Shown here: positions 1 through 64,000 of the stretch, piece after piece | Layout: the number at the start of each line of letters is the position of its first letter | Position numbering within the stretch: position 1 is the stretch's first letter | IMG/VR virus record: IMGVR_UViG_2889178456_000001 | Source of the DNA: a virus | DNA: 64,000 nt | Reading direction: 5' to 3' (one strand) | Translations under genes and position numbers: made by a program | Notes under the pieces: model-generated | What the model saw: the letters and a program-made list of their open reading frames with translations, nothing else | What the model was told of the DNA's origin: nothing | The model's database searches: none

Positions 1-636
1 TGGGGAAATCACGAAGCCTATAAGAACAACTATACCCTACTGAGAAAGCGCGAAGCCGACCGCCTGTTGAATCTACGTGCGTCCGGCATGGATATCCGCG
101 TGCTTCACGGAGAGGCTACGCAGGTCTCTGGTGTGACTGTTATCGGTGCATCTATGTGGACAGACTTCAGTCTCTATGTGGGAATGGAATTCCAGGCCAA
201 ACAGATTGCAAACCAACAAATGAATGATTTTCATAAGATCCGCATTGGCGAACGCGCCCGCCATTTGACGCCCAATGACATGGCTGATCTCTATGCCGAA
301 GATAAGGCTAGGGTCACAGGGCTCCTAGAGGAGCACAAAGACGATGTAAGAGTGGTTATGACGCACTACATGCCGTCCGAGGCTTGCATTCACCCCGCCT
401 ATAGGGGTGACCTCCTCAATGCGTCATTTGCCACGAACCTAGAGCCTCTCATCTGGGATCAGGGTCCTAACTTTTGGATCTTTGGACACACCCATCAGGG
501 TCTGGAGACGGATATCGATACCCCGCATGGCACGACCAGGCTTCGGCATAATCCGCGTGGATACCCTCACGAAAAATCGGCGTTCAACCCGCATCGAATT
601 ATCGATACCGACGACCCAGAACGCAAGTTTTTGTAA
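1..636 (+). CDS. Calcineurin-like metallophosphoesterase, 5' end outside the window
   Basis: Frame is open from base 1 (WGNHE motif, in frame with the track ORF at 67); later motifs THYMP and FGHTH. Confidence 0.85.
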   Translation, partial: WGNHEAYKNNYTLLRKREADRLLNLRASGMDIRVLHGEATQVSGVTVIGASMWTDFSLYVGMEFQAKQIANQQMNDFHKIRIGERARHLTPNDMADLYAEDKARVTGLLEEHKDDVRVVMTHYMPSEACIHPAYRGDLLNASFATNLEPLIWDQGPNFWIFGHTHQGLETDIDTPHGTTRLRHNPRGYPHEKSAFNPHRIIDTDDPERKFL

Positions 637-764
637 GTATTTCTCATTGCTGAGAAAATATGTCGTGCAAACACTGTCAAATCTTACGGGTTTTTAGCTA
701 GCTACCAGCGGCGCCTTAGTTACTGCACTATCTGATTTCTACAGGCACAACGGAAATCAGAAGA

Positions 765-1328
765 ATGGAGAATAAGGCGCCGGTAGTTAAGTTTCTAATG
801 ATGAGTGGCTGCATTTCCCTGCCTTTCCTGGCAGCTGCGATCATCACGAGAGGAATCTATGTTCCCCTGCAAATTGGGTTCCTTGGAAGCGACATACCGG
901 CGCTCTTAGACTTCAGACTGGCTTTGACAATCTTGTGTCTGTTCGCACTTGGCCGCAAAGCTACCTTAGGTGTGCTTTGCGGCTACGCGACTTCTCTTCT
1001 AATTTATTCTCGTGACCTACCCGAAACTTCATCTCTGGTAGAAATATGGATCCCCCTCGTCCCTGCTCTAGCACTGCTAGCATGTCAGTGGATGGCGCCT
1101 GCGATCTGCGTTCAGACCGGTGTGCGTTCGACTCTGAGGATGATGCTGGGAGCCGCCGGACTGGCGGGTGTTACGCACGCCGCATTTTTGTTGCCGACCC
1201 TTGGAACCTTACTGGCCCTGAGGACTTCTATACTCGTTGCCTTTGGGGAGATGGCCGGGTTCTTCGTGCTCATAGCCTTCGGCGTATTGATCTTAAGGCT
1301 TGAGAGGCGTCAGAATGTCTGTACCTGA
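765..1328 (+). CDS. Multi-pass membrane protein (possibly MASE1-like sensor)
   Basis: 187 aa with about five hydrophobic segments; family is a guess. Confidence 0.5.
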   Translation: MENKAPVVKFLMMSGCISLPFLAAAIITRGIYVPLQIGFLGSDIPALLDFRLALTILCLFALGRKATLGVLCGYATSLLIYSRDLPETSSLVEIWIPLVPALALLACQWMAPAICVQTGVRSTLRMMLGAAGLAGVTHAAFLLPTLGTLLALRTSILVAFGEMAGFFVLIAFGVLILRLERRQNVCT

Positions 1329-1342
1329 CGCCTCTCACTCTT

Positions 1343-1885
1343 TTAGATAGCGCGGTAACCCAACACCCGGTTCAGCGGGAAGTAAGAGATCCCTACTTTG
1401 CCGTTGTTGTCGGGACCTTCGTTATTACCACCAAGGACACCTACAAAGTAGCGGCCGTTGCGATCCTGGACGAAGCGATGGAAGAAGCCAACGTGTCCGC
1501 CCGACCCACGGCTTAGGACGACGAGGTCGCCTTTCTTGGGTTGTGCCACAGGTGTACCCATTTTCAAGAAGTCACGCGCCCACAGGCTGTTCAGAGGCTG
1601 TTTGCCCGCTTTAACCAGCATGGCGTCGACAAATCCGGCGCACCATGGCGTCTTAACTGGATCAACTGGGCGACCAATCGTTTGGCGGAATAGCTCAGTT
1701 AATTCACGACGGTCGTAATCTTCACTTTTCCCGTAGTAGGTAGCCGCGTGCTCGTAGTGATCATAGGGTGCCTTAATGACGATCCGCTCGCGCCCAGCCT
1801 CTGCGGGCATAGCAGACATCAAAAAAGAGATCGAAAGCATCAGTGCCAGTGCGCAATGCCACACCTTACGTGTAAAAATATTCAT
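1343..1885 (-). CDS. TIGR02594-family NlpC/P60-like putative peptidoglycan hydrolase with signal peptide
   Basis: TPWCAGFV, WARDFL, GDLVVL, GHVGFF, VLGGN motifs; start set at MNIFTRK, followed by a hydrophobic leader ending AEA. Confidence 0.8.
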   Translation of the reverse strand: MNIFTRKVWHCALALMLSISFLMSAMPAEAGRERIVIKAPYDHYEHAATYYGKSEDYDRRELTELFRQTIGRPVDPVKTPWCAGFVDAMLVKAGKQPLNSLWARDFLKMGTPVAQPKKGDLVVLSRGSGGHVGFFHRFVQDRNGRYFVGVLGGNNEGPDNNGKVGISYFPLNRVLGYRAI

Positions 1886-2097
1886 TAAGTTTATCCTTGT
1901 GTGCGTATAAGTACCAAGGACGAACATTAGCCAATACATCTTAATTCTTGATTAATATAAGAGGTAAATTGTATACCAACCTGCACTTATCTAGGCTTAT
2001 GCATTGAGCATGATGGAAAGGAACCTAGCTGGTTGACAGCACACCTAGATTTGCTAAACGACCTACTAACGAGGGTCGGGCAACATAGCTGACCTTA

Positions 2098-3699
2098 TTG
2101 AAAGGCCTCTACGTGGTAGAAATAATATCGAAAACTCCTCAAGCTGGAGATGTGTCGAAGCCGATCATGGGGTTGCTGCGCGCCCGCATTCCCGTCGTCC
2201 TTTTTGGAGCGGATGGGGAAATTACGAATTCGAACGTTCACTGGGGCGGACTTCAGGCAGGCTTGGGGGCATCCAACTTTGAGCTGCGCGCCTTGCTGAT
2301 CGCCCTGTTCAGTGAAAAAGTAGGAGAGCTTGAAGAAGCAGAAGACGCTTCAAGCCACGAAGTGCCCATGCACATCCAAGACATTATGATTCCGCGTTAC
2401 AATACGATCTTGGTAGCCAGAATGGACGAGCCTGAAGGGCAGCCCGCCGATGGCTTTGCGGTAGCCCTGATGAACACGCATACCAACACGCATGATGAGC
2501 AATTCAACAGGGCATGGGAGGCGATGCGCTTCCTGTCACGGCAGGACCAAATGTTCACCGTTTATCATTGGAAAATATACGAGGAGGATGGCGTCAGAAA
2601 GTTTTTCGCTACTGAGAACTTCGTAAATGAGAAGCGGGTCCGTAAGGCACACTCTGTTGTAACCGACCTCGAGACTATTGGTGATCAGATCACCATTTAT
2701 AACCACGACGAATTCCAAAAATACATGGCCGATCTCGCCGGTACCCGTAAGAAGGATAGCATGATTGTGCACCTCCATAGTGTGAAGGGGTACGATAAAT
2801 ACTACAATATTACGGGCCAAGGGGTAGCCACCCCGGGGCGAAATGACCTTTGCGAGGGGTTGGCCGTAGACATCACCGACCGTGTGTTGGCAAAAGAAGC
2901 TCAAGAAAGTCGCGCCAGGATGACCCTGTCCCAGTTTACAATGCTGGGCTTGTCGCTGGAGTTCTCCAATATGGTGACCACGATGGAAGGTACCATGGCC
3001 ATGCTGGAGCCTGAAGACATCAAAGAGATGTCTCGCGAAGAGCTTCTGACTGAGGTTGAAGATCTCAAAAACCAAGTGCAACGCGGCCGCGCCATCTCTA
3101 AAGCTCTTCTCAAGCTGACCAAAAACAATGTCGAGACAGAAATGTCTCGAGTCCTCGTTCAGGATGATATATCTGGGGTCCGCCTTACAGATAGCTGCTG
3201 TGCGCGCATTGCAGGGACGTTGGATTCAATATCTCCAGGATACGAAGTCGAATTTACCAAGTTGGTTGACGAGCGCACTGTACTGCCAATGACGGAGGTC
3301 CAGTTTAATGGCGCCGCACTAAGTATGGTTTCCAACTCTTTCCGAGCCATGAAGGATCGCCGAGAGCAAGAGGGTGATGACTATATCCCTCTTCTGAAGG
3401 TTAAAGCAGAAGTGCTGGACCGGAACCCGTTCATTGAGGGTGGTGATCGCAAGAAGCTTGGTGACGGTGAGGGTATCTTCACCTTTACTGTCGAAGACAA
3501 CGGCGTTGGGATGAGTTCCGATGTCGTGCGTTCGGCCACCCACCCCTATTTTACGACAAGCCCAGAAACAAATATGGGTATGGGACTCACCACACTCCAG
3601 CAGCTCGCAAGCTCGTACTTGGGTAATATATCGATCAAATCACGGCCAGGTAAGGGAACTAAAGTAACCTTTTGGCTGCCCATTAGGACAGATTTGTAA
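2098..3699 (+). CDS. Histidine-kinase-like ATPase (HATPase_c) with degenerate H-box
   Basis: N box (SMVSNSFRAM), G1 (VEDNGVGM), F (HPYFTT), G2 (GMGLTT); H-box position reads SLEFSN. Confidence 0.8.
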   Translation: MKGLYVVEIISKTPQAGDVSKPIMGLLRARIPVVLFGADGEITNSNVHWGGLQAGLGASNFELRALLIALFSEKVGELEEAEDASSHEVPMHIQDIMIPRYNTILVARMDEPEGQPADGFAVALMNTHTNTHDEQFNRAWEAMRFLSRQDQMFTVYHWKIYEEDGVRKFFATENFVNEKRVRKAHSVVTDLETIGDQITIYNHDEFQKYMADLAGTRKKDSMIVHLHSVKGYDKYYNITGQGVATPGRNDLCEGLAVDITDRVLAKEAQESRARMTLSQFTMLGLSLEFSNMVTTMEGTMAMLEPEDIKEMSREELLTEVEDLKNQVQRGRAISKALLKLTKNNVETEMSRVLVQDDISGVRLTDSCCARIAGTLDSISPGYEVEFTKLVDERTVLPMTEVQFNGAALSMVSNSFRAMKDRREQEGDDYIPLLKVKAEVLDRNPFIEGGDRKKLGDGEGIFTFTVEDNGVGMSSDVVRSATHPYFTTSPETNMGMGLTTLQQLASSYLGNISIKSRPGKGTKVTFWLPIRTDL

Positions 3700-3859
3700 A
3701 TTCATAAAAAAATCACTTCGAGAGAGCTTCGGTAATTCCGTGGCTGCGACTAAGTGTGCCAAAAACTTACAAAATTAGCACTTTCTGAATTCCAGTTTTC
3801 GACAACATGTTCCCTACGGTTCCGCTCGTGGGGATGGGTGGAGCCTGTTGTAAGAAAAA

Positions 3860-4273
3860 ATGAAAACTAGGAAAGCAGATTTTATGAAAAATGACATTAT
3901 CCAAGGGTTGGCTAGAGTGCGAATGCTGATGGCGCAATGGGATGACAAGCTGAAGCTTTCTTCTCGTTTCAATCAGAACCAGATCGACATTCTTCTTGCC
4001 ATGAAAGCACTAGAGGAAATCTATGCTTCCAATGGTGGCCGCAAGGGCATTCAGAGCGGAGAAGTCAAGAATTCTGCCATCTGCAAAACGATGTCTCAAA
4101 GCACCTATAATCGTGCCCTGAAAGGACTTTTAAAGGACGGCTATATGCTTGAGGTTCCGCGCTCCAATGGACGCTACTATCTCAACCCAGATAAGCCGTT
4201 GACGGCATCCGCAGATCTTCCCGATGAGGAAACATCAGACTTACTGGCGTTTTCCGGTCGCTTGGGAATGTAA
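3860..4273 (+). CDS. Putative winged-helix DNA-binding protein
   Basis: MSQSTYNRALKGLLKDGYM helix followed by wing-like GRYYLN; similar pattern in ORF 29565..29882. Confidence 0.5.
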   Translation: MKTRKADFMKNDIIQGLARVRMLMAQWDDKLKLSSRFNQNQIDILLAMKALEEIYASNGGRKGIQSGEVKNSAICKTMSQSTYNRALKGLLKDGYMLEVPRSNGRYYLNPDKPLTASADLPDEETSDLLAFSGRLGM

Positions 4274-4301
4274 CCACCCTACAATCAATCTTATAAAAGA
4301 G

Positions 4302-4339
4302 ATAAGGGCGCCAAGCATGTGGAATGTAGGCGCCCTTAT
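4302..4339. terminator. Inverted repeat between convergent genes, probable bidirectional terminator
   Basis: ATAAGGGCGCC-N16-GGCGCCCTTAT, perfect 11-bp stem. Confidence 0.6.
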
Positions 4340-4357
4340 TGTTGTGTTAGTGTAACC

Positions 4358-5446
4358 TTAATTGCCGAGATGTGCGACGTCGCTGTATAGGCGATCAGCG
4401 TTCTGCGCCATAACGGCATTATCTCTAAACCCAAGACCATCTTGATTACTCCAGGACAGCTTGACCTCGTTTCCGTATTCATCCTCATACTGGAAGTCAG
4501 CTATCACTTCTGATTGGGATCCATCAGAGCAATTTCTCGCAACCCTACATTGCTGCACGGCGGCCTGGACAGTCGGGGCAATATGATGCTCAAAAATTTC
4601 CTTCGCATCAGTTTCATCCATGCCATCGAGCTTGGATATCTTCGAGATAATGCGCTCAAGGCTCACTGCATCGACGCCAGGTAGGTCTCCTTCCAAGTCA
4701 GTGGATGCGAAAATATAACTTCCGCCATCTGTCCTGATTGCCTCAATCCCACTCAGGGCAAGAAGCTCTCTGGTATTGGGGCCGATCCCGTCCATAGAAT
4801 TCAGATACTCGGTTGCAGAAGCCTGGTCGTTGCTTGGACTGCTCAAGGCATGCACACCGCTGAAATCGTCGACCAATAGAAGGGCGCCAGCAAACAGTGC
4901 TACCTGCGGAGCTACCTTAAATGCCAAAGCCCTCTTAAGGCGTTGCATGGGGCGCTTCTTGCCTTCAGGTGACTTCCCTGCCTGTGCACCGATGCTTCCT
5001 CTGCCGAGGAAACGAGATATGATACCGGTTTCGGGGGCCCGGCCGGTCTCTTTCTGAAAGTCAGCGTCGATCTGCTCAACCCAATCATGGACTTCAGCGC
5101 GGGCGGCCGTGTACTTAGCTTCAAGCCCCTGCATTCTGACTTCTGATTTTTCGAGTTCCTTCTCAACGCGACTGTACTCTTTATCGTCAGCCCGAAGCTT
5201 TGACCTCTCATCGACAATCTCTTTGTTGATCCTATCCCGCGCCTTCAGGAGGCTATTGATGGATTTTTCGCTGTCGAGATTTAGCCTGCGCTTCACTTCG
5301 GTCTCGCCATCCAGCAGCTCAGCAATCCTGTCCTTACGTGTTTGAGCCTGCACTTCAATCTCATCACGACGAGCAATAAGAGTGTCATAGCGAGCCCTCT
5401 CATTTTGTATGGAGGTTATTACCGATTTTAGTTTATCGCTTTTCAT
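4358..5446 (-). CDS. Hypothetical protein: N-terminal coiled coil, central transmembrane segment
   Basis: 362 aa ORF; charged heptad-like first 130 aa; hydrophobic VALFAGALLLV. Confidence 0.65.
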   Translation of the reverse strand: MKSDKLKSVITSIQNERARYDTLIARRDEIEVQAQTRKDRIAELLDGETEVKRRLNLDSEKSINSLLKARDRINKEIVDERSKLRADDKEYSRVEKELEKSEVRMQGLEAKYTAARAEVHDWVEQIDADFQKETGRAPETGIISRFLGRGSIGAQAGKSPEGKKRPMQRLKRALAFKVAPQVALFAGALLLVDDFSGVHALSSPSNDQASATEYLNSMDGIGPNTRELLALSGIEAIRTDGGSYIFASTDLEGDLPGVDAVSLERIISKISKLDGMDETDAKEIFEHHIAPTVQAAVQQCRVARNCSDGSQSEVIADFQYEDEYGNEVKLSWSNQDGLGFRDNAVMAQNADRLYSDVAHLGN

Positions 5447-5596
5447 ATTATTTCCTGCCGTTCCCTATATCTGAGATAGGCAGAGCTATGAAATTATCGC
5501 TTAAATTTGGTAGCCGTGAAGCCCATTACGTACGGTCATCATTATTTAACCATTCACATTGTATGCTTTGCAAAAAGCTATCTATGGAGATGCCAA

Positions 5597-6103
5597 ATGG
5601 ATCGGAAGACAAGGAATAAGGTGGCGAGAGAGACGCGAATGCTTTTTGCCCCCTACCACGCGATGATTGGAGTTATCATCGCACTTCCGGTTCTGTTTAT
5701 GACCTCTCTCAGCGCGGGGATCGATCCAGCTCTTATGGAAGGTGCAATCTTTAACGCACTTGGATACTTGGTTGCTTTCAATATCGCATGGCTGGTGCTT
5801 TCAATAATCAGGGTCAGAAGATCCATAAAGCAAGCGGCCGAAGACCAACAAGTTGAGCCTCATCTATCGAAAGCCAAAGCCCATTATGGGAAGCACCTCC
5901 ACATGGATGAAAGCGGCATGATTGTCGTTCATTCAAAGAAAGCGGTCCCGCCCAAGCCGACAGGGAACCTAAAAACAGACTATCTGAACCGCCGAGATTA
6001 CATGGCCACTCGCTTGGATGAGATGGAGGAAACCGATCCCAGCTTGGCTCGTTCAGGAAGACGCATTTTAGGTCTGGTTAAGAAAGAGGATACAGAAACC
6101 TAA
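5597..6103 (+). CDS. Hypothetical membrane protein
   Basis: ATG after GGAG; two hydrophobic helices. Confidence 0.6.
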   Translation: MDRKTRNKVARETRMLFAPYHAMIGVIIALPVLFMTSLSAGIDPALMEGAIFNALGYLVAFNIAWLVLSIIRVRRSIKQAAEDQQVEPHLSKAKAHYGKHLHMDESGMIVVHSKKAVPPKPTGNLKTDYLNRRDYMATRLDEMEETDPSLARSGRRILGLVKKEDTET

Positions 6104-6190
6104 AGAAAGGATGTGCGCCACTATGCTTGTAGAGCATTGACAGACTGCCTTACAACAACAATATTATATGTATTACAAGGAGATAATATT

Positions 6191-6436
6191 ATGGGAAGCA
6201 TTACTGGATCGAAGCGAGCAGAGCGTCGTCATCATCGTGATCGTATGAAAGCGAAAGCCAGGCGAATTGCATCTCAAAGCGCTCACTTGGACCCTGATAA
6301 CTTCTCAAAACTCCATGATCACCTTGCATATTGCTCTTGCCATATGTGCGGCAATCCCAGAAAACATTGGAATGAGCTAACCATGCAAGAGAGAAGACAA
6401 GAAGCCGTTCTTAAGGAAGCCCGCAAGTTTGCCTGA
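6191..6436 (+). CDS. Small basic hypothetical protein with CSCxxCGNPR motif
   Basis: AAGGAG RBS before ATG; Arg/His-rich N-terminus; Cys cluster. Confidence 0.6.
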   Translation: MGSITGSKRAERRHHRDRMKAKARRIASQSAHLDPDNFSKLHDHLAYCSCHMCGNPRKHWNELTMQERRQEAVLKEARKFA

Positions 6437-6530
6437 TCGGGTAATGGTCTGATTTCTTTTCGTTAAAGCTATACTTGGCAACGTACTGAGGTTCTGTGTA
6501 GAATCATCCCACTAGAATGCGGGGGATGCT

Positions 6531-6884
6531 ATGAGATACGATTTGAGGCCGACCTTTAATAGGATACGGGTTCTCCAGTTCCTAGATGGTCAGGATCTAT
6601 CCAAAGTGCGCGCACTGTCGGCAGCTGACATAGGCGAGCAGGCTTGCCCGCAAAAGATATCGAACGCGAGGGCTTGGGGATCTAGCCAGATACGGTCTCT
6701 TCGACAGCACGACTTAGTAGAGCGCGCAGGCCGAAATGCTAGAGGTCATGACACTTGGGTGATTACAGGAAAAGGCGAAGATTACTTGATCAATCATGCC
6801 GATATCATAGCGTATAACCACTGGCATTCACCATGGCCAAGATCGCAAACCTGCATGGTCAGAAAAATTGTCAACGAAGCATGA
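6531..6884 (+). CDS. Hypothetical protein, possible winged helix
   Basis: 117 aa ORF; IRSLRQHDLVER...WVITGKG pattern. Confidence 0.5.
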   Translation: MRYDLRPTFNRIRVLQFLDGQDLSKVRALSAADIGEQACPQKISNARAWGSSQIRSLRQHDLVERAGRNARGHDTWVITGKGEDYLINHADIIAYNHWHSPWPRSQTCMVRKIVNEA

Positions 6885-6891
6885 TTTGCCC

Positions 6892-6920
6892 TTGACTATA
6901 GAGCATGTATATTCTAGGTT
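6892..6920 (+). promoter_or_regulatory. Candidate sigma70 promoter for the tRNA pair
   Basis: TTGACT-N17-TAGGTT about 45 nt upstream of the first tRNA. Confidence 0.45.
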
Positions 6921-6966
6921 ATTCATAACGCAGCGGCTAGTGTCGCAAGGAGAAATATAGAGTTTC

Positions 6967-7043
6967 GCGCTTGTAGCTCAATTGGTTAGAGCACCCCGCT
7001 CATAACGGGTAGGCTGTAGGTTCAAGTCCTACCGGGCGCACCA
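6967..7043 (+). tRNA. tRNA with CAT anticodon (Ile2/lysidine type or elongator Met), CCA encoded
   Basis: 77 nt; acceptor GCGCTTG/CGGGCGC, D arm GCTC/GAGC, loop CTCATAA, T loop TTCAAGT. G1-C72 is paired, so not an initiator. C4-G69 and C29-G41 favour Ile2. Confidence 0.92.
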
Positions 7044-7069
7044 AGATTGTTGATTGTTTTCAGCAGTTT

Positions 7070-7146
7070 GGTCCCTTAACTCAGCTGGATAGAGTTCCTG
7101 ACTTCTAATCAGGATGTCGTAGGTTCGAGTCCTACAGGGATCACCA
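7070..7146 (+). tRNA. trnR: tRNA-Arg(TCT), CCA encoded
   Basis: 77 nt; acceptor GGTCCCT/AGGGATC, anticodon stem CCTGA/TCAGG, loop CTTCTAA, A20 Arg identity base, GTTCGAGT T loop. Confidence 0.95.
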
Positions 7147-7153
7147 TTTTACG

Positions 7154-7188
7154 GCGGGGTAGCAAGAATAAATTGCTACCCCGCTTTT
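7154..7188 (+). terminator. Rho-independent terminator after the tRNAs
   Basis: GCGGGGTAGCAA-N7-TTGCTACCCCGC followed by TTTT. Confidence 0.8.
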
Positions 7189-7191
7189 CGT

Positions 7192-7509
7192 TTGAAAGGG
7201 AGATATTTATTCATGGGTGTTTCAGAGATATCCACCAAGGGTTTGGTTTTCGATTATATTAGCGGGCATTTTCCGGTTCAGTCCGAAGGAAGCATTGATC
7301 GAAATCCGTTCTGCTTTAGAGCAAGAGGAAACCGGTGGAGTATTTCAGTTGGTCGCAAGTCCAATGGCGCCCCTCTCTGGGAGTACGAAGAGCCTTACGG
7401 TGCCGAGCCTTACGCAGCAGGTGCGATGGATACACTGGAAGCCCGAGAGTTAGTCCTGATGGCGGCCGAAAAGTTTCGCGAGTACATGATGGCCCATAAA
7501 TCTGCGTGA
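7192..7509 (+). CDS. Hypothetical protein
   Basis: 105 aa ORF in the track; exact start uncertain. Confidence 0.55.
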   Translation: MKGRYLFMGVSEISTKGLVFDYISGHFPVQSEGSIDRNPFCFRARGNRWSISVGRKSNGAPLWEYEEPYGAEPYAAGAMDTLEARELVLMAAEKFREYMMAHKSA

Positions 7510-7787
7510 TTTGGAAATCATATTTTCTTGCGTATCGGAGGCTACTTTTGCCTCAAGCAGTCCATTCATAAGGATCCAAAAAATGTCTGAAGACAACATG
7601 CAAAGCTACAAAGTCGTCGTTCGCGAGACGCGTGTGGTTGAAGTCGAATACACCATCGAAGCTGGTAGCGAAGCAGAAGCAGAAGCTATGGATCTGGCGG
7701 GGGCCGGTGAGACCATTAGAGAGCAGGATATTCGTACCATGAACTACTCCACCCTAACCTGACGGTTCAGGATGGAGTTTCCGGGAC

Positions 7788-9023
7788 TTACGCCCCGTGG
7801 TCGGTTCCCAACCAAGAAACAGGTTTACCCTGCTGCTCTAAGCCCCATCTAAGCATGGTTGCAGCAGCAGCGTGATCTCTTGAGATTACGCTGCCATCTG
7901 GCAGCTCATGCGACCGATCTTGAAGCCTCTTCTTCACAGTGGCGCCCGAAACAGGGCAGCGTTGTGAGGGCTTCAAGGATCGAGTGGGCGCTATAATTAA
8001 CTCACAACCAGCTTCTTCCGCTTTGTATGTGAGGGCTTTCAAAAATGCAGATGGTGATGTGTCGAGAATTTCTCGATTCAAACCAGATTTTTGCGCGACG
8101 TTCCTGCCTGGAGCTTCTTCAGTCCCTTTGGCAGAACGAGTCATATTCGAGACAGTCAGACTTTCTGTCACGATCATCTTGTTATGCTTGACCAATTGCG
8201 ATGTCAGCTGATGAATATGGTTCTTTCGACGATTGGCGAGCTTCCTGTGGCGCTTCGCTAAGACACGCTTATGACGTTGGGCTCGCTTGGATCTTTTACC
8301 TCTTAAAGCCTTCGAAAGGTCGCGTTGAGCGTCTTTCAGATCTTCACTGGACTGCTGCCACAGCCGCTCATTCTTAACCTCTTGAGCCTCGCTACTTTCA
8401 ACACCCCAAGCCAGTGTTGCATATGTCTCAACGCCCCAGTCCAGACCTAAGGCAGGACGAGCATCTGGAGCAATTTCTCGATGTGTTTCACACTCCAGAA
8501 CCACAGACGCCCACCAGCCGTCAGATTTTCTCGTAATCGAGCAGACTTTCGGTCGGCCAGGAGTTCGTGCCTCACCCCTGATCTTGATTGTTCCGACACC
8601 AGATAGGCGCAGTCTACCATGGCGAAAACCCTCACCAGGCTTCAAGGTCCATCCATCGCCGTGACTTTTATAGCCCCATCCGCTAAACCTATCCTTAGAT
8701 TTGAAGCGCGGAAAGCCTGCCTTGCCGCTACCCTTTTTAACCCTGCGAAAGAAATGCTGATATGCTTCATCAACCCGCTTCAGTGTAACTTGCAAGGATT
8801 GAGCATTGATCGACCGATACTCAGGATCATCAGCTCTAATTTGAGTGACAGATTTTTCCTGATCTCCTTTGCGAATGGAAATTTCATGCTTTTTGTAAGC
8901 GTCCATTCGTTCTTGCAGAGCAGCATTATATAGCGCCCTGTGATTATCGTGCAGGCGTTCCAACTGCACGATTTGGGCGCTTGTTGGATACAGCTTGTAT
9001 GTGACGCGTCTTTGGTCCATCAT
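7788..9023 (-). CDS. tnpB: TnpB RNA-guided nuclease
   Basis: RRVTYKLYPT N-terminus, GFPRFKS, RuvC GLDWG / VTESL / SRDHAAA; start set by alignment with copy 2. Confidence 0.93.
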   Translation of the reverse strand: MMDQRRVTYKLYPTSAQIVQLERLHDNHRALYNAALQERMDAYKKHEISIRKGDQEKSVTQIRADDPEYRSINAQSLQVTLKRVDEAYQHFFRRVKKGSGKAGFPRFKSKDRFSGWGYKSHGDGWTLKPGEGFRHGRLRLSGVGTIKIRGEARTPGRPKVCSITRKSDGWWASVVLECETHREIAPDARPALGLDWGVETYATLAWGVESSEAQEVKNERLWQQSSEDLKDAQRDLSKALRGKRSKRAQRHKRVLAKRHRKLANRRKNHIHQLTSQLVKHNKMIVTESLTVSNMTRSAKGTEEAPGRNVAQKSGLNREILDTSPSAFLKALTYKAEEAGCELIIAPTRSLKPSQRCPVSGATVKKRLQDRSHELPDGSVISRDHAAAATMLRWGLEQQGKPVSWLGTDHGA

Positions 9024-9030
9024 CTTAGTT

Positions 9031-9447
9031 ATGTCACCAGAATCCAAATTTTACAAGCTAAATCATAGTATTTACGCACTACACTATCATTTAGTTCTCA
9101 CGACAAAATACCGTCGCAAGGTGATTAACGGACCTATTTTGGCTCGCATCGAACAATTGGTGAGGAGAAGAGCAGAAGATTGGGGTGGCGAGCTTTTGGA
9201 GATGAATGGCGAAGCTGATCATGTGCATTTGCTTTTATCTTTACCACCAACCATGGATTTGACGAAGTTCATCAACAACGTGAAGACCACGTCTTCACGT
9301 GTCATTCGAAATGAATTTTCTGATCATGTGAGTAAGTTTTACTGGAAGTCTGTTTTTTGGTCTCGCACATATTGCCTTGTGAGTTGCGGCGGTGCGCCGC
9401 TTTCCATCATCAAGCAGTATATCAAGAGACAAGATCGGCCAGATTAA
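9031..9447 (+). CDS. tnpA: IS200-type HUH (Y1) transposase
   Basis: HYHLVLTTKYRR, ADHVHLL (HUH), FWSRTY, IKQYI catalytic Tyr. Confidence 0.95.
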   Translation: MSPESKFYKLNHSIYALHYHLVLTTKYRRKVINGPILARIEQLVRRRAEDWGGELLEMNGEADHVHLLLSLPPTMDLTKFINNVKTTSSRVIRNEFSDHVSKFYWKSVFWSRTYCLVSCGGAPLSIIKQYIKRQDRPD

Positions 9448-9671
9448 TCGTTACATAATCCGCCTTCACCACCACCCTGAGGCTGCGCCTCTAGGATGGT
9501 GCACTAGCGTCGGGTCGGTAGATTTTTTATCTGCGGTCATATTCATCACTCCTGTGCACTATGAGTGATGTGGGAGTCATGGTTTAAATTACCGTTTTCC
9601 ATTCATCCAAAATTAGCCACCTTTAATCAAATGGCTGAGCCTCTATAGGCCGTTCCGGATTAGTACTCCGT

Positions 9672-10495
9672 CCTGTAGTAACCACCCAATCTCAAGATGG
9701 CTGCATGGACGCGCAACCTCGTACAATCGCCGCTCCAACCTGTAGTAGCCACCCGAAATCAGGGTAGCTGTAATTGCCTCAAAGCCTCGCGCGGACGCGG
9801 TGCGTCTTTAGTAGCCACCAATAATCGAGATGGCTTCATGAATACTGGATAAACCCGGCTATATTATTCAATCTGTAGTATCCACCATAATGATGGCTGC
9901 ATCTGCGTGCGGTCTTTCCTTAAAAAGGCGATAAACCTGTAGTAACCACTCAATACCTGTGTGGCTGCATATGCGGTCGCGCGAGCGAGGGTTAGCGACG
10001 GTCCCTGTAGTAGCCACCTACATAAGGTGGCTAGATGCCTTTACGATATCGCTCGTAATCATTGCCTTTAATAACCACCCATAGCCAGGATGGCTGCACC
10101 AGTGCGCTGGATGCTTTCTATAATCGACACCTGTAGTAACCACTCAATATCAGTGTGGCTTCATCTTTGCTGTTTGACGATCACACAACGCATGTCCTGT
10201 AGTAACCACTCAATATTAGTGTGGCTGCATCTTCGTTCCGCATGGCGCCATGTGTAACGAGCCTGTAGTAACCACCCAATCCTAGGATGGCTGCATCAAG
10301 GCTCCTGGGTGGCTCAGGAGGCAGTTCCCTGTAGTAACCACTCAATATCAGTGTGGCTGCATCCGAAAGCCAAGGCTCGCCGCGCACCTCACCCCTGTAG
10401 TAACCACTCAATATTAGTGTGGCTGCATCCAGGAGATAAATCATGAGTAAATACATACACCTGTAGTAACCACTCAATATCAGTGTGGCTGCATC
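9672..10495 (-). CRISPR. CRISPR array 1: 13 repeats (32-36 nt) plus a probable degenerate 14th at about 9607-9641; spacers about 27-32 nt
   Basis: Minus-strand repeat GATGCAGCCACACTGATATTGAGTGGTTACTACAGG; + strand starts at 9672, 9739, 9805, 9872, 9936, 10004, 10065, 10130, 10196, 10262, 10328, 10394, 10460 (period about 66); most uniform next to dinG. Confidence 0.96.
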
Positions 10496-10648
10496 CGATA
10501 GTTGCTTATAGCAATGAATTCATTGAAGGAAAAGGTATCCTGACCTACTATTTTTGTGTTTTCCATCAGAATTTGTCGCCATCGTTTTCATTTTTAGGAC
10601 CGAGACCCGACTTTGGTAAAAGCGTAGCACGAATGCGCTGAAAACAGA
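10496..10648 (-). promoter_or_regulatory. AT-rich leader of array 1
   Basis: Non-coding, between the dinG stop and the best-conserved repeat; ends ...ATCG|GATGC, as does the array 2 leader. Confidence 0.6.
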
Positions 10649-12340
10649 TCAGAAAGTCAGCAGAACCTTGGCCTTTTTATTGATCTCTTCTTTTACGCGG
10701 GACTGGAGAGCCTCAATAGAAACGACGTTGTTGCCATCCTTATGAACATAGGCGTGGCAGTTCCGGCAAAGCACAGCGACATCTTCCATCCTGGTTTCGC
10801 CAGCACCACGCAGCGCCAGAGGGTTCAAGTGGTGTACCTCGAGCTGACGAATGTGAAATATCGTGCTGTCGCAGTTACCTTGGCATTTAGTGCCGTGATG
10901 AAGGAGAGCTTCCCGACGCACATGCGGGCTGCGTTCTGCTTTAGTGGTTTGAGAAGATACCTTGCGCCCTTCGTGATAGCCCGTTTTGAATCTATCGGGG
11001 ATAAATTTCGTTCCCAGATCTTCGATACGAGGGTCACAAAACACAACCCGGCAGTAAGCGTCAGGAGAGCGAAGACCCCTGCCCTGCCCCTGGATCAGAC
11101 GACGGATCGCAGCATTCTTGCTATCAGTGTAAGAAGACATGCTTTGGGTCACCATCATGTCAGGCTCATTTTCCAGCCATTCGTCGCCCAGCGCCTTTGG
11201 AGCAGCATAGGGAACCTGAGGGAAAATGATGGTGGTGAACGGCTCGGGCACATCGAGACCGGCCCAAGCGCCAGCAGCGATCAGGATCTTGCTGTTGCCC
11301 ATGCGCTCAGCTGCCTCAGTAGTGGTCTCATCGCGCTCACGCACCACGGCTTCAGGGATCTTTTCGCCGATCTCTTGAGCCAGACGGTGCGAAGGGGTGA
11401 TGACCAGGGTGCGGCCGTCGTTTGCAGCATCCATGGCTTGCTCAACAACAGTATTCATCCACCCTTCAGTGTTGTGGGCATCATCAAGATAGAAGTCATA
11501 GTGAAGGGTGCCGTGCTTCTTCGGAGAAATCATAGTCGAGAGAGGGCTGATGCGATCAATACCCATGGCCCGCTTAAAGTCATTGAAGTTGCCACCAATG
11601 CTGAGGGTAGCTGACATGAACACGGTGCTGGAGCGGTTACTGATCTTCTTGAGGATGCGACCAGGAAGACGGCTGTAGACAGCCAGATCGCCACGAGAGG
11701 TAACACCGCACTTGCGGAACCAGGACGGCTCTTCGGTGAGCCCTTCCAAGGCAAGACGCGCCTTCGCTTTTGTCTCTGCATCGAGACCTTCCTTGGTGAG
11801 CAGAGCGCCCACGATATCCAAGGGTTTGGTTGCTTTGATGTTGAAGGCTTTCAGCTCGTCCCGGGTGATCGTCATTTCAGAGGTTAGGGCTGCGAGATCG
11901 GGCAGCATGTCGGCTTCATCAAACAGGATGGCGTCACGCTCGGTTACCCCATTGTACTGGCCCTTGAGGCGTTGGTCGAAGATCACGGAGCTGGAGGTGC
12001 AGAGCATGATATCTGCGCGCAGACACTGCTCTTTGTTCTCGAGGTATTCAGTTTCGCTATCGAAGAAAGACTTGGGGCGGAAAGCGGCTACTGTGACACG
12101 AGGGTAGATGTCTTGAATGACGGTAAGATCAGAGGAGGCAAGAAGCTGGTCTATGAGAGCGTGGGTGGGGAAGCAGATGGCAATTTTCTGTTCGGAACGG
12201 GCAGCGGCATTCAAGTAAGCGCGCGTCTTGCCGACCCCGGTAGTTGCCTCAATCAGAAGAGGGCCGGTTGGGTTTGCGAGGTGGCTCGATATGCGGTCGT
12301 TGAATTCGGTTTGTTCTTCGGAACGGAAAAGGGTTTTCAT
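10649..12340 (-). CDS. dinG: Type IV-A CasDinG helicase with C-terminal HNH nuclease fusion
   Basis: Walker A EATTGVGKT, FDEAD, MSATL, QGQGRGLR; C-terminal CQGNC...EVHHLNPL...LCRNCHAYVH. Start set at MKTLFRS. Confidence 0.92.
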   Translation of the reverse strand: MKTLFRSEEQTEFNDRISSHLANPTGPLLIEATTGVGKTRAYLNAAARSEQKIAICFPTHALIDQLLASSDLTVIQDIYPRVTVAAFRPKSFFDSETEYLENKEQCLRADIMLCTSSSVIFDQRLKGQYNGVTERDAILFDEADMLPDLAALTSEMTITRDELKAFNIKATKPLDIVGALLTKEGLDAETKAKARLALEGLTEEPSWFRKCGVTSRGDLAVYSRLPGRILKKISNRSSTVFMSATLSIGGNFNDFKRAMGIDRISPLSTMISPKKHGTLHYDFYLDDAHNTEGWMNTVVEQAMDAANDGRTLVITPSHRLAQEIGEKIPEAVVRERDETTTEAAERMGNSKILIAAGAWAGLDVPEPFTTIIFPQVPYAAPKALGDEWLENEPDMMVTQSMSSYTDSKNAAIRRLIQGQGRGLRSPDAYCRVVFCDPRIEDLGTKFIPDRFKTGYHEGRKVSSQTTKAERSPHVRREALLHHGTKCQGNCDSTIFHIRQLEVHHLNPLALRGAGETRMEDVAVLCRNCHAYVHKDGNNVVSIEALQSRVKEEINKKAKVLLTF

Positions 12341-12449
12341 CAAATGTCTCGCGGTATGCAGAAGCAAAAGGCTTCGTCTGTTCTTAAATCTTCCAAGACC
12401 AGCAAGGCTTGGCAAGAACAGTAATAGCAAACTCTAAAACAAAGTAAAG

Positions 12450-12532
12450 TCTATCCTTGATCTATTCATTAATAAAATACGCTATATCAAGGATAGATTT
12501 GGTCTGACGAGATTATCCTTAGTTATCCTTGA
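12450..12532. promoter_or_regulatory. Operator-like repeats upstream of dinG-HNH
   Basis: Perfect 12-bp inverted repeat TCTATCCTTGAT (12450-12461) / ATCAAGGATAGA (12486-12497), plus two more TATCCTT copies at about 12514 and 12524. Confidence 0.5.
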
Positions 12533-12535
12533 ACG

Positions 12536-12570
12536 GAAAGTGCCCCGGAGATTTCTCCCCGAGGCACTTC
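12536..12570 (-). terminator. Probable terminator after csf2
   Basis: Imperfect GC hairpin AAGTGCC...GGCACTT with a short U-tract on the minus strand, about 25 nt after the csf2 stop. Confidence 0.55.
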
Positions 12571-12594
12571 GTTGATCGTTAGTTGGTAGTTGTG

Positions 12595-13569
12595 TTAGGC
12601 GGCGGCCTGCACAACCTCCGAAACCTTGGCAGCATCGAAGTCCGTGGTTTCGATGGTCTCTACGATTTTGCCATCAACTTTGATGGTGGCAACCATTTTC
12701 ACGTGACCACAGCCACGAGCCTGATTGCCGCCCAGCAGCGGGTACTGGCTCAGGGTTTCCAGCCAGGTGCGGATCACGCCAACATCGGTTTCACGCGGAT
12801 TGTCAATGATCAGGAAGCCTTTCCATTCAACACCGGCAGGCAGGGCATAGAAGGAAGCCAGGTTCTTGGAAGAGACCTTCATCCCGCCCATTTCGTCTTC
12901 ATACTTCTTCAACTGAGCCTGAGCGTCAGCCAGAGCCGATTTCAGATCCTTGTTGTCCTTGTCCCTCCACAGCTTGCGCTCGATCTGCGAAACGATAGCG
13001 GCAGCAGCAGAACGCTTCTGGTTCGCAGAAGACCGGGCATAGAAAGCCTGCTGGTTTTCGTCATCCAGCAGATCGACAGCACCTTCGGTATCGTCGATAT
13101 CTTTCTTCACCACACCGAAGGCTTCCGGCAGGACATCGATCTCGGGCATCAGGTTCGACATCTTCAGACGCGATGCCATGTTCAGGCCGCAACCAAACAG
13201 GTCTGCAACGGCATTGATCTCTTTCTGACGCTCAGTGCGAGCATCGGCCAGGTTGATCGTTTCCGCAGCGGTCTCAGATGCAGCATCCTGCCCAGTAATC
13301 GCTTTATAGGCATCTTGCAGAGTGTATGCTTTACCCTCAGCAGCGGCCTTCTCCATCAGCGGGATGGCCATTGCACGGCGGGCGCTGCCACGCAGGGTGG
13401 TTGCTGGGATATAGGCAGTCTGGATCGCCTCACCATCGGCATTCAGGCCACGGGTCATGACGGGAGCACCATCCCACTTGTTTTCGCGCAGGCCCTGCGG
13501 TGTTGGGAGCTTGATGCTCAGCGGGCTCTGGGTGGTCAGGGTCAGGTCGACTTTGATGATCTTTTTCAT
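12595..13569 (-). CDS. csf2: Type IV Cas7-family backbone subunit Csf2
   Basis: RAMP features: LTTQSPLSI, YIPATTLRGSARR, DLFG, Gly loop LGGNQARGCGHV; AAAGGA RBS. Confidence 0.9.
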   Translation of the reverse strand: MKKIIKVDLTLTTQSPLSIKLPTPQGLRENKWDGAPVMTRGLNADGEAIQTAYIPATTLRGSARRAMAIPLMEKAAAEGKAYTLQDAYKAITGQDAASETAAETINLADARTERQKEINAVADLFGCGLNMASRLKMSNLMPEIDVLPEAFGVVKKDIDDTEGAVDLLDDENQQAFYARSSANQKRSAAAAIVSQIERKLWRDKDNKDLKSALADAQAQLKKYEDEMGGMKVSSKNLASFYALPAGVEWKGFLIIDNPRETDVGVIRTWLETLSQYPLLGGNQARGCGHVKMVATIKVDGKIVETIETTDFDAAKVSEVVQAAA

Positions 13570-13595
13570 ATTTTCAGTTCCTTTGTATGAAGTAG

Positions 13596-14090
13596 TTAGA
13601 TTACGATGAGGCCACGGCCGTAGGCCTTGCCAGGAGTGGAGACGCCCTCTCTGAGGACAGCTTTGAAAGCGTCGAGGTCGGTGACCTTCAGAACGCCGGT
13701 GAAGTCGGTTTTGTCCATGCTGAAGCCTTTGCCTTTGGCAATCTTCTCCGGCTCGCTTGACACATGACAGGCGATGATCTCGAAACCATTAGCGCGGCGG
13801 TCGAGCCACTCTTTGCGGGAGCGCCAGTCTTTGGGAGAGAAGTACTTATGCTTGCCCCGAGTTTTCTTGCCGCAGGAAGCCCGCAATTGAAAGGAAACCA
13901 CGTCGCCCTCTTTGATGTCGCGAACAGGCACAGCATTGTTGGTCAGATCGGGGCTCTCGCTCCGCACAACGATATGGTCATCGTTCACAACATGCAGAGC
14001 GCGGCCGCCATCTGTCATTTGCTCAAGAAGCTGGTGAACAGCATACCCATCGATACCAGCGGGTTTGGGGATAAGGTGATCAAACAGCAA
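13596..14090 (-). CDS. cas6: Cas6 crRNA processing endonuclease (Cas6e-like), short
   Basis: FQLRA, EWLDRR, FTGVLKVTDLDAF and terminal G-loop GKAYGRGL; overlaps csf1. Confidence 0.82.
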   Translation of the reverse strand: MLFDHLIPKPAGIDGYAVHQLLEQMTDGGRALHVVNDDHIVVRSESPDLTNNAVPVRDIKEGDVVSFQLRASCGKKTRGKHKYFSPKDWRSRKEWLDRRANGFEIIACHVSSEPEKIAKGKGFSMDKTDFTGVLKVTDLDAFKAVLREGVSTPGKAYGRGLIVI

Positions 14091-14574
14091 CTTTAAGCTC
14101 CTTCTCGGCTTTGATTTTGGCTTTCATCATGCGCTTGTGCATGGGGGTGTTGGCTTCTTCGAACATGTTGAAGGTCTCGGTGTCGCCGGGGGAGCAGATG
14201 CGCATGACCCGGGGATCGTAGCTCAGGTAGATGTTCGAAAGCGGGAATGCGGCATTGGTGAACGTCAGGAAGCACCAAGGCTTCGGCAGTCGATCAATCG
14301 CATAGAGGAATGCCTCATGTGCTTTCATGTCCGGTTCCGTGAGCACATTGTCGTACATGAACTCAGAGTTGGTCATGAAGCCGCCGTTGTAGACCACAAC
14401 CCACGCACCCTTCATGAAGCGCTTGGTTTTCGGGTTCCCTTTGGCATCAACCTTGTCGACCATCGGGTGCGGCATTGAGAGCGCACGCTCGGTCTTTTTA
14501 ACAGGGCAGTTGATCGCAGGATCGATATCGAATTGGCCTGCAAAGTGCTCAGCCAGAAATTCAAAGGTGTTCAT
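14080..14574 (-). CDS. csf1: Probable Csf1 (Cas8-like) subunit, small
   Basis: Translationally coupled between csf3 and cas6; called mainly by position, with weak sequence cues (PKPWCF). Confidence 0.55.
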   Translation of the reverse strand: MNTFEFLAEHFAGQFDIDPAINCPVKKTERALSMPHPMVDKVDAKGNPKTKRFMKGAWVVVYNGGFMTNSEFMYDNVLTEPDMKAHEAFLYAIDRLPKPWCFLTFTNAAFPLSNIYLSYDPRVMRICSPGDTETFNMFEEANTPMHKRMMKAKIKAEKELKVAV

Positions 14575-15197
14575 GCTGCATTCTCCATCGGCATATAGCA
14601 GGCAGCCCGGTTCATGGGGTCGTAATAGCGGGGGCGCCAGGCGGCATCGACAAGAGGAAGATCACGGTTGCCTGCAAACCGATCTTCGGGAACTGGACGC
14701 AATGGATTGCCCTGATCATCCATGATGCCATCGAAATCGCTTTCTTCGATGGACCAGCCGCCTTCAACGATCTGACCGTAGCCCTGCGACCGCTTTTTGC
14801 CGAGGAAGTAAACGTCTTTCAGCAGAGCGTGGATGCCATGCATGTCGCCTTCGCAGTGCCAGCTGACCGTCGCAGTCGTAAAGGTCGGATAGGTGTGAAA
14901 GACGTTACCGCAGCCCTTACGACGCTGGATATCATACATCTTGTGGGTGCCACCGTTCTTGTTCTTCTTGATGAGATCGGGGTCCAAACGGTGTTGGCCA
15001 TGCAGACCGGCAATGAAGCCGACCTTGCCATGAATGGGGGTCTCAAGAATGGCGCTCGATGCGTGAAAGAGACCATCAGTCTGCTTCAGAGGGATGTCAG
15101 GATCGCCCTTGAGGCACATAAGGAGAGCGTCAAAGGTCATCTCTCCTTGCTTGATGAGCGGCGAGGCAAGCTGCGCCGTGATCTTGAGTTTGTGCAT
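14571..15197 (-). CDS. csf3: Type IV Cas5-family subunit Csf3
   Basis: LKITAQLASPL, TFDALL, FLGKKRSQGYGQI, RPVP, WRPRYY; start shares the GGAACTGA upstream motif with csf2. Confidence 0.87.
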   Translation of the reverse strand: MHKLKITAQLASPLIKQGEMTFDALLMCLKGDPDIPLKQTDGLFHASSAILETPIHGKVGFIAGLHGQHRLDPDLIKKNKNGGTHKMYDIQRRKGCGNVFHTYPTFTTATVSWHCEGDMHGIHALLKDVYFLGKKRSQGYGQIVEGGWSIEESDFDGIMDDQGNPLRPVPEDRFAGNRDLPLVDAAWRPRYYDPMNRAACYMPMENAA

Positions 15198-15267
15198 GTC
15201 AGTTCCGATTGTAATTCGTGTTGTTGGCTTCATAGCAAGAACAGTTCATGGTCTGCAAGTATAAATT

Positions 15268-15284
15268 AACATTTTATTAATGTT
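15268..15284. promoter_or_regulatory. Palindromic operator candidate in the divergent cas promoter region
   Basis: AACATT-TTATT-AATGTT in an AT-rich gap. Confidence 0.35.
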
Positions 15285-15368
15285 TGTTCGTGTAAGGGCC
15301 TAAGCAGGCATGGAAAGATGCAGGTTTCTAGCCACTTCATAGGGGTACAGAGAAGGATTTCGATCATC

Positions 15369-15932
15369 ATGGATAGTAAGAGCACTAAAATTTACATCGG
15401 CGCCAAAACCGCTCACGTCGGGAATATTGTCAGACTTACCGGCGCTCTCTACCGCGCGTTGGAGGATGAAGGCGTCCTCTTGGACGTCTTGTCTGCATAC
15501 GAGGGGAAAGACCCTGACGACTGTCAGCAATCGATATTGCGTATGATCCGGGAATCTACCCTGGGAGACGGCAATATTATGCGAGAGGGATCTGAATTCC
15601 TGATCCCCCTCACCCTGCCCGAGCACGTTAAGATCGACGGGCCGGTTCATCGCAGTATCGAAAAATGTGCGCTCAAGTGCGAGATGTCAGCCTTAGCTTT
15701 CGCTCACACTCTAAAAGATGAAGGCTACGCTATATTTGCTTTCACTTCTGAGCAAAGCCGCATCATCGGAGATTGCAAGCTCACCGCTTTTGGCGACGGC
15801 TTCGCAGATATTGCCAAGCACATGGGATTTCATCCTCTTGCTGAAGAAGTTGCGACCATAGAGGCGCTCATCACTCAGCACTACGAAGAGAACCCAACGA
15901 TGGAATCCGACAATGCGCCCAGCGCACCGTGA
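15369..15932 (+). CDS. Hypothetical protein divergent from the cas operon
   Basis: ATG after AGAAGG; no recognised family. Confidence 0.65.
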   Translation: MDSKSTKIYIGAKTAHVGNIVRLTGALYRALEDEGVLLDVLSAYEGKDPDDCQQSILRMIRESTLGDGNIMREGSEFLIPLTLPEHVKIDGPVHRSIEKCALKCEMSALAFAHTLKDEGYAIFAFTSEQSRIIGDCKLTAFGDGFADIAKHMGFHPLAEEVATIEALITQHYEENPTMESDNAPSAP

Positions 15933-15999
15933 TCAGGTATCGTTAATCTCTATTTAACTGCCCCCAGATAATGTGCGCGAGCTCTTCAAGAGGATTGAT

Positions 16000-17691
16000 A
16001 TGGCTCGCGCACCTAAAATTACCGGCTCCCCATTACAGTTGAAGTTACCCGCGTCGACCCTCTGGATCGTCGGTATATTCAGTCTTGCAGTGAACATGCT
16101 CCTGCTGGCCGGTCCCATCTATATGCTTCAGGTCTACGACAGAGTGCTTGGAAGCCGCTCAGAGGCCACCTTGGTGGCTCTCACGGCTATTTTGGTTGCC
16201 CTCTATGGGTTCATGGCATCATTCGACTACATTCGCGGCCGTCTGCTAGCTCGCATGAGCGCACAGATGCAACAAAAGCTAGATCCAGCGATCTTTCGAT
16301 CTGATCTTTTGGATTCCATCGGAGACCGAACGGGCCCCAAAGACATCGAGATGGTCCAGAAGATGCTTTCCTCTCCGGTGTTCGTGGCTTTCTTCGATCT
16401 TCCTTGGACACCCGTATTTCTGGCTGGCATCGCAATCTTCCATCCGGCGCTGGGCGTGCTTGCCCTAGTAGGTGGTGCCATCATTGTCGCGCTCTCTGTT
16501 CTGAACCAAGCCTCCTCACAAAGCGCAGCAATGGCTCAGATGACCGCATCTTCTAAAGCAAATATGATTGCCATGCAGTCGATCAGATCCTCAGAAGACA
16601 TTCAGGCGCTGGGCATGCGCGGTAGTGTGGCGGCTCGCTGGACGAAGTTCCGTGAAGAAGCCTTGGCCGAAAATATGAAATCAGGTGATCGTCAAGGAGG
16701 ATTCCTGTCAACAACCAAAGCTCTCCGGCTGTTCTTGCAATCTGCCATGCTTGGTTTGGGCGCCTATCTGGTACTCTTGGGAGAGCTGACACCCGGTGCC
16801 ATGATTGCTGGCTCCATTCTTCTTGGCCGTGCTCTCCAGCCTGTAGAGCAAATTATGGGTCAGTGGCAAAACGTACAGCAAGCACGCACGGCTTGGACCA
16901 ACATCAAGTCAAAGCTCAGCGCCCTGCCTGTCGAGACCCCAAAGACTGACATTTCGAAGCCCACTGGGCAACTTAAGGTGGCGAGCATGACCATTGTGCC
17001 ACCTGGCAATGTCAAAGCCACCTTGGCGATGATAGATTTCGAGATCCCTGCTGGCACTGCGCTGGGCGTCATCGGCACATCAGGATCAGGGAAATCAACT
17101 CTGGCTCGTGCAATCACAGGCGTTTGGAAACCTGCTGGAGGCCGCATTAGTATGGATGGATGGCCCATTAATCACTTTGATGGCGACGTCCTCGGCCGCC
17201 ATATCGGGTACCTATCACAACAGGTGGTTCTTTTTGACGGTACGATTGCTCAGAATATCGCACGCATGGAGGAAGACCCGGATCCTGAAGCTGTTTTGGA
17301 AGCCGCCAGGAAGGCAGGCGCCACGGATCTCATCCAGTCCCTGCCGCAAGGGTTCGACACCCCTATTACAAGCACATCTACAGCGCTTTCTGGCGGCCAG
17401 ATGCAAAGGATTGCGCTTGCCCGGGCCCTTTATGGAAACCCGTCCATACTGGTTCTGGATGAACCCAACTCCAATTTAGATCAGGCCGGTATCGTTGCTC
17501 TAAACAAGGCAGTCGCCGAAACCAAGAAGGCAGGAGGCTCCATCATAATTATGGCTCACCGACCTTCGGCAATTGAGGAGTGCGACCTTCTTCTAGTGCT
17601 CGACAAGGGGCGTAAGACCGCCTTTGGGCCTCGAGATGAGGTACTCAAGAGCGTGCTGAAATCAGCACCACGGACACAGGGATCTGCGTGA
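16000..17691 (+). CDS. prtD: Type I secretion ABC transporter (PrtD family)
   Basis: MLQVYDRVL, Walker A GTSGSGKST, LSGGQ signature, LVLDEP. Confidence 0.92.
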   Translation: MARAPKITGSPLQLKLPASTLWIVGIFSLAVNMLLLAGPIYMLQVYDRVLGSRSEATLVALTAILVALYGFMASFDYIRGRLLARMSAQMQQKLDPAIFRSDLLDSIGDRTGPKDIEMVQKMLSSPVFVAFFDLPWTPVFLAGIAIFHPALGVLALVGGAIIVALSVLNQASSQSAAMAQMTASSKANMIAMQSIRSSEDIQALGMRGSVAARWTKFREEALAENMKSGDRQGGFLSTTKALRLFLQSAMLGLGAYLVLLGELTPGAMIAGSILLGRALQPVEQIMGQWQNVQQARTAWTNIKSKLSALPVETPKTDISKPTGQLKVASMTIVPPGNVKATLAMIDFEIPAGTALGVIGTSGSGKSTLARAITGVWKPAGGRISMDGWPINHFDGDVLGRHIGYLSQQVVLFDGTIAQNIARMEEDPDPEAVLEAARKAGATDLIQSLPQGFDTPITSTSTALSGGQMQRIALARALYGNPSILVLDEPNSNLDQAGIVALNKAVAETKKAGGSIIIMAHRPSAIEECDLLLVLDKGRKTAFGPRDEVLKSVLKSAPRTQGSA

Positions 17692-18980
17692 TGCAAAAAT
17701 ATGGACAACGAAAACTCATTCTTACCGGAGTCTTCCTGCTTGCCGCTTTGGTCGCCGTTATGGGCGGATGGGCTGGTACGGCACAGATCAGTGGCGCAAT
17801 CATCGCTCCCGGCAGAGTTCAGGTCGACGACAATCGGGTAATCGTACAGCACCTAGATGGGGGAGTGATCGAAACTCTTCATGTGGATGAAGGTGACCTC
17901 GTGGAACAAGGCCAGCTGCTGCTGACCCTCGACCCGGCCGAACTGCGCTCCCAGTACAATATTATTGAAAGCAAGCTGAACGAAATCACAGCACGCCGTG
18001 CCAGGCTTGAGGCCGAACGCGATAATATGAATACGCTTTCCTTTGATCCCATGTTGGAGCTGAAGGCCGACCGACAAGAGGTTAAAGAGCTGATGGATGG
18101 CCAGCAAAGGCTTTTTGAAGCCCGTAATGTATCTCTGAAAACCGAACGCGAGCAACTCGGTCGCCGTCAAAAACAGATCGAGGAGCAGATCATTGGCATT
18201 GAGGCCCAACAGGATGCGATGAGTGAGCAGCTGGAACTGCTTAAAGGTGAATTGGACAACCAACAGACACTGTTGGATCGGGGGCTCGCTCAATCATCAA
18301 GGGTGACTTCCCTTAGAAGGGAGCAATCTCGTCTGCGTGGATCTCTCGGGGAGCTACAAGCTTCGAAGGCGCAAGCTAGTGGCCGTATCATCGAACTGGG
18401 TATCGAAATTGAGAAGCTTGATACATCCCGGCGCGAGAGGGCTGTCACCGAACTTAGAGATCAGCAATACAGAGAGCTTGAACTGCTGGAGCAAGAGCGG
18501 GTTCTGCGGATGCAGCTGGGTCGCCAGCATGTAACAGCACCCGTAAATGGGGTGGTCTATAATATGGCGCCGGTGAACCCTGGTGCGGTTCTGCGACCTG
18601 CGGACCCCCTGCTCTACTTGGTTCCCCAAAACCGTCCGATGGTGGTTGCAGCCGAGATCGAGGCCAAGGACATCCACCGTATCGCCTTCAATCAGGAAGT
18701 CCTGGTGCGGTTTTCATCCTTGGATCAGAAGAATGCCCCAGAAGTCACCGGGAGCGTCATAAAAATATCTGCGGATGCTTTCCAGGTGGAGAACCGGGCA
18801 CCATTCTACAAAGTAGAGATTGAGCTATCTCCTGAGCAACTGGCTGAAGCCATCAAGAACGTGGATCTGATCCCGGGCATGCCTGTTGAGGCCTTCATTC
18901 AGACGGGGGCGAGGACACCACTCGCGTACCTCACAGAGCCTTTGACGGATTACTTCATGGCTGCCTTCCGAGAAGGGTAA
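17688..18980 (+). CDS. prtE: Type I secretion membrane fusion protein (HlyD/PrtE family)
   Basis: VQHLDGGVI, coiled coil, VTAPVNGVV, LIPGMPVEAFI; overlaps the prtD stop. Confidence 0.92.
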   Translation: MMQKYGQRKLILTGVFLLAALVAVMGGWAGTAQISGAIIAPGRVQVDDNRVIVQHLDGGVIETLHVDEGDLVEQGQLLLTLDPAELRSQYNIIESKLNEITARRARLEAERDNMNTLSFDPMLELKADRQEVKELMDGQQRLFEARNVSLKTEREQLGRRQKQIEEQIIGIEAQQDAMSEQLELLKGELDNQQTLLDRGLAQSSRVTSLRREQSRLRGSLGELQASKAQASGRIIELGIEIEKLDTSRRERAVTELRDQQYRELELLEQERVLRMQLGRQHVTAPVNGVVYNMAPVNPGAVLRPADPLLYLVPQNRPMVVAAEIEAKDIHRIAFNQEVLVRFSSLDQKNAPEVTGSVIKISADAFQVENRAPFYKVEIELSPEQLAEAIKNVDLIPGMPVEAFIQTGARTPLAYLTEPLTDYFMAAFREG

Positions 18981-19214
18981 GATTTATTCATTTTTATGCT
19001 TGCAAAGACAGCCCATATCATGCATAAGATAAATCATTCATCGGGGTGTGTTTTATTTCCTTTCTGGCCCTGATGATGGTTCACCTCCGGTAGATGACAA
19101 CTGGAAGCTTTAAGCCTCGACCTTGTTGCTGGGTCGGGGCTTTTTGTTTTAGAGCATCACGTTTTCCAGAGTATCGGGAAATTTGTGCTTCACGGCGGCC
19201 CGGATGTCGTCTCC

Positions 19215-19263
19215 GCTGAAGCCATCAAAACCTGGATCTGATCCCGGGTATGCCTGTTGAGGC
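19215..19263 (+). repeat. Degenerate 49-bp copy of prtE 18843..18892
   Basis: GCTGAAGCCATCAAAACCTGGATCTGATCCCGGGTATGCCTGTTGAGGC vs GCTGAAGCCATCAAGAACGTGGATCTGATCCCGGGCATGCCTGTTGAGGC. Confidence 0.85.
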
Positions 19264-19533
19264 TATCAACTTCTACTGAAGTTCGTTGACATTTTTGGAC
19301 GATGTTGTAGATATCATTCTATCTTTCAAACCATATCCTTACTAGGGAGCCCCGGTCATCTTGATCGGGGCTTCTGGTTTTAAGCGGCAGCGACCTGGAT
19401 TAGGGTTTCTTCTAAGTGATGCTTCACAGCACTCCGAATGTCGTCCTCACTATCAGGGTCGAGCGGGTTCTTCTTATGCGCATTATGAACTACTCCACCC
19501 TAACCTGACGGTTCAGGATGGAGTTTCCGGGAC

Positions 19534-20769
19534 TTACGCCCCGTGGTCGGTTCCCAACCAAGAAACAGGCATACCCTGCTGCTCTAAACCCCATCTAAGC
19601 ATAGTTGCAGCCGCAGCGTGATCTCTTGAGATTACGCTGCCATCTGGCAGCTCATGCGACCGATCCTGAAGCCTCTTCTTCACAGTGGCGCCCGAAACTG
19701 GGCAGCGTTGTGAAGGCTTCAAGGATCGCGTGGGCGCGATAATTAACTCACAACCAGCTTCTTCCGCTTTGTATGTGAGTGCTTTCAAAAACGCAGATGG
19801 CGATGTATCGAGAATTTCTCTGTTCAAGCCAGCCTTCTGCGCGACGTTCTTACCAGGTGCTTCTTCTGTGCCTTTGACAGAACGAGTCATATTCGAGACA
19901 GTCAGTTCTTCTGTCACGATCATCTTGTTTTCTCTCACCAGCTTATTGCTCAGCTGATGGATGTGGTTTTTTCGACGATTTGCCAGCTGTCTGTGGCGCT
20001 TCGCCAAGATGCGCTTGTGGCGCAACGCTCGCTTAGATCTTTTACCTCTCAAAGCCTTTGAGAGGTGTCGCTGAGCGTCTTTCAGATCGTCACTCGCCTG
20101 CTGCCACAGTCGCTCGTTCTTAAATTCTTGGGCATCGCTGCTGTCGACACCCCAAGCCAATGTAGCGTATGTCTCAACGCCCCAGTCCAGACCTGCGGCA
20201 GGACGAGCATCTGGAGCTACTTCACGATGCGCCTCACATTCCAGAACCACTGACGCCCACCAGCCGTCAGATTTCCTCGTAATCGAGCAGACTTTCGGTC
20301 GGCCAGGCGTTCGCGCCTCGCCTCTAATCTTGATTGTTCCGACACCGGATAAGCGCAGTCTGCCATGGCGGAAACCTTCGCCGGGCTTCAAGGTCCATCC
20401 ATCGCCGTGGCTTTTATATCCCCAACCGCTAAATCTATCCTTTGATTTGAAGCGTGGAAATCCTGCCTTGCCACTAACCTTTTTAACCCTGCGAAAGAAA
20501 TACTGATATGCGTCATCAACTCGCTTCAGCGTCACTTGCAAGGATTGAGCATTGATCGACCGATACTCAGTATCATCCGCTCTAATCTGAGTGACAGATT
20601 TTTCCTGATCTCCTTTACGAATGGAAATTTTATGCTTTTTGTAAGCGTCCATTCGTTCTTGCAGGGCAGCATTATATAGCGCCCTGTGATTATCGTGAAG
20701 GCGTTCTAGTTGCACGATTTGGGCGCTTGTTGGATACAGCTTGTATGTGACGCGTCTTTTGTCCATCAT
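19534..20769 (-). CDS. tnpB: TnpB RNA-guided nuclease
   Basis: Close homologue of copy 1; RuvC D/E/D intact (GLDWG, VTEEL, RDHAAA). Confidence 0.93.
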   Translation of the reverse strand: MMDKRRVTYKLYPTSAQIVQLERLHDNHRALYNAALQERMDAYKKHKISIRKGDQEKSVTQIRADDTEYRSINAQSLQVTLKRVDDAYQYFFRRVKKVSGKAGFPRFKSKDRFSGWGYKSHGDGWTLKPGEGFRHGRLRLSGVGTIKIRGEARTPGRPKVCSITRKSDGWWASVVLECEAHREVAPDARPAAGLDWGVETYATLAWGVDSSDAQEFKNERLWQQASDDLKDAQRHLSKALRGKRSKRALRHKRILAKRHRQLANRRKNHIHQLSNKLVRENKMIVTEELTVSNMTRSVKGTEEAPGKNVAQKAGLNREILDTSPSAFLKALTYKAEEAGCELIIAPTRSLKPSQRCPVSGATVKKRLQDRSHELPDGSVISRDHAAAATMLRWGLEQQGMPVSWLGTDHGA

Positions 20770-20776
20770 CTTAATT

Positions 20777-21193
20777 ATGCCATTAGAACCGAAATTTTAC
20801 AAGCTAAATCATAGTATTTACGCATCGCACTATCATTTAGTTCTTACGGCGAAGTACCGTCGTAAAGTGATTAACGGACCTATTTTGGCTCGCATCGAGC
20901 AACTGGTGAGGAAAAGATCAGAAGATTGGGGTGGCGAGCTTTTGGAGATGAATGGCGAAGCTGATCATGTGCACTTTCTTTCATCGCTACCACCAACCAT
21001 GGATTTGACGAAGTTCATCAACAACGTGAAGACCACGTATTCACGTGTCATTCGGAATGAGTTTTCTGATCATGTGAGTAAGTTTTACTGGAAGTCTGTT
21101 TTTTGGTCTCGCACATATTGCCTTGTGAGTTGCGGCGGTGCGCCGTTTTCCATCATCAAGCAGTATATCGAGAATCAGGATCAGCCAGATTAA
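20777..21193 (+). CDS. tnpA: IS200-type HUH transposase
   Basis: HVH and IKQYI retained; several substitutions relative to copy 1. Confidence 0.92.
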   Translation: MPLEPKFYKLNHSIYASHYHLVLTAKYRRKVINGPILARIEQLVRKRSEDWGGELLEMNGEADHVHFLSSLPPTMDLTKFINNVKTTYSRVIRNEFSDHVSKFYWKSVFWSRTYCLVSCGGAPFSIIKQYIENQDQPD

Positions 21194-21846
21194 TCGTTAC
21201 ATAATCCGCCTTCACCACCACCCTGAGGCTGCGCCTCTAGGATGGAGCACTAGCGGCGGGTCGGTAGATGGCCCTCAGAGAGATGCTCTGATGAATATGG
21301 TCACACTCGTTGAGTTTCAGATATTCGGCCTTCGACATCACATAGAGAGGCTTTCCGTCACCAAGATTGGACACGTTGAGAACGATGATATTTCCGTCGA
21401 TGTCTCTTTCGATCCAAGCGTGGTCAACAACCCCACCCCCGTCGGATTCCGGAATAACAAACCTGCCGGTTACAAGATGAGTGGTATTCAGCAATCGGCG
21501 CTGGTCCTTTGTCCGTAAACCCTCAGAGTATTTAATAATGGAAGCACTCGCGCACATGGTTGAGTGAAAGCAATTACCACCTCCTCCGATACCCTTCCAG
21601 GAGGAAAGAAGTCCGGGGTCAGCGAAACTCGTGAACCAACGCAAGAGTTCTGCGCCGTTATCTCCAGCGTAGTTTTCCACGGTGATTTTTCGCATAAAGT
21701 TACCTCAAAACAGACACTTAGTGAGTTTACCATCGTTTTTATGATAGTGCAAGGTTGGGTGTAAGGACCTGCTTTGCACCCGCTCTAAAGCCTTTGCCAC
21801 TTTCAAAGTAAGGTCAACTTTACCATCAATCATAAGGAAAAAGTTC

Positions 21847-22326
21847 ATGGCCAATATTGATAGAGTTCTACAGAACCGTTTTCACCTTCTTTATAAGAAA
21901 TCAGTCGAAAAACTCGGAAAAGATTATCTTGAGGCATGGGCGGATGCGCTACATGAGTACAATGACGTTATTGAAAATTCTTTGGACCGTAGTTGCTATG
22001 ATTGGTTCGTATCAAATACCGTTTTGCGTCAGCTTTCAAAAGAAGAGCGTGAGGAGATTCTAGGACGGGATTGGGAATCCATTAAATTCCAGCTTAGCGA
22101 CCTTTGTGGTGGCGCCGATGCGATGTATCGTGAGGTCATGGTACCAGTTGGAACAGACGCCGACCTTGATGACACTGATGCGCTGGTGCGCGACATCGTG
22201 ATACCAGAAGGCTCAAACCCTATTGCCATCCTTGATTGCGAAGATGGCTCCTCGGTAGAAGTTTCGTTGGATGAAATCTTGGCGCAGGTCAGAGACAGTA
22301 CATTCATGTATGGCAGTTTAGGATAA
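21847..22326 (+). CDS. Hypothetical acidic protein
   Basis: 159 aa ORF with AAGGAA RBS. Confidence 0.6.
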   Translation: MANIDRVLQNRFHLLYKKSVEKLGKDYLEAWADALHEYNDVIENSLDRSCYDWFVSNTVLRQLSKEEREEILGRDWESIKFQLSDLCGGADAMYREVMVPVGTDADLDDTDALVRDIVIPEGSNPIAILDCEDGSSVEVSLDEILAQVRDSTFMYGSLG

Positions 22327-22473
22327 AAACCTCGATGCCAAACAAACGATCACACTATGAGGTAAATATATAGGCTTTCACCTAGAATTATCTTGAATGA
22401 GATATCTATATGTGTAGTGTGCGATTATTCTTGCGGATCAACAATAATAGATGGAAAGAAATGGATTAGATAG

Positions 22474-23175
22474 ATGACACCCCTACCCGCTGTACACCGC
22501 AGCAAGCCAGTAAACCTGGACCACTACCGTACCCTTGTTTTGAACGCCAACGCGCTTCCTCTCTCAACGACACCTTTGTCGCTATGGGGTTGGAAGGATG
22601 CAGTCGAGGCAGTCTACAAAAAACGTGTGCAGGTTCTAGAAAACTGGGATGGACCGGTAATTCGCTCGCAAAAGATGAGCATTCCGGTTCCGAAGGTCGT
22701 AATGTGCCACGAGTTCGTACCTGTCGCAAAGAAGGGCATCCCTGCCCTGTCGCGCTTGAACTGTGCTCTGCGTGATGCCTTCACCTGCGGATACTGCGGT
22801 AATAGGTTTGCTGTCAAAGATCTGACTTTCGATCACGTGGTTCCACGCTCCAAGGGCGGCCTGTCCACCTGGGATAACCTTATGATGTCTTGCCGTAAGT
22901 GCAACTGCATGAAGGGCAGCGAACCGGCGAACTACAACGGTATCCGTGGCGTCGTGCGCAAAGGTAACTTCGTGCCATTGTGGAAGCCTCGCACCCCCAG
23001 CTGGGATGAGCTCTACAAGATCGGTCTGCGCAACGTGCCTGCTGAGGTGCGAGGTGTCTTCGGTAACTGGCTCCCAGAGGCCAAAGGAGGCCGTCCAGCG
23101 CCTCTAGGTATGCGGGTCGATGCGACCCAAGGCTGGGATGACGACGGTTACTGGACTGCCGAACTAGAGCCATGA
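22474..23175 (+). CDS. HNH endonuclease (McrA-like)
   Basis: TLVLNA, RDAFTCGYCG, TFDHVVPRSKGG, WDNLMMSCRKCNCMKG. Confidence 0.9.
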   Translation: MTPLPAVHRSKPVNLDHYRTLVLNANALPLSTTPLSLWGWKDAVEAVYKKRVQVLENWDGPVIRSQKMSIPVPKVVMCHEFVPVAKKGIPALSRLNCALRDAFTCGYCGNRFAVKDLTFDHVVPRSKGGLSTWDNLMMSCRKCNCMKGSEPANYNGIRGVVRKGNFVPLWKPRTPSWDELYKIGLRNVPAEVRGVFGNWLPEAKGGRPAPLGMRVDATQGWDDDGYWTAELEP

Positions 23176-23227
23176 AAATCATGTCCTGTCCCAGAAGGGG
23201 CAGGACATCCGCCAGTGAGTAAAAAAT

Positions 23228-23734
23228 ATGACTATAAAAGCCATCAATCGATCCCTTAAAAATAGCGCCTTCAACGAGATGGATCACGCCCTCGGCCGTC
23301 CGGTAAACCCGCTGACAAGTAGCTATAGAAACTTCTTCTGTGTTGGGTTTGACAGCCCCAGAGGAAAAGAGATGGACGCTTCTCCATATTGGGATCGAGT
23401 AAGCTCATCGGATGGATCGGTCACCGGGTTCACTGTCAATGAAGACGGGCGCCAAGCCCTGAGCGACCATCTCATTGAGATCGGCGACAAGCATAAAGTC
23501 TATGATATCCACTTAAACGCCAGAAAGCTGGGCTTGGATCCAGACCCGGATAACCGCCCTATTCAAGTGATTGCAGAGACAAAGTCGAAGGCCAAAGCCG
23601 CAGTGTGGCGCGAGATTTCCGATGTGTTTGAGGATATCACCTTCAAAGACCTCATGCAGGCAATTACTTCGGTTGATGTGGCCATAGAGAATGGGATGGA
23701 ACCCGAGGCGCCTGCTCCGGCACCGGCGCCTTAA
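23228..23734 (+). CDS. Hypothetical protein with Ala/Pro tail
   Basis: 168 aa ORF ending EPEAPAPAPAP. Confidence 0.65.
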   Translation: MTIKAINRSLKNSAFNEMDHALGRPVNPLTSSYRNFFCVGFDSPRGKEMDASPYWDRVSSSDGSVTGFTVNEDGRQALSDHLIEIGDKHKVYDIHLNARKLGLDPDPDNRPIQVIAETKSKAKAAVWREISDVFEDITFKDLMQAITSVDVAIENGMEPEAPAPAPAP

Positions 23735-23833
23735 TAGAACACATCAATATCTAAACGAATTACAGATCACTTAATGCTTGTCATCATTAGGTATATGCTT
23801 TATTAATCTTGTAAATGTATTGCTTATCTGGAG

Positions 23834-24259
23834 ATGATTATGCGTTTTTTGACAAATGATGAGAGAGAAATCCTTCTCAAGCTGAATACCGTCAACAAAG
23901 ACGCTATGTACTTCCGGGAAGACAGTGAGAAGGAAGCAATTCTTAGCCTCTGCGAACTCCGACTGTTGTGCGATCCTCACCAAGAAGACGATACTTCCGC
24001 TTACCTGACGAAGATCACCGACAAGGGCGTAAAAGTGGCCAAGCTCGGAGGGTATCTATCCAGTCCGCATTTTGCTGAAATCGACATGGTGCACTACAAA
24101 TGGGCTGCTGATGCTGGTCGTGAAAGCCGCGACGCCACCGCAAGCTTTGAAGATTACTCTGAGGCTGCAAAAGTTATCGTAGCGATGAATGCAAAAATTA
24201 AGCAGCTAGAAAAACAGGTCTCTGTAGCGAAACGTAATGCGGAGAAATCCCATGCCTGA
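23834..24259 (+). CDS. Hypothetical protein
   Basis: GGAG RBS; overlaps the next gene. Confidence 0.6.
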   Translation: MIMRFLTNDEREILLKLNTVNKDAMYFREDSEKEAILSLCELRLLCDPHQEDDTSAYLTKITDKGVKVAKLGGYLSSPHFAEIDMVHYKWAADAGRESRDATASFEDYSEAAKVIVAMNAKIKQLEKQVSVAKRNAEKSHA

Positions 24260-24758
24260 GAGCAAGTGCCCAACATGTGGTCACGAACCCGATGGTGCTG
24301 TAGCCTCCACAGGCTCCAATTCAGATCGCTATCTGGACATGCGGATCCCCGAGCATCACTGGCCGGTCTTCAAAATGATGTTCCGACAGATGAACACCAA
24401 GTTTGGAATGATGGGGCTCGGGGATTTCGCAAACCTGCTACCGGGATATGAAGACAAGCTTCCGCTGGACCAATCCAAACTGCGCTATGTCGATGATGTC
24501 ACCTTTGCCTACGCGCTTCTCGCGATGGAACGCGGGTATCGCATTGAAACGGTAATCGAGCCTGGTGGGCGTGCTGACTATAACGGTGTTGAACGTGTGA
24601 AAGTGCATGCCGAACTCACGCATCCAGACAAAGAGAAGCCTATTCATCTGACGATTTCAGATTGCGCCTATGAAGATGCAGCTAAATACATCTGCGAATA
24701 TCTGGAAGAAGCTAGCGAAAGATATGCACCTTTGGATGATCCGCAAACCGGACTCTGA
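24252..24758 (+). CDS. Hypothetical protein with N-terminal CPTCG
   Basis: ATG after GGAGA; coupled to the previous ORF. Confidence 0.6.
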   Translation: MPESKCPTCGHEPDGAVASTGSNSDRYLDMRIPEHHWPVFKMMFRQMNTKFGMMGLGDFANLLPGYEDKLPLDQSKLRYVDDVTFAYALLAMERGYRIETVIEPGGRADYNGVERVKVHAELTHPDKEKPIHLTISDCAYEDAAKYICEYLEEASERYAPLDDPQTGL

Positions 24759-24850
24759 ACCGGCACGAAGACATTAAGATTGCATCGGAAGTGTATGATT
24801 TCCGGTAAAAATATATATTAGGGAACCGGACATTTAACCGGCACAAAATT

Positions 24851-25483
24851 ATGAGCAAGAAGTACGGGCGCACATATCATCTACCAGGCTCACCTGGTGC
24901 CACGAGTGATGACAAGATTCTCAAGTCCCTGTCTGCTTTCGAGCAGGACGGCGGCGTTGATGTGGTGGCTACCGAAAAAATGGATGGCGAAAACACCACT
25001 ATTTATGACGGTGGCACCCATGCGCGGAGTGTCGACGGACGCTATCACCCCTCTCGGGATCGCATGAAGGCCTTCGCAGCGGGCATCTCCCCTATGTTGG
25101 CGGCCAATGAGCGCATTGTGGGCGAGTACCTCTATGCGAAGCACTCCATTGCCTATGATGGGCTGCCTCACTTCTTCATGGGGTTTGCCTGGATCAAAGA
25201 TGAGGTGATCCAATCCTGGGATGATACCATGCAGCGGTTTAGTGAGCTTGGCATCGTGCCGGTTCCGGTTCTCTGGCGCGGAAAGTTTGATATCCGTCAG
25301 ATTGATGCGCTTGTCAGCGGACTGGATCTTGAACAGCAAGAAGGCTTCGTTGTCCGGGTGATGGATGCTTTCCATGAGGACCAAATGGTAACCTCCATGG
25401 GCAAGTATGTCCGCGAAGGTCATGTTCAGACGGAAACTCACTGGATGCATCAAGAGATCATCCCAAACACATTCAAGATGTGA
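24851..25483 (+). CDS. ATP-dependent RNA ligase family protein
   Basis: KYGRTYHLP, motif I TEKMDGEN, GEYL, motif IV EGFVVR, KYVR. Confidence 0.85.
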   Translation: MSKKYGRTYHLPGSPGATSDDKILKSLSAFEQDGGVDVVATEKMDGENTTIYDGGTHARSVDGRYHPSRDRMKAFAAGISPMLAANERIVGEYLYAKHSIAYDGLPHFFMGFAWIKDEVIQSWDDTMQRFSELGIVPVPVLWRGKFDIRQIDALVSGLDLEQQEGFVVRVMDAFHEDQMVTSMGKYVREGHVQTETHWMHQEIIPNTFKM

Positions 25484-25501
25484 GCTGATAAGGATAGTAA
25501 G

Positions 25502-26062
25502 ATGTTAGATTGTCATGACCTGGATGGCGAGTGGCTCGCAACCGTTACAGGTGGGTTCAGAACCCGTGGCAAGACCATGGATGAAGCAGTGCGCAAAATG
25601 CGTGACTTCCTGCAAGACGAGCGCCCCGAAGTCTATGAAGCCCATATGGATGCACTCGAAACCTACTCGCATCCTATGGAACCATCTGGGACTGTTATGG
25701 ACCTAGTGAAGATGATCAAGGAGCGGCATCGCAAAGAGGCCCACGAGGAACTGTGCGAGATTTCAAAATCGATTGATGAGCAGGTCGCGATCAACGATAC
25801 TGAAGCCCTCAGTAAGCTGACAGGCCTGAACCTCGACCAAGGCAAGGCGATTACTAAGCTTCAGGCTGAGGACTTTACCCTCAATAAGGTGGACGAAGTG
25901 ATTGCCGAAAATGGGATCGTAAATGATTTATTGGATGCTATTGCGCTGCACCTAACGGAAGTTACGGCTGCACCAGAAAAATATAATATCGACTACAAGC
26001 AGGAGATCTCGCTGATCTACGAAGACCTCGAGGAATACCTGCCGCCGGAACCAAAGTTCTAG
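25502..26062 (+). CDS. Hypothetical protein
   Basis: 186 aa ORF, AAGGA RBS. Confidence 0.6.
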   Translation: MLDCHDLDGEWLATVTGGFRTRGKTMDEAVRKMRDFLQDERPEVYEAHMDALETYSHPMEPSGTVMDLVKMIKERHRKEAHEELCEISKSIDEQVAINDTEALSKLTGLNLDQGKAITKLQAEDFTLNKVDEVIAENGIVNDLLDAIALHLTEVTAAPEKYNIDYKQEISLIYEDLEEYLPPEPKF

Positions 26063-26122
26063 CGGACCACCCCCCAGGTGCCATTGGCGCTCTGGCTACT
26101 AATATTATGAAAGGATAAGATC

Positions 26123-26512
26123 GTGAACGTAACTGATTATTTGGCTTCCCTGAAAGAGCATCGCGAAACCGCATACAATAGCCTTTGTCACACATCGGAG
26201 ATGTTCAGTGAAAAAGTAGCGGCGGGTGATGCCGTGTCTATGAGCATGCTCCATCACCTTCATGTCGAACAAGGTAAGGGAGTCTGGAAGATTAAGGCTC
26301 AAGATCTAGTGATTGAAAAAGCAAACGACGTGATCTCAAAAGGTGGATCCATGTCTGATCTAGAGAAGAAGATGTCCATGCTCCTGAAAGATGTTGTATG
26401 CTCACCGGATGGATTTGATCCCGAGTACATGAAGGAGATTGCGTGGATTTGCCGTGAGCTCGAAGAATTTCTGGACTCCGAAACCTTACCACTTCTCCGG
26501 TCCAGATTTTGA
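26123..26512 (+). CDS. Hypothetical protein
   Basis: 129 aa ORF, AAAGGA RBS. Confidence 0.55.
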   Translation: MNVTDYLASLKEHRETAYNSLCHTSEMFSEKVAAGDAVSMSMLHHLHVEQGKGVWKIKAQDLVIEKANDVISKGGSMSDLEKKMSMLLKDVVCSPDGFDPEYMKEIAWICRELEEFLDSETLPLLRSRF

Positions 26513-26571
26513 CACGTAATCTCGGTAAGAAGATAAACTCACAGAACGTGCAATAAGAGGGAGCGAAGCCG

Positions 26572-26769
26572 ATGATAGCAAATGTACGCCGTGGAGCAAC
26601 AATTGAGCGAGTCGAATATCACATCACAGTAAACCGATTGCCGGGCAGTGATGCGGGCGTGGTCGCTTACAATTGGCGCAGCGGCAAGCTGTCTGTTGCA
26701 GACGGGACATCGCAGCACATGAACGTACATGCGGCAATTAATGGTCTGCGTGAAACGAACAATTCATAA
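26572..26769 (+). CDS. Small hypothetical protein
   Basis: 65 aa ORF after GAGGGAG. Confidence 0.45.
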   Translation: MIANVRRGATIERVEYHITVNRLPGSDAGVVAYNWRSGKLSVADGTSQHMNVHAAINGLRETNNS

Positions 26770-27228
26770 ATGAGTGAGAGGCATGATGTGGCGCGTCAAG
26801 AAGTGGTATTTGCAGAGGCTGGCGGATGAAGCCCGAAGAATGTCTAGGGCGCACTACAATATCGCTCGCAATGCTTTAAGCGACCATGAAGCAAAAAAGG
26901 AGGGTTGGAGTGTCTGATATATTGAAAAGAGATTGGGATCGCCTCATGGCTTGCCCTTGGGGTGATTGTCCATGGCGGCAGTGCCCTTGGAGCCAGTGTC
27001 CATGGAAAGATGACGAGGGAACTATGCGGTCTCTCTGAGGCCCTCAACGACGACATCTCCGCAGGTCGCACGGCGAACCTGACCTCTTATCCGCCCAAGC
27101 TCGGCCGGGTGATCGAAATTATGAAAGACCAGGATTTCGTTATCAAGCTTGCGAAGAACTGCAATGATCCCGAGTACTTTGCTTGGGTTGACGGTATATA
27201 GCCATCATGACAAACAAGGAAGCCTCCG

Positions 27229-28116
27229 ATGAGCATCAAGATATACTCAGGTTTTAAGTTCAACACCTCGAACTTCGGTGATGTTCAGGCCTACGTGAAC
27301 AACTGGCGATCTCGTATTGGTGCGCTGGCTCTGGAGAAGGCAAATAAACGTCTTGCACTAAGGGTAGTAACGGCTATCGATAAAGCAGATGTGCGGTCAG
27401 CGCTTACGCCTGATCTGCCTATTGAGACCCTCAAGGATAGTGTCAGCCCCCTTTTCGTCATCCGCAAAGAGATGCGTGATCAGGCACGGGAAGATCAGAA
27501 GAATGGTTACAGAAACATCGAAATGGATTTCGATTTTGAAGTCGATCTGATCTATAATGACGGTGCGTTCTACGGGGTTATCAGAACCGATCAGAGTGAT
27601 TGGAGAGAAGCGTGGGTTTCCTCTGAGCGCGATGTCTCCGACTACTCATACTGGGATAATTGCGATCATCCTGATGATGTAAGTGATGATGAGTGGCGCG
27701 AGCGCGGAGAAACCTGGGAAAAGCTTTTGAAGGATTCCAAGTGGCGACCTGCGTACGCTGGGTTTACCTGCGTCATTCATAATTCGATGGATACGAGCTA
27801 TAAGATGGGGCAACCGGATGAAGTGGTTTTCTTCCAACCTGATTTCGAAGCTCGCCTTTCCACAGTTGTCGAGATGGCATTTGCGGATCGCCACATGACG
27901 CTTCCCGAAACAGCCAATTTTGATGCTTCTTGGTTTATGAAAGAGCGCTCGAGGGTCATGAAGATGCTGCGATCAGAAGATCACGCTGAGGAAGTTGCAG
28001 AACTCACGGAGGCTTGCAGAGGAATTCTTCGACCCCGGATTTCAGAAAAAGACCTTAAGTCTAATTATGAGCCAAATCCGTACGAAACAGGAGCGCAAGG
28101 ACCGTCCGGCCCCTGA
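27229..28116 (+). CDS. Hypothetical protein
   Basis: 295 aa ORF, AAGGAAG RBS; tail ends GAQGPSGP. Confidence 0.7.
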   Translation: MSIKIYSGFKFNTSNFGDVQAYVNNWRSRIGALALEKANKRLALRVVTAIDKADVRSALTPDLPIETLKDSVSPLFVIRKEMRDQAREDQKNGYRNIEMDFDFEVDLIYNDGAFYGVIRTDQSDWREAWVSSERDVSDYSYWDNCDHPDDVSDDEWRERGETWEKLLKDSKWRPAYAGFTCVIHNSMDTSYKMGQPDEVVFFQPDFEARLSTVVEMAFADRHMTLPETANFDASWFMKERSRVMKMLRSEDHAEEVAELTEACRGILRPRISEKDLKSNYEPNPYETGAQGPSGP

Positions 28117-28153
28117 TTCAAAGCCAAAATGAAGACTTATTTCGAATAAGTCT

Positions 28154-28675
28154 TTGCCACCTATGAATACCCATGATATGTTCATGTATAAATCATGGAG
28201 CCAAATAATGTCTGAGACCGTTTCCAGTAAATCCAGTGCTATTGGGCCCTGCACTCGACAGGCCGTTCAGATGCAGACGCTTCATAATCTGATGATCGGG
28301 GTTGCATCCATGTCGGCCGATCTGATCCCCGGTGAAGTCATGAAAGAATGGACTGAGCGCATTCACAAACTTCAAGACGAGGCGGCCGCAACGTACAGCC
28401 ATCCGTCTGCTGAAACGAATGTGACATCCACTCTCTCTAAGCCCATCGAATGGCGGAAGGGCTGGATGTCGGAGCTTCCAAACTGGAAGCATGAGCACTG
28501 GGGTGGGCTGACGTCGTTTGGCACGTACATCGTACAGAAATCATGGCACGACAGATATCTGGCAACCGCTTTATCAGGATCCTTCATTGTGGGCTCTTCT
28601 ATTGAGACGCCTGAGGAAGCTTTTCAGTTGTGTCAGGATGATCTCGATAGCCGCATTAAAGAGATGCTCCTCTGA
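28154..28675 (+). CDS. Hypothetical protein
   Basis: 173 aa ORF; true start may be the internal MSETV. Confidence 0.55.
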   Translation: MPPMNTHDMFMYKSWSQIMSETVSSKSSAIGPCTRQAVQMQTLHNLMIGVASMSADLIPGEVMKEWTERIHKLQDEAAATYSHPSAETNVTSTLSKPIEWRKGWMSELPNWKHEHWGGLTSFGTYIVQKSWHDRYLATALSGSFIVGSSIETPEEAFQLCQDDLDSRIKEMLL

Positions 28676-28730
28676 CCGCTTGAAGTGTGCAGATTTCGCT
28701 CGCATCTAGCCAGAGAACAAAGAAGGATAT

Positions 28731-29165
28731 TTGAGTATGCCATTAGAAGACATGACATGGGGTCAACTCCAAGATGACGCGTCCCTACTCCACTGCATGG
28801 AGCCTGAGCAGGCCCATGATTACCTAGCTCGTAAGGTCTTTATGGACTTTGATGCGACGAAGGGAAAAGCCCACGACAAAAGCCTGGATGAGTTTCGTGA
28901 CAAAACACTGATCCCTGCTATTTTTGCAGTGGCCTCACTTTATGTTCCTGAGCTTCGCTCTGATGTAGAGCTGCGAAATAAGGCACTGCCGGAGATCTGG
29001 AAGACTGTCATGTACCAGCTCGTACTCAGCGATGATCTACCTGCCTTGGATGACCCTGAGCGCGACAAGAAGGCCTTGTTGATGATGACGGACATGATCA
29101 AGGACATGGTGAAGCCATCAGCTGAAGTGAGCGATGAGCCCGAAGCACCGGCTCCAGGCTTCTAA
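28731..29165 (+). CDS. Hypothetical protein
   Basis: 144 aa ORF ending EPEAPAPGF; hairpin follows. Confidence 0.6.
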   Translation: MSMPLEDMTWGQLQDDASLLHCMEPEQAHDYLARKVFMDFDATKGKAHDKSLDEFRDKTLIPAIFAVASLYVPELRSDVELRNKALPEIWKTVMYQLVLSDDLPALDDPERDKKALLMMTDMIKDMVKPSAEVSDEPEAPAPGF

Positions 29166-29274
29166 GTCAGACAAGATTGCAAAGATTGGAGACAGGTCAT
29201 CCTATTTTGGTGGCCTGTTTTCTTTTTGCAAGGAAGGATCGTAGATTGCTTCTTGAACTCTAGAGGCAAGAAAT

Positions 29275-29568
29275 ATGACACTTGAACAGATCAGATACGA
29301 AAAGGCGAATGAAGCAGTATGCGAAAACTATGATTTCGATGGTGAAGTCGTGGCTGCTATCGATTGGCAGGTCTATGAGAACGAAGGCCGCGAGCGCATC
29401 GCCAATGTCTACTTTGAAGACGAAGAGAACAGCGAACGATCAAAACTCGGCCACGCCATCGTAAGGTTTGAGCCCGGAAGCGACGAGATTACTGAAGTCT
29501 ATGCGCACGTGGATGGACACGACATCGGTTCTTACACCCCGCCTGTCAGCCCGGCGCCAGGGCGCTAA
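29275..29568 (+). CDS. Hypothetical acidic protein
   Basis: 97 aa ORF ending PPVSPAPGR. Confidence 0.6.
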   Translation: MTLEQIRYEKANEAVCENYDFDGEVVAAIDWQVYENEGRERIANVYFEDEENSERSKLGHAIVRFEPGSDEITEVYAHVDGHDIGSYTPPVSPAPGR

Positions 29569-29882
29569 ACGCCATCGATCCAGTAATGCTTTGGATGGGA
29601 ATCTGTGCATTTGATGGCGTCCTGCTCACACAAAAACGTCAGCGATCTATACAGGGTGGCTGACGATAATGACACGCATCTGGGATGTTCAGAAACCATT
29701 TGCGCTGTGATGGCCCTACCATCAACCTCTTTCGATAACTCAAATAACGCGTAGTAGATCCAAAGATCACGGTCAGAAGCCTTATCCAAATTCAAAGACT
29801 TGGACATTTCATATAGCACTTCTTTTAGTCGATAAAAGCGTTCGATTGTTTGTCGCTTATTAGAGCGGTGCTGGTCTGACAT
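29565..29882 (-). CDS. Putative winged-helix protein
   Basis: LSSATLYRSLTFLCEQDAI helix; similar to ORF 3860..4273. Confidence 0.5.
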   Translation of the reverse strand: MSDQHRSNKRQTIERFYRLKEVLYEMSKSLNLDKASDRDLWIYYALFELSKEVDGRAITAQMVSEHPRCVSLSSATLYRSLTFLCEQDAIKCTDSHPKHYWIDGV

Positions 29883-30033
29883 CGTGAAATTTGGGGTACC
29901 GGATCGCCATAGTGCCCTCTCTCCTGGAGTGTGGGTTAAACATGATGTGATCGTACTCTCACGTTCTGGTTACTTTAAACTGTTCTGCTTGGAAGGAGTG
30001 CTATCTTACAACAAAGAGAACAGGAAATTCCAA

Positions 30034-30504
30034 ATGAATGCTATCATAAAACGACTATTTTCTTGGATATTTTTCACTTCTGCTGTTTTTTTTGCCACAG
30101 TGTGCAGTGCGAATACAGTCCACAATGTGAACGCGGGGGTTGTTTCGGTTTCCTCTCTTGGCGCCTCTGACGGCATCGCGTCTTTGTTCATAGATGTCAG
30201 GCTGAAGTCAGAATGGCAGACTTACTATAAGTCATCAGAAAAATATGACACTCACATGAAACTTCTGTGGCCGGAAGAACTGGAAGACAAAGTTTCCTTC
30301 TATGATATCGATTGGCCTCCGTACATTGAGCGGGACTACTATGGCGAACAGATCAAGGTATATCGAGATCAAGTTCTAATTCCTGTTTCGGTGACCTTTG
30401 AAAATTATGATGACGTCCCAGAGGAGTTGGAGTTCGAACTAGAGATATTCTTTTGCTCCAATGTCTGTATGAAAGAGAACCTACCTGTAAAAGTGGAACT
30501 CTAG
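30034..30504 (+). CDS. Exported DsbD N-terminal-domain-like protein
   Basis: Signal peptide, WQTYY, IDWP, VYRDQVLIPV, C-terminal CSNVC. Confidence 0.7.
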   Translation: MNAIIKRLFSWIFFTSAVFFATVCSANTVHNVNAGVVSVSSLGASDGIASLFIDVRLKSEWQTYYKSSEKYDTHMKLLWPEELEDKVSFYDIDWPPYIERDYYGEQIKVYRDQVLIPVSVTFENYDDVPEELEFELEIFFCSNVCMKENLPVKVEL

Positions 30505-30788
30505 TCAAGGAACGCAAAGCACCCGGCCAACCCGGCGGGGAGAACGAGTAAGGTGCCCGCCTTGTAAGCCTCCAAAGCGACACCGGTCTCTTCGCTTTTT
30601 ACTGTCATCCAGAACTTCCCTTTGTCTGTTACCGCAACACCTTCGGGAAGTTCTCTAAGTACGCTTTGTGCAGGAAATATGAAGAGAAGATCTTCTTGTT
30701 GATCAGACATGATCGTGACGGTCGCCAGAAGGGCAATCCAGGAAAAGATCACCAAAGCTAGACCACCAAGCCATCCCCTAATAGTCAT
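30501..30788 (-). CDS. Small membrane-anchored hypothetical protein, last gene of a four-gene operon
   Basis: N-terminal transmembrane helix; abuts the upstream gene. Confidence 0.6.
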   Translation of the reverse strand: MTIRGWLGGLALVIFSWIALLATVTIMSDQQEDLLFIFPAQSVLRELPEGVAVTDKGKFWMTVKSEETGVALEAYKAGTLLVLPAGLAGCFAFLD

Positions 30789-31821
30789 GGATGTGTTCCA
30801 GGGTGAGGCCCTTAGCTTCCAAGCCACGCAGCAAGTCCGAAAGGTCAGGCACTTTTGTTAGTACTAGGTGTCGGTAATCCTCAAAGCCTTGTCGACGAAC
30901 ACTGACAACAGATCCCTCTAGGTCTGCCCCTTCAGAAAGCACCGTCAGGAGTATGTCGTCATTCCCTGCGATCTCGATGAAATCTACACCTTGGTCGGCC
31001 ATATTCTTCAAAAGGTGGGTTAGTGCGCGATACCTCGGTGTTTCGATCTCGATCCCTGATTGGTGGCTTTCAATGAAACCTGTTTCAGGGAAGTCGACCA
31101 GATCCTGCTCACTGATACCGGTCACCACCATATTCAGACGCAACGCATCCGGCGCCATGGTTCCGACCGCGCTTTCGATGACCTTTGCATAGCCAGCTTT
31201 CACTCCGTATTCGATGCACAGCGCAAAACGACGCTCTCGATCTCTGAAGCTATCGGTGGAGGCTGCCTTCAGCTCTGATTTGTCTTTATCGAAGTCCCAT
31301 TGGTACCAAGGCACCTGCCTAAGAAACTGACTGTATTCTAAAGCCTGGCGTGCGGAGACCCTATCCAGCACTGAAGGTCCCTCACCCCGAATGATCGTGG
31401 CTACCCTCCCCACGGTCTCTTCATAGGCAGCCTTCGCCAGCATCTCTGCTGTGAAGCTTACCCCAATCGTGTAGATCGTTGTTTTAATGTCCCCGGAGAA
31501 ACCTCCATGGGACCCTGAGGCTTCCGATAAGCCGCATAGGGAGCCCCAAAACCCTGATATGGCAGACAGGTAGGAGAAATCGTGCGGATCGCCCGTACGG
31601 ACCACCTCAGCGTATTCTTCATAAGCATGCACGATGTGCCATTCAGGATAGGTCATCAGTGTCCGACCCTCATCCCGATGTTTGTCATCAGGCAGGATGG
31701 ATTTGTAGTCATCCTTATCAATCGAAGGACGACATGAGGTCTCCACATAACCAAGTGGCGCCAAGAGGGCTAACACCATAGCGGTGCTGCCCAGCGCGGC
31801 CCATTTCAGGAACCTCTTCAT
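30778..31821 (-). CDS. Exported hypothetical protein
   Basis: 347 aa, N-terminal hydrophobic anchor, ATGA coupling. Confidence 0.7.
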   Translation of the reverse strand: MKRFLKWAALGSTAMVLALLAPLGYVETSCRPSIDKDDYKSILPDDKHRDEGRTLMTYPEWHIVHAYEEYAEVVRTGDPHDFSYLSAISGFWGSLCGLSEASGSHGGFSGDIKTTIYTIGVSFTAEMLAKAAYEETVGRVATIIRGEGPSVLDRVSARQALEYSQFLRQVPWYQWDFDKDKSELKAASTDSFRDRERRFALCIEYGVKAGYAKVIESAVGTMAPDALRLNMVVTGISEQDLVDFPETGFIESHQSGIEIETPRYRALTHLLKNMADQGVDFIEIAGNDDILLTVLSEGADLEGSVVSVRRQGFEDYRHLVLTKVPDLSDLLRGLEAKGLTLEHIHDY

Positions 31822-32234
31822 TCATCACTGCCGAAGCGAAGACCGGTATAGAACGCGACGACCCCAAGAGCTATGTGAGGCAGGTTGGCAAGTGCTCTGA
31901 AAACGGTGAAGGACAGGCCTTCCATTTTGTTCGTGAAGACTCCGAGATCCAGGTAGCCGTATCCAGTGATGTATCCGATCACGCCGTCACCCAGATAAAG
32001 TGCACCGAAGACGATCAAGAAGAATTTGGAAGCCCTTACTCCCAGCAGACCGGCTGCCAAAGCCCATAGGGCAGAAGCCAAGTGAAGTGCGTCATCATAT
32101 GGATCGAGAGCAAATATTCCGAAAGCCAAACCCTCAGCGTCTGTGATGCCCGGGATGTAATTCAGCAGCGCTGCACCCAAAAGTATGATGAAGTATACTA
32201 AAGCTATCTTCTGTATCGTTTTCATATTTTTCAT
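31818..32234 (-). CDS. Four-helix membrane protein (DUF4383-like)
   Basis: GIFALDPYDDALHL motif and hydrophobic helices. Confidence 0.65.
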   Translation of the reverse strand: MKNMKTIQKIALVYFIILLGAALLNYIPGITDAEGLAFGIFALDPYDDALHLASALWALAAGLLGVRASKFFLIVFGALYLGDGVIGYITGYGYLDLGVFTNKMEGLSFTVFRALANLPHIALGVVAFYTGLRFGSDE

Positions 32235-33715
32235 AGCTTATCCAAATAATTATTCCAGAACCCGTTTTGGTAAATCAACTTGGGATCTAACTGTCTCTTC
32301 TTTAAAACGAACTCCTCCGCACGCGGATAGGCTAATAACAATTGCTCCAAAGTGGCATGGGGACGATACGGCAGGTAGTAGCTTCCTCCAATACTTAAGA
32401 CGCCATCTATGAGTTCCCGGGTCATGCGTGTCATGTCCGCTTCACCTCTAGAGGTCATCTCTTGGCTAAACGACATAACGGCAGCGATGCGCGGTACCGG
32501 GGCATAGGACAGCAAGCTTTCGGGATCCCTATCCACAAACCGCAGGGTCACATTCAGAAATTCTTGGTAGGACGCAGGGATGACCTGGCGGCAGACATCC
32601 ACAAAGTCAGCAAAGCGATTTGGTGCCACGAAATACTCATGCAGGATATCGGTTCTAAGCGGATCGCGATCATCAAGTGTTGCGACCGGCTCGTTAATCA
32701 AACTGTTGCGGGTAGATGCCCCTGCAAGCATGGGGTTGAGGTCAGCTTCCATTTTCCAACGCAGCTTCTTCATCCTCTCATTACCGAGCTGGGCACGATA
32801 GATGTGGCTTGAAAGATGAGACATCATGCCGGAGCCGCTGGCAGCCGGAATATTGCTTTGGTCAGCACTCGGCCGATATGTGATGACGAGAGCATCCTTC
32901 ATGAAGTTCCCTCTATCCACATTGGCACGGCCGTAGGCCATGGTGACCCCCTCTTCATTGAGAGCTTCCACGAACCGGTTGCCGAAGTCCTTCGATGATA
33001 CCTTCTCAAAGGTAGGCTCAAGCATCTGGTTTTTGGCTAAGTCGACTTCCAGCTCGGTGATGATGCCGATCAGGCCGTAGCCACCCATCGCCATTTGGAA
33101 GAGATCAAAGTTTTTATCGCGGGAGCACGTGATCAGGTCACCGCTTGGCATCATAATTTCACAGGATCGAACTGTGCTTCCCATGGGGCCCTTCTTTACT
33201 GGCCATCCATGCGCGTTCACACAAAAGGTAGCCCCTACTCCAAAGTCGTTGTTTGACTGCATGACCATCGGGCTAAGCCCTAGGGGATCCACACGACTGA
33301 TGACCTGGGCCCAAGTGACCCCAGAAGACACCCTCATTCGGGATTGCGCGGTATCGACGGCGATGTCGTCACTAGAGATCGTGATCGCGGTCCCGTCCCG
33401 GGGAATGGCATGACCGCCCATAGAGTGTCGAGCGGCTCCCACGTTCATAGGTCTGCCCTCAAACCTTGCCTCTGTCATCTCTTGTCGAAGCCTAGAGACC
33501 AGCCGCTCTTTGGTGTTGGCTTCTACGATAATATGTTTGGATACAGGAGTGTGGCTGAGACCACTGGCATCATTCAGGAAGGAAGGCGACGTTTTTTGGG
33601 AGAGCGTACCTGCCCCGGTCATATCCGGAGCAGGATTAGGTAGCTTGAAGACGCCCCATGCGCCGAGAGCGGCTCCACCACCGAACAATGCTGTTCGTCT
33701 TGTGATCTTTCCCAT
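32231..33715 (-). CDS. FAD-linked oxidase (VAO/PCMH type) with Tat-like signal
   Basis: TRRTALFGG twin-Arg, GARHSMGGH, VNAHGW, GGYGLIGII, YYLPY, DPKLIY. Confidence 0.85.
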   Translation of the reverse strand: MGKITRRTALFGGGAALGAWGVFKLPNPAPDMTGAGTLSQKTSPSFLNDASGLSHTPVSKHIIVEANTKERLVSRLRQEMTEARFEGRPMNVGAARHSMGGHAIPRDGTAITISSDDIAVDTAQSRMRVSSGVTWAQVISRVDPLGLSPMVMQSNNDFGVGATFCVNAHGWPVKKGPMGSTVRSCEIMMPSGDLITCSRDKNFDLFQMAMGGYGLIGIITELEVDLAKNQMLEPTFEKVSSKDFGNRFVEALNEEGVTMAYGRANVDRGNFMKDALVITYRPSADQSNIPAASGSGMMSHLSSHIYRAQLGNERMKKLRWKMEADLNPMLAGASTRNSLINEPVATLDDRDPLRTDILHEYFVAPNRFADFVDVCRQVIPASYQEFLNVTLRFVDRDPESLLSYAPVPRIAAVMSFSQEMTSRGEADMTRMTRELIDGVLSIGGSYYLPYRPHATLEQLLLAYPRAEEFVLKKRQLDPKLIYQNGFWNNYLDKL

Positions 33716-33773
33716 GCCCGTAACCTCCCAGCGCTATACCAGGATAATTTAAGGCGACGATATTAAAAGCGCT

Positions 33774-34112
33774 TTAGGGGGCGTAAGCGGCATCAGGAGC
33801 GAACTCGTTGTCACGCACCGCGATGAAGACCCGGTCGGAGATGATCGTGGCGATAGCCTCTGACTTCTGGAAGTCTTCGATGGTGTATTCTTCGAACAAA
33901 AGGTCAGCCGAGTATCCCAGGTTCAGGTTGAAATCGAACTGGAATTTCTGGCTATCCTCATCGAACTGAGCGCTCTCCAGCTCGATCCCCATGATCTCTG
34001 CGCTGGGCATGCGCATGGCTGCCTTGGCCAGTCCTGCGTGGATGGCGCGTGTGGCTGCTGCTTTGTGGTCCAGCGAGCGCATTGCGATGTTCGCGACTTC
34101 CGTTGTATCCAT
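33774..34112 (-). CDS. Hypothetical protein
   Basis: 112 aa ORF, GAGG upstream. Confidence 0.55.
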   Translation of the reverse strand: MDTTEVANIAMRSLDHKAAATRAIHAGLAKAAMRMPSAEIMGIELESAQFDEDSQKFQFDFNLNLGYSADLLFEEYTIEDFQKSEAIATIISDRVFIAVRDNEFAPDAAYAP

Positions 34113-34313
34113 GAGTAAACCTCTACCTGAAAATTATAGCTAAGAATATATGTTCTATAGTGCATGTATATATTGGCTTGCGCAAGCACAAACACACTGC
34201 TAGAAAGATCTCATGAATAATATCATTGGATTTATCTTTATGGCCGCTGATAGCAAGGGTATGGACGTTCCGTACCGTACAAAATGTGGCCCTTGGACGC
34301 GAGCGGCAGCAGT

Positions 34314-34694
34314 ATGACGAAAAACCTTCTTGATCGATCCCTTAAGGCGCTTTCTTCCCTGACTAGCTATGCGAAATGGCAGATTTCTGAAGGTGACACC
34401 CATCACCCGACATTGCCAAGTGCGCTGGCGCAGGCGGAGAGCGTGTTGTTCGACGCCAAAGAGCCAGAGGTGAAGTCGACCACGACTGTGATGATCGACG
34501 ACCAGGAATATGAAATCGAGGGATGCCCTTTCTGCGGCTCGGCGCCTGAGTTTGTTGAGCGTGCAGGCGACGCCTTTGGCTTCCGGTGCACCTGTGCCAG
34601 CAAGCGGTACATTCAGACCTACTACGATACCAGCATCAATGACCGGACCGGCCGCATCGAAAGCGCCGTTGCCTCATGGAATAATCGATCCTGA
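34314..34694 (+). CDS. Protein with C-terminal Lar-like (restriction alleviation) Zn-ribbon domain
   Basis: CPFCG...CTC...AVASWNNR pattern. Confidence 0.55.
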   Translation: MTKNLLDRSLKALSSLTSYAKWQISEGDTHHPTLPSALAQAESVLFDAKEPEVKSTTTVMIDDQEYEIEGCPFCGSAPEFVERAGDAFGFRCTCASKRYIQTYYDTSINDRTGRIESAVASWNNRS

Positions 34695-34726
34695 ACCACA
34701 ATTGATTTCTAGAAGGAATTCGACGA

Positions 34727-35137
34727 ATGGAACCAAGATACAGAAATGGTCTGGATGCGGTAAACCAGCGTTTATCTATTGAAAGCCTCATCGGCAAGAC
34801 AGTCGAGATCGTCAACCATGAGGACTGCATCGATTCCAACATCGGTTATGGAAAGACGGGGATGAAAGCTCGCATCTGTAATGCAATCACATTCTTGCAG
34901 CCTGACGTCAAAGCTGGCGATTACAGTCGACCCATCTCAATGGTAGAGCTCGACTACACTTCGTTTGGGGATCATAATCGAAAATTAGAAGATAGCGGAT
35001 GGTGCGATACAAATGGTGAAGGCGACTTCACTTGCAGAAGCCTAGGTCTCTATACTGGCCGAGACATGTGCGTAGTTGACCCCAGAGATCCACTCGCAGG
35101 AATGAAAGTCATTGAAGGAGATCGCAAGAATGGTTGA
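34727..35137 (+). CDS. Hypothetical protein
   Basis: 136 aa ORF, AAGGAA RBS. Confidence 0.55.
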   Translation: MEPRYRNGLDAVNQRLSIESLIGKTVEIVNHEDCIDSNIGYGKTGMKARICNAITFLQPDVKAGDYSRPISMVELDYTSFGDHNRKLEDSGWCDTNGEGDFTCRSLGLYTGRDMCVVDPRDPLAGMKVIEGDRKNG

Positions 35138-35357
35138 AGTCGTCACATCATGGAAAACCCTGTTTCAGCTTGCAGCCAAAAGCGGCAAAGCCAAGATGGC
35201 GTGGCTGAAGACCCCGACCGAGGAAAATAAAGCTGCCTACGACGCGGCCGTGAAGGAGCACGATGACTACCGCGATGTTTGCCTCGAAGCAGATCGCATG
35301 ATCCACCTTGCCGGTGTGTTCGATCCAACTTGTAGAAGTCGTTTAGAACAAAGGTGA
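35112..35357 (+). CDS. Small hypothetical protein
   Basis: Likely start MVEVV after AAGGAG. Confidence 0.55.
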   Translation: MKEIARMVEVVTSWKTLFQLAAKSGKAKMAWLKTPTEENKAAYDAAVKEHDDYRDVCLEADRMIHLAGVFDPTCRSRLEQR

Positions 35358-35369
35358 AGGGAACCATTT

Positions 35370-35561
35370 ATGGCCAGTAAGTCGCCAGACGTACTTCCGA
35401 CCACGAAGGACAAGGCTTTAGACGCCGAGATCAGAGCTTCTCAGTGGCTTGCTTCGGCTAATGAGCTATCAGAACGCGGCAGTACGGAGAAGGCCGAAGA
35501 ACACTATCGGAAGGCTCAGTTCTGGCTTGATCGCTACAACAAGCTTGCGGGAAACCTTTAG
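35370..35561 (+). CDS. Small hypothetical protein
   Basis: 63 aa helical ORF after AAGGG. Confidence 0.55.
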   Translation: MASKSPDVLPTTKDKALDAEIRASQWLASANELSERGSTEKAEEHYRKAQFWLDRYNKLAGNL

Positions 35562-35674
35562 TGCCGGTTGTGAGAAAACCAGTTTTGTCATGAAAGATGA
35601 CTGCTATGCGGACTAATTTTGAAGGATCATTGTGCGAATTTAATATTTGGATTCAAAGCGATAGAGAATGATCG

Positions 35675-36762
35675 GATGCAGCCACCATGAATATGGGTGG
35701 CTACTACAGGGGGGAAGCCCGATATGCAGTGAGTTACGGCGGTGCAGCCATCCCTATGGGTGGCTACTACAGGTAGGACTGCCGACCGAAGCATTATAGA
35801 TGCAAGTGCAGCTAACCAGATATTCGGTGGCTACTAGAGAAACGTGATGATGCCGCTTACACAAACACTATGTGCAGCTACCAGGATTATGGGTGGTTAC
35901 TACAGAGGAGCAGCTGCGCTGCGCCTGCGGTGGGTATATTCAGCTACCACAATATTGGTAGCTACTACAGGTCTATTACTTTGAATGACGTGCAAGGACT
36001 TGGATGCAGCCACTCTGATTGTGGGTGGCTACTAAAGGAGAAAGTTGATTATACTGCGCATGGCTGGTGATGCAGCCATCCTGAATAAGGGTGGTTACTA
36101 CAGGTTGGAAGGAAAGACGCCCTAGTATTGAGAGAGATGCAGCCATCCTTGGGGTGGTTACTAAAGGTATCGGCGCTTGGCTTCTGCCTTCGTGAATGAA
36201 ACAGCCACCCTAGGAATGGATGGCTACTACAGTTGGGAACAGCTACGCATGCTGATGCGTCGTGATCAGCCATCAAAATAGTTGGTGGCTACTAAAGGAA
36301 GGGTGCCATTGCTGTTCCGTATTCGTCGAGTTCCAGCCATCCAAACTATGGGTGGCTACTACAGATCCCAAACGGCCTCCGCTTCGCCAAGCCAACAGAC
36401 AGCTATCCCGATTTGGGTGGCTACTACAGACTGCGAGGGCCACACGATGAGCTTGCAAAGGACGCAGCTATCCTGAGAGTGGGTGGTTACTAAAGGACGC
36501 AGGCGCTTAGAGCGTGTACGCGGGCAGATGCAGCCATCCTGAATATGGGTGGCTACTAAGGTTGGGAAGCGATGGTGCTATTTTCCTACGCGGTGCAGTC
36601 ACCCAATATATGGGTGGCTACTACAGGAGAGAACCTTCAGAGGTCTGCTGATCGCATATATGCAGCAGACCTGAGTTTGGGTGGCTACTACAGGCACATC
36701 CATTTGAGATAGTAGCCCCGGCCACTGGTGCAGCCATCCAAAATATGGGTGGCTACGAATAC
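35675..36762 (+). CRISPR. CRISPR array 2 (orphan): 17 repeats (32-36 nt), spacers about 29-32 nt
   Basis: Repeats such as GATGCAGCCACCATGAATATGGGTGGCTACTACAGG at 35675, 35741, 35805, 35871, 35937, 36003, 36069, 36136, 36198, 36264, 36330, 36396, 36461, 36527, 36592, 36659, 36727; AT-rich leader upstream. Confidence 0.95.
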
Positions 36763-36785
36763 AATGAGAACTTCCCGCTGGGGCC

Positions 36786-37244
36786 TTACAAAGAAGGCCC
36801 GCTTGACGGGTTTTCTCCCACAGGTCTGACAGAGCACAAGATCGGCTCAAAGTTACCATCAGCATTCTTAGCCATGGCAATCTGTGCCTCGACGTCTTGG
36901 AATTCAGGCTCTGTCAGATAGTAGTCACCAGCCCCGACGAAGCGAGAGACATCCTTCACATAGCTCAAGATTGCTTTCTCAATGGCAGTAGGGTCATCCC
37001 CTGATAGATCGGCATAGTGACAGCCATGATTCATCTGGGTTTCCATAAACATGCCGCCTTCAGGAGCAAACACTATCTCCATGAAGATCATGCCCACATC
37101 ACGCGTATGCATGGTAACCGCTGCCATGCGGCAAACAGCTTCGCCTTTTACATAAAGATCTTGGGAGGCATTGAAGTCCTTGAACTTCTCCTTGTGCTCT
37201 AGGAATTCCTGCGCAATTTTATCCGCAACTGCTCGATCAATCAT
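36786..37244 (-). CDS. Hypothetical protein
   Basis: 152 aa, CAGGAG RBS; tail ends PSSGPSL. Confidence 0.65.
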   Translation of the reverse strand: MIDRAVADKIAQEFLEHKEKFKDFNASQDLYVKGEAVCRMAAVTMHTRDVGMIFMEIVFAPEGGMFMETQMNHGCHYADLSGDDPTAIEKAILSYVKDVSRFVGAGDYYLTEPEFQDVEAQIAMAKNADGNFEPILCSVRPVGENPSSGPSL

Positions 37245-37360
37245 ATTTATCTCCTGTTGAGAGCAACATGCCTAATTCTCGGAAACAATCAAGGGTCGGC
37301 CCGATAGGTTTGCAACATTCATATTTCTTCGGCATATGACCCAACAAAGAGGAGAGCAAC

Positions 37361-38206
37361 ATGTCTAATTACAAGGTTTTCACCAAAGAATATGATCGGG
37401 TGATGCATGTGTCTGAGTATAAGGAAGACTTCCATAAGCAGGATCCTGAGATGCTCAATCGACTTAAAGTCATGCTCGATCCCTTTATGACCAACATTGA
37501 TATCGAGATCAGCGATCCTGAGGAGCCACGGACCTTCCTTCTCGATTGCTCAGGATCAATGCGAGGTAAGACGATTGCAACCCTTATTGCCGGAATGGTC
37601 GAGACGGGGAACGCGCTACACAAGGCTGGCACTCCCTTTGAGATATTGGGTCACACCACAGCAAAGTGGAAAGGCGGCCGCCCCTACCAGGAATGGATGA
37701 ATGTAGGAAGACCAGAGAAGCCAGGTCGCCTCAATGAGCTACTTCTTTATGTCATCAAAGAGCGTGACGAACCATGGCCAGAGGCACGTGAAAACCTTCT
37801 TGGACTACTGCATGATAAGGCTTTGAAAGAGAATATTGATGGTGAAGCTATTGAGTGGGCGAGTGAACGCATGCGTGCGCACGAGCAGCCTGGTAAACTC
37901 GTGATCGTATCGGATGGCAAACCAATGGACGATGCCACGATTGCATACAATAATATTGATCTGCTGAAAAATCACCTTCGGGAAGTGATAGAACACCAAA
38001 AGTCCATTGGTCTCGATTTTGATGTTGTAGCGATCAATAATGGCTACGGATTCCCCGATTCCGCTTATCCTGAATATCATTCGGTGGACATGCGCGACAC
38101 CGGCAAGCAACATGAAAATACTGTGAGTATGATCACTCAGATCCAGGCCGCCATGTCGAACCCAAAATCAGACCTTAGCGCTGACTCTGCCGGAATGGGC
38201 ATGTAA
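37361..38206 (+). CDS. Stand-alone CobT C-terminal (VWA) domain protein
   Basis: MIDAS motif LLDCSGSMRG, EILGHTT, PGRLNEL, KENIDGEA, VSDGKPMDDAT. Confidence 0.82.
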   Translation: MSNYKVFTKEYDRVMHVSEYKEDFHKQDPEMLNRLKVMLDPFMTNIDIEISDPEEPRTFLLDCSGSMRGKTIATLIAGMVETGNALHKAGTPFEILGHTTAKWKGGRPYQEWMNVGRPEKPGRLNELLLYVIKERDEPWPEARENLLGLLHDKALKENIDGEAIEWASERMRAHEQPGKLVIVSDGKPMDDATIAYNNIDLLKNHLREVIEHQKSIGLDFDVVAINNGYGFPDSAYPEYHSVDMRDTGKQHENTVSMITQIQAAMSNPKSDLSADSAGMGM

Positions 38207-38309
38207 CCTATAAGGCTATACGGTAACCTTCAGGGCTTTGGCGTTGGAGGTTGCCGACTGGCCTTGCAAGCTAACAATAAAATTGCACTCAATAAGTGGG
38301 CGCAATACG

Positions 38310-38323
38310 CAATAAATTTATTG
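38310..38323. promoter_or_regulatory. Perfect palindrome upstream of XRE regulator
   Basis: CAATAAATTTATTG, with further CAATA copies just upstream. Confidence 0.4.
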
Positions 38324-38373
38324 TGCTCCCCATGAAAGGGTGAAAGAATTTCATCAGTAATTGGACCGGAGTA

Positions 38374-38682
38374 ATGTGTATGACTAGGCTTCTAGTAGAT
38401 CAGAAGAATGATGACAGCACTGTCGTGGTCGCTGAGAGGCTTAAGGCTATCCGCACGGTGACTGGTCTGAATAAGAAGGGTTTCGCGGAAAGGGCTGGCA
38501 TTACCGAGCAAACCTACGGCCCGTTTGAGAATTCGAAGCGTGAGCTATCACTCTTGGCAGCTAAGAAGCTTCGGAAAACGTATGATCTGTCCTTGGACTT
38601 CTTATATTTTGGCGTAATCTCAGATTTGCCATCTCGATATATCGAATCTTACTTGAAAACAGAAATTACGGACGATCCTTAG
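38374..38682 (+). CDS. XRE-family HTH regulator
   Basis: ERLKAIR...FAERAGI...YGPFENSKR...YDLSLDFLYFG. Confidence 0.85.
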   Translation: MCMTRLLVDQKNDDSTVVVAERLKAIRTVTGLNKKGFAERAGITEQTYGPFENSKRELSLLAAKKLRKTYDLSLDFLYFGVISDLPSRYIESYLKTEITDDP

Positions 38683-39205
38683 TCGGAGGCTTTGGAAGTG
38701 TTTCGTAGTCCACGAGAATTTTCGGAACTTCAAGTACGGTCTGCATAAAGTGATCCGTATCCTTGAACTTCGGGATAACGCTCCATTGTGAGATTTCACC
38801 AATCTCCACCGTTGGGTTTCTATCAGCTTCTTCATCGAGAACGACCGGGTAGTTCAAGAAGTCTTTGATAAGCTGGCGCATCCAATATCGGGCTCCATAA
38901 TTGCTATCAAAATATGACACGTCATGAGGCGCCCAACCCTCTGCGGAATCCGACCTGTATCGGGTCCAGATGCTGCCCTCTTCGCTAAAGACAACATCGT
39001 AGAATTCGTCTTCGCTCTCGACAGCTGGGTCATCCCGCAGTTGAATTTCAACAGACATGAGAACCGCCTGACGTTCTTCCGGGTCACCAGCTAGAAAGAC
39101 CTCATAGGAAGCCTTCAAGCTCTCTACGAGGTCTTCGATCTTCTGATCTACATCTTCTATGCCAATTGGCTTCAGAGGATCCTTATGATCAGGCATCTCC
39201 CACAT
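38666..39205 (-). CDS. Hypothetical acidic protein
   Basis: 179 aa ORF coupled to the upstream gene. Confidence 0.6.
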   Translation of the reverse strand: MWEMPDHKDPLKPIGIEDVDQKIEDLVESLKASYEVFLAGDPEERQAVLMSVEIQLRDDPAVESEDEFYDVVFSEEGSIWTRYRSDSAEGWAPHDVSYFDSNYGARYWMRQLIKDFLNYPVVLDEEADRNPTVEIGEISQWSVIPKFKDTDHFMQTVLEVPKILVDYETLPKPPTKDRP

Positions 39206-39666
39206 TAGGGGGACGGAAATGAAGCCGTGTTGTCAGCTTCTTCATCAAGCGTCTGGGACACATCCATGAAGTGAGGATTCATCTTCTTCTTGATGGTCCA
39301 CGTCATGCTGTCGCCCATCGAACCGATATGATCGGAAATATCGGAAACATCATAGGTGTCGCCCTCGTAATCATATTCTGTTTGGACATAGGACAGGACG
39401 ATTTTCTCAGCTTGCTCTTCAGTAGAGGCGACATCCACAATGATCTCGTGATCAACGACCATGGCAACCACATAGGTCTCCACGACCTCATCCAGCAGGT
39501 CTCCGAATTTCTTGTTAGCTTCCGAAGCCAGGTTCGCCGCTTCATGACGAGCGTCACGGTGACCAAGCTTATACTGTTGGGAAGCCCCATCCATATTGAT
39601 GTTGACGATCTTGCGGTGTAGGTCATTTGAAATGTCTCTTACGCGACCGTGAATTTTGTTTGTCAT
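39205..39666 (-). CDS. Hypothetical protein
   Basis: 153 aa, GAGG RBS; ends ASFPSP. Confidence 0.6.
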   Translation of the reverse strand: MTNKIHGRVRDISNDLHRKIVNINMDGASQQYKLGHRDARHEAANLASEANKKFGDLLDEVVETYVVAMVVDHEIIVDVASTEEQAEKIVLSYVQTEYDYEGDTYDVSDISDHIGSMGDSMTWTIKKKMNPHFMDVSQTLDEEADNTASFPSP

Positions 39667-39839
39667 ATTTTCTGCCTCTATAGATTACTCTAGCTTGGTC
39701 TAACCATGCTTTCTGATCATCATATCAATTTATGATTGCTTATAACAACCATATTCCGACCTCCAAAACAGGCCTTAGTCTTCTGACATTATCAAGAAGA
39801 GCACGCACAAAAGTGTTAGAGATATTGCTCCGACTATGG

Positions 39840-40136
39840 TCATTGTCGGGTCTCGCAACCTTCTTGGGCCAGGCGCTCAGCTTTAACCCGAGCTGCTATT
39901 TCACTCAGGTTCTTGTGTCTTACCTCATCGGTCAGCTCGTTACGTCTTGCTTTTTCGGCATCCCGTTGGGCTTGAATACGATTTCGTGCGAGTTCAAATA
40001 GGTAGTGCGCGAACATGGTTGCAGCGATACAAGATAGTGCCGCCAACATGAATGGAGCACCCAAAGCAATCGCGATGTCAAAAATAACGATTATGCCTAC
40101 TGTATATAGGCAAGATACAATAAATCTATCAAGCAT
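39840..40136 (-). CDS. Small two-helix membrane protein
   Basis: AAAGGA RBS before MLDRF. Confidence 0.55.
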   Translation of the reverse strand: MLDRFIVSCLYTVGIIVIFDIAIALGAPFMLAALSCIAATMFAHYLFELARNRIQAQRDAEKARRNELTDEVRHKNLSEIAARVKAERLAQEGCETRQ

Positions 40137-40321
40137 ATCGCGTCCTTTAAAAATATGGTAGGAAAACTGGCTTTGACATACAGGTTCCCTGTGATCGTAA
40201 TTGCTTACGATCATCATAGATGTGGCCGCTTAAGACAGAATTAAGACGATGCCATTTCCGGAGCTTTCAAAGAGACTTCTTGAGAATATGAGAAACTCAA
40301 GATAGCTTTCCTCAAACACTC

Positions 40322-40666
40322 TTGGAAGCAGGCGCCGAGACGATGATGTTCAAGTCGACAGATACGATGGCCATAGGAGCGCGTCTTAAAGCGATCCGCG
40401 TTGGGCTCTCCCCGCTTTCGCAGAGAGATTGGGCTCTTAAGAATGGATTTTCATCGACCCAGTACAACAACTGGGAGACCGGGATCAGGCGCATTCCGGT
40501 GGAAGCGGCCGAGCGCCTTTGTGATTTATATGACCTGACATTGGATGCGATCTATCTCGGACGCCTTGATGGGCTCTCTATACGAACGTTGCAGGTTCTC
40601 CAAACCGCTGCACCTGCAAGCCCTTTAGGCATCAATCAAAGCAATCCTCAACCACAAGAGCGATGA
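40322..40666 (+). CDS. XRE-family HTH regulator, directly upstream of array 3
   Basis: ARLKAIR...SQRDWA...YNNWETGIRRIP...YDLTLDAIYLG; inverted repeat TCTTGAG/CTCAAGA at 40278-40302. Confidence 0.85.
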   Translation: MEAGAETMMFKSTDTMAIGARLKAIRVGLSPLSQRDWALKNGFSSTQYNNWETGIRRIPVEAAERLCDLYDLTLDAIYLGRLDGLSIRTLQVLQTAAPASPLGINQSNPQPQER

Positions 40667-40797
40667 TGCGCTCCATGAATAGAATAACTGGTGACGAAAT
40701 TTATCCTTGAGGTCTTCGCTCGATCCTTTTAGAAAGGTCACAAGCAAGGAGACTGGTACTTATAAAAGGGAGATCGAGAGGTTCTTAAGCTGATGAT

Positions 40798-41355
40798 GGT
40801 GCCAATTTACAGAGCTTGGGTGGCTACTAAAGTTTGCAGACGAGGCAAGTCTTGCCATGGTACAGCTAACCTGAATTTGGGTGGCTACTACAGGATACCC
40901 AGAGGGCGGCCCGCAGGCCGGGGGATTCAGCTACCCTGAGTATGGGTGGTTACTACAGGATCCGGGCCAAAGTTTCGAAAGTTGGATTGGATTCAGCTAC
41001 CCGGACTATGGGTGGTTACTACAGGTTATAATCCGTCGCACAGCCCTCCCTACGAGATGCAGCTATCCTGATATTGGGTGGTTACTACAGGTAGTCTCTG
41101 CGGTGATGCTGACGCTGAATCGATGCAGCTACCCAGAATATGGGTGGCTACTATAGGGGTAAGCATCCACGTCGCTTTGATGGTCATGATGCAGCTACCC
41201 GGACTATGGGTGGCTACTATAGGGTGCCAAAAATCTGGTACCGTGGCCTAAACTGATCCAGCTACCCTAGATTGGGTAGCTACTACAGATGATACCGCAG
41301 GGTCTCTGTATCGATTTTAGTTGCAGCCATCTTGACTATGGGTGGCTACGAATAA
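40798..41355 (+). CRISPR. CRISPR array 3 (orphan): 9 repeats (35-36 nt), spacers 25-31 nt
   Basis: Repeats such as GATGCAGCTACCCAGAATATGGGTGGCTACTATAGG at 40798 (degenerate), 40859, 40924, 40990, 41056, 41122, 41188, 41255, 41320. Confidence 0.94.
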
Positions 41356-41423
41356 AATGAAGTCTTCCCGGGTTCGATCCAATGTTGCTATCTGAAATGA
41401 GTTGCAGCATTGGACGCCCGTGC

Positions 41424-41696
41424 TTACTTGTTAATTTCAGCTTTCAATTTCTTCTCAGAGGCATCCGCCCAAAGCAGGAGTGCATCGGCCGCCTCTTTGG
41501 GGATCGTGGTTTGCGCCATATGCTCGGCCGCATCCCGAAGCGTCTTGATTTCGATCTCTTTAAATTTTCTGGAGAGCGTGCTCTCGCGGATAAAAGCAGG
41601 GGCGCCGTTGTCCTCAAGACTGATAGCAACCTTGCCATCAGAACATTCGCTGGGATCGAGATACACGGTGTTGCGGGCGTCCATGTCAGTATGCAT
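41424..41696 (-). CDS. Hypothetical protein
   Basis: 90 aa ORF in a minus-strand run. Confidence 0.5.
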   Translation of the reverse strand: MHTDMDARNTVYLDPSECSDGKVAISLEDNGAPAFIRESTLSRKFKEIEIKTLRDAAEHMAQTTIPKEAADALLLWADASEKKLKAEINK

Positions 41697-41935
41697 TAGG
41701 AACCCGACGCAGGTTTAGACGAAATCCAAGTACATTCGTCCCCGCCGTTTTCGCAATCACATTCAGCACAGCGCTGGGCACCTTCAGGTGCGGACTTCTC
41801 GGGGGTCATAGCAGCAAAGATCTCGTTCAGTTGCGGGGCCATCTTGCGACCTACAGCGACCAGGATCGGGTTCTCTTCGCGCACCTTGCGGGCTACCCGT
41901 TCTGCTTCTTGGTTCAGGCTTTCATCGTTCATCAT
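41696..41935 (-). CDS. Hypothetical protein with C-terminal Cys cluster
   Basis: AAGGAA RBS; CAECDC motif. Confidence 0.5.
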   Translation of the reverse strand: MMNDESLNQEAERVARKVREENPILVAVGRKMAPQLNEIFAAMTPEKSAPEGAQRCAECDCENGGDECTWISSKPASGS

Positions 41936-41952
41936 CTAGGTTCCTTAGGTGT

Positions 41953-42285
41953 TTAGGTGAGCAGGTGGATTAAGAGAGAAACCATCAAGCCAAGGACGAA
42001 GCCCAGCGCGATGAAAAGCGCGGCGCCGCCGGGGGCCTTTTCGTGACTTGCTCCATTGACGAATTGGCTCATTGTACGATTGGCGGACAAGGCCTTCATC
42101 CGGCGCTCAACCAGGTTGCCTTGACCATTAGCATCTGGGGAAGTGGCCGGTCTCGCGCAGAGGATCTCTTCACGACGCTTGCTGAGTTGAAGAATGCGGT
42201 CCATCGCATTCCTGTCACCGTCCATTACTCTACCCATGAGCGTCCTTGTCTCACGGCTGATGTCAAAAAGCTCCTGCTGTGACAT
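41953..42285 (-). CDS. Hypothetical protein with C-terminal membrane anchor
   Basis: GGAGGG RBS before MSQQE; hydrophobic tail. Confidence 0.55.
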   Translation of the reverse strand: MSQQELFDISRETRTLMGRVMDGDRNAMDRILQLSKRREEILCARPATSPDANGQGNLVERRMKALSANRTMSQFVNGASHEKAPGGAALFIALGFVLGLMVSLLIHLLT

Positions 42286-42488
42286 AGCACCCTCCCCGTC
42301 TCGCAATACTGTGCATGTAAATACCCTACGTTTCAGCAAGCATAAAGTAAAGAATAAATGGAAACAAAACGATAGAAGATGTCGCCAATCATTGTGGCAC
42401 GCCGATTAAAGCATAAAAATATGATACGTAAAACTTGACAATGCTTTCTTGTCAACAATATCCCTTAAAACAGACAAGGATATTTCCA

Positions 42489-43364
42489 ATGTCAGACAGT
42501 AAGGTAACCTATCAACTTCTTTTTCGCTCCAAGCAAGCGATGGTAAGTGATCGACCTATCACCGAATTTGTTGGCCATGTAGAACTGCCCCGAGGCCAAG
42601 CGCGTCACGGTACGGTAACCAGCATGATGCCCTGCGCAGACGGCGCCGGTAACAACCTGCGAGAATTCTACGAGATGGGTGAAAAGATCCCATCATCTCT
42701 TTTCTTCGGTCGCGCAGTACCAGAGAACTGGGATGCTGATAATATCCTGGAGCACGTCAACTTTCGCTTGGAGACCATGGGGGACTCTGCACGTGCCATT
42801 ATGATGGCCTCAGATCTTCCCGCCACGGCGCCAGACCGGGAAAGCTATCTGATTGTAGGTCAGATGGCGTCCAAAAATATGAGAATTGCCACCGGCAGTG
42901 TGCAGGTGTTCGAAGGCAAGGGAGGTCCTGATGATGGTGTTCGCTATACTGGGACTGTGGGAAGAGAGCTAAACACTGGATGGGATGTGCCCAGCCCTAT
43001 TATGCTGGCGAACTCCACTATGGCTCGTGTGATCTCCACACCGATTTGGGGCAATCATGATGACCCCTTCACTTTGGGCCCCTATTTTTCGCCTAAGATC
43101 ACACGAGCACTACGTGAGGCCGCCGATCATGTAGCGCGTGGCTATGAGGTTCACGAGATTCCAGAGGCGGTCACGCACCACCTTCCAGAGAACTTCAAAG
43201 CTCTGTTCTCTGATTGCGATTATGCCGACCACCTACGTGCGGTTCGGGATCACGATGAGCAGCTTCTTAAGGTTCCTTTTGGTCCCTCCTCAAGGGCTGA
43301 TCTTGAACGCTACGACGAGGCCGTAGAGCTTCATCGCAGCCAGCAGATGGCAATGCCTGCCTAA
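42489..43364 (+). CDS. Hypothetical protein
   Basis: Long ORF, AAGGA RBS; hairpin follows at about 43381-43415. Confidence 0.65.
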   Translation: MSDSKVTYQLLFRSKQAMVSDRPITEFVGHVELPRGQARHGTVTSMMPCADGAGNNLREFYEMGEKIPSSLFFGRAVPENWDADNILEHVNFRLETMGDSARAIMMASDLPATAPDRESYLIVGQMASKNMRIATGSVQVFEGKGGPDDGVRYTGTVGRELNTGWDVPSPIMLANSTMARVISTPIWGNHDDPFTLGPYFSPKITRALREAADHVARGYEVHEIPEAVTHHLPENFKALFSDCDYADHLRAVRDHDEQLLKVPFGPSSRADLERYDEAVELHRSQQMAMPA

Positions 43365-43433
43365 GTTAATTCAGGTTTAATTAGGGCGCGGTAAGATTAC
43401 AGTCTCGCGCCCTAAGCAGACTTGAAAGCAATC

Positions 43434-43973
43434 ATGACCCTCGACCAAATTCCAGCTTTTGATCCCATCGATCTGATCGTTGTGGCGGTCTATGGTCTGA
43501 TGATCGGTATGCCGCACTTCAAGTCATCGAAGGCGCTCATTCTGGCCAACGTATTCACGAACTTGATGACGGCCGTGTATTTTGGTGTTGCAGGCGCGAA
43601 CACCGGTATGGCCCTCTGCCTGATCGCAGGCTTGAGCAGCCTTTCTCAATATTTCATACCGATTTCAGATCGACCCCTTATTCGCAGGATCCGACTTACT
43701 CTAGGCCTCACCGCTGGGACCATCGCAACCGCCATGTTTTATGAGGGCGCGGCTGACCTTCTGATCTGTGCTGCTATCTTTTCTCTGCGCATTTCGGAAG
43801 CAATCGCCTCCATAATTCTGCTGCGGGCTTCTATCATGATGAGCGCATTCGCCTGGATGCTTTATGCGGTCGATCATGAACTGTATTGGCTGTGCCTTGC
43901 GGAGCTGCTGACCTTCCTGTCTGCGTCCTACGCCATTTTCAGGGCCCGTAAACCGTCAGTGCAGCCAACCTAG
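43434..43973 (+). CDS. Inner-membrane protein (YgjV-like)
   Basis: About six hydrophobic helices; family is tentative. Confidence 0.5.
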   Translation: MTLDQIPAFDPIDLIVVAVYGLMIGMPHFKSSKALILANVFTNLMTAVYFGVAGANTGMALCLIAGLSSLSQYFIPISDRPLIRRIRLTLGLTAGTIATAMFYEGAADLLICAAIFSLRISEAIASIILLRASIMMSAFAWMLYAVDHELYWLCLAELLTFLSASYAIFRARKPSVQPT

Positions 43974-44046
43974 GTAGCCGTAGAACAGAGCAGACCTTGC
44001 AATATTTCGCATATATAGAACCCAAGCATATTTTAGGAGATTTCAG

Positions 44047-45027
44047 ATGAAGCAATTACCCGAAGGCACAATGGACGGCGTCGATGAACAGATTTTCGCG
44101 ATTGGAGACATTCACGGCGAGCTGGCCTCAATGGAAGCAGCACTGGAGTATGTTCGCGAGAACCGAGACCCCTCCCGGACGTCTCACCTGATATTTTTGG
44201 GGGACCTTGTGGATCGCGGTGCAGATGGCATGAAATGCATGAAGATGGCCTGGGACGCCTGTGAGCGCACCGGTGTCGACAAGCGTACTGTCCTGATCGG
44301 CAATCATGAGATGATGATGTTCCACTCGATCACTCCGCTTGCAGATGGAAGTTATGACGATTTCATGGGGATGAACTGGGTCAAGAATGGCGGCGCCTCC
44401 GTTATACGAGAGGTGACGGAAGCCTCAGGCAGCACCAAAGGTATCGAACAGCAGGTTAGGGATGCGATCCCCGAAGGCATGCTCGAGCACATGGTAGCAA
44501 ACACCCATCATCGCGCTGGTAACCTGATTTTTGTCCATGCTGGCTTAATCGCGGGCCTGGACAGTGAAGATGACCTTGCGCGTTATCTCGCCCGCCCACC
44601 AAAGATGGAGGACGGCGATAAAACACATTGGGCATGGGTTCGGGAGGACTACTTCTTGGAGTATGGTCGGGTAACTGGTTGGGGCCCTGATCGAAATCTT
44701 ATCGTTGTGCATGGTCACACACCGGTCGGCACGGATCCTCAGTCCTCCGCATACACTTCCTATGTCAAAGCACACAGAAGCGGCCAAGTTTTTGAGAAGA
44801 GCGAGACCGAAATGGCACGAGCACTTCTGGAAGCACTTAATAGCTCAGATCACCATGACCTGGTTAACGAGTGTGGTCGCATAAATATGGATGGCGGATG
44901 CGGGAAGTATAAGAAGCATGCGGCGCCTGTGCCCGTGCTCCAGCTTAAGGACAACCAATATCACATTGAGATGACGCTCAGGAATGACCTGGAAAGCAAA
45001 CCTCAAGCTGCGCCTTCACCATCCTGA
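44047..45027 (+). CDS. Metallophosphoesterase (PPP / lambda-phosphatase-like)
   Basis: IGDIHG, LGDLVDRG, GNHE, FVHAG, VHGHTP motifs. Confidence 0.9.
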   Translation: MKQLPEGTMDGVDEQIFAIGDIHGELASMEAALEYVRENRDPSRTSHLIFLGDLVDRGADGMKCMKMAWDACERTGVDKRTVLIGNHEMMMFHSITPLADGSYDDFMGMNWVKNGGASVIREVTEASGSTKGIEQQVRDAIPEGMLEHMVANTHHRAGNLIFVHAGLIAGLDSEDDLARYLARPPKMEDGDKTHWAWVREDYFLEYGRVTGWGPDRNLIVVHGHTPVGTDPQSSAYTSYVKAHRSGQVFEKSETEMARALLEALNSSDHHDLVNECGRINMDGGCGKYKKHAAPVPVLQLKDNQYHIEMTLRNDLESKPQAAPSPS

Positions 45028-45336
45028 TGGGTATCCTAAGTGCCATCAGCAAAACACTCCGCTCTAATCTGCAAAAATATGACGACCACCATAGGGACAG
45101 GCTTAGGCATCAGATCGAGGAAGCGGATATCGAGAGAGGCAAAGGCGTGATGGCCAGCCTTTCTCGAGGTAGTGTCCTTGTTTCACAGGAGAAGGTTTTC
45201 CTTGGTCGGATGCTGAGATAGAATTCCATACCATGAATAGTTGACAGGATATCTTACACCGTATAATGATTAGACATACTTAAATTATTAAGCTCGCTAT
45301 GGGCTTACTGATTACCGCTTGATGGAGAATGAATAG

Positions 45337-45573
45337 ATGTTTGCGACGATTTGGCTTGCTGGAGTAGCTGTAGGCGCCTTCCATATGAATGATAGCGGCA
45401 TCTGTGATGACATGATCGCAATGATGCGCGCTGATACCGACACGGCTTACGCGGAAAGCGGTCAGTTTGGATTGGCGACTGATACAGGCGCGATTTACCG
45501 TGCTGGCGACTGGTCCTACACATGTGAGGAAAACGGCGTGGAAGTGGGCGCGCTGATGGAAGCCTCCAGCTAA
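45337..45573 (+). CDS. Small hypothetical protein
   Basis: 78 aa, coupled to the next gene. Confidence 0.45.
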   Translation: MFATIWLAGVAVGAFHMNDSGICDDMIAMMRADTDTAYAESGQFGLATDTGAIYRAGDWSYTCEENGVEVGALMEASS

Positions 45574-45845
45574 TGAGTGATGACCGTCCTGCATATGTCT
45601 ATATGCTGGCGACCTGTGATAAGGGACGCAGCAAATCGTATGTGGGGTGGACCTACGATCCGGAAGCGCGTCTGAAGGCACACAACACCGGCCGTGGAGC
45701 GAAATCCACGAAGGGTCGGGACTGGCGAATAATACACCTGGAAACCCATCCGGGTAAGTCGGAGGCAATGTCCGCCGAATGGTATCTGAAAAAAGATAAA
45801 TATCGCCGCCAGAAATTGATCGCGGCAGCACGCAAGAAAGCATAA
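45573..45845 (+). CDS. GIY-YIG nuclease family protein (YhbQ-like)
   Basis: YVYML, SYVGWT, RLKAHNTGRGAKST, AMSAEW. Confidence 0.85.
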   Translation: MSDDRPAYVYMLATCDKGRSKSYVGWTYDPEARLKAHNTGRGAKSTKGRDWRIIHLETHPGKSEAMSAEWYLKKDKYRRQKLIAAARKKA

Positions 45846-45847
45846 AT

Positions 45848-46264
45848 ATGAAAAAGCTCATTCAAAGCGAACGCGCCCACTCCATCCCTCCGTATTACCG
45901 CGCCACGACCTTCACGGTGAAGGTGAACCTCGACATGGTTCCTGGTGCCATGCACACAGTTGAGGATGCTGCAAAAGCAATCTTGAACACCTGCAACTAC
46001 CTTCTCGCGGCAGTGGTCGACACCGCAGTAAAGCCAGGCTCCAAAGGCGTTGAGATTCAAATTTTGGGTGCGATGGACAGTGTTCGTGGAACCTGTCACC
46101 AGCCCGAGGATCACGTCAGCTTTATTAATGCCGGTGGCTACCAGCACTACATCAAGGATGTAACCTTCGATCCTGAATTCGCGCACGCCTATGTTATGCG
46201 CGGACGCTTCAATGAGATGGCCGACCAGGGCGATCTTTTCAGTACAGATGAGATCACTGGATAA
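45848..46264 (+). CDS. Hypothetical protein
   Basis: 138 aa, operonic spacing. Confidence 0.6.
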   Translation: MKKLIQSERAHSIPPYYRATTFTVKVNLDMVPGAMHTVEDAAKAILNTCNYLLAAVVDTAVKPGSKGVEIQILGAMDSVRGTCHQPEDHVSFINAGGYQHYIKDVTFDPEFAHAYVMRGRFNEMADQGDLFSTDEITG

Positions 46265-46267
46265 GAT

Positions 46268-46597
46268 ATGTCCGCTCAGCTGCTAGACTTCTCCCAAAAA
46301 GCCCGTGCGGTCCACCTTAAGCGCCATGAATATGACGTTCGCATTGATCGTCGGACGCGCTGGGGCAACCCAGAGCCTATGGCGAACCAGTCGGATAGAG
46401 AGCGGGATCGAGTAATTGCAGTCTACCGTGATTACCTCTGGGATCAGATCAAAAAGGGGAAAGTCACCCTAGAAGACCTTGCCGCCCTTCATGGGAAGCG
46501 GCTGGGTTGCCACTGCGCGCCTAAAGCATGTCATGGCGACGTCCTCGCGAATGCTGCTCAGTGGGCCTATGCCAAACTTTATCTGGGAGCTGCCTAA
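46268..46597 (+). CDS. DUF4326-family protein
   Basis: RIDRRTRWGNP, LHGKRLGCHCAPKACHGDVL. Confidence 0.85.
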   Translation: MSAQLLDFSQKARAVHLKRHEYDVRIDRRTRWGNPEPMANQSDRERDRVIAVYRDYLWDQIKKGKVTLEDLAALHGKRLGCHCAPKACHGDVLANAAQWAYAKLYLGAA

Positions 46598-47009
46598 TGA
46601 GACGGATTTACTTAGACTGTGATGGAGTTCTGGCTGATTTTGATCGGGCCTTCCGGGAGAAGTTTAACTGCTGTCCGGTCGACTACCGTAAGAGCGTCGG
46701 CACCGATAATTTCTGGGAAGATATTGTAGATCTGGCGCCTGATTTTTATCGCAATCTTCCGCTTATGCCTGATGCCATGGAGCTTTATATGGCAGTTAGT
46801 CACCGGCGACCGATCATTCTCACGGGATGCCCTACGGGTGGCTGGTCTGAGCTACAGAAGATCCTGTGGGGACGAGATCGTTTCCCCGGCGTACCAATGA
46901 TTGTATGTGCTTCCAAAGATAAGGGCATGTATTGCCAGCCTGGCGATGTACTGATCGACGACCGCACAAAATATGCGTACCTGTGGCGCGATGAAGGGGG
47001 CGTATTTAT

Positions 47010-48189
47010 CAGTTGCGCCGCAAGACCCCTTCCTTCAGGTGGGGGTTGTAAGGCGCGTTTCCATAGAAATAAATCTTGAATCCGGTGAATTGTCATGTAT
47101 ATTTGCATGTAATATGACAAAGACCAAGACTCTTAAGGTTCGAATTAAGGATCGCCACGCCGCACGTCTGCGGGACATGGCGAGGTCCGTAAACATGGTC
47201 TGGAACTACATCAACGAGCTTTCTGAGAGATCCATCAGAGAGCGTGGCAAGTTTCTCTCGGCTTTCGATTTACATCCATACACCAAAGGTGCGGCCAAAG
47301 AACTAGGGTTGCATTCGCAAACACCACAGCAGGTGGCCGCTGAGTATGTACGACGCAGAAAGCAATTCAAGAAGCGGCGTCTTTCATGGCGCAAAAGCTT
47401 CGGATCGAGGCGAAATCTCGGTTGGATTCCGATCAATACCAAAGCATCGTCGTGGAAGAAGGGATGCGTTTACCATAACGGAAGGTACTACCAGGTTTGG
47501 GACAGCTATGGATTGAAGCAATATACCTTCCGATCTGCATCGTTCAGTGAGGACGCGCGGGGGCGTTGGTACTTCAACGTTGTTGTTGAGTTTGAGGCTG
47601 AACAGAGCAAAGGCACCAGATCGGTCGGAGTAGATTTGGGGTGTAAGGATGCCGTAAATACCAGCGATGGTGAGAAACTCACCGGCCGATGGTATCGAGA
47701 AGAAGAAAAGAAACTGGCCGTTGCACAACGTGCCAAAAAGAGAAGGCGTGTCGCAGCTATTCACGCAAAAGCTGTCAACCGCCGAAAGGATGCGCTTCAC
47801 AAGCTGTCGCGCAAATTGGTCGATACAAATGCCGCAATCATCGTTGGCAACGTATCGTCACTTAAAATGGCTAAGACCCGTATGGCCAAGTCGGCGCTTG
47901 ACGCTGGTTGGGGCATGTTCAAAACAATGCTGGAATATAAATGCGATCACGCAGGTGTTGTTTTCGAAGAGGTCAACGAAGCCTATACTTCCCAACGTTG
48001 CTCGAGCTGCAAGGATATTCCCATCAGCAGTCCGAAAGGTATGGGCAATCTTGGAATAAGGGAATGGACATGCAGCTCTTGTGGATCGGTTCATGACCGA
48101 GACACAAACGCAGCGCTAAACATTCTCGCGCTCGGGCATGAGCGTCTCGCAGGAGGAATCCCCGTCCTTTAGGGCGGGGTGGATGTCAA
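47010..48189 (+). mobile_element. tnpB-only IS200/IS605-family element (IS1341-like), 1180 bp
   Basis: Inserted 3' of TTTAT with no duplication; left hairpin ACCCCTTCC/GGTGGGGGT; right end GAATCCCCGTCCTTTAGGGCGGGGTGGATGTCAA. Confidence 0.92.
47114..48172 (+). CDS. tnpB: TnpB with rearranged RuvC-II site
   Basis: KTLKVRIKD, GVDLG, IIVGNV (Gly for Glu), VNEAYTS, two CxxC pairs, HDRDTNAALNI. Confidence 0.92.
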   Translation: MTKTKTLKVRIKDRHAARLRDMARSVNMVWNYINELSERSIRERGKFLSAFDLHPYTKGAAKELGLHSQTPQQVAAEYVRRRKQFKKRRLSWRKSFGSRRNLGWIPINTKASSWKKGCVYHNGRYYQVWDSYGLKQYTFRSASFSEDARGRWYFNVVVEFEAEQSKGTRSVGVDLGCKDAVNTSDGEKLTGRWYREEEKKLAVAQRAKKRRRVAAIHAKAVNRRKDALHKLSRKLVDTNAAIIVGNVSSLKMAKTRMAKSALDAGWGMFKTMLEYKCDHAGVVFEEVNEAYTSQRCSSCKDIPISSPKGMGNLGIREWTCSSCGSVHDRDTNAALNILALGHERLAGGIPVL

Positions 48190-48254
48190 CCACCATACTT
48201 GTGCCCAGCAATCCATCGAGCAATTGAAACAGATGAATATTATTTGAGGGTTTT

Positions 48255-48647
48255 ATGAAAGATACTGTAGATACACCTGTCGACCTTACTGAAGGCACTC
48301 TTCCTAAAGACGCTGATGCTCGCTTTGAGGAGCTGAACGGCTCCTGTGTGGTCATCCCCAAAGGGCACTACTGCTACACAGCGCTGGGCTTTAAACGCGA
48401 CGAGGCCGGTGGCCCTCCCCGCATGAGGATTAAAGCATGCCCCTATCACGCGGTTGATCCCGACCAGCCTGAGCAGCGCTCTGGTTATTGCGCCAAGCTG
48501 AAGGCTGGCGACTGGGAAGAAGAAGGGACCCGCCTGCTTTGGGACATGACCAAAGAATGTGATGTGAACTATCCTGACTGGGAAGAGGATGACGAGCTGG
48601 AAGCCGACCTACAAAAGCTCCGCACCGAAGTATCCGGAGAAACCTGA
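48255..48647 (+). CDS. Cys-rich hypothetical protein
   Basis: HYCY, ACPYH, YCAKL, KECDVN; GAGG RBS. Confidence 0.6.
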   Translation: MKDTVDTPVDLTEGTLPKDADARFEELNGSCVVIPKGHYCYTALGFKRDEAGGPPRMRIKACPYHAVDPDQPEQRSGYCAKLKAGDWEEEGTRLLWDMTKECDVNYPDWEEDDELEADLQKLRTEVSGET

Positions 48648-48907
48648 TGTCGGGTGACGATCAGACGCTTCTGCCTAACAGCCGAGCAAAGATCACCAAG
48701 GGGGACGACATCTTTTTGGTGACCCTACAATGCGACAGCGAAGAGCAAGCCGAAGAGCTTAGCCACAAGCTCGCTGCTCTCATGTTCAAGGACGCCATCA
48801 CCGGCCGATCCCGCGTAAAACGCCTGACACTGAGAAAGATGAACTGGTTCAAGCGTCTCAACTTCCTCTTCCTATGGAAGAAATATGAAGTTCTGAAGGT
48901 CCGCTGA
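48647..48907 (+). CDS. Hypothetical protein
   Basis: TGATG coupling to the previous ORF. Confidence 0.5.
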   Translation: MSGDDQTLLPNSRAKITKGDDIFLVTLQCDSEEQAEELSHKLAALMFKDAITGRSRVKRLTLRKMNWFKRLNFLFLWKKYEVLKVR

Positions 48908-48973
48908 AGGAAGCGATTGAATTTCGATAAGAAATCATCCAGAAACATTCGTGACCACCAAAGGAATTAATTC

Positions 48974-49285
48974 ATGCAAGAATATAAGACTCCAAGCATC
49001 GCCTATGTCGAGAGCCGTAAGATCGTCAAATCCCTTACCAAGAAGGTCTTGATCCAGGTAGCCATTTTGGCGCTATGTCTCGTGAACCTGTATTTTATGG
49101 TTGATATCGCCAATTTCGGGTCGATGACGGATTACGTGCTGGCTGCTCTCATCTTCGCTCAGGTAGTGGCACTTGGCATCAGTCTGACATCTTGGGTGAG
49201 TGTCCGACGGTCGTCCGCTAGAATTCGAGAGTATTGCATTCGCTATGAGGAAGATCGCAACCGGGCTCTAGGGATCAAGCACTAG
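48974..49285 (+). CDS. Small two-helix membrane protein
   Basis: AAGGAA RBS; two hydrophobic segments. Confidence 0.6.
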   Translation: MQEYKTPSIAYVESRKIVKSLTKKVLIQVAILALCLVNLYFMVDIANFGSMTDYVLAALIFAQVVALGISLTSWVSVRRSSARIREYCIRYEEDRNRALGIKH

Positions 49286-49345
49286 TCTCGGTATCGGTTG
49301 GAAGAAGAAGGGCTCGCTCACCGCATGGTAGCGAGCCCTATTTTT

Positions 49346-51943
49346 TTAGTAGACGAAATCGTGGATGTCGATGTTGTTGGAGTTCTGGCCAACAAGCACA
49401 CACATCAGGTAATCATCATCTGGGGTCGACTGGTTACCATTGTAGGTAATTTCGACATCACTGCCAGCTTGAGAGATGCTGAACGTTTGATCAGCAATGG
49501 GATCTCTTGCTGCGGAGCCAGAAAGAAGTCGAGACACGTCGATCTTGTCGGAACCATCCAGGAAGTCCATAATTTTGGCTACCGACTTATCCCAGTGATC
49601 CATGATGAACTGGTCGTTGCCTGAACCACCATAAAGGACATCTTCTCCACCGCCGCCGGAGATGTGGTCATCACCACCCTGCCCCCGGATGACATTGGCT
49701 GAACTGTTGCCCCAGATCTTGTTGTGGCTCTCGTTCATTGTCAGAGAAGATTCACCGGCACTCTCGAGCAATCTTGCATACTCGATGTTCTCACCAGACT
49801 GGAACGCACCAAGGGCATCATACATGACAAAGTCATTGCCTTCCCCGGCATTTTCTCTGGTCTCATCATCGACATGATCGACAACGTAAACATCATCACC
49901 GATGCCACCATACATGTGATCAGAGCCTTCGCCGCCATCGAGACGGTCGTTGCCAGCATTACCAAATAGGATATCCCGGCCCGATCCGCCATCCAGTGAG
50001 TCACGACCGAGACCACCGGTCAATACATCGTCGCCAGAATTGCCGTAGATCCGGTCATCGCCCTCTTGGCCGTGCATGATGTCTCGATGCGCACCGCCAG
50101 AGATGAGATCGTTGCCCTCACCACCTTTGATGTAATCGCGACCGTAGCCTCCCGAGAGGTAATCGTCACCTCTGCCGCCTTCGATATGATCGTTGCCGGT
50201 GCCACCCAGAACATGGTCATCCCCATCGAAGCCAAACACAGTGTCGTTGCCTTCATTGCTGGTGATTTGGTTGTCACCATTCGTCCCATAAAGGCGATCA
50301 TCACCACGCCCCGAGATGACGTTCTCGATACGGTTTCCGGTCACTCTGAACTGGGTACCCTCAAAGATGCTTGTGCCGCCAGCAAGAGACACTGTGACGC
50401 CCTCTGAGGTGGCTGTGAGGTTCAATGTGTCCTCACCCCCATCATGATCGCTGATGATGCCGTCAGAGGCCCCAGTTTCGATCATGCGGCCGATATCTGA
50501 GGTCACGAAGTGCATGTCGCCATTTGATATCGCATCACCATAGACAGTCAGTTCCACGTCCTTGACGGCAACGTTGGTAGGTTTATCCATCTTGGGGAGG
50601 TTGAACTCAAGGCGCCATGTACCAGCGCTTTCTTCGCCCCAGAAGGCATTTGATGTGAAGGTGAAATCAAGCTGCTTACGATTGTGGTCGATACCACTTA
50701 TCAAGGCGGATCGTGTACCTTCCGGGGATATGAGAGTTGCCTCGATGACCGAGAATGCCCAGCTCCCGTAGTTCATGTTCAGCGTAACCTTGTCGATGCT
50801 GATATTGTCTTCCATGACGATATTAATGCTATCCACCCGATCCTCGAAATCGATCAACTCCGGTTCCAGATCGGAAACGACCGTTGAGCCTGTGCCTTTC
50901 ATCATATTTTCTGAGGTAGACTGCTTATGCCAGTACGCTGCAAGGTTTGTAGCCGCTGTCACATCGAGAAGCCCGAAGCCATAATCGTTGCTAAAGACCA
51001 TGCCTCCACCATTCCAATTATCGGCGCCATTTTCACGCCAGACATTGCCTTCCGACGCAGCAGCATCGCCAGCCATTATGTCTCCTGTGGCATCAACCTT
51101 ACGAGAGCTGATCGCTAGGATTTCCTGTACATCGCGCCAGCCCAGGTCTGGGTTGGCTTCCAGCATTAGAGCTACAGCTCCTGATACCTGAGGGGCGGAG
51201 AACGAGGTGCCACGAACTGCTTCAGAGCCACCGTTGTCGCTTCCTCCATAAACATCTAGTCCGGGAGCTGATACTAGGAGATTGGACCCTTCCGAGCTGA
51301 AATAGGTATAAACACCATCCTGATCAGTGGCTCCAACGGTAATCGTACCAATGTCATTTTTAAGGTTACTGGTGTTGGACGCACCATCCTTGTTTCGTTC
51401 GTTACCGGCCGCGAAAACTACGTTCACACCCAGCCCATCACGACCTTCCGCCAGTGCCTTGTCTAGTTCGTCACCCCAGCGCGTTCCCCAGCCATGATCG
51501 TTGAAATTGTCGACGAAAGCTTTGCTCCAGCCCCAACTATTATTGAACACGTCCGACTGATGAAGACCGGCAATCCATGCTTCGTGCGTCCCCTTCCCTT
51601 CGCCAAAGGAAACACGGTTCGCGATCAGTCCAGCTTCATAGGCAACTCCAACGACACCCGTGCCGTTCGCTGCGCCCAGGGCAATTGTCGAAGTAGACGT
51701 ACCATGAGCTGTGTCAGAGCCATATTTTCTCACATCGCCATCGTTAAAGGCATAGTCCCAGGAGCTATCCAAGATATTGTCGGAAATATCTCTATTGCTC
51801 GTGTTAAAGCCATCGTCAAGAAAAGCAATACTCACGCCTTTACCTGAATAGTTTTCCCATGCTCCTTCTACATTGATGCCATTCTCACTATGGAGATGCC
51901 ACTGCTTACTGTAATGGGGATCGTTCTTTGGATTTCTTGGCAT
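49346..51943 (-). CDS. S8 subtilase with P domain and C-terminal RTX repeats (type I secretion substrate)
   Basis: Triad FLDDG / HGTS / GTSFSAP; P-domain WGEESAGTWRL; many GGxGxD nonapeptides; no Sec signal. Confidence 0.92.
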   Translation of the reverse strand: MPRNPKNDPHYSKQWHLHSENGINVEGAWENYSGKGVSIAFLDDGFNTSNRDISDNILDSSWDYAFNDGDVRKYGSDTAHGTSTSTIALGAANGTGVVGVAYEAGLIANRVSFGEGKGTHEAWIAGLHQSDVFNNSWGWSKAFVDNFNDHGWGTRWGDELDKALAEGRDGLGVNVVFAAGNERNKDGASNTSNLKNDIGTITVGATDQDGVYTYFSSEGSNLLVSAPGLDVYGGSDNGGSEAVRGTSFSAPQVSGAVALMLEANPDLGWRDVQEILAISSRKVDATGDIMAGDAAASEGNVWRENGADNWNGGGMVFSNDYGFGLLDVTAATNLAAYWHKQSTSENMMKGTGSTVVSDLEPELIDFEDRVDSINIVMEDNISIDKVTLNMNYGSWAFSVIEATLISPEGTRSALISGIDHNRKQLDFTFTSNAFWGEESAGTWRLEFNLPKMDKPTNVAVKDVELTVYGDAISNGDMHFVTSDIGRMIETGASDGIISDHDGGEDTLNLTATSEGVTVSLAGGTSIFEGTQFRVTGNRIENVISGRGDDRLYGTNGDNQITSNEGNDTVFGFDGDDHVLGGTGNDHIEGGRGDDYLSGGYGRDYIKGGEGNDLISGGAHRDIMHGQEGDDRIYGNSGDDVLTGGLGRDSLDGGSGRDILFGNAGNDRLDGGEGSDHMYGGIGDDVYVVDHVDDETRENAGEGNDFVMYDALGAFQSGENIEYARLLESAGESSLTMNESHNKIWGNSSANVIRGQGGDDHISGGGGEDVLYGGSGNDQFIMDHWDKSVAKIMDFLDGSDKIDVSRLLSGSAARDPIADQTFSISQAGSDVEITYNGNQSTPDDDYLMCVLVGQNSNNIDIHDFVY

Positions 51944-52112
51944 GTGCGCCCTTTCTCTGGTTATAGCCAAAAAGGTAGCACATACTCATTTATGAAATAG
52001 TTACGGCTCGGGAATAACGAATGGGGTGGAGAAGACAAAAAGGTCCCCGATCAATTAAGTTCGGGGGCCTTTTTGTGAGTTAATCTCAAATAATATTAAG
52101 CGAGACTTATTA

Positions 52113-52622
52113 TTAGTCCCACTTGTCCACGTCCATGGACATCATCGGTCTCGGCTGAAGCAGAGGGTCCGTAGCCTTATCATAGACGTAGTTGCCATTC
52201 CCAACATGGCGGTATCCAGGAACCAGTGGCCCCTCAGAAACAAAGTGCTTCATGCAAGATGCTTTAGCCAAGGGTTTGCCGGGAGGGTTCAGGATCAGTG
52301 TCCAGCTTACCTGACCACCATATGTGGCTCGGGAGTACTCACAGTTCGTCTCTGGGTCAGTCCACCACTGATTAGTATAGCCCACTGGCGGAACAGCGCC
52401 CGATTTGGTTTTTGAGCCTGGCTTCAGGTAAATGTTTTGCACAACACCTACTCCCAGGCCAGTTGGCACGGCCGGGCTAGGTTTGGCACCTGAGCTGTAG
52501 TTATTGTCGGTGTAGGTCTCGCCTACCATGTCACGTACGGTATCGCTTCCAGAACAAGCACTCAATGCACCCGCTACGGCGATTGCCGCGAAAATCTTCA
52601 TAGCCTTCATATTGAACTCCAA
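52113..52622 (-). CDS. Putative lipoprotein
   Basis: Lipobox LSAC after a hydrophobic leader; terminator-like hairpin at about 52038-52075. Confidence 0.7.
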   Translation of the reverse strand: MEFNMKAMKIFAAIAVAGALSACSGSDTVRDMVGETYTDNNYSSGAKPSPAVPTGLGVGVVQNIYLKPGSKTKSGAVPPVGYTNQWWTDPETNCEYSRATYGGQVSWTLILNPPGKPLAKASCMKHFVSEGPLVPGYRHVGNGNYVYDKATDPLLQPRPMMSMDVDKWD

Positions 52623-52828
52623 TCTATCAATAATACTGAAGTTAGCGGCATTCTATTAAATCTGAGTTATGTTTACCGAGAAGAAATAGATTGTTTCAGG
52701 TATGATGAGGATACTTGGATTTTTTTAACATTGACGAATAGAATATTTCTATTTCTGTAATATATGAAATCTCATACCCTTTATTGAAAACCTTCAAGCC
52801 AACGCTTGTTTACTTGTGAGCATTTCTC

Positions 52829-53371
52829 ATGACCCTATTGGATCGCTTTTTCGGGCCCAAAAAGTATATTTCTGTCGTCTATACCGACGAGACCCAGCGC
52901 AATCTGCGAAACTGGTGTCTTGATCACGGCATTGATTTGACGGTGAACTATGATGGTAGCTCCATTCCCGCCGAGAAATTTGTATTCCATACGACATTGA
53001 TGCTCACCAAGTCGCGCCATAAGCATGTGCTCAACAGAGATGTGCCCGTGAGAGCCTGTATGGAGCAGATTGATCTCGCTCGCTTCGGGAAAGACGGCGC
53101 TGGGCTAGGCTTGCGGATTACATCAAAGCAGCTTGATCGCATGCGCCGTATCTTCGAGGTTAACCACCACATGGTTGATACCTGGTCGACCTTCGATCCC
53201 CATATCTCTCTGAGCTACAGCCACCCCGGCCAGATCCCGAGTGAGATCCCGAAGTTCCCTCTCGTGCTGAAGTCACTCACTGTCGAGGATGTCTGTCCTA
53301 GCAAGAACCTGTTCTCCTCCTTCAAGCTAAAGGATGCAGATCGTTCAATGGCAGGCGCCCATCCTGCATAG
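52829..53371 (+). CDS. 2H phosphoesterase, Acb1 (T4 gp57B)-like
   Basis: Two HxT/S motifs (FHTT, PHIS) in a context resembling Acb1 (PxEKxHxT; PHIxLSY). Confidence 0.75.
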   Translation: MTLLDRFFGPKKYISVVYTDETQRNLRNWCLDHGIDLTVNYDGSSIPAEKFVFHTTLMLTKSRHKHVLNRDVPVRACMEQIDLARFGKDGAGLGLRITSKQLDRMRRIFEVNHHMVDTWSTFDPHISLSYSHPGQIPSEIPKFPLVLKSLTVEDVCPSKNLFSSFKLKDADRSMAGAHPA

Positions 53372-53751
53372 TTAACGCATAGTTTCACTTGGCATCTACA
53401 CTAATTGACATGATCAGTTTGCGTGCAGTATTTGTTCTATGGGTAACCTCGATATTGATGAGGTGACTATGGGAGCAAAAAATATGACTACCAAAGAGCA
53501 GGTACTAGGGTGTCTTTCGACTGAGGGTGAAGGCATCCATGCCAGTGCGGTCTATGAGAAATTGGCCATCACTCATTATAAATGATCGCCACAAGCGGGT
53601 CGAAGTTCGCACCATCCTGAGGAATGCCTTGGATCGCGGTGAGATCACGACAGATGTTAGGTTTGCGCTTCATCGAAAGAAGCCGGTAGACCAAAAGCAA
53701 AACGCCCCCGTTTAAGGAGGCGTCCGTTCTTACTCTAAGTGGTCAAAATCA

Positions 53752-54057
53752 TTAGGGAGATGGGGGATCATACATCTCAATCTGGGTGTTCACATAGTCG
53801 ACGTAGCCAGCGCGCGTGTCGCCATTCTGGACCTCGTAGCTCCAGTCCGCCACCGGATATTCTTCGAACTCCTCATTCCCTTCTGGGGCCCAGTGTTCAT
53901 ATTCTCCCTGATCGGTAAGCTCGTTTCCTAGGCGTTCTTCCAGCCAGTTGATGTAACCAAGTCGCGTCTCGTCACGGACCACTTCTCGCTCCCAATCGCG
54001 AGCAGGGAATTTTGGGTGATCGTCCCAGACGGATTCAATCTCTGAGTTTCCACGCAT
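53752..54057 (-). CDS. Hypothetical protein with two internal repeats
   Basis: FPARDWEREVVRDETRLGYINW and YPVADWSYEVQNGDTRAGYVDY; AGGAG RBS. Confidence 0.65.
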   Translation of the reverse strand: MRGNSEIESVWDDHPKFPARDWEREVVRDETRLGYINWLEERLGNELTDQGEYEHWAPEGNEEFEEYPVADWSYEVQNGDTRAGYVDYVNTQIEMYDPPSP

Positions 54058-54119
54058 ATTAGTTCTCCTCTTTAGATTTCTCTATCAAAGGTAGCGGTCT
54101 GGGGTGCAAGCCACTACAC

Positions 54120-54476
54120 TTAGCGCAGCTTCAAATGCCCAGTGATCGGGTCCAGTTCATCACGTTTCGCCGGGCCAAGTGCCACACAAGTCAGGGTCTT
54201 CACTCCATTAAACATGGTGCGACCTTCATCAATGATCTTGGCCGTATGAATACCAGCCTCTACAGCCTTCTCTGCTACTGCCAACAGTTCATCCTCACTG
54301 TCGACCGAGACAATGATCTTGGCTTGCGAGTTGTGATACCACTCCTGCACTACTGGATCACTGAGACGGGGGACGATGCTATCCAGAACCGCATGGCCTA
54401 CCTGTCCAGACTCTTTGCCCCGCGTCATTTTTAGATCGCGCCGGACCACGATAACTTGTCGCAATTCACTTGTCAT
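54120..54476 (-). CDS. pth2: Peptidyl-tRNA hydrolase Pth2
   Basis: QVIVVRRDLKMTRGK, QVGHA, AKIIV, DEGRT, TCVALGP, ITGHLKL. Confidence 0.92.
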   Translation of the reverse strand: MTSELRQVIVVRRDLKMTRGKESGQVGHAVLDSIVPRLSDPVVQEWYHNSQAKIIVSVDSEDELLAVAEKAVEAGIHTAKIIDEGRTMFNGVKTLTCVALGPAKRDELDPITGHLKLR

Positions 54477-54479
54477 AGG

Positions 54480-54845
54480 TCAGCCTTTCCGCATTTCGCG
54501 CTGGATTTCACCAATCAGCAGAGCCAGGTTAGCACTGTAGTGCATATGCGCCTCAACACCCTGCGAAACACCGCCCTGATGCGCGACCAGCTTGCTTGTG
54601 AGAGAATTCAGCACGGATTGAGCACCATCACCTGCCTCAGCGGCCTTGCGCGCGTTTTCGAGGGCATAGCCGATGGCTTGGACGTTTTGCTGGACGTCGA
54701 TGGCTACACGAGAACGATCCGTGACCTTTGGATTGCAGGGATCCTTCGCAGCAGCATCGACTGCATCTTCCAGAGCGCGATAAAGACGTTTGGTCTCCTG
54801 CTCAAAGTTGGCGTCCAGAAACTCGATCAGCGAAGCGATATCCAT
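54480..54845 (-). CDS. Hypothetical helical protein
   Basis: AAGGAA RBS; 3 nt from pth2. Confidence 0.6.
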   Translation of the reverse strand: MDIASLIEFLDANFEQETKRLYRALEDAVDAAAKDPCNPKVTDRSRVAIDVQQNVQAIGYALENARKAAEAGDGAQSVLNSLTSKLVAHQGGVSQGVEAHMHYSANLALLIGEIQREMRKG

Positions 54846-55078
54846 ATCATTTCCTTATTAGGCATCAATCAATACATGAATATGTCGCATCTATATCATG
54901 TATTGTCAACATTATATCATAATAGATAAACGACAAAAAAGGCCGCCCCATCCCCTGGAGCGACCTTTCTTCCTGTCCCGATAGATTTCTGACCGTTGTA
55001 TTGGAGCTCCTCGGCTCCCGTGTCAGTCATCGAGATACGATCTAGCAGAAGGTTCCCATAAACGCCCTGCCCTAATTG

Positions 55079-55552
55079 TTAAGAACTTGTAAAGATTCTG
55101 GCGATCTCGCCGTCCGAGAGTGTGGACTTCCCCGCCTCTAGAATGTCTTCACAAAGCTTTTCTACGGCCTCGGGGCCCTCACCAGCGGCTGCCTTGATGG
55201 CGGAGCTTAGCATCGTAGCAGTGTTCGTTCCAACATCGATTGCTTCCTTACTGGTCGGTGCATCTTCCTCACCCCCAACCAGCGGAACATCCTCAACCGA
55301 CTGAGTTGGAATGGAAGACAACGATGCGACAAAGAGCTCGGTCAGGAAATTGCCGAAGACTGTCGTATAGACACGCAAGCGGTCGAACTCTTCCTGAAGG
55401 TTCTTGGAAACATGGGGTTTGCCGAAGTCTGCGGGATCGACACATCCGAAGTGTGTAGGGGCGCCATCGACGAAAGCCAAGTCGCTCACTTCAATGTCTG
55501 TAGAGCATGCTTCACAATACATCCAAATCTTATTTTTCTGCTCAGTAACCAT
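55079..55552 (-). CDS. Hypothetical protein with N-terminal Zn-ribbon-like CxxC
   Basis: YCEACS...HFGC. Confidence 0.55.
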   Translation of the reverse strand: MVTEQKNKIWMYCEACSTDIEVSDLAFVDGAPTHFGCVDPADFGKPHVSKNLQEEFDRLRVYTTVFGNFLTELFVASLSSIPTQSVEDVPLVGGEEDAPTSKEAIDVGTNTATMLSSAIKAAAGEGPEAVEKLCEDILEAGKSTLSDGEIARIFTSS

Positions 55553-55683
55553 GATGCCCTCTGCATTGAATAAGGATCACAATGCATACTTAACCATGTA
55601 TTGTCAACTTTTATGCATTGAGTAAAAGAAAACCCCCGACGCGATTACATCGAGGGCTATCAAAACTGTATTGTCGGCAATAT

Positions 55684-55887
55684 CTAGGTTTCGCTGGCCA
55701 TCGAGAGCAAAACGTCCTTGGCTTCTTTTTTGAACTTAAAGGTAGTATCTGCCACAACGATTTCGCCCTCCGCAAGTCCGCTGGCGACCTTTTCTTTGAC
55801 CTGTTCGCTGACGGCATGCACCACCGTCTTATCGAATTCTTGTGCGCCCAAAGTTGTAACAATGGCGATGTTGTTTTTGTTAGTCAT
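55684..55887 (-). CDS. Small hypothetical protein
   Basis: 67 aa ORF with GGAG upstream. Confidence 0.5.
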   Translation of the reverse strand: MTNKNNIAIVTTLGAQEFDKTVVHAVSEQVKEKVASGLAEGEIVVADTTFKFKKEAKDVLLSMASET

Positions 55888-55957
55888 ATTCTTAAATTCT
55901 CCACTGAAATAGCAATGCGTTGCGCATACTATGAGTTGGTTACAGGTACGTCAAACC

Positions 55958-56632
55958 TCAGAGACCATAGGTGTTTTGTTCACGTTCAGCCTTACGAGCT
56001 TGCACATATCGATCAGCTTGAAGCTGGCCATAATTGTGAGATGCATCCAGGTAATCTTTATAATTAAGGTACACGCCATTTGGCAGCTGTAGAACGCAGC
56101 CGCCAAGAGCCTCCATGACCTTATCACTATGCGTCGATACGATGAACTGGTCATCCGGACGTTCGCTCACAATCTCCTTCAAAAGCGCCGCTAGGACCCA
56201 TTCCTTAGCGGGCGAGAGGCCCCGTTCGGGTTCATCAATGATGTGGAGGCGCGCTTTGGATCTCTGCATGATGTCTGACAGCTGAATAATGGAAGCCTGC
56301 CCCGCAGATTTTTGCAGCACCTTGAGATGAACATCAAAGTTAGCCTCATCCATATCACCTCGGAAACCCATGTGGTCCGCAGCGAGATCAATCGCGTTGA
56401 TCTGTTCTCCTGAGGCGGGCTCCGGGTGGACTACCGCCGCACTCTCTGCTGCGTTCGTCAATGACGATGGCGTCCAAGTGGATTTGAACTGGCTACGGAT
56501 CAGACCAAGAAGCGTACTCTTTCCAGCCCCATTGTCTCCAACAACGACGGTTACCCGGTTCTTGAAGTCGACAGTAAACCCTTTTGGAAAGGACCGATAG
56601 GGCTCCTTGAGGGTCACAGATTGCAAGATCAT
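55958..56632 (-). CDS. Stand-alone ABC/AAA-type ATPase
   Basis: Walker A GDNGAGKST, SAGQ signature, IIDEPE, STHS. Confidence 0.85.
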   Translation of the reverse strand: MILQSVTLKEPYRSFPKGFTVDFKNRVTVVVGDNGAGKSTLLGLIRSQFKSTWTPSSLTNAAESAAVVHPEPASGEQINAIDLAADHMGFRGDMDEANFDVHLKVLQKSAGQASIIQLSDIMQRSKARLHIIDEPERGLSPAKEWVLAALLKEIVSERPDDQFIVSTHSDKVMEALGGCVLQLPNGVYLNYKDYLDASHNYGQLQADRYVQARKAEREQNTYGL

Positions 56633-56652
56633 ATTTTTAGGTCTCAGATGAT

Positions 56653-56847
56653 TTACAGGAAGCCGCGAGACATCACTTCTTCCAGAGTGATCTCTTTGGC
56701 ATTGGTGACAGCCAGAGCAAGCTTGTCATCGAGAACATCCATATCAATGGGCTCGCCCCCAATCTTTGATGGGTTGATGGTGAACTTAATGTCCGCCACT
56801 TTACAGCCAGGATGGCGTGCTTCGAGAGCGTCAAAAGTCTTCTGCAT
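56653..56847 (-). CDS. Small hypothetical protein
   Basis: AAAGGAG RBS. Confidence 0.55.
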   Translation of the reverse strand: MQKTFDALEARHPGCKVADIKFTINPSKIGGEPIDMDVLDDKLALAVTNAKEITLEEVMSRGFL

Positions 56848-56976
56848 GATTATCTCCTTTGTAATCGAACAAATATAACATGGAATCTGTAAATTTAATC
56901 ATAAGCATACACGTAAAATTAAATAAGGCCACAAGAATTAACCTGTGGCCTTCCATAATTATTATGTCGTTCTATA

Positions 56977-57435
56977 TTACGGCTTGGGCGCGCTGGGCTT
57001 CATCTCGTTCACAGCATTCTCTAGCGCATCCATCAGGCCGTGACCACAGGACCACTCGCGGCCGACACGCACGATAAACTCACGCGTAGCATCATCTTCG
57101 CCAACTTTCAGTACCTGACCGGTCTCGGTAGCAATGGCAAACAGTTCACACAGGTTATCGAAAGCCTCAGCTTTCTCGTCGATCATCGTTGCTTTGAGTA
57201 CTTGGGCGTCAACTTCGTAGTTGCTCAGAGCTTCTGATAAGGTGGCGCCCATGACTGAACGGTTCTCACCACTAACCCGGACCTTCGAGAGGTCTTCAGT
57301 CATCTCGATCTTGATCGTCTCGCTCGTGCCGTTACCGACATATCCACATGCATTGCTTAGGTTTTCATAGCCCAGCGCCTTATGGTGCATCTCAACCAAG
57401 CGTGCGGTATGGGTGTCCAGATTGTCTTCAGTCAT
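56977..57435 (-). CDS. Hypothetical protein
   Basis: AGGAG RBS; ends KPSAPKP. Confidence 0.6.
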   Translation of the reverse strand: MTEDNLDTHTARLVEMHHKALGYENLSNACGYVGNGTSETIKIEMTEDLSKVRVSGENRSVMGATLSEALSNYEVDAQVLKATMIDEKAEAFDNLCELFAIATETGQVLKVGEDDATREFIVRVGREWSCGHGLMDALENAVNEMKPSAPKP

Positions 57436-57510
57436 AATACTTCTCCTAAAATATGATAAATATGATCCCTATCAGAGATAGAGATACCACCCCGGCCGCA
57501 AGCTTCCAGC

Positions 57511-57801
57511 TCAGCTATGAGAGGTTGCCTGATTTCGCATCCATTGAGATGCCACGGCTTCGTTCTGGGCCTGCACGTGACACAAGCGATCCTGCATCGC
57601 CATGATAGACTGCGCCCAGAACGAGAAGCTTCCTGTCACCATCAGGATCAGTGCCCATAGGGCTCTATCAGTGACGAGAAAGACTTCACCCATCTCCTTT
57701 ATGAACATGATCTCTTTAGCCATTAGGAGAAGCCCTAAAGCCAGAAGAATGGCCCCAATAACACTTATACTGGGAATCCGTTTTTTGTTGCTCTGCATCA
57801 A
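57511..57801 (-). CDS. Small two-helix membrane protein
   Basis: Two hydrophobic segments. Confidence 0.5.
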   Translation of the reverse strand: MMQSNKKRIPSISVIGAILLALGLLLMAKEIMFIKEMGEVFLVTDRALWALILMVTGSFSFWAQSIMAMQDRLCHVQAQNEAVASQWMRNQATSHS

Positions 57802-57996
57802 ACCTTGCCGTCTTGTCTTGTATTTTTGCTCTATCTACAGTTCTGAGACCTGACTTCAAGCACAAATGTGCAGAAACAGGCGTTATCAATTGACCTAGGC
57901 CAACTTTTGAGGTATATAATCTTCACTCGCTTTGCTGCGGGCCAGGGGGTCGCGCGAGCCTATGGCAATCACCATGGAGCTTTGAGAGTCTAAACG

Positions 57997-58030
57997 AGGG
58001 GTAAGGTCTTCATGGACCTTACCCCTTTTT
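57997..58030 (+). terminator. Rho-independent terminator
   Basis: AGGGGTAAGGTC-N6-GACCTTACCCCT followed by TTTT. Confidence 0.75.
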
Positions 58031-58161
58031 AATGAGGGAGCTTTCAATCGGTCGGACGCTCACTTTCAATCTGTCGCCAGCAGCCGGAAGTTGATGTTTG
58101 ATTATTGCTTCCAAGATATGATTTAACCATCAACATCATATAAAATTAGCGGATCACAACT

Positions 58162-59346
58162 ATGGCCAAGCGCTCAATATCTCAAAGACTTAAAGAATTC
58201 CTCTCTCGTCCTCCGCAGACGGACAGCGTTGTGATGTCGAAGTCGGCCCCTAATGCGATACCTGAGGACACCGCAGGTGACCAAGCCAGCCCTGAGAGAA
58301 ATCTGATCACCGAGACCTATCATTTAATCAAGAAAGCGCACTCAGATACGTTATCTCTCGTTTTGCTAAAAAGAACGCTCAAAGAACAGTTTGACCGTCA
58401 GAAGTCGGGAGGGCATCTGAGGCACCTCGAGCTGGAAGATTTCGAGACCACTTGTGCTGTCTCTAAGATCACTGGGCACGGAAATGATGCTGATCGCTAT
58501 GGTCTAACTGAAGGCGACATCCGCCTCGAAACAAAGATGTCGGGGGCAGGATGGTACGCAGAGCTATCCTACAAAGACACCAAATTGCTTAAAGATGATC
58601 TCGCCGCATGGCACCATGGTGGACCAGCCGTAATGAAGCTCTCGGGCATCAATCCAAATAATGAGGTAAGAGCACGCATATTGGACAAAGTTTTCATTCC
58701 ACTTTGTGACAAGCTGAGCCTTCAGGTCGAGGGTCTTCGTGCGGTGACTGAGAAAAACAACGGTTTGATCGCTAAGGCCGACCTTACCTGGGCAACCTAT
58801 CGTCTTCGCAAGACCGAATACGAGAAATTATCTAAACCGGACTATGTGCGACGAGAGGACGCGACGCCTGAGATCCTTGCCGATAAACTAGATGAAATGA
58901 TGGATCTTCTTCAGGATATACCTGAGGATAAGAGACCTTTGAAAATTGATACTGAAGGCAGCCATCTTTTTCCAGCCACGTTAAGGGATACCTATCATAT
59001 TGACGTGGCTGGAACGGATGTTTCGATTGAAATTCAAGGCGGAAGGTCTTGGCGAGAATCTCTCTATGTAGGAGCGGCGTCGATAAAATTCTCAGGCCAT
59101 ACGATCTTCGCAATGGAGGTGCAGAACAATAATATACCTGAAGATCAGGATACTGAAACCTTGTACAAAGTCAAAAACGACGTAATGGCGGACGCAGATT
59201 TTATTCGACAGGTCATGGATAAAGTTTTGGCCCCTGTTGCCGACTCCCTCAAGTCCACTCGCGACATGTACGATGCCGAGAGTGAGGCAGCCATCGAAGC
59301 TGCGGCAGAAGAGCTTTCCTCGGCTCCTTCGTTTGGTGGACCCTAA
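58162..59346 (+). CDS. Hypothetical protein
   Basis: 394 aa ORF ending SSAPSFGGP. Confidence 0.7.
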   Translation: MAKRSISQRLKEFLSRPPQTDSVVMSKSAPNAIPEDTAGDQASPERNLITETYHLIKKAHSDTLSLVLLKRTLKEQFDRQKSGGHLRHLELEDFETTCAVSKITGHGNDADRYGLTEGDIRLETKMSGAGWYAELSYKDTKLLKDDLAAWHHGGPAVMKLSGINPNNEVRARILDKVFIPLCDKLSLQVEGLRAVTEKNNGLIAKADLTWATYRLRKTEYEKLSKPDYVRREDATPEILADKLDEMMDLLQDIPEDKRPLKIDTEGSHLFPATLRDTYHIDVAGTDVSIEIQGGRSWRESLYVGAASIKFSGHTIFAMEVQNNNIPEDQDTETLYKVKNDVMADADFIRQVMDKVLAPVADSLKSTRDMYDAESEAAIEAAAEELSSAPSFGGP

Positions 59347-59347
59347 G

Positions 59348-59830
59348 ATGGAAAATATGAAAGAGCCTTCCTCCACGGCTATCGCCGATGTCGTGTTAGA
59401 GGGCTTTCGGGCCTTCGAGAGGGAGTTCACACGCAACCCTGAAGACATGTACATCAATGGCGAGCCGATGTGCCATATCGCTGAGACGACCATGTATTCC
59501 AGAGGTAACAACCCAATCAGGATTGCGATGGTTTACCGACCTGACAACACGATCTTCATGCAGTCCAAATTCAATAATGGGACAGCCTACCCCACCGGTC
59601 GGCGCCCGAGCTTAGACAGCCTAAAAAATGCTGTGGTAGCTTTTCTGCAAAGGGAGATCACCCAGGTTGGAGGCTCCAATTACATTCTGGAACAGCCCAC
59701 CTTTCAAAATGTAGAAGCCAACTTCCAGATTGTAAGAAAACCAACCGGTGGGTTCAAAGAGAACCTCATGTCGGTATCCCCTGCCCCTACCGAGCGACCG
59801 CAGCCAGGAACTGGTCTAATCGCCCACTAA
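59348..59830 (+). CDS. Hypothetical protein
   Basis: ATG 1 nt after the previous stop. Confidence 0.6.
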   Translation: MENMKEPSSTAIADVVLEGFRAFEREFTRNPEDMYINGEPMCHIAETTMYSRGNNPIRIAMVYRPDNTIFMQSKFNNGTAYPTGRRPSLDSLKNAVVAFLQREITQVGGSNYILEQPTFQNVEANFQIVRKPTGGFKENLMSVSPAPTERPQPGTGLIAH

Positions 59831-59835
59831 ACCGG

Positions 59836-61593
59836 TTATGGCGCGCACTCGATTAGATGGGTCGCTGACTGCAACATCTGTGCCAGATCCTCTACGCTTT
59901 TCTCAGTGCCACGATTGGCTTCTGTGTAGTTGATACCATTAGACATCAGGAAGACCTTAGCGAGATCACCACGAACGGCAAAATTGACGTTCTGAGCGAT
60001 GTCCCCGGTAAGGTCAGCAATCTCCACAGTATTAAGCTTGGATACCACCACACCCACAACGTTGCCGAACCGGTTAACGGCCGGTCCCCCGCTATTGCCT
60101 GGCTGTACGGGGGCTGAGATCTGAAGATTGGTTTCATCTCCTCGCAGGCCCTTGAGGGCAGATATGGACCCCCTGCTGACATTCAGGCCACCAAGAAGGC
60201 CATGTAGAGGATAACCGGCAATAGTGATGTCCGCATTCAATCCAACACTGTCTGAGGCAAACCGTAGAGGCTCGCCAAGGTCCACTCCCCTGACAGACAC
60301 GGCGGCCAAGTCAAAAATATTACTGGAGACTATTAGATCGGCGCGGTGACCATTTACATTGATAGAGGAGCACTCCTCCACCACGTGAGCATTGGTTAGA
60401 AGCACGCCATCCTCATTGATGAGAAATCCGGTGCCAGTACCGCCCTCCCGGCTTTTCGGCTCGGGTTGGCTTGGTGACTGGGAAACGCCCACCTGCGGCT
60501 CAGGTTCAGTTTTGGATTCCTCAAACTCATCCAGAAGCTTCATGGCATGGGTCATCAGAGTGCTGTTTTCAGGGGGAATAAGGCTTCCAAACGTATCCGT
60601 GGAGATGCTGGATACCATCAGATTAAGCTCATTGCTGCTATCTGACCCTCCTGTGATGAATACAGTCGACCAAGTTCCTCGGATCAGCTCGCTTCTGACG
60701 TAGACAGACAGACCCCTGGGATCCGTCGTCGAAGTAACCCACCTTGTGCGCTTGCGTACCTTATAGATGTCACTTGGCGTCACGCTCTTGCTCTCAGCAA
60801 AATTATGAACCGATACGAGCTCGCTATTTATAAGGTCGTTAGCGATTAGTTGCAAATTGAGATCGCTATGATCCCACTGCTTATACAAACCGTCACTTTC
60901 CGTGAGCCTCATCTTTTTGACGGGCATCATCAAGTTCATTGCAAGGCCTTCCATAGGGATTTGCTCCCAACCTTCGCTATCGATAGCAACGATGAAGTCT
61001 ATTACGAGAGCTGCGGCATGAGAATTGGAAGGTTCTTCGTTGAACTTATCACGCGTGAACGCCTCTAATGAAGATTGGCTGCCCCTGCCCCAGGCACCAT
61101 CCAAAAGTCCAGAATAGTATCCCGCTAGAGCCAGACTGCCTTGCAAGAAGCGTTTCTCGACAACCGACATGGGACGCGCATCAAAATCACCCCACAGGTC
61201 GGTAGATGGTGCCCCTGACGACGCTGTTCGCCAGTTGATCTCCTTTAAGAAGCTGGAGCCGCTGGTGCAGTAGGTGTCTGAAGGCATCGTGGCTCTCCGC
61301 ACACCGTTTGAGATGATGCCTTCAGATGCTGATTTTGCGACCACACCAACTGTGATCGCAAACCAATTGTTAGAACTGAGAAAGACCCGGGCGCGTTCGT
61401 GATAGCCATTCTCCGATATCCACGCTCGCGCCTCGGGCAGTGTGGGCCTGGCAGCGACAACGACAGCGCAGTTTTGTGAACCAAATAGGGGTTCGGACCA
61501 AGCAGGTACTGAAGATACCGCAAGGAAAACAGGTAGGGCTACAGAGGCGGGTCTAATGAACATGGCTGAAAGCCTATCAAAGCTTACAGCCAT
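59836..61593 (-). CDS. Exported trypsin-like (S1) serine protease with peptidoglycan-binding domain
   Basis: GTGFLI, TNAHVV, DLA, PGNSGGP; LQGSLALAGYYSGLLDGAWG peptidoglycan-binding motif; signal peptide. Confidence 0.88.
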   Translation of the reverse strand: MAVSFDRLSAMFIRPASVALPVFLAVSSVPAWSEPLFGSQNCAVVVAARPTLPEARAWISENGYHERARVFLSSNNWFAITVGVVAKSASEGIISNGVRRATMPSDTYCTSGSSFLKEINWRTASSGAPSTDLWGDFDARPMSVVEKRFLQGSLALAGYYSGLLDGAWGRGSQSSLEAFTRDKFNEEPSNSHAAALVIDFIVAIDSEGWEQIPMEGLAMNLMMPVKKMRLTESDGLYKQWDHSDLNLQLIANDLINSELVSVHNFAESKSVTPSDIYKVRKRTRWVTSTTDPRGLSVYVRSELIRGTWSTVFITGGSDSSNELNLMVSSISTDTFGSLIPPENSTLMTHAMKLLDEFEESKTEPEPQVGVSQSPSQPEPKSREGGTGTGFLINEDGVLLTNAHVVEECSSINVNGHRADLIVSSNIFDLAAVSVRGVDLGEPLRFASDSVGLNADITIAGYPLHGLLGGLNVSRGSISALKGLRGDETNLQISAPVQPGNSGGPAVNRFGNVVGVVVSKLNTVEIADLTGDIAQNVNFAVRGDLAKVFLMSNGINYTEANRGTEKSVEDLAQMLQSATHLIECAP

Positions 61594-61631
61594 ATCAAGT
61601 GATTATCGATGCCCCAGAATAGAAGTTGCTA

Positions 61632-62039
61632 TTAAGCTGCGTTTAGCTCAGAGCTTCTTTTCTTATAGGTCGTGAAAACAGTTCGGGCGGTATCCAGTCC
61701 TACTTGGAACTCTTTAGTTGTGAACTCTCTAGACAGGAAATGCGTCCTCTTTTTACCGTCGCTGTCTACGTGTACGACGTAGGTTTCCCATCCCGCCAGA
61801 TAGTCATCCTCGGTTCGCACCACGAAGAAGCATTCGTCTGACCCTTCTCTGATTGAGCATTTCAGGGTGGCATGGTCATTATCAAGATGGAAGCAGTCTG
61901 CCATAGACTCGAACTTCCTGAAGGAGTTCAAGATAACGCGATCCCGAGCCAGTTTAATCCGGGCGGGTCGCAACCCTATTAGGAAGAGAACTAGGAAAAC
62001 AGAAAATCCGGTGAAGAATAGTAATAGCAGGAAATCCAT
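61632..62039 (-). CDS. Membrane-anchored hypothetical protein
   Basis: N-terminal transmembrane helix. Confidence 0.55.
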   Translation of the reverse strand: MDFLLLLFFTGFSVFLVLFLIGLRPARIKLARDRVILNSFRKFESMADCFHLDNDHATLKCSIREGSDECFFVVRTEDDYLAGWETYVVHVDSDGKKRTHFLSREFTTKEFQVGLDTARTVFTTYKKRSSELNAA

Positions 62040-62103
62040 AAATTCAATTCTTAACAGACCTCTTTTACCATATGCCTATTGCAAAGATATTTCAAGTTGT
62101 CGA

Positions 62104-62826
62104 TCAAGCCGCAGCTGCTTCCGACGCATCATCGCGGGAACCATTCAATGCGCGCCAGAGCTTCGAAAAATATGATTTCTTCTCGGCATCATGGGACATC
62201 TTAGCTTCTGAGGTGAAGACACAGTGAGGTCGTTTGTTAACGATCATTTGCGCGCCCATTTCAGAAGCCCTCTCACCAATCATGATGCTGAGGTCATGAC
62301 CAAGTACTTGAACGCCACAGCCAGAGACAATCGAGCAGAGATCGCGCTTGTTTGCGACCCGGACGTTTGGGGTCAGCTCAAATACAAATCTGACGCCCTG
62401 CTGCTTACCTAGTGCAAGCATCAAAGAAAGGGACGTGTTGTCCACTGTGAAGGCCGTCAGAGGGCAGATCACCAGGATCCGGCGGCCGGGAATATTCTCG
62501 GCCTGCCTCATGTAACGATAGAGCGCCTTTACCGGGTTCTCGCCTTTTGGCGCCGGGATCGCATCTGTGATGCCTAGGGCGGCTCTCACTTCATGCTGAT
62601 CAGCTTCCGTAAGCTCTTTCTTCTTTCTGAGATCGATCTTTGTTACGACGCCGCCTGCTTGGCATCGCAGAGCGCTGTTCCAATCATGCCAGAGGGCAGC
62701 GGAAACCGCCCCTTTAACCAGTCGGCTTGCTTCATCGAAGGAATTGGCTGCTACCAGGATATGGTCGTCGCCTACAAAGCGCGACCGAAGCCCCTGAAGG
62801 TGATACTGCTTAGCTCGTTGCCCCAT
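62104..62826 (-). CDS. Hypothetical protein
   Basis: 240 aa ORF, GAGG upstream. Confidence 0.6.
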   Translation of the reverse strand: MGQRAKQYHLQGLRSRFVGDDHILVAANSFDEASRLVKGAVSAALWHDWNSALRCQAGGVVTKIDLRKKKELTEADQHEVRAALGITDAIPAPKGENPVKALYRYMRQAENIPGRRILVICPLTAFTVDNTSLSLMLALGKQQGVRFVFELTPNVRVANKRDLCSIVSGCGVQVLGHDLSIMIGERASEMGAQMIVNKRPHCVFTSEAKMSHDAEKKSYFSKLWRALNGSRDDASEAAAA

Positions 62827-62963
62827 CTCATCATCCTCATGTTATGCAGCGCATTAGTACATGCGACAGCTTTCCACAGGGTTAAACAGAAGTGTTTTTG
62901 TGCCCTACTACAGATGAGGTGAACACAGACTTGCGAGTATCTAGTCCGCCGCCCTGTCTGGCT

Positions 62964-63239
62964 TCAACCGGCCTCAGTGCGCAATGTCGAAAGGACCTCA
63001 GCGCGATAGATCCAAAGCAGGATCGCATTCGTGACAAATAAGACCCCTGTGACCTTACCGGACAAGAGCGCCAGGTGAGCAGATTCAGCACTTGAGTTCA
63101 GCAACCAGCTCACGCTGTGGTAGATCCCGCACCAAGCCGCCATTCCCATTGAGAATAGAGATACGATAAGGCAGATTGCCTGGACCAGTTCAGTTTTCTC
63201 GGACTTAGAGGGCAATGAGGGTGCGTTGAAGCGAAACAT
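62964..63239 (-). CDS. Small two-helix membrane protein
   Basis: AAGGA RBS; two hydrophobic segments. Confidence 0.55.
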   Translation of the reverse strand: MFRFNAPSLPSKSEKTELVQAICLIVSLFSMGMAAWCGIYHSVSWLLNSSAESAHLALLSGKVTGVLFVTNAILLWIYRAEVLSTLRTEAG

Positions 63240-63534
63240 GCAGAATCCTTAAGTTTGGTTTATGGCGCCTTTTACCGAAGAACCATGAATAGATGCAAGC
63301 AGTAATCTGATATTTCATGGGCGCAGAATCGCTCGCCTTGCTTGATCATCAATAGGGTCTTGCTATCCAGTATTTTCGCCAACGAAGAAGGATGGTTCGT
63401 TGGCGTGGTACACACCGTTAGCAAACTGTAAATATTTACAGTTTGCTAAGTTATGCCGTTCAGGTAGCCTGCCCGCACGCAGCAATTTCGTTGCATCGAG
63501 TGCAGATTTTAGAAGACGTTTTTGAGGTGAGAAG

Positions 63535-63933
63535 ATGCCGATTATTACGCGTAAGGCTATCCAACGTCAGGATTTAAGAGCTAACCCTGATCGCATCTAT
63601 CTGTTTCCCGACAATGCAGTCCGGAAAGGCTTCTATGGTTATGCAAAGCAGATGCGTGGCGCCAAGAACGCGCTGGGGGTTGCTATCAAGCTAGGACCTG
63701 GAAGGGCAGCAGGAGCCCTTTTTAGCGATGCCGAGTATGGTCACAACGTTGCCATCATCGAGAACGACTTCGCGCCTATTATGCAGGCCTTAGAAGAAGG
63801 GAAGATCGTCATCATTCCTGAAGGTGGACTGCTGCCCGACCGAGAGCATCTTCAGGCATCTGCCCCGAGAACTATCGCGTTCTTAGAGCAAAAAATCGAG
63901 AGCATGATGAACTACGGAAAGGCAATGGCCTAG
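63535..63933 (+). CDS. Conserved phage-type hypothetical protein
   Basis: PDRIYLFPDN...MRGAKNALGV...GKIVIIPEGGL resembles the FGDN/RGEPN family; GAGG RBS. Confidence 0.55.
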   Translation: MPIITRKAIQRQDLRANPDRIYLFPDNAVRKGFYGYAKQMRGAKNALGVAIKLGPGRAAGALFSDAEYGHNVAIIENDFAPIMQALEEGKIVIIPEGGLLPDREHLQASAPRTIAFLEQKIESMMNYGKAMA

Positions 63934-64000
63934 TTTACCTTTTGGCCATCGCGCGCCGGTCACTTGGTAAAGTAGGGATTGTTTCCTGAGCTCAAAATAC

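What the first reader, a model, noticed from the sequence alone, without database searches (positions are those of the whole stretch)
9607..41355. Three dispersed CRISPR arrays with hypervariable repeats that keep one RNA hairpin and 8-nt handle
Seen: 13, 17 and 9 repeats of one family. In arrays 2 and 3 essentially every repeat differs (loop sequence, length 32-36 nt). All keep a 5' arm CAGC(C/T)A(C/T)C-like, a 3' arm (G)GTGG(C/T)T-like and a tail ACTAnAGn. Many arm changes are C/T opposite G, which RNA tolerates as G-U. Established: Cas6 cuts at the 3' base of the stem and leaves a short 5' handle; here exactly 8 nt remain. Cas1-Cas2 copies repeats exactly, so fresh arrays are homogeneous. 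Inference: selection acts on RNA structure rather than DNA identity, perhaps resisting recombinational loss, and one effector uses a distributed guide library up to about 30 kb from the cas genes.
Basis: partly seen in the sequence, partly recalled or inferred. Interest (0 to 1): 0.85.

Follow-up and report, generated by a model that had tools for sequence, protein, structure and literature searches.

The report
Long-lived plasmid-targeting CRISPR arrays, drifting repeats
Three real CRISPR arrays of a known plasmid-fighting type IV-A (DinG-HNH) system have almost no two repeats alike, yet every repeat keeps the RNA hairpin and 8-base tag the Cas proteins need, and strain comparisons show old, slowly eroding guide libraries rather than a new mechanism.

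Summary
There are 14+17+9 = 40 repeats in three arrays, and 38 are distinct. Variation sits in the loop, the 5' flank, two handle positions and C/U wobble sites. The 8-bp hairpin keeps its register in 38 of 40 repeats, and pairing breaks far less often than neutral decay predicts (11 broken pairs vs 25-43 expected).

The cas module (10649-15233) is the published type IV-A DinG-HNH variant (Altae-Tran 2023; 26-52% identity to all five Sulfitobacter JL08 proteins).

New evidence:
- Sister strains recovered from metagenomes carry the same idiosyncratic repeats, so the heterogeneity is inherited.
- Nearly all differences between strains fit whole-unit deletions; the cleanest junctions lie in repeats sharing 15-20 identical bases.
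- Shared spacers are much more conserved than synonymous sites (1/305 vs 59/699).
- Five spacers from all three arrays match Roseobacter-group plasmids, all with the published 5' YCN PAM. None matches a phage.

Relatives normally have one cas-adjacent, mostly homogeneous array whose older repeats drift in the same way; the window is the extreme case.

Most likely reading: an old, slow-turnover guide library without its own adaptation genes. Tolerated repeat mutations accumulate, and dissimilar repeats survive deletion. That stabilising idea is already published for terminal repeats. crRNA processing and interference remain untested.

The parts
9604..10497 (-). CRISPR array 1: 14 repeats, 13 spacers. 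The leader-proximal repeats (10127-10497) are nearly identical ('type X', CACAC..GAGTGG). Distal repeats are all different, and the terminal repeat at 9604-9644 has a degenerate handle.
   Evidence: The spacer after repeat A1_08 (9972-10003) matches the S. indolifex 17-kb plasmid at 30/32 with PAM CCC.
10498..10648 (-). Leader of array 1, directly downstream of dinG. It is conserved in the 90%-identity relative L061 and homologous to the leader of array 2.
   Evidence: (inverted repeat I1)
10649..12340 (-). dinG-HNH (csf4 with a C-terminal HNH nuclease), 563 aa. Walker B FDEAD and the HNH motif are conserved.
   Evidence: 51% identity to the characterised Sulfitobacter JL08 protein
12595..13569 (-). 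csf2 (Cas7 backbone), 324 aa
   Evidence: 39% identity to JL08
13596..14090 (-). Cas6e-like endoribonuclease, 164 aa; the presumed pre-crRNA processing enzyme
   Evidence: PF08798, E 5.8e-14; 52% identity to JL08
14080..14574 (-). 164-aa subunit in the csf1 (Cas8-like) position; no family hit
   Evidence: 26% identity to the syntenic JL08 protein
14571..15197 (-). csf3 (Cas5), 208 aa
   Evidence: 46% identity to JL08
35560..35672 (+). Leader of array 2. Its roughly 90 nt next to the array are homologous to leader 1.
35673..36765 (+). CRISPR array 2: 17 repeats, all different, and 16 spacers. The terminal repeat keeps the hairpin but has lost the handle (ACGAATAC).
   Evidence: S7 (36105-36135) matches Sulfitobacter plasmids and an abundant metagenome contig, PAM TCC. 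S5 (35975-36005) matches a plasmid AAA-ATPase gene, PAM CCA. A metatranscriptome contig covers 36547-36701.
40796..41358 (+). CRISPR array 3: 9 repeats, all different. In this strain it is truncated at its leader end by a 263-nt deletion (junction at 40816/40817). Its terminal repeat and trailer are homologous to those of array 2.
   Evidence: S8 (41290-41319) matches a Sulfitobacter sp. W027 plasmid, PAM CCA.

Best explanation
The three arrays are genuine crRNA-encoding CRISPR arrays of one repeat family. They most likely all serve the single type IV-A DinG-HNH module at 10649-15233.

Inferred by analogy with Cas6e and the published JL08 small-RNA data: each transcript is cut by the Cas6e-like protein at the 3' base of an 8-bp hairpin. 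This gives crRNAs with an 8-nt ACUAnAGn 5' handle, a spacer of about 30 nt and the hairpin at the 3' end. The Csf complex then finds plasmid DNA next to a 5' YCN PAM, and DinG-HNH shreds it.

The repeat heterogeneity is not made by a special mechanism. Fresh repeats in this family are born identical. This lineage has no adaptation genes nearby and very slow turnover, so old repeats have drifted at every position that Cas6 and Cas5 tolerate: the loop, the 5' flank, handle positions 5 and 8, and C-to-U opposite G. Purifying selection on the RNA keeps the stem and the rest of the handle.

Units flanked by still-similar repeats are lost by repeat-repeat deletion, so the survivors are enriched for dissimilar repeats. 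The spacers themselves are kept by selection because they target conserved plasmid sequences. The result is a quasi-hard-wired anti-plasmid guide library.
For: - System identity: five syntenic homologues of the JL08 DinG-HNH system, with Walker B and HNH residues kept.
- One repeat family, found only in these arrays.
- RNA-level constraint: the non-consensus fraction is 0.63 in spacers, 0.36 in the loop, 0.22 in the 5' flank, 0.17 in the 5' arm, 0.10 in the 3' arm and 0.08 in the handle.
- Arm transitions: 55 wobble-compatible vs 11 incompatible.
- 24 arm haplotypes carry 56 substitutions but only 11 broken pairs, against 25-43 expected, P<1/3000.
- Compensatory U-A pairs in A2_05 and A3_08, and in the relative L061.
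- Terminal repeats keep the stem and lose the handle.
- Repeats are born identical: homogeneous leader-proximal blocks in array 1 and in relatives L026, L062, L010, L018 and L028.
- Older repeats in relatives drift in the same way.
- Inheritance: sister strain S (dS 0.089) and strain T carry the same odd repeats.
- Turnover by deletion: nearly all strain differences fit unit deletions. The two clean junctions share 15 and 19-20 identical nt, against a median of 9-11 for repeat pairs.
- The loss rate is about 25 per spacer per substitution per site, against a published median of 374 (PMC11472070).
- Spacer selection: 1 substitution in 305 nt vs 59/699 synonymous (p 7e-9), 16/617 intergenic (p 0.017) and 6/204 permissive repeat sites (p 0.018).
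- Targets: five spacers from all three arrays match Roseobacter-group plasmids, 5/5 with YCN (chance about 3-8e-5), and there are no phage hits.
- An abundant contig in three metagenomes matches exactly the 31 nt of spacer A2_S7.
- Divergence within the lineage: all arrays share the 5' flank GATGC, unlike other lineages.
Against: - No direct evidence of processing or interference. The RNA evidence is one 159-nt metatranscriptome contig, which could be DNA carry-over.
- The whole genome is not held, so a second cas locus or a Cas1-Cas2 elsewhere cannot be excluded.
- Time-scale tension: loop divergence from consensus (JC 0.49) implies units about 6-11 times older than the sister-strain split. 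With the estimated loss rate, the mean survivor age should be 2-4 times younger.
- There is no positional gradient of repeat similarity in array 2.
- Different spacers sit between the same pair of odd repeats in two strains: S1 vs S1' between A2_01 and A2_02, and Sa vs St1 after the same first repeat. This needs extra deletion steps under this model.
- The alternating G/A loop variants at the leader end of array 1 do not fit simple serial duplication.
- The spacer-conservation tests rest on 10 spacers and one strain pair.
Confidence: 0.6

Rival explanations
1. Heterogeneity is introduced at or near acquisition. New units would be installed without faithful duplication of the first repeat. Possible routes are recombinational capture of repeat-spacer units from other arrays, ectopic or replacement integration between existing repeats, or error-prone or template-switch repair of the hairpin-forming repeat.
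For: - Two strains have different spacers between the same two idiosyncratic repeats (S1 vs S1' between A2_01 and A2_02). Strains S and T share an identical first repeat of array 3 followed by different spacers and different second repeats.
- Repeat similarity shows no gradient along array 2 and almost no array-specific flavour, 0.722 within vs 0.709 between arrays.
- About 12% of spacers still match extant plasmids at 90-100%, which is a normal hit rate for young spacers (PMC7038947).
- Loop-length changes and the alternating loop variants in array 1 could reflect hairpin-associated repair errors.
- 3 of 5 related genomes lack any Cas1.
Against: - Where recent acquisition is visible (leader end of array 1; L026, L062, L010, L018, L028), the repeats are identical, so canonical copying operates in this family.
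- All arrays keep the lineage-specific 5' flank GATGC, which argues against import from diverged lineages.
- Every strain difference can be explained by deletions, with microhomology at the junctions.
- Orthologous loops changed at or below the neutral rate between strains, so there is no hypermutation.
Confidence: 0.2
2. Repeat diversity is itself the selected trait. Mutant repeats would be positively selected because they block recombinational loss of valuable spacers. That makes it an adaptation, not a by-product of age plus survivorship.
For: - Clean deletions between strains hit the repeat pairs with the longest shared runs: A3_06/A3_07 with 19-20 nt and A2_14/A2_17 with 15 nt.
- The loss rate is about 15 times below the published median (PMC11472070).
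- Spacers are under purifying selection, so retaining them has value.
- The literature already proposes this effect for terminal repeats (PMC12839519).
Against: - The same data fit passive filtering.
- Loops of orthologous repeats evolve no faster than synonymous sites, about 3.6% vs 8.4%. That gives no sign of positive selection.
- Only two clean deletion junctions are available.
- Relatives with homogeneous arrays of up to 21 repeats persist.
Confidence: 0.12
3. Arrays 2 and 3 are orphan relics, no longer used, decaying neutrally, or serviced by a different, unseen cas system. Only array 1 would feed the DinG-HNH complex.
For: - They lie 25-30 kb from the cas genes on the opposite strand.
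- Array 3 has lost its leader in this strain.
- No sigma-70-like promoter was detected in the leaders.
- The rest of the genome could not be searched.
- Four related complete genomes have only a cas-adjacent array.
Against: - The stem and handle are conserved far beyond neutral expectation in arrays 2 and 3 as well.
- Spacers are more conserved than the flanking DNA.
- Spacers of arrays 2 and 3 have plasmid protospacers with the cognate YCN PAM.
- Leader 2 is homologous to leader 1.
- A metatranscriptome contig covers part of array 2.
- The promoter scan was equally negative for array 1, so it is uninformative.
Confidence: 0.08

Closest known systems
Type IV-A CRISPR-Cas variant with DinG-HNH (Sulfitobacter sp. 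JL08; Altae-Tran et al., Science 2023, PMC10910872)
   Same: Same five-gene set and order (csf3, small csf1-position protein, Cas6e-like, csf2, dinG-HNH), at 26-52% identity. Same repeat family (AGCCAYCC-loop-GGGTGGYT-ACTAnAGG), 30-nt spacers, and 5' YCN next to natural protospacers. No adaptation genes in the locus.
   Different: In JL08 and almost all 40 relatives, one short, mostly homogeneous array sits between csf2 and dinG. Here that site is empty. One array lies downstream of dinG and two more lie 25-30 kb away. 38 of 40 repeats are distinct.
Type I-E repeat / Cas6e (CasE) processing
   Same: The repeat architecture is a short 5' flank, a hairpin, then exactly 8 nt. The Cas6 here hits the CasE families (PF08798; TIGR01907 below its cut-off).
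   Different: The repeat is 36 nt with an 8-bp stem and 7-nt loop, instead of 29 nt. The cleavage site has not been measured for this genome.
Plasmid-targeting type IV-A systems that lack adaptation modules and borrow Cas1-Cas2 in trans (Pinilla-Redondo et al. 2020, PMC7038947; Benz et al., bioRxiv 10.1101/2023.06.23.546257)
   Same: Spacers match plasmids and not phages. There is no cas1/cas2 next to the system. Cas1 is absent from 3 of 5 related genomes.
   Different: Those studies describe arrays with consensus repeats matched to a helper type I system. No helper system is identified here, and the repeats have no consensus copy in arrays 2 and 3.
Repeat mutations as stabilisers of spacers against repeat-misalignment deletion (Fehrenbach et al. 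2024, PMC11472070; Mitrofanov et al. 2026, PMC12839519)
   Same: Deletions occur between similar repeats. Mutated repeats coincide with retained spacers. Terminal repeats are degenerate.
   Different: Those analyses concern mainly terminal repeats, and the repeat-mutation survey does not mention type IV. Here the effect would extend to every repeat of three arrays, with direct strain-to-strain junction evidence.

Membership tests
Type IV-A CRISPR-Cas, DinG-HNH variant | Effector genes csf2 (Cas7), csf3 (Cas5), a csf1-position subunit and a Cas6, together with a DinG-family helicase | tested here: met
   NCBIfam and Pfam hits. All five are syntenic and 26-52% identical to the JL08 proteins. The family hits score below the curated cut-offs, so the assignment rests on homology to JL08.
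Type IV-A CRISPR-Cas, DinG-HNH variant | HNH nuclease domain at the C-terminus of DinG with catalytic residues, plus an intact Walker B motif | tested here: met
   PF01844 at aa 516-563 of the 593-aa ORF. The alignment with JL08 keeps FDEAD, the HH..D..H motif and the CxxC pairs. 17-sequence alignment A2 shows these columns are invariant.
Type IV-A CRISPR-Cas, DinG-HNH variant | crRNA with a spacer of about 30 nt | tested here: met
   Spacer lengths are 29-32 nt with a mode of 30. This is a DNA-level measure only.
Type IV-A CRISPR-Cas, DinG-HNH variant | 5' YCN PAM | tested here: met
   5 of 5 natural protospacers are preceded by TCC, CCA, CCC, CCA or CCT. The chance of this is about 3-8e-5.
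Type IV-A CRISPR-Cas, DinG-HNH variant | RNA-guided, ATP- and HNH-dependent plasmid interference | not testable with these tools
   Needs a transformation or interference assay.
Type IV-A CRISPR-Cas, DinG-HNH variant | No cas1/cas2 in the locus | tested here: met
   No Cas1 or Cas2 hit among about 50 ORFs of the window scanned against Pfam, NCBIfam or PADLOC. The rest of the genome could not be searched.
Cas6e-type repeat (hairpin followed by an 8-nt 5' handle) | A stable hairpin whose 3' base lies exactly 8 nt before the spacer | tested here: met
   38/40 repeats fold so, at -6 to -15 kcal/mol. 93.4% of pair cells are paired, against 25-52% when the pairing partners are slid by 1-3 columns.
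Cas6e-type repeat (hairpin followed by an 8-nt 5' handle) | Cleavage at the 3' base of the stem by the cognate Cas6 | not testable with these tools
   Inferred from CasE homology and the JL08 small-RNA-seq (PMC10910872).
Neutrally decaying orphan array | Repeat variation indifferent to RNA pairing and handle; spacers evolving like neutral DNA | tested here: not met
   11 broken pairs vs 25-43 expected. Handle non-consensus fraction is 0.08 vs 0.63 in spacers. Spacers show 1/305 vs 59/699 at synonymous sites.

The most novel reading that the evidence does not exclude
This lineage shows a CRISPR system converted from adaptive to quasi-innate immunity. In this reading a germline-like, multi-locus library of 'evergreen' anti-plasmid guides is kept for species-level time by purifying selection on the spacers. 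Near-complete repeat diversification, constrained only by the Cas6 hairpin and the Cas5 handle, is what makes the arrays recombination-proof. A bolder form is that new units can be installed between existing non-identical repeats without repeat duplication.
Probability: 0.25. Interest if true: 0.8.

Novelty: new variant of a known kind. Interest (0 to 1): 0.6.

Why it matters
- **Natural mutational scan.** The 38 different repeats (plus relatives) are all compatible with one Cas6/Csf complex. They define which repeat positions matter: stem pairing with G-U allowed, and handle positions 1-4, 6 and 7. They also define which do not: the loop, the 5' flank, and handle positions 5 and 8. This is directly useful for designing recombination-stable multiplex arrays for the DinG-HNH DNA-shredding effector.
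- **Direct evidence on array stability.** Strain-resolved data support an open idea in CRISPR evolution: that repeat divergence trades adaptability for stability of immune memory. Deletions fall at the most similar repeats, the loss rate is about 15 times below the median, and spacers are under purifying selection.
- **Type IV biology.** A system without its own adaptation genes can hold long-lived, PAM-correct guides against conserved plasmid backbones of marine Roseobacter-group bacteria, spread over several loci.

Tried and rejected
- **Whole-genome search for more arrays, other cas loci or Cas1:** impossible, because the genome is not held.
- **Near-identical plasmid match to the cas region or to 41.5-64 kb:** none; only TnpB fragments matched.
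- **Phage targets for the three arrays:** none.
- **IMG/VR scan for the A2_S7 protospacer junction:** none.
- **Sigma-70 promoter scan of leaders 1 and 2:** nothing. This is uninformative for an alphaproteobacterium.
- **Column-shuffle covariation control:** only weakly informative (93.4% vs 89.9%), because C/U opposite G pairs regardless. I replaced it with the transition-asymmetry and mutation-simulation tests.
- **Model R1 on distant relatives' whole genomes:** too insensitive, so I used an IUPAC pattern instead.
- **My first guess about the sister strain's array 3:** I assumed it equalled strain T minus deletions. The real contig (L049) showed three unique spacers, so the guess was wrong.
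- **A repeat-like hairpin inside dinG (about 11583-11620, minus strand):** seen in the fuzzy scan but not significant with the covariance model. I treat it as chance.
- **Arsenophonus plasmid hit to an array 1 spacer:** 30/34, E 0.2; judged spurious.
- **Assembly artefact:** rejected, because independent assemblies agree.

Full report
**1. What is there**

Direct-repeat search, reading the sequence, a fuzzy motif scan and a covariance model built from the repeats all agree. The window holds exactly 40 repeats of one family, in three arrays.

- Array 1: 9604-10497, minus strand, 14 repeats.
- Array 2: 35673-36765, plus strand, 17 repeats.
- Array 3: 40796-41358, plus strand, 9 repeats.

With filters off, the model finds nothing else above noise in the 64 kb.

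The repeat is about 36 nt. It consists of a 5-nt flank (GATGC), an 8-bp stem (AGCCAYCC / GGGTGGYT) around a 7-nt loop, and then 8 nt, ACTAnAGn. Spacers are 29-32 nt with a mode of 30. 38 of the 40 repeat sequences are distinct. Independent assemblies reproduce them base for base, so this is not an assembly artefact.

**2. The cas genes**

The minus-strand operon at 10649-15233 encodes, in order:

- Csf3/Cas5;
- a 164-aa protein in the Csf1 position;
- a Cas6e-like protein (PF08798);
- Csf2/Cas7;
- after a 255-nt gap, a DinG helicase with a C-terminal HNH domain.

All five are syntenic with, and 46, 26, 52, 39 and 51% identical to, the proteins of the Sulfitobacter sp. JL08 system. That system was shown experimentally to be a type IV-A variant. 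All five components, the Walker B motif and the HNH triad are required for PAM-dependent (5' YCN) plasmid interference. Its crRNAs carry 30-nt spacers, and DinG-HNH shreds the target directionally (PMC10910872). The Walker B and HNH residues are conserved here. The cas module is therefore a new member of a known kind.

No Cas1 or Cas2 was found among about 50 scanned ORFs of the window. The rest of the genome (GCA_017743915.1, an 819-kb contig) is not held and could not be searched.

**3. Is the variation structured?**

Yes. Non-consensus fractions by region are:

| Region | Non-consensus fraction |
|---|---|
| Adjoining spacer columns | 0.63 |
| Loop (transitions:transversions 31:61) | 0.36 |
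| 5' flank | 0.22 |
| 5' arm | 0.17 |
| 3' arm | 0.10 |
| Handle (only positions 5 and 8 vary) | 0.08 |

Further points:

- 93.4% of pair cells are standard pairs, against 25-52% when the pairing partners are slid by 1-3 columns.
- The column-shuffle control is weak (89.9%), because most changes are C/U opposite G. I therefore used two sharper tests.
- Test (i): transitions that RNA tolerates as G-U (C>U opposite G, A>G opposite U) outnumber the mirror-image transitions that would break pairing, 55 to 11. At the DNA level these two classes are the same mutation on opposite strands. The counts are cells, not independent events.
- Test (ii): over 24 distinct arm haplotypes there are 56 substitutions but only 11 broken pairs. 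Simulations expect 25-43 for any transition fraction from 1/3 to 1, and none of 3000 simulations reached the observed value.
- True compensatory U-A pairs occur in A2_05 and A3_08. The 90%-identity relative L061 has a U-A pair where the window's array 1 has an A.A mismatch.
- 38/40 repeats fold into the expected hairpin in the same register.
- The last repeat of each array keeps the hairpin but has lost the handle, the part not needed when no spacer follows.

**4. Family context**

I retrieved 40 DinG-HNH loci from named genomes, plus JL08 and another complete genome.

- In almost all of them one array lies between csf2 and dinG and ends just before dinG.
- In four complete or near-complete relatives' genomes a repeat-pattern search finds only that array, with homogeneous repeats.
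- Three of five such genomes have no Cas1 at all.
- The 68% relative L062 has two arrays flanking dinG. Each is homogeneous, but they differ from each other in loop and 5' flank and share the same stem and handle. One Cas6 evidently accepts different loops.
- The 90% relative L061 shares the window's layout: nothing between csf2 and dinG, and a conserved leader and array downstream of dinG.
- Several relatives (L026, L007, L032, L036, L006, L030) have a homogeneous leader-proximal block. It is followed by older repeats whose loops and C/T wobble sites have drifted while the stem and handle stay.
- Array 1 of the window has such a young block too.

So repeats in this family are born identical and drift later. 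The window is the extreme case, with core identity 0.72-0.75 against 0.76-1.00 in 19 relatives' arrays.

**5. Strain comparisons, the most informative new evidence**

Public runs hold these arrays. Laying contigs on the window revealed a sister strain, and I recovered its contigs through neighbouring proteins.

- Strain S: L045 (array 2) and L049 (array 3).
- Strain T: L046, L047 and L048, from three independent metagenomes, one of them TARA.

S differs from the window by pS 0.084 (dS 0.089), pN 0.010 and 16/617 intergenic differences.

(a) The shared units carry the same idiosyncratic repeats. Only A2_01, A2_02, A2_11 and A2_13 differ, by 1-2 changes each. The heterogeneity is therefore inherited and older than the strain split.

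(b) The strains differ by whole units.

- In array 2, S lacks units 2-6 and 14-16. The 14/17 junction shares 15 nt.
- In array 3, S lacks S6; the A3_06/A3_07 junction shares 19-20 nt.
- S also has three unique spacers in array 3 and one in array 2.
- T has three extra leader-side units in array 3, and an intact repeat where the window has its 'degenerate first repeat'.
- The window lost 263 nt there, comprising the end of the leader, three units and half a repeat.

All differences can be explained by deletions. For comparison, the median longest identical run between repeat pairs is only 9-11 nt.

If all differences are deletions, the loss rate is about 25 per spacer per substitution per site, against a published median of 374 (PMC11472070). 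This is a rough figure from one strain pair.

(c) The ten shared spacers (305 nt) have one substitution plus one 2-nt indel at a spacer edge. The comparisons are:

| Compared with | Differences | p |
|---|---|---|
| Synonymous sites | 59/699 | 7e-9 |
| Intergenic sites | 16/617 | 0.017 |
| Permissive repeat positions in the same units | 6/204 | 0.018 |

The last comparison is insensitive to local recombination history. The spacers appear to be under purifying selection.

**6. Targets**

BLAST of the arrays against 50,697 phage records gave nothing. Against 72,556 plasmids it gave six spacer-sized hits. Five are in Roseobacter-group plasmids.

| Spacer | Match | Target |
|---|---|---|
| A2_S7 | 29/31 | Two S. 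indolifex plasmids and one S. faviae plasmid |
| A2_S5 | 28/31 | AAA-ATPase gene on a Sulfitobacter sp. W027 plasmid |
| A3_S8 | 30/31 | Neighbouring gene of the homologous module on another W027 plasmid |
| A1_S8 | 30/32 | 17-kb S. indolifex plasmid |
| T-strain St2 | 30/30 | Small MOBQ plasmids in eight genera |

- All five protospacers are preceded by YCN: TCC, CCA, CCA, CCC and CCT in table order. The chance of this is about 3-8e-5.
- A 213-nt contig at about 5 times the depth of the sister-strain contigs, seen in three metagenomes, matches exactly the 31 nt of A2_S7 with one mismatch and is also preceded by TCC.
- No spacer is shared between arrays, and none targets the window itself.
- A metatranscriptome contig covers 36547-36701 of array 2. 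This is consistent with transcription but does not prove it.

**7. Interpretation**

Shown:

- The arrays are real and form one family.
- The RNA hairpin and handle are under purifying selection.
- The repeat variants are heritable.
- Turnover is dominated by unit deletion, with the clean junctions at similar repeats.
- Spacers are conserved and match plasmids with the cognate PAM.

Inferred:

- Cas6e-like cleavage leaves the 8-nt handle.
- All three arrays load the one Csf/DinG-HNH effector.
- The heterogeneity is accumulated, tolerated drift in an old, slow-turnover library, sharpened by survivorship of units with dissimilar repeats.

All three arrays share the lineage-specific 5' flank GATGC, whereas other lineages have AATAC, GCTTC, GATAC or AGTGC. 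This argues for divergence within this lineage rather than import of units.

Time-scale: loop divergence from consensus (JC 0.49) and 5' flank divergence (0.26) compare with about 0.045 per lineage since the S/W split, and about 0.49 per lineage since the split from L061, where dS is 0.98. The units would be old at roughly the species level.

**8. What does not fit neatly**

- Repeat similarity shows no positional gradient in array 2 and almost no array-specific flavour, 0.722 within vs 0.709 between arrays.
- Different spacers lie between the same odd repeats in different strains.
- The leader-end repeats of array 1 alternate between two loop variants and are interrupted by an odd repeat.
- The estimated loss rate predicts somewhat younger survivors than the loop divergence implies.

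These points keep alive a rival in which units are installed or exchanged without faithful repeat duplication (about 0.2).

**9. Novelty**

The system is known (PMC10910872). Plasmid targeting and missing adaptation genes are typical of type IV (PMC7038947). The idea that repeat mutations reduce recombinational spacer loss has been published for terminal repeats (PMC12839519, PMC11472070).

In the papers I searched and read, I found no description of the following:

- near-total repeat diversification across three dispersed arrays that still look functional;
- strain-resolved deletion junctions;
- evidence of purifying selection on spacers;
- PAM-correct plasmid targets from each array.

I rate this a new variant of a known kind and of moderate to good interest. 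It serves mainly as a natural tolerance map for Cas6/Csf recognition and as a test case for the trade-off between array stability and adaptability.

Noticed in passing
window 7729-9447 and 19475-21193: Two IS200/IS605-type copies (TnpA Y1 transposase plus TnpB) sit in direct orientation, 84-95% identical and 11,746 bp apart. They bracket array 1, the cas operon and a type I secretion ABC/HlyD pair, like a composite element. A third, different TnpB lies at 46973-48172.
   Followed up: partly
window 10127-10497 (minus strand): The leader-end repeats of array 1 alternate between loop variants TGATATT and TAATATT: A1_01 = A1_03 and A1_02 = A1_05 exactly. They are interrupted by an unrelated variant, A1_04, that resembles distal A1_13. 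This does not fit simple serial duplication of the first repeat.
   Followed up: partly
window 12341-12594; loci L001, L002, L005-L044, L062, L061: In nearly all relatives the CRISPR array lies between csf2 and dinG. The window and its 90% relative have an empty 255-nt gap there and the array downstream of dinG. The 68% relative L062 has arrays on both sides, which looks like an intermediate state.
   Followed up: partly
window 40816/40817; L046 (reverse complement) 2969-3232: A strain-specific 263-nt deletion removed the last 46 nt of the array 3 leader, three repeat-spacer units and the 5' half of a repeat. Among the lost spacers is one that perfectly matches small MOBQ plasmids found in eight Roseobacter-group genera.
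   Followed up: yes
L057 2001-2028 and L059 1501-1532 (Sulfitobacter sp. W027 plasmids): Spacers from two different arrays (A2_S5 and A3_S8) hit the same conserved two-gene module, a 185-aa hypothetical protein plus a 758-aa AAA ATPase, on two different plasmids of one strain. This suggests the library is aimed at plasmid backbone functions.
   Followed up: partly
window 11583-11620 (minus strand, inside dinG): A repeat-like hairpin, CAGCTACCC-TCAGCATT-GGTGGC, lies in the dinG coding strand. It appeared in the fuzzy scan but is not significant with the covariance model. It is probably chance, though a Cas6 autoregulatory site is conceivable.
   Followed up: partly
window 34284-34694, 38374-38682, 40322-40666, 22474-23175, 24851-25483: The arrays are embedded in mobile-element-like genes: a Lar-like restriction-alleviation protein, two XRE-type HTH proteins, a stand-alone HNH endonuclease, an RNA ligase and a CobT-VWA protein. 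dS between strains varies from 0 to 0.18 from gene to gene, which indicates a mosaic recombination history.
   Followed up: partly
window 15973-18980 and 49346-51970: A type I secretion ABC transporter and HlyD adaptor lie next to the cas operon. An 874-aa RTX-repeat subtilase about 30 kb away could be their substrate.
   Followed up: no
genomes G001, G002, G005 (behind loci L005, L012, L028): Pseudopelagicola, Congregibacter and Roseateles genomes carry DinG-HNH systems with arrays of 6-21 repeats but no detectable Cas1 anywhere. How this family acquires PAM-correct spacers is unresolved.
   Followed up: partly

Follow-up and report, generated by a model that had tools for sequence, protein, structure and literature searches.

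The closest described counterpart of the locus analysed here is the type IV-A2 CRISPR-Cas variant. Sulfitobacter sp. JL08 was the source of its description (PMC10910872), and the 2025 classification gave it its name (PMC12669027). In JL08, the genes of this variant run in the order csf3, small protein, cas6, csf2 and dinG-HNH (Altae-Tran et al. 2023, PMC10910872), and the JL08 homologue is the only one for which small-RNA data are available (PMC10910872). Spacer acquisition has been reported for type IV-A3 arrays, which gain their spacers in trans via type I-E Cas1-Cas2, at the leader-repeat junction (Benz et al., bioRxiv 10.1101/2023.06.23.546257).

In the type I-E arrays of E. coli and Salmonella, repeat variants form contiguous stretches, from which duplication of the adjacent repeat was inferred (Touchon & Rocha 2010, PMC2886076). 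A survey of 1,095 arrays with trackable repeat mutations found flip-flop patterns 3 and 4 in 248 and 165 of them, respectively, and put these down to reversal, mid-array insertion or recombination (Ou & McInerney 2022, bioRxiv 10.1101/2022.05.19.492656). Recombinational gain of spacers was tested by Kupczok et al. (2015, PMC4524480) and found in a few S. thermophilus strains.

A type IV-A2 CasDinG-HNH locus with three arrays of one repeat family

We analysed a 64,000-nt stretch of DNA from a virus record (IMG/VR IMGVR_UViG_2889178456_000001), referred to here as the window. Its minus strand carries an operon predicted to encode Csf3, the type IV Cas5 (14571-15233; PADLOC 2.5e-33), a 164-aa protein without a family match (14080-14574), a Cas6e-like type IV Cas6 (13596-14090; PADLOC type IV Cas6, 1.4e-17), Csf2, the type IV Cas7 (12595-13569; PADLOC 6.7e-42), and CasDinG-HNH, a Csf4 helicase with a C-terminal HNH domain (10649-12430; Pfam DEAD, Helicase_C_2 and HNH; PADLOC Csf4_2_IVA1, 8.6e-66). 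Relatives have a gene for a protein of 157-166 aa at the position of the 164-aa one. Judged by this gene content, namely a Csf4/DinG protein with a C-terminal HNH domain, Csf2, Csf3 and Cas6 in one operon and no cas1 or cas2 in the locus, the locus is a type IV-A2 CasDinG-HNH system.

The gene order is the same as in JL08, and the repeats of the two systems belong to one family, being 36 nt long with a common hairpin and an 8-nt ACTAnAGG tail; their DinG-HNH proteins are 51-52% identical. They differ in that the array next to the operon, array 1, lies downstream of dinG, contains mixed repeat types and is accompanied by two extra orphan arrays, while the JL08 array (L093, 9568-10000) lies between csf2 and dinG, as in most relatives, and is composed of four identical repeats followed by degenerate terminal ones. 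The interval between csf2 and dinG in the window (12431-12594) measures 164 nt and contains no repeat; the position of array 1 downstream of dinG is shared with the related metagenomic contig L091, and in the relative L092 arrays are present on either side of dinG (38-476 and 2382-2671). Between the cas locus and array 2 there are also genes for an HNH endonuclease that stands alone and for a protein of the RNA ligase family (22474-23175 and 24851-25483).

Of 401 genomes from the Rhodobacteraceae and 4 from the genus of JL08, that of JL08 alone was found to contain the system, and the DinG-HNH gene is found in 1 of the 401 sampled genomes of JL08's family. Neither Cas1 nor Cas2 was detected among the 46 open reading frames scanned across the window, and Cas1 gave no match in the complete genome of Sulfitobacter JL08, whose type IV-A2 system is the one studied experimentally. 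The serial Cas1-Cas2 duplication against which an earlier note on this DNA had measured array 1 therefore presupposes an integrase acting in trans. Array 1 resembles the type IV-A3 arrays of Benz et al. in this respect, being a type IV-A array without adaptation genes of its own that yet appears to grow at the leader-repeat junction.

In array 1 (9607-10495), 14 repeats (34-36 nt) alternate with 13 unique spacers (27-32 nt) at a period of 66 nt. Its leader-end unit, composed of a 36-nt repeat and a 30-nt spacer, is unlike those of type I-E arrays. Two further arrays of the same repeat family, array 2 (35675-36762; 17 repeats, all different) and array 3 (40798-41355; 9 repeats), lie on the plus strand and are thus oriented opposite to array 1. 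The repeat family yields 29 matches in the window against 0 expected by chance, so array 1 is not a chance feature. No spacer is common to the three arrays.

Spacer 8 of array 1 (9972-10003) agrees at 30 of 32 positions with a 17-kb plasmid of Sulfitobacter indolifex (NZ_CP084958.1), and no other spacer of array 1 has a credible counterpart in the plasmid or phage collections; the phage collection returned no matches to the spacers, and no spacer targets a sequence within the window. Spacer 3 (10298-10327), which adjoins repeat 4, contains a perfect 6-bp hairpin (CTCCTG ... CAGGAG), and its 9-mer AGCCACCCA is complementary to the 3' arm of many array 2 and array 3 repeats, a coincidence with an estimated chance of about 1 in 6 over the whole spacer set. 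The distal end of array 1 abuts an IS200/IS605 pair (7788-9447; tnpA on the plus and tnpB on the minus strand), and two further TnpB genes are present in the window (19534-20769 and 46973-48172). An involvement of the neighbouring IS200/IS605 TnpA in shaping array 1 was considered and dropped, as there was no evidence for any role.

crRNA strand, repeat hairpin and leader of array 1

Read on the minus strand, the repeat forms a hairpin of 8 bp, after which comes the 8-nt tail ACTACAGG, in the position of the 5' handle. The 29 distinct 36-nt repeats in arrays 1-3 provide 232 stem cells, of which 219 (94.4%) pair in this sense, 40 of them as G-U; on the opposite strand 180 of the 232 pair, one as G-U. 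The terminal repeat (9607-9641) is degenerate and is followed by a terminator-like T run. Furthermore, in L091, which encodes a 90% identical DinG-HNH, the first repeat occurs at the matching place after an interval about 80% identical to the one between the DinG-HNH stop codon and repeat 1 of array 1 (10496-10648); the L091 contig stops inside this first repeat. These four observations, the tail after the hairpin, the pairing bias between strands, the degenerate terminal repeat and the L091 leader, agree with one another and support a crRNA encoded on the minus strand and a leader at 10496-10648, the side on which the earlier note had placed it. Constant repeats, unique spacers and an RNA-level hairpin with an 8-nt tail give array 1 the predicted features of a Cas6-type class 1 array. 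No sigma-70-type promoter is predicted in the leader, and Rfam contains no family for the repeat.

Repeat order at the leader end

Repeats are numbered here from the leader, and base positions within the repeat are given in the crRNA sense (minus strand). The six leader-end repeats start, in plus-strand coordinates, at 10460, 10394, 10328, 10262, 10196 and 10130, and their plus-strand cores are, in the same order, ATATCAGTG, ATATTAGTG, ATATCAGTG, CCAATCCTAGGATG, ATATTAGTG and ATATCAGTG. The variants claimed to alternate from the leader inward over 10130-10495 (C, T, C, divergent, T, C on the plus strand) are thus present exactly as described, and the pattern extends further into the array, to 9936-9971.

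Five of these repeats share a derived hairpin, which we call the D type, defined by C11 and by A12 and A22, an A.A mismatch where the family has C-G. Repeats 1 (10460-10495) and 3 (10328-10363) are identical and carry G15 (C on the plus strand), and repeats 2 (10394-10429) and 5 (10196-10231) are likewise identical and carry A15 (T on the plus strand). Repeat 6 (10130-10165) has G15 together with a private change, C5A (GGCTTCAT in place of GGCTGCAT); A5 also occurs in the first repeat of L091. Repeat 4 (10262-10297), the divergent one, has the flanks of repeats 1, 2, 3 and 5 and, at positions 11-22, a family-consensus type of core whose stem is fully paired. The D-type hairpin is the weaker of the two (-6.2 kcal/mol, as against -11.1 kcal/mol for repeat 4). 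At stem positions 12/22 of repeat 1, the A.A mismatch stands where L091 (2476-2511) has U-A and the family consensus has C-G, and this mismatched hairpin has nonetheless been propagated five times in array 1.

The D type also appears in an older repeat with A12 and A22, repeat 9 (9936-9971); between it and the leader block lie two repeats that are not D, repeats 7 and 8 at 10065 and 10004. Elsewhere in the window and in the fetched relatives it is absent, apart from a partial form in the first repeat of L091, in which A22 is paired with U12. The presence of the D type in repeats 1, 2, 3, 5, 6 and 9 with non-D repeats between them makes serial duplication combined with independent point mutation insufficient as an explanation. 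Together, the divergence of repeat 4 and the non-contiguous D type require some recombination-like event, and at least one more non-serial event must be invoked for the D type of repeat 9, on the far side of repeats 7 and 8.

The C/T alternation itself carries less information. It corresponds to G15 versus A15, a single transition in the 7-nt hairpin loop, which is the most variable region of the repeat across the family; A15 is found in repeats 2, 4 and 5, and G15 in repeats 1, 3 and 6. The five D-type repeats have three private changes in total, two of which are this same G15 to A15 transition, and a simple model puts the chance of such a recurrence at about 0.04. The wobble-neutral stem sites 7/27, 9/25 and 11/23 are split about evenly between G-C and G-U and toggle repeatedly in all arrays of the family, indicating that single sites flip readily. 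The C/T alternation is thus weak evidence on its own.

Array 1 therefore contains a minority repeat state that recurs non-contiguously, as in flip-flop patterns 3 and 4, and it is like the arrays of Ou & McInerney in that a variant appears, disappears and reappears along one array. It is unlike them in showing a multi-base replacement of the core with unchanged flanks, which suggests a short patch rather than a single-site flip, and in belonging to a type IV-A2 system without its own adaptation module. The suggestion that the pattern is exceptional does not hold, as flip-flop repeats occur in 413 of the 1,095 trackable arrays (bioRxiv 10.1101/2022.05.19.492656).

The core of repeat 4 and its flanks have different relationships

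Repeat 4 differs from its block-mates at 5-6 positions, whereas these differ from each other at 0-1; were the changes due to point mutation, the Poisson tail for at least six private changes would be 4e-5 to 6e-4. All of the differences fall within positions 11-22, the upper stem and loop, so that 5-6 of the 12 core positions and 0 of the 24 flank positions are affected. The probability of such clustering in the core ranges from P = 0.0025, if changes are uniform over the variable positions, to P = 0.03, if they are weighted by variability. The flanks (positions 1-10 and 23-36) are identical in repeats 1-5 and one base off in repeat 6, against a mean flank distance of 4.3 over all pairs of repeats in arrays 1-3. 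Outside the leader block, only 1 of 25 repeats has the same flanks as repeat 4. The identical flanks indicate that repeat 4 is part of the leader-end serial block and that its core alone has been overwritten.

The claimed misfit to serial duplication thus stands for the cores of repeat 4 and of repeats 7-9, but not for the flanks of repeats 1-6, which form a contiguous block. In this, the flanks behave like the repeats studied by Touchon & Rocha, and the hairpin core does not.

Over the whole repeat, repeat 4 has two equally near neighbours, repeat 5 of array 3 and the distal repeat 13 (9672-9707), the latter with 4 differences in 36 positions; the resemblance of the odd repeat to the distal one, as originally noticed, is therefore borne out. 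None of the fetched sequences contains a donor with the repeat 4 core, the best candidates having 3 mismatches over 19 nt or 2 over 12 nt (repeat 9 of array 2). The clustered multi-base difference between identical flanks is the signature of short-patch conversion or of template switching; it is found here without an identifiable donor. Two other origins were considered and rejected. Self-correction of a quasi-palindrome does not account for the repeat 4 core, as the new stem keeps a T.G pair that DNA templating would not, and duplication of a three-unit block (G, A, G and X, A, G) is incompatible with the spacers, which differ.

Tests of serial order add little at this level of saturation. 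Caterpillar-tree parsimony and a permutation of adjacent distances give P = 0.11 and 0.09 for array 1, a weak signal of serial order from tests that have little power at this saturation, and the same tests, equally limited in power by saturation, give no signal for array 2. Site pairs with all four gametes are numerous in every array, at 34 of 78, 71 of 91 and 5 of 21 in arrays 1, 2 and 3, respectively, and in sequences of 36 nt such counts reflect recurrent mutation and recombination inseparably.

Arrays 2 and 3 and the arrays of relatives

A mosaic of core and flanks is also seen in array 3, where the flanks are identical within the pairs 3/4 and 6/7, and repeats 4 and 7 share a core while differing at three flank positions. 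These two repeats (40990-41025 and 41188-41223) are non-adjacent and have identical 12-nt cores 198 nt, or three units, apart. In array 1, repeats 2 and 5, both with A15, are likewise three units apart; with two cases only, this may be coincidence.

Arrays 2 and 3 end in homologous terminal repeats (36727-36790 and 41320-41383), whose tail is ACGAATA and not ACTACAGG. Their trailers are alike over about 16 nt (AATGA...CTTCCCG), after which the flanking sequences diverge. The homologous terminal repeats and trailer indicate that the two arrays are of common origin, though they have no spacer in common.

The leader ends of related arrays are homogeneous. L100 has 17 identical repeats followed by 2 variants, L094 has 4 identical repeats followed by variants, the array upstream of dinG in L092 has 6 identical repeats, and L095 has 3 identical repeats followed by 21 that are nearly all different; the JL08 array described above has the same arrangement. 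The type IV-A2 array of L095 (8451-9986; 24 repeats) forms a natural intermediate between such canonical arrays and arrays 2 and 3, which are hypervariable. Together, the repeat sequences of these relatives point to the usual leader-end duplication, followed by decay that is fast relative to acquisition.

No related array suitable for a comparison of spacer order was found in the collections searched. The window had no nucleotide match in the plasmid collection, where the sole protein match was an unrelated HNH gene, and a peptide-pattern scan of genome contigs identified no relative. A degenerate repeat pattern matched 90 loci in the genome contigs, with a single match at each of the 80 listed, which is consistent with chance. 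In metagenome contigs, a 19-nt D-type motif gave 0 matches, and a protein scan yielded relatives at 52-55% identity only. A comparison of the translated array frame with 5.8 billion proteins returned no other array that had been called as a gene.

Origin of the mixed leader end

We hold with moderate confidence that the leader end of array 1 grew normally, and that the pattern seen today results from a later short-patch exchange of the core of repeat 4 and from a loop transition in two repeats. An integrase supplied in trans would have inserted spacers at the leader-repeat junction, duplicating the first repeat and leaving a contiguous block, repeats 1-6, with common flanks and the derived A12.A22 hairpin. 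Later, the 12-nt core of repeat 4 (positions 11-22) would have been replaced by a core of the family-consensus type, from a donor that would lie outside the window. The mechanism is likely to have been gene conversion over a short patch, or template switching from one hairpin repeat to another, for which the conserved 10-nt and 14-nt flanks would provide the homology; against this explanation, 10 and 14 nt are short for RecA-dependent exchange. The G to A change at position 15 (plus strand, C to T), which repeats 2 and 5 have in common, may have arisen twice or by patch copying of this kind. Of the recombination or gene conversion proposed in the earlier note, what remains is a recombination-like event at the core of repeat 4, and the C/T alternation adds little to it.

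A different reading, which we consider doubtful, is that an array lacking its own Cas1-Cas2 gains whole repeat-spacer units from other arrays of its own family by recombination within the repeats. Such capture would fit a system for which neither the scanned window open reading frames nor the JL08 genome contain adaptation genes, and a replicon that has three arrays of one family, in which the nearest-neighbour repeat is often in another array and in which arrays 2 and 3 have their terminal repeat and about 16 nt of trailer in common; for S. thermophilus, moreover, spacer gain by recombination was inferred (PMC4524480). Repeat 4, however, agrees in its flanks with its neighbours and not with any likely donor, the three arrays share no spacer, and five near-identical repeats at the leader end are the product expected of duplication. 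The arrays of relatives are canonical, and a mosaic of two serially grown parent arrays would require about five alternating crossovers. Kupczok et al. dealt with exchange of spacers between strains, whereas in array 1 no spacer exchange is visible and the exchange is confined to the repeat core. The proposal that repeat-spacer units had been shuffled or captured is therefore not sustained, and the homogeneous leader ends of relatives, together with the lack of shared spacers, also make a special, non-canonical route of array growth unlikely.

Point mutation alone, with independent substitutions in place and selection restoring the stem of repeat 4, is an improbable source of the pattern. In its favour, the C/T change is a transition within the loop, the wobble-neutral sites of the stem toggle in all arrays, and old arrays such as that of L095 are near saturation. 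Substitutions would, however, have to produce 5-6 changes in repeat 4 against 0-1 in its block-mates (P <= 6e-4) and none in its 24 flank positions, with three of the changes being exact returns to family-consensus bases, when one step, from A12 to U, would have been enough to repair the pair, which is the state seen in L091.

Insertion of spacers by Cas1-Cas2 at internal repeats, by which position in the array would cease to reflect age, is very unlikely, even though mid-array insertion is among the explanations offered for non-canonical repeat patterns. Ectopic integration of this kind duplicates the repeat that it hits, so that types stay contiguous; a consensus core between D types is then impossible, and identical flanks with a different core cannot be produced. 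Least credible is an assembly or base-calling artefact at array 1, and misassembly in particular is unlikely on internal grounds: with 13 unique spacers and a 36-nt repeat, ordinary reads suffice to fix the order, six differences that cluster and yet leave the hairpin perfect do not have the pattern of errors, the repeat core is free of GANTC, GATC and CCWGG methylation motifs, and the contig measures 819,584 bases.

Implications for repeat tracking and for type IV-A2 arrays

The flip-flop behaviour of repeats has already been described, and the addition made here is the dissection of core versus flanks. Spacer order is widely used as a timeline of infection and for strain typing, uses that assume strictly serial growth. 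Array 1 combines two different histories in one locus, in that its flanks keep the serial record and its hairpin core appears to have been rewritten. If this is general, the tracking of repeat variants should rely on the flanks and disregard the core, and some of the published flip-flop cases may be core patches and not rearranged spacers.

Apart from this split between core and flanks and the pair of hairpins that it has produced, array 1 is ordinary. That pair, with an A.A mismatch in one hairpin and a fully paired stem in the other, occurs naturally side by side and offers a ready test of the tolerance of Cas6.

A more far-reaching and rather unlikely idea is that the hairpin core is a module swapped within an array and between sister arrays in type IV-A2 replicons without Cas1-Cas2, through template switching promoted by the hairpin, and that such swapping, rather than age alone, would be the source of the hypervariable arrays 2 and 3. 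If true, this exchange could be selected, with the lower identity among repeats protecting irreplaceable spacers from loss by recombination.

Follow-up and report, generated by a model that had tools for sequence, protein, structure and literature searches.

To our knowledge, cutting of the target has been shown for no type IV CRISPR system other than the DinG-HNH system, of which a single orthologue has been characterised. That orthologue, from Sulfitobacter sp. JL08, recognises the PAM 5'-YCN and needs all five of its components for interference; when the HNH is mutated interference is lost, and in purified form the system produces a ladder of cleavage products (Altae-Tran 2023, PMC10910872). 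The variant has been reviewed as the 'CasDinG-HNH' subgroup, with the gene order cas5, cas8-like, cas6, cas7 upstream (PMC11981726), and was formally classed as IV-A2 in the 2025 CRISPR classification (Makarova et al. 2025, PMC12669027). No nuclease takes part in the action of canonical IV-A1 and IV-A3 systems (PMC12669027, PMC11519345), and the canonical type IV-A Cas8 has an N-terminal zinc finger that is used in PAM reading (PMC11519345).

The window, a 64,000-nt stretch of DNA from IMG/VR record IMGVR_UViG_2889178456_000001, belongs to an 819-kb contig, has a GC content of about 50% and contains three TnpB/IS605-type elements. The host is a marine Rhodobacterales bacterium of a lineage other than that of JL08: the named best relatives of a neighbouring type I secretion system (T1SS) ABC protein belong to the Rhodobacterales (Roseobacteraceae/Paracoccaceae genera). 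The first-pass annotation had described a csf3-csf1-cas6-csf2 operon followed by dinG, and all five ORFs are present on the minus strand where it placed them, in agreement with family scans. By orthology with JL08, they very probably encode an intact type IV-A variant (IV-A2) CRISPR-Cas system with a CasDinG-HNH effector that shreds plasmid targets.

In the effector operon, the csf3 (cas5) gene (14571..15197, minus strand; 208 aa) starts at Met13 of the ORF 14571-15233, the JL08 orthologue beginning at the position equivalent to 15197; its product matches TIGR03116 (E 4e-7) in the family scan and the Csf3 chain 7xfz_B in the PDB (E 1.5e-4). The trimmed csf1 (cas8-like) gene follows at 14080..14574 (minus strand; 164 aa). 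The third gene, cas6 (13596..14090, minus strand; 164 aa, TTG start), codes for a compact CasE-like crRNA endonuclease recognised by PF08798 (E 5.8e-14) and by Cse3/CasE chains in the PDB (E about 2e-3). The backbone subunit gene csf2 (cas7; 12595..13569, minus strand; 324 aa) is assigned by TIGR03115 (E 3e-12), by RAMPs PF03787 and by the PDB Csf2 chain 8rc3_A (E 1e-3). Profile searches thus identify Csf3, Cas6 and Csf2, as they do DinG-HNH; Csf1 has no family-model match and is recognised by its fold and synteny.

The effector gene, casDinG-HNH (10649..12340, minus strand; 563 aa), encodes an SF2 DinG-type helicase with a C-terminal HNH nuclease domain, assigned through Pfam and JL08 orthology. 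Its ORF spans 10649-12430, and the true start is the ATG at 12340, where all homologues start. Pfam matches comprise DEAD, Helicase_C_2 and HNH (PF01844, 26.7 bits; cut-off 21.4). The intact helicase motifs and the C-terminal HNH (HH...CRNCH...H) of the first-pass annotation are both in place: in the 563-aa numbering, Walker A GVGKT lies at 35-39, DEAD at 141-144, HH at 503-504, CRNCH at 525-529 and the last histidine at H533. The HNH core (residues 486-533; 10742..10885, minus strand), defined by PF01844 and a 20-homologue alignment, has C486, C490, C525 and C528 as predicted zinc ligands and H504, D520 and H529 as predicted catalytic residues, and the core residues are invariant or nearly so across the 20 homologues. 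The domain also appears to fold as HNH, as had been proposed, with a model that matches the solved HNH domains of EcoKMcrA (E 3e-4), Cas5-HNH Cascade, ScoMcrA and Cap5. No HD domain was found in Pfam and NCBIfam scans, so the protein does not qualify as a type I Cas3, and the cas3_core model gave only weak helicase-motif matches (E 3e-4; 20 bits, cut-off 102). Nor, given its HNH domain, is it the CasDinG without nuclease domain by which IV-A1 and IV-A3 are defined.

The locus is orthologous to that of JL08. The two DinG-HNH proteins share 51% identity over 562 aligned residues (99% coverage, E = 0), and the tree, a comparison with published DinG-HNH proteins that had been called for earlier, puts the protein inside a 24-member clade with JL08 (SH-aLRT 100). 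Identity is 46% for Csf3, 26% for the Csf1-like subunit, 52% for Cas6 and 39% for Csf2. With the loci syntenic as well, the earlier reading of the locus as type IV-A with DinG fused to HNH, rare rather than unprecedented, holds. JL08 residues D139/E140 and H497/D514/H523, whose mutation abolished interference (Altae-Tran 2023, PMC10910872), align with D141/E142 and H504/D520/H529 here. This alignment bears on whether the locus could work as an ordinary type IV-A system, by helicase-driven transcriptional silencing, with the HNH domain only structural or nicking. Canonical IV-A1 and IV-A3 do act without a nuclease, and one of the 20 homologues, P0087, no longer has the HH motif, which suggests that some members of the family can do without HNH activity. 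The JL08 catalytic residues are nevertheless intact here, and the 51%-identical JL08 system needs its HNH for interference and yields the cleavage ladder when purified; silencing is very unlikely to be the mode of action.

The 164-aa Cas8-like subunit is the most divergent component. It has no Pfam or NCBIfam match, NCBIfam is blank for 17 orthologues at E <= 10, the Csf1 model TIGR03114 has no match in three genomes that carry the orthologous gene, and a profile of the 17 orthologues gave only a chance match against PDB sequences. Structure prediction is more informative. The AlphaFold model (pLDDT 94) finds 8rc2_G as its best PDB match (Z 8.8, 149 residues aligned), then 7xfz_A (Z 4.9), with the next at Z 2.4, in an exhaustive VIA search; 7xfz_A and 8rc3_G are deposited as Csf1, and the name of 8rc2_G is taken from the same chain letter in its sister entry. 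Foldseek gave a probability of 0.99 for Csf1 yet fell short of the E 1e-3 line, and it was the exhaustive search that settled the assignment. In JL08 the syntenic protein has 160 aa and is 26% identical. The subunit has only three cysteines (C23, C101, C127) and no CxxC pair, and only C127 is invariant in the 17 orthologues. The protein is therefore new here as a predicted type IV-A Csf1-like fold without the zinc finger, its putative identity as Csf1 being drawn from fold and synteny only.

Small size by itself does not set the locus apart. The five genes occupy about 4.6 kb and encode 1,423 aa in total, and the putative Csf1 and the Cas6 are indeed 164 aa each, as the first-pass annotation pointed out; the published JL08 subunits measure 160 and 162 aa and about 20 other loci are similar, so compactness is a trait of the family rather than of this locus.

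The 254-bp gap between csf2 and dinG contains a strong 14-bp GC-rich hairpin after csf2 (12538..12569, minus strand; dG -28.6 kcal/mol, z -4.5; 0/200 shuffles fold as well). It had been called a terminator: the hairpin is real, but the U tract after it is weak and a consensus scan did not call a terminator, so that it is better described as a possible terminator or attenuator. Across the locus, the sigma-70 and terminator consensus scan gave no more sites than shuffles, and nothing usable in this gap. Upstream of dinG-HNH, three exact copies of TCAAGGATA (12452..12532; two in minus-strand orientation and the third inverted, on the plus strand) form a candidate operator; the motif has six matches window-wide, three of them within these 81 bp, against 0.76 expected in the whole window. 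Hairpin and gap together part dinG from csf2, as they might if DinG-HNH were a stand-alone repair or defence helicase-nuclease merely adjoining a type IV effector operon. Conservation argues strongly the other way: some 20 alpha-, beta- and gammaproteobacterial genomes share this neighbourhood, in which a CRISPR array lies between or beside the genes, and all five components are required for interference in JL08 (PMC10910872). Matches to the full set of five proteins occur in eighteen other genomes, and 16 of these have the genes in the order seen here. A chance neighbour is hardly conceivable.

CRISPR array 1 (9615..10495, minus strand) lies directly after dinG, downstream of it rather than in the usual family position between csf2 and dinG; the text of the first-pass annotation omitted it. 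Its 13 repeats are 36 nt long and are followed by a degenerate terminal copy; the 13 spacers measure about 30 nt. The leader (10496..10648, minus strand), which separates the stop codon of dinG from the first repeat, the best conserved one, is partly alignable with that of array 2. Array 2 (35675..36762, plus strand; 17 repeats) and array 3 (40798..41355, plus strand; 9 repeats) have repeats of the same family and stand 20-30 kb from the cas locus; the three arrays carry about 36 spacers. The array 1 repeat is homologous to that of JL08 and forms a hairpin, after which comes the 8-nt handle ACUACAGG; as in JL08, repeats measure 36 nt and spacers 30 nt. A borrowed class 2 adaptation module was considered as a source of this geometry and is unnecessary, the 66-nt period being universal in the DinG-HNH family. 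The repeats vary more than those of any other family member: 37 of 39 are distinct, with a mean pairwise identity of 0.65-0.71. Despite this drift the 8-nt handle is kept, and the stem is paired in 93.6% of cells across the 39 repeats; sliding the partner by 1-3 columns lowers this to 24-53%.

Four independent spacers, drawn from all three arrays, match Sulfitobacter plasmids only in a search of 72,556 plasmids (E 3e-4 to 9e-2); individually these matches have 1-3 mismatches and modest E-values. All four protospacers are flanked by 5'-YCN (CCC, TCC, CCA, CCA), a motif with a background frequency of 0.129, which gives p about 3e-4. Finding YCN, the JL08 PAM, beside four natural protospacers backs the laboratory determination from an independent direction. 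Spacers of arrays 1 and 2 had no match in 50,697 phage records. From these matches, the natural targets are likely to be plasmids of Sulfitobacter and related Roseobacteraceae, in agreement with the Rhodobacterales relatives of the T1SS ABC protein. No natural targets are named in the main text of Altae-Tran 2023, and these spacer matches seem to be the earliest in-silico pointer to them, namely Roseobacter-group plasmids.

The arrays also bear on whether the locus is a decaying relic, with open cas genes and dead arrays, inert or able only to bind DNA. Such decay would suit the exceptional repeat heterogeneity, the displaced array, the three TnpB/IS605-type elements in the window and the lack of cas1 among its scanned large ORFs, from which last the arrays may be old. 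Yet Cas1 is also absent from 4 of 5 other genomes that carry the system, so its lack is normal for the family. The five ORFs are moreover full length against their orthologues with every catalytic residue kept, the repeat stem and 8-nt handle have persisted through sequence drift, and plasmids from relatives of the host still carry sequences matched by spacers, with the right PAM alongside. Decay is quite improbable.

A working IV-A2 system would follow a mechanism that we infer, in each of its biochemical steps, by orthology with the characterised JL08 system. The CasE-like Cas6 would process the transcribed arrays by cutting at the foot of each repeat hairpin, to give crRNAs with a 30-nt spacer between an 8-nt 5' handle and a 3' hairpin. 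Csf3 (Cas5), the trimmed Csf1 (Cas8-like), several Csf2 (Cas7) copies and Cas6 would assemble with such a crRNA into a complex that locates a 5'-YCN PAM and opens an R-loop. CasDinG-HNH would then load on the displaced non-target strand and move 5'->3' with ATP, the HNH domain cutting both strands during translocation, so that the target would be shredded rather than silenced.

A more elaborate scenario, speculative and on balance unlikely, makes the locus a long-lived, hard-wired anti-plasmid weapon, with about 36 guides in three arrays and no Cas1-Cas2, in which the repeats have drifted apart while selection maintains the Cas6 hairpin and handle, and the nuclease gene, co-transcribed with array 1, is uncoupled from the effector operon by the hairpin and the TCAAGGATA operator. 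If it were true, spacers would turn over by a route other than Cas1-Cas2, for example when repeat-spacer units recombine with each other, and shredding would have a control of its own, apart from target binding. With about 36 natural spacers and a DinG-HNH 51% identical to that of JL08, the locus provides a second intact orthologue for comparison, both in structural studies and in the engineering of a compact DNA-shredding class 1 tool.

Among class 1 systems at large, type I Cascade with Cas3 is probably similar in logic, in that a crRNA-guided R-loop is followed by a recruited helicase-nuclease that shreds DNA directionally. The helicase here, however, is of the DinG/XPD type and would act 5'->3' on the non-target strand, the nuclease is HNH and not HD, and there is no Cas11. 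The HNH-Cascades I-E2 (Cas5-HNH) and I-F4 (Cas8-HNH) have likewise recruited HNH into a class 1 effector, and the HNH model of this locus matches the Cas5-HNH Cascade structures; their HNH sits in a Cascade subunit and makes a fixed-site cut without a helicase, whereas here it is carried on a translocating helicase. Canonical IV-A1 and IV-A3 (P. aeruginosa, P. oleovorans, K. pneumoniae; PDB 7XFZ, 8RC3, 8RC2) share the Csf2 and Csf3 families, the small Csf1/Cas8 core fold, a recruited DinG-type helicase and the usual lack of adaptation genes. In contrast, their CasDinG has no nuclease and works by transcriptional interference, and their Csf1 has 240-263 aa with an N-terminal zinc finger; DinG here bears an HNH and lacks the long N-terminal domain, and the 164-aa Csf1 has no CxxC pairs.

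JL08 is the nearest system. Common to both are the order cas5, cas8-like, cas6, cas7, dinG-HNH with matching gene overlaps, the protein sizes (213/160/162/326/557 aa in JL08, 208/164/164/324/563 aa here), the catalytic residues, the homologous 36-nt repeat, the 30-nt spacers and a PAM inferred here to be 5'-YCN. The array lies between cas7 and dinG-HNH in JL08 but after dinG-HNH here, where the cas7-dinG gap has the hairpin and the TCAAGGATA repeats in its place, and this locus adds two further arrays 20-30 kb off and far more heterogeneous repeats. As judged from sequence, the helicase-HNH with its catalytic residues, the JL08 orthology, the effector gene order and the associated array make this a further IV-A2 system. 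Its kind, already published and classified, is unchanged by these results; what is new here is the zinc-finger-less Csf1-like subunit, the array position, the two extra arrays, the repeat heterogeneity and the Sulfitobacter plasmid matches.

The cas locus in the window is real and intact. Five closely packed ORFs, all on the minus strand, are present, confirming the csf operon and dinG-HNH of the first-pass annotation; HMM scans name every gene except that of a 164-aa Csf1-like protein. csf3/cas5 (14571-15197; TIGR03116, E 4e-7) lies in an ORF that extends to 15233, with orthologues beginning at Met13. It has a 4-nt overlap with the 164-aa Csf1-like/Cas8-like gene (14080-14574), which itself overlaps by 11 nt the TTG-initiated cas6 (13596-14090; 164 aa; PF08798/CasE, E 6e-14); the overlap of cas6 with its preceding gene is identical, 11 nt, in the locus of Sulfitobacter sp. 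JL08. Downstream of csf2/cas7 (12595-13569; TIGR03115, E 3e-12), a 254-bp gap leads to dinG-HNH (10649-12340), encoding 563 aa from an ATG and matching DEAD, Helicase_C_2, ResIII and HNH models, the last with 26.7 bits against a cut-off of 21.4. No homologue supports the start of a longer TTG dinG ORF to 12430.

The csf2-dinG gap contains a 14-bp hairpin (12538-12569; dG -28.6 kcal/mol, z -4.5) with a weak U tract, which is not called by a consensus terminator scan. Within 81 bp of the same gap (12452-12532) there are three exact copies of TCAAGGATA, two direct and one inverted, against 0.76 expected window-wide, making it a candidate binding site for a regulator. A further copy of TCAAGGATA lies at 40702-40710, ~90 bp upstream of the third CRISPR array.

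The 164-aa protein received no name from any sequence method tried. A structure prediction that included 17 syntenic orthologues is confident (pLDDT 94, pTM 0.88), and in an exhaustive comparison with 48,161 PDB chains the two best matches are type IV-A effector chains, 8rc2_G (Z 8.8, 149 residues aligned, rmsd 3.6) and 7xfz_A (Z 4.9), with all other chains at Z ≤2.4. Foldseek agrees, with a probability of 0.99. A canonical Csf1 (from locus L042; TIGR03114, E 9e-19) matches 7xfz_A and 8rc3_G in sequence, both of which are deposited as Csf1. Because the best structural matches are Csf1-type chains of type IV-A systems, the earlier designation ‘putative Csf1’ was right as to fold and operon position. 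The solved Csf1 chains are nevertheless ~80-100 residues longer, and the 164-aa protein has no zinc finger, an element employed at the PAM by canonical Cas8 (PMC11519345).

Among named proteins related to DinG-HNH, the best match is hypothetical protein C1J05_04080 of strain JL08 (51% identity over 562 residues; 563 aa in the window versus 557 aa), the strain whose DinG-HNH system was characterised by Altae-Tran et al. (PMC10910872). In a maximum-likelihood tree of 90 homologues, the window protein falls within a 24-member clade that includes JL08 (SH-aLRT 100). Mutation of D139/E140 or H497/D514/H523 in JL08 abolishes interference (PMC10910872); 20 homologues show little or no variation at the counterparts of these residues, D141/E142 and H504/D520/H529, or at the four zinc cysteines. 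The C-terminal 112 residues, folded with 19 homologues (pLDDT 82.5), match EcoKMcrA (E 3e-4) as well as the Cas5-HNH Cascade, ScoMcrA, Cap5 and the HNH domains of Cas9 and IscB, which bears out the HNH fold expected at first pass; the same structural neighbours are given in a review for the JL08 protein (PMC11981726). In one family member, P0087, the helicase is retained but the catalytic HH and CxxCH motifs are gone; this protein may be a natural HNH-dead variant.

Three arrays of one repeat family are present. Array 1 (9615-10495), on the minus strand like dinG and directly downstream of it, comprises 13 repeats, each 36 nt long, and a degenerate one at its end, with spacers of ~30 nt; array 2 (35675-36762) and array 3 (40798-41355), both on the plus strand, have 17 and 9 repeats, and the last repeat of each has lost its handle. 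Across the three arrays 37 of 39 repeats are distinct, with a mean pairwise identity of 0.65-0.71, the most heterogeneous set and the lowest identity among ~30 family arrays. Even so, base pairing of the 8-bp repeat stem holds in 93.6% of cells, whereas sliding the partner lowers this to 24-53%, and the 8-nt handle is almost invariant. This conservation, like the spacer matches described next, speaks for a locus in use.

When the three arrays were searched by BLAST against 72,556 plasmids, only Sulfitobacter plasmids were matched. An array 1 spacer matches S. indolifex pDSM14862_g (E 6e-3); one array 2 spacer matches two S. indolifex plasmids and one S. faviae plasmid (E 3e-2) and another a plasmid of Sulfitobacter sp. 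W027 (E 9e-2); an array 3 spacer matches a different W027 plasmid at 31/32 positions (E 3e-4). A phage search with arrays 1 and 2 gave no match. With protospacers aligned in register with the repeat end and read on the crRNA-like strand, every one is preceded by 5'-YCN (CCC, TCC twice for one spacer, CCA and CCA), the PAM determined for JL08 by library depletion (PMC10910872). Given a background frequency of 0.129 for YCN in the plasmid regions concerned, its presence for 4/4 independent spacers has p ~3e-4. On the two W027 plasmids, the array 2 and array 3 spacers match in or beside one gene pair, an AAA family ATPase and a neighbouring hypothetical gene, a hint that both may target a module shared by these plasmids. 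Named relatives of the neighbouring type I secretion ABC protein belong to Rhodobacterales (Roseobacteraceae/Paracoccaceae genera; 54-58% identity), which fits a Roseobacter-group host that encounters such plasmids.

A scan of 24 large ORFs in the window found no Cas1, and four of five other genomes with a DinG-HNH system (those of loci L002, L009, L018 and L023; G002, G001, G003 and G404) have no Cas1 (PF01867) match anywhere; two of these four are records titled complete genomes. The scan found two minus-strand genes for TnpB/IS605 OrfB-type RNA-guided nucleases (7788-9047 and 19534-20769), one directly beyond array 1, and a putative TnpB on the plus strand (46973-48172) was read from sequence alone at first pass; the region resembles an accessory island. 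Adjoining the cas operon is a type I secretion ABC/HlyD pair (15973-18980, plus strand), whose likely substrate is an 874-aa subtilase with RTX repeats (49346-51970, minus strand) 30 kb away. The plus strand at 21847-29165 carries small ORFs in series, including genes for a free-standing HNH endonuclease (22474-23175) and for an RNA ligase (24851-25483); this stretch could represent either what is left of a phage or a defence island.

DinG-HNH systems are rare, yet the family is populated: ~94 protein clusters (90% identity) match in a collection of 5.8 billion proteins, and a relative occurs in 39 of 185,579 species-representative genomes, all Alpha-, Beta- or Gammaproteobacteria and mostly aquatic. 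The array lies between csf2 and dinG in nearly all loci with a detected array (n=21); in the window and in one other locus (L034) it lies downstream of dinG instead.

The JL08 locus has the same gene order as the window and nearly equal subunit sizes: Csf3/Cas5 213 versus 208 aa (46% identity), Csf1-like/Cas8-like 160 versus 164 aa (26%), Cas6 162 versus 164 aa (52%) and Csf2/Cas7 326 versus 324 aa (39%). The repeats are clearly homologous, each with the handle ACUA(A/C)AGG after a hairpin, and the array period is 66 nt in both. This orthology and shared gene order support the initial type IV-A interpretation with DinG-HNH. By analogy with the JL08 experiments and type IV-A structures, Cas6 would process the transcript, the complex would assemble and form an R-loop at a YCN PAM, and DinG-HNH would be loaded, its HNH shredding both strands. 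The locus is of a kind already published and classified: a review uses the name ‘CasDinG-HNH’ and the order cas5, cas8, cas6, cas7, array, dinG-HNH (PMC11981726), and the 2025 CRISPR classification assigns the variant to IV-A2 (PMC12669027), a label that is ambiguous across the literature because some earlier papers use it for Csf1-less IV-A systems (PMC11519345). The window locus has its own particularities: its array has been relocated, repeats drift in three arrays, dinG-HNH may form a transcription unit of its own under a candidate operator, and the apparent plasmid targets have a concordant PAM.

Follow-up and report, generated by a model that had tools for sequence, protein, structure and literature searches.

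A gene for a 352-aa TnpB lies between hairpin-bearing ends inside an NT5C/HAD gene in the window, by which we mean the whole 64-kb stretch of DNA that was analysed (part of an 819-kb contig). The segment from 47010 to 48189 is very probably a 1,180-bp non-autonomous IS200/IS605 insertion within that gene, carrying an Ealt-type TnpB, a predicted omegaRNA, and left-end (LE) and right-end (RE) hairpins. The features of the locus are as follows:

46597-47009, + strand: 5' part of the NT5C/HAD 5'(3')-deoxyribonucleotidase-like gene, 137 codons plus 2 nt (Pfam NT5C)
47005-47009, + strand: target site/TAM, TTTAT (core TTAT), directly before the LE; the related locus L002 has TTTAT followed by C
47010-47075, + strand: LE, with a subterminal imperfect hairpin at 47015-47056; kept in the related loci L001 and L002
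47076-47103, + strand: promoter-like site upstream of tnpB (TTGAAT, 16-nt spacer, TATATT); consensus scan, weak
47114-48172, + strand: tnpB, 352 aa, Ealt type, with D174, G245, E289 and D330 and a zinc finger of C296/C299/C320/C323 (translation, Pfam, alignments)
47954-48189, + strand: predicted omegaRNA scaffold, overlapping the 3' end of tnpB (RNAalifold and pair counts)
48160-48189, + strand: RE, with a subterminal hairpin at 48160-48179 and then the cleavage site ...GGATGTCAA; terminus common to related loci
48190-48209, + strand: putative native guide, the first 16-20 nt of flank, immediately 3' of the RE
48190-48247, + strand: 3' part of the NT5C/HAD gene, the last 19 codons and the stop; fits the C-termini of homologues

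The insertion and its ends

When 46597-47009 and 48190-48247 are joined, they encode a 156-aa NT5C protein. It can be aligned over its full length with homologues of 153-160 aa, of which there are more than 2,200, and is 78% identical to P0123. Across the junction the restored frame reads ...GGVFI-HHTCAQQSIEQLKQMNII, followed by the stop, and its C-terminus, ...GGVFIHHTCAQQSIEQLKQMNII, pairs with ...GGVFVHHTSAQKSLEILAEMKII of P0123 in the alignment. As present in the window, the split frame runs on into 23 unrelated residues from the LE and stops at 47079. Since the native protein loses only its last 19 residues, a truncated nucleotidase might still be made. The 160-aa protein P0122 of a public collection corresponds to this truncated product (46597-47079). 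The separated last 19 codons of the host gene have kept an open frame and still resemble the homologues, which argues for a fairly recent insertion.

The nucleotidase gene lies within a same-strand run of small, phage-flavoured genes (window 44047-48647), comprising a metallophosphoesterase, a GIY-YIG nuclease, an unknown gene, a DUF4326 gene, NT5C and another unknown gene. The opposite strand encodes, at 49346-51970, a subtilase of 874 aa that has a P-domain and RTX repeats, and an HlyD-type secretion protein is encoded at 17688-18980.

The element is placed at 47010-48189 because the limits of homology on both sides agree with the restored host gene. Comparison with relatives puts the first letters of the element, CAG..., at 47010, immediately 3' of TTTAT (47005-47009). 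At the other end, the alignment of the window with two metagenomic loci, L001 and L002 (TnpB 92% and 87% identical, respectively), runs through ...GGATGTCAA at 48189 and zero bases beyond. Of 82 related loci, 78 finish in the GGATGTCAA terminus and have unrelated DNA after it; two of these 78 carry one mismatch and read GCCAA. There is no target duplication at the insertion, and removal of the element restores the host gene exactly, with TTTAT followed by C. One C is common to both junctions, giving a one-base ambiguity in the ends; this is settled because the base after TCAA varies, whereas the base after TTAT is always conserved LE.

A fixed LE sequence motif missed the LE in most relatives, and copies within the same genome were compared instead, for four multi-copy genomes. 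The outer flank of the LE is (T/A)TTAC followed by CAG in one Pseudomonadales genome and NTTAT followed by CA in Denitrificimonas, Azomonas and Lampropedia. These junctions give TTAT as the conserved target core, replaced by TTAC in one lineage; at the fifth base there is no more than a bias towards T.

Subterminal hairpins at both ends are a defining feature of the IS200/IS605 family, and here both are present and conserved with compensatory changes. The outer stem of the LE shows such a change, GCGCC/GGCGC against CGACC/GGTCG (the swap in L001). Folded as single-strand DNA, the LE hairpin has an energy of -12.4 kcal/mol (z = -2.6); the RE hairpin also folds, and the loop and stem of the two are similar (CCCCnTCCTTyAGGnnGGGG). 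The promoter-like site upstream of tnpB matches the consensus at 9/12 positions, a weak call because such matches are no more numerous than in shuffled sequence.

The original prediction was that the TAM is 5'-TTTAT, that the right end is TCAA with the native guide directly after it, that restoring the split HAD gene fixes the ends, and that the element has no cognate tnpA. These expectations hold. TTTAT is right for this copy and lies directly before the LE, although for the family as a whole the core is TTAT or TTAC. Homology to related loci ends at TCAA, at 48189, the 20-mer given as the guide is 48190-48209, and the joined nucleotidase frame aligns to the last residue of its homologues. 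No tnpA was found in 47010-48189, where just 69 nt separate the LE hairpin from the tnpB ATG. It is because the Y1 (HUH) TnpA is absent that this copy is described as non-autonomous.

The TnpB protein and its active site

The protein contains the domains OrfB_IS605 (PF01385, 42 bits) and Cas12f1-like_TNB (PF07282, 90 bits), both over the Pfam cut-offs. The public gene call, P0002, starts at Met28 (47195) and has 325 aa; 47114 is the better start because relatives are conserved from residue 1 onwards, through residues 1-27. In the translation, RuvC-I (VGVDLGCKD) contains D174, and RuvC-II (AAIIVGNVSS) contains G245. The segment VNEAYTSQRCSSC holds E289, C296 and C299, and CSSCGSVHDRDTNAA holds C320, C323 and D330. 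When aligned by phmmer to ISDra2 TnpB (8EXA/8H1J), the protein has G245 opposite the catalytic Glu of '..GTEHL..' and E289 opposite the Pro of 'VSPYFPSSQ'; G245 also aligns to the Glu of '..AVEDL..' in the 9YYG sequence. G245 is followed by E289 at a distance of 44 residues, and E289 precedes the first CxxC by six (E289-AYTSQR-C296). The set of three acidic RuvC residues is thus complete by way of the alternative position, E289, and is accompanied by a CxxC...CxxC zinc finger. The individual residues in the original prediction, a Gly at the usual Glu of RuvC-II, a Glu at the usual Pro in VNEAYTS, and DLG rather than DPG at RuvC-I in a protein of 352 aa, can all be read in the translation and these alignments.

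A non-acidic residue at the canonical position combined with a Glu some 45 residues downstream, six before the zinc finger, is known from Fanzors and some bacterial TnpBs (PMC10530073, PMC10711439, PMC10691335). In published structural models this alternative Glu is at the active site (PMC10691335, PMC10711439), and the equivalent Glu of the mimivirus protein ApmFanzor is essential, the E467A mutant being dead (PMC10530073). The AlphaFold model of the present protein has a mean pLDDT of 68, falling below 50 at residues 289-295. In this model G245 ends the strand 239-246 and E289, in a loop of low pLDDT, follows the strand 283-288. This placement agrees with the published beta-4 to beta-5 shift, although the E289 loop is poorly predicted. 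Because of the pLDDT below 50, the proximity of E289 to D174 and D330 is taken from the published models of relatives.

All of 26 relatives, at 66-92% identity, have D174, G245, E289, D330 and the four zinc-finger Cys unchanged, and L175 of the RuvC-I DLG is likewise invariant in the 26 aligned members. The dN/dS of tnpB against L001 and L002 is 0.06.

Loss of the canonical RuvC-II Glu (Gly245) and the lack of a tnpA in the element are compatible with a nuclease-dead or domesticated TnpB of the TldR kind, capable only of RNA-guided DNA binding. However, the compensating E289 is present and invariant together with D174, D330 and the zinc finger. The transposon ends, which are lost in TldRs, are intact, as is the target motif, and the relatives are multi-copy and mobile. 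The tnpB gene is also part of an insertion that interrupts a host gene, and not a neighbour of a regulated host operon, and activity has been shown for Ealt enzymes (PMC10530073). A dead protein is therefore a very improbable reading, and by analogy with its characterised relatives we infer that the TnpB is an active nuclease, with the glutamate six residues before the zinc finger likely to take over from the lost canonical Glu of RuvC-II.

The predicted guide RNA and the proposed working of the element

The predicted omegaRNA was derived from an alignment of the last 260 nt before the RE in 42 non-redundant relatives, for which RNAalifold predicts ten helices. Those near the RE are 48128-34/48139-45, 48146-48/48153-55 and 48160-66/48172-79; further helices are 48060-66/48121-27 and a long-range pairing, 47954-58/48183-87. 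Standard pairing is found in 97.8% of cells, against 31-50% when the partners are slid, and cells in which both partners have changed number 101, against 22 in shuffles, with 0/500 shuffles as high. Most of the compensatory changes fall in the three helices nearest the RE, two of which are within coding sequence. The long-range pairing is held in nearly all sequences. Because its variation is one-sided, the 5' limit of the RNA that it implies, at about 47954, is a provisional one.

The helices inside the reading frame have a visible effect on the protein. At 48128-48155 (codons ..ALGHERLAGG..) two omegaRNA helices lie in the tnpB frame, and across relatives L/V/A codons covary with E/D/G/R/C codons, as in GCGCTC..GAGCGT, GCGGTC..GACCGT and GCGGCA..TGCCGT. 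The codons change in pairs because the helices sit in the frame, so that here RNA structure appears to dictate protein variation.

No curated omegaRNA family matches the locus in Rfam. A match to HgcC at 48084-48202 scores 23 bits (E 0.017), below the gathering score of 50, and takes in the last omegaRNA hairpin as well as the ...GGAUGUCAA end. This hints that HgcC, which is an archaeal RNA family, could itself be a right-end RNA of TnpB.

If the element works as ISDra2 and TvTnpB do, TnpB would be loaded with a transcript that finishes with the RE scaffold and about 16-20 nt of flank, and 48190-48209 would act as the guide, with a probable length of 16-20 nt. The complex would then cut copies of the nucleotidase gene that carry TTTAT and a match to the guide, that is, the empty or excised site, and recombinational repair from an occupied copy would restore the element. 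No other occurrence of the guide 16-mer, and hence no second target, was found in the 64-kb window. A move to new sites would need a Y1 TnpA in trans, of the kind that the nearest relatives encode: L001 and L002 each have a divergent Y1_Tnp gene (PF01797) between the LE and tnpB.

The window contains a different IS605-type element in two 91%-identical copies, at 7739-9523 and 19485-21269. Each copy has a Y1 tnpA of 150 aa on the + strand and a divergent TnpB of 411-419 aa on the - strand; in this TnpB the Glu is at its canonical place (..MIVTESLTV..), an HTH_OrfB domain is present, and there is no CxxC zinc finger. Mobilisation in trans by the two tnpA genes of the window (at about 9.0-9.4 kb and 20.7-21.2 kb) is unlikely, as their products are 44% identical to the cognate type and the element ends and hairpins differ.

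It is possible, though we consider it somewhat unlikely, that the insertion is stranded: with no compatible TnpA in the genome it would be immobile, and TnpB and omegaRNA would at most guard the occupied site. The element has no tnpA and is present in a single copy in the 64-kb window, with no solo ends found there. The window's tnpA genes come from an IS605-type element that is unrelated and has other hairpins at its ends, and the silent-site divergence from the nearest known relative is substantial (dS about 0.86). Against this, most copies in this family are without tnpA, many multi-copy relatives among them, and yet they reach many copies per genome, the window is only part of an 819-kb contig and of the genome, and the preserved tail of the host gene points to a recent insertion.

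Relatives, class and known systems

The published classification accommodates this protein readily. Jiang et al. (2023) named the bacterial proteins with this arrangement TnpB2 (PMC10530073), and Altae-Tran et al. (2023) described branches with a rearranged RuvC-II, the Glu-to-Gly branch being the largest and some of the branches being virus-borne (PMC10691335). Yoon et al. (2023) used the name Ealt for a Glu that precedes the zinc finger by six residues, and distinguished two clades of Ealt proteins, D-Phi-G and DPG, with Fanzors and the cyanobacterial, IS607-linked pro-Fanzors in the DPG clade only (PMC10711439). Judged from its sequence, the TnpB described here is a member of the known D-Phi-G Ealt clade (alias TnpB2, RIIr), an assignment made because of its DLG motif, its relatives with Y1 TnpA and its proteobacterial setting.

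These relatives are numerous. Among clusters formed at the 50%-identity level, 15,389 match the protein at E <= 1e-3 and 353 at E <= 1e-30, and 389 related stretches were found in contigs representing one genome per species. Related genome loci are proteobacterial in 80 of 80 cases (including Henriciella, Endozoicomonas, Pseudomonas, Shewanella and Lampropedia), spanning Alpha-, Gamma- and Betaproteobacteria but not cyanobacteria. Plasmid copies, annotated as RNA-guided endonuclease TnpB, occur in Pseudomonas, Shewanella, Klebsiella and others, and phage copies in Bacillus, Ralstonia, Salmonella and Acinetobacter phages. Gly together with the alternative Glu is found in 76 of the 79 full-length cluster representatives among the best 150 (36-54% identity).

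The original prediction took the Gly and relocated Glu as a mark of Fanzors and their bacterial relatives and called the active site 'Fanzor-type'. The literature agrees with the first statement, but the mark is not a rare one, given its presence in those 76 of 79 nearby representatives. As for the second, the relocated Glu is real, but the link is overstated in view of DLG, the association with Y1 TnpA in place of IS607, and the proteobacterial relatives. A stronger form of that link would make the protein a pro-Fanzor, one of a narrow bacterial lineage ancestral to the eukaryotic Fanzors and with a special bearing on their origin. The Ealt Glu six residues before the zinc finger is indeed common to this TnpB and Fanzors (PMC10711439), and 15 of the 79 related representatives among the best 150 join DPG with Ealt. 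However, RuvC-I is DLG and invariantly so in the 26 aligned members, not DPG; the nearest relatives have a Y1 TnpA and not an IS607 serine recombinase; and the relatives are Alpha-, Gamma- and Betaproteobacteria, not cyanobacteria. In sequence and fold searches the solved Fanzor2 comes below the TnpBs of ISFba1 and ISDra2 and below Cas12f, the best fold matches being ISFba1 TnpB, ISDra2 TnpB and Cas12f, with Fanzor2 at rank 11. A pro-Fanzor identity is thus extremely unlikely, and the D-Phi-G Ealt assignment is retained.

The full-length representatives among the best 150 that combine DPG with the relocated Glu (15 of 79) are:

P0246, P0271, P0282, P0283, P0292, P0302, P0304, P0307
P0335, P0352, P0356, P0369, P0371, P0382, P0386

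In a quick unrooted tree these 15 lie dispersed, and its well-supported branches require a minimum of 8 changes. The scatter in this quick tree would sit oddly with a single narrow clade combining DPG with Ealt, the 'Fanzor fingerprint'. For P0246 and P0283 the contigs, at about 1.3 kb, are too short to give the transposase context. It is conceivable, although we regard it as doubtful, that the Y1-TnpA-linked Ealt lineage, which is also found on plasmids and phages, is not cleanly apart from the 'Fanzor fingerprint'. If it were not, DPG with Ealt would extend beyond the cyanobacterial IS607 pro-Fanzors, and Fanzors could have arisen from a wider set of ancestors than has been proposed.

The locus itself is an ordinary, well-preserved example of a large published class. 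Its value is that an Ealt-type TnpB element can be read from it in full, down to the exact ends, the target motif, the guide, and an omegaRNA backed by covariation. At 352 aa, the TnpB is a compact candidate for probing the effect of the relocated Glu on cleavage and collateral activity, and it is conceivable, though doubtful, that it is a small nuclease lacking collateral activity. Because the literature already covers the rearranged active site, where it occurs and that it is active, the locus opens no new question, and its importance goes little beyond annotation.

The closest characterised system in kind is that of the Ealt/TnpB2/RIIr proteins, exemplified by TvTnpB of Thermoplasma volcanium. 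These share the Gly for Glu, the alternative Glu and D-Phi-G, and likewise the association with IS200/IS605 Y1 TnpA and the RE-derived omegaRNA. TvTnpB, an Ealt protein, shows TAM-dependent cleavage without collateral activity (PMC10530073). Its target is NTGAC, against TTAT/TTTAT here, and the range of the present family is bacterial (proteobacteria, plasmids, phages). Of the sequence matches with a solved structure, ISDra2 TnpB (8EXA, 8H1J, 8BF8) is the best characterised (E 2e-25), and it is among the top fold matches too. It differs in having the canonical Glu278 in place of Gly245 and a Pro in place of E289, in its length of 408 aa as opposed to 352 aa, and in its TAM, TTGAT. The Fanzor2 protein ApmFz2 (9B0L) has its relocated E467 at the same position relative to the zinc finger as E289. 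However, Fanzors and pro-Fanzors have DPG, an IS607 serine recombinase or eukaryotic transposases, and N-terminal extensions, whereas the TnpB described here has DLG, belongs to a Y1 TnpA lineage and is without the extension, and its match to 9B0L is weaker (E 6e-10). In layout, the insertion resembles the IS1341-type or tnpA-less derivatives of IS200/IS605, with tnpB only between LE and RE hairpins. These likewise insert 3' of a short target without duplication and need TnpA in trans. L001 and L002 represent the autonomous form with a divergent tnpA, and the copy in the nucleotidase gene shows no notable difference from the IS1341 type.
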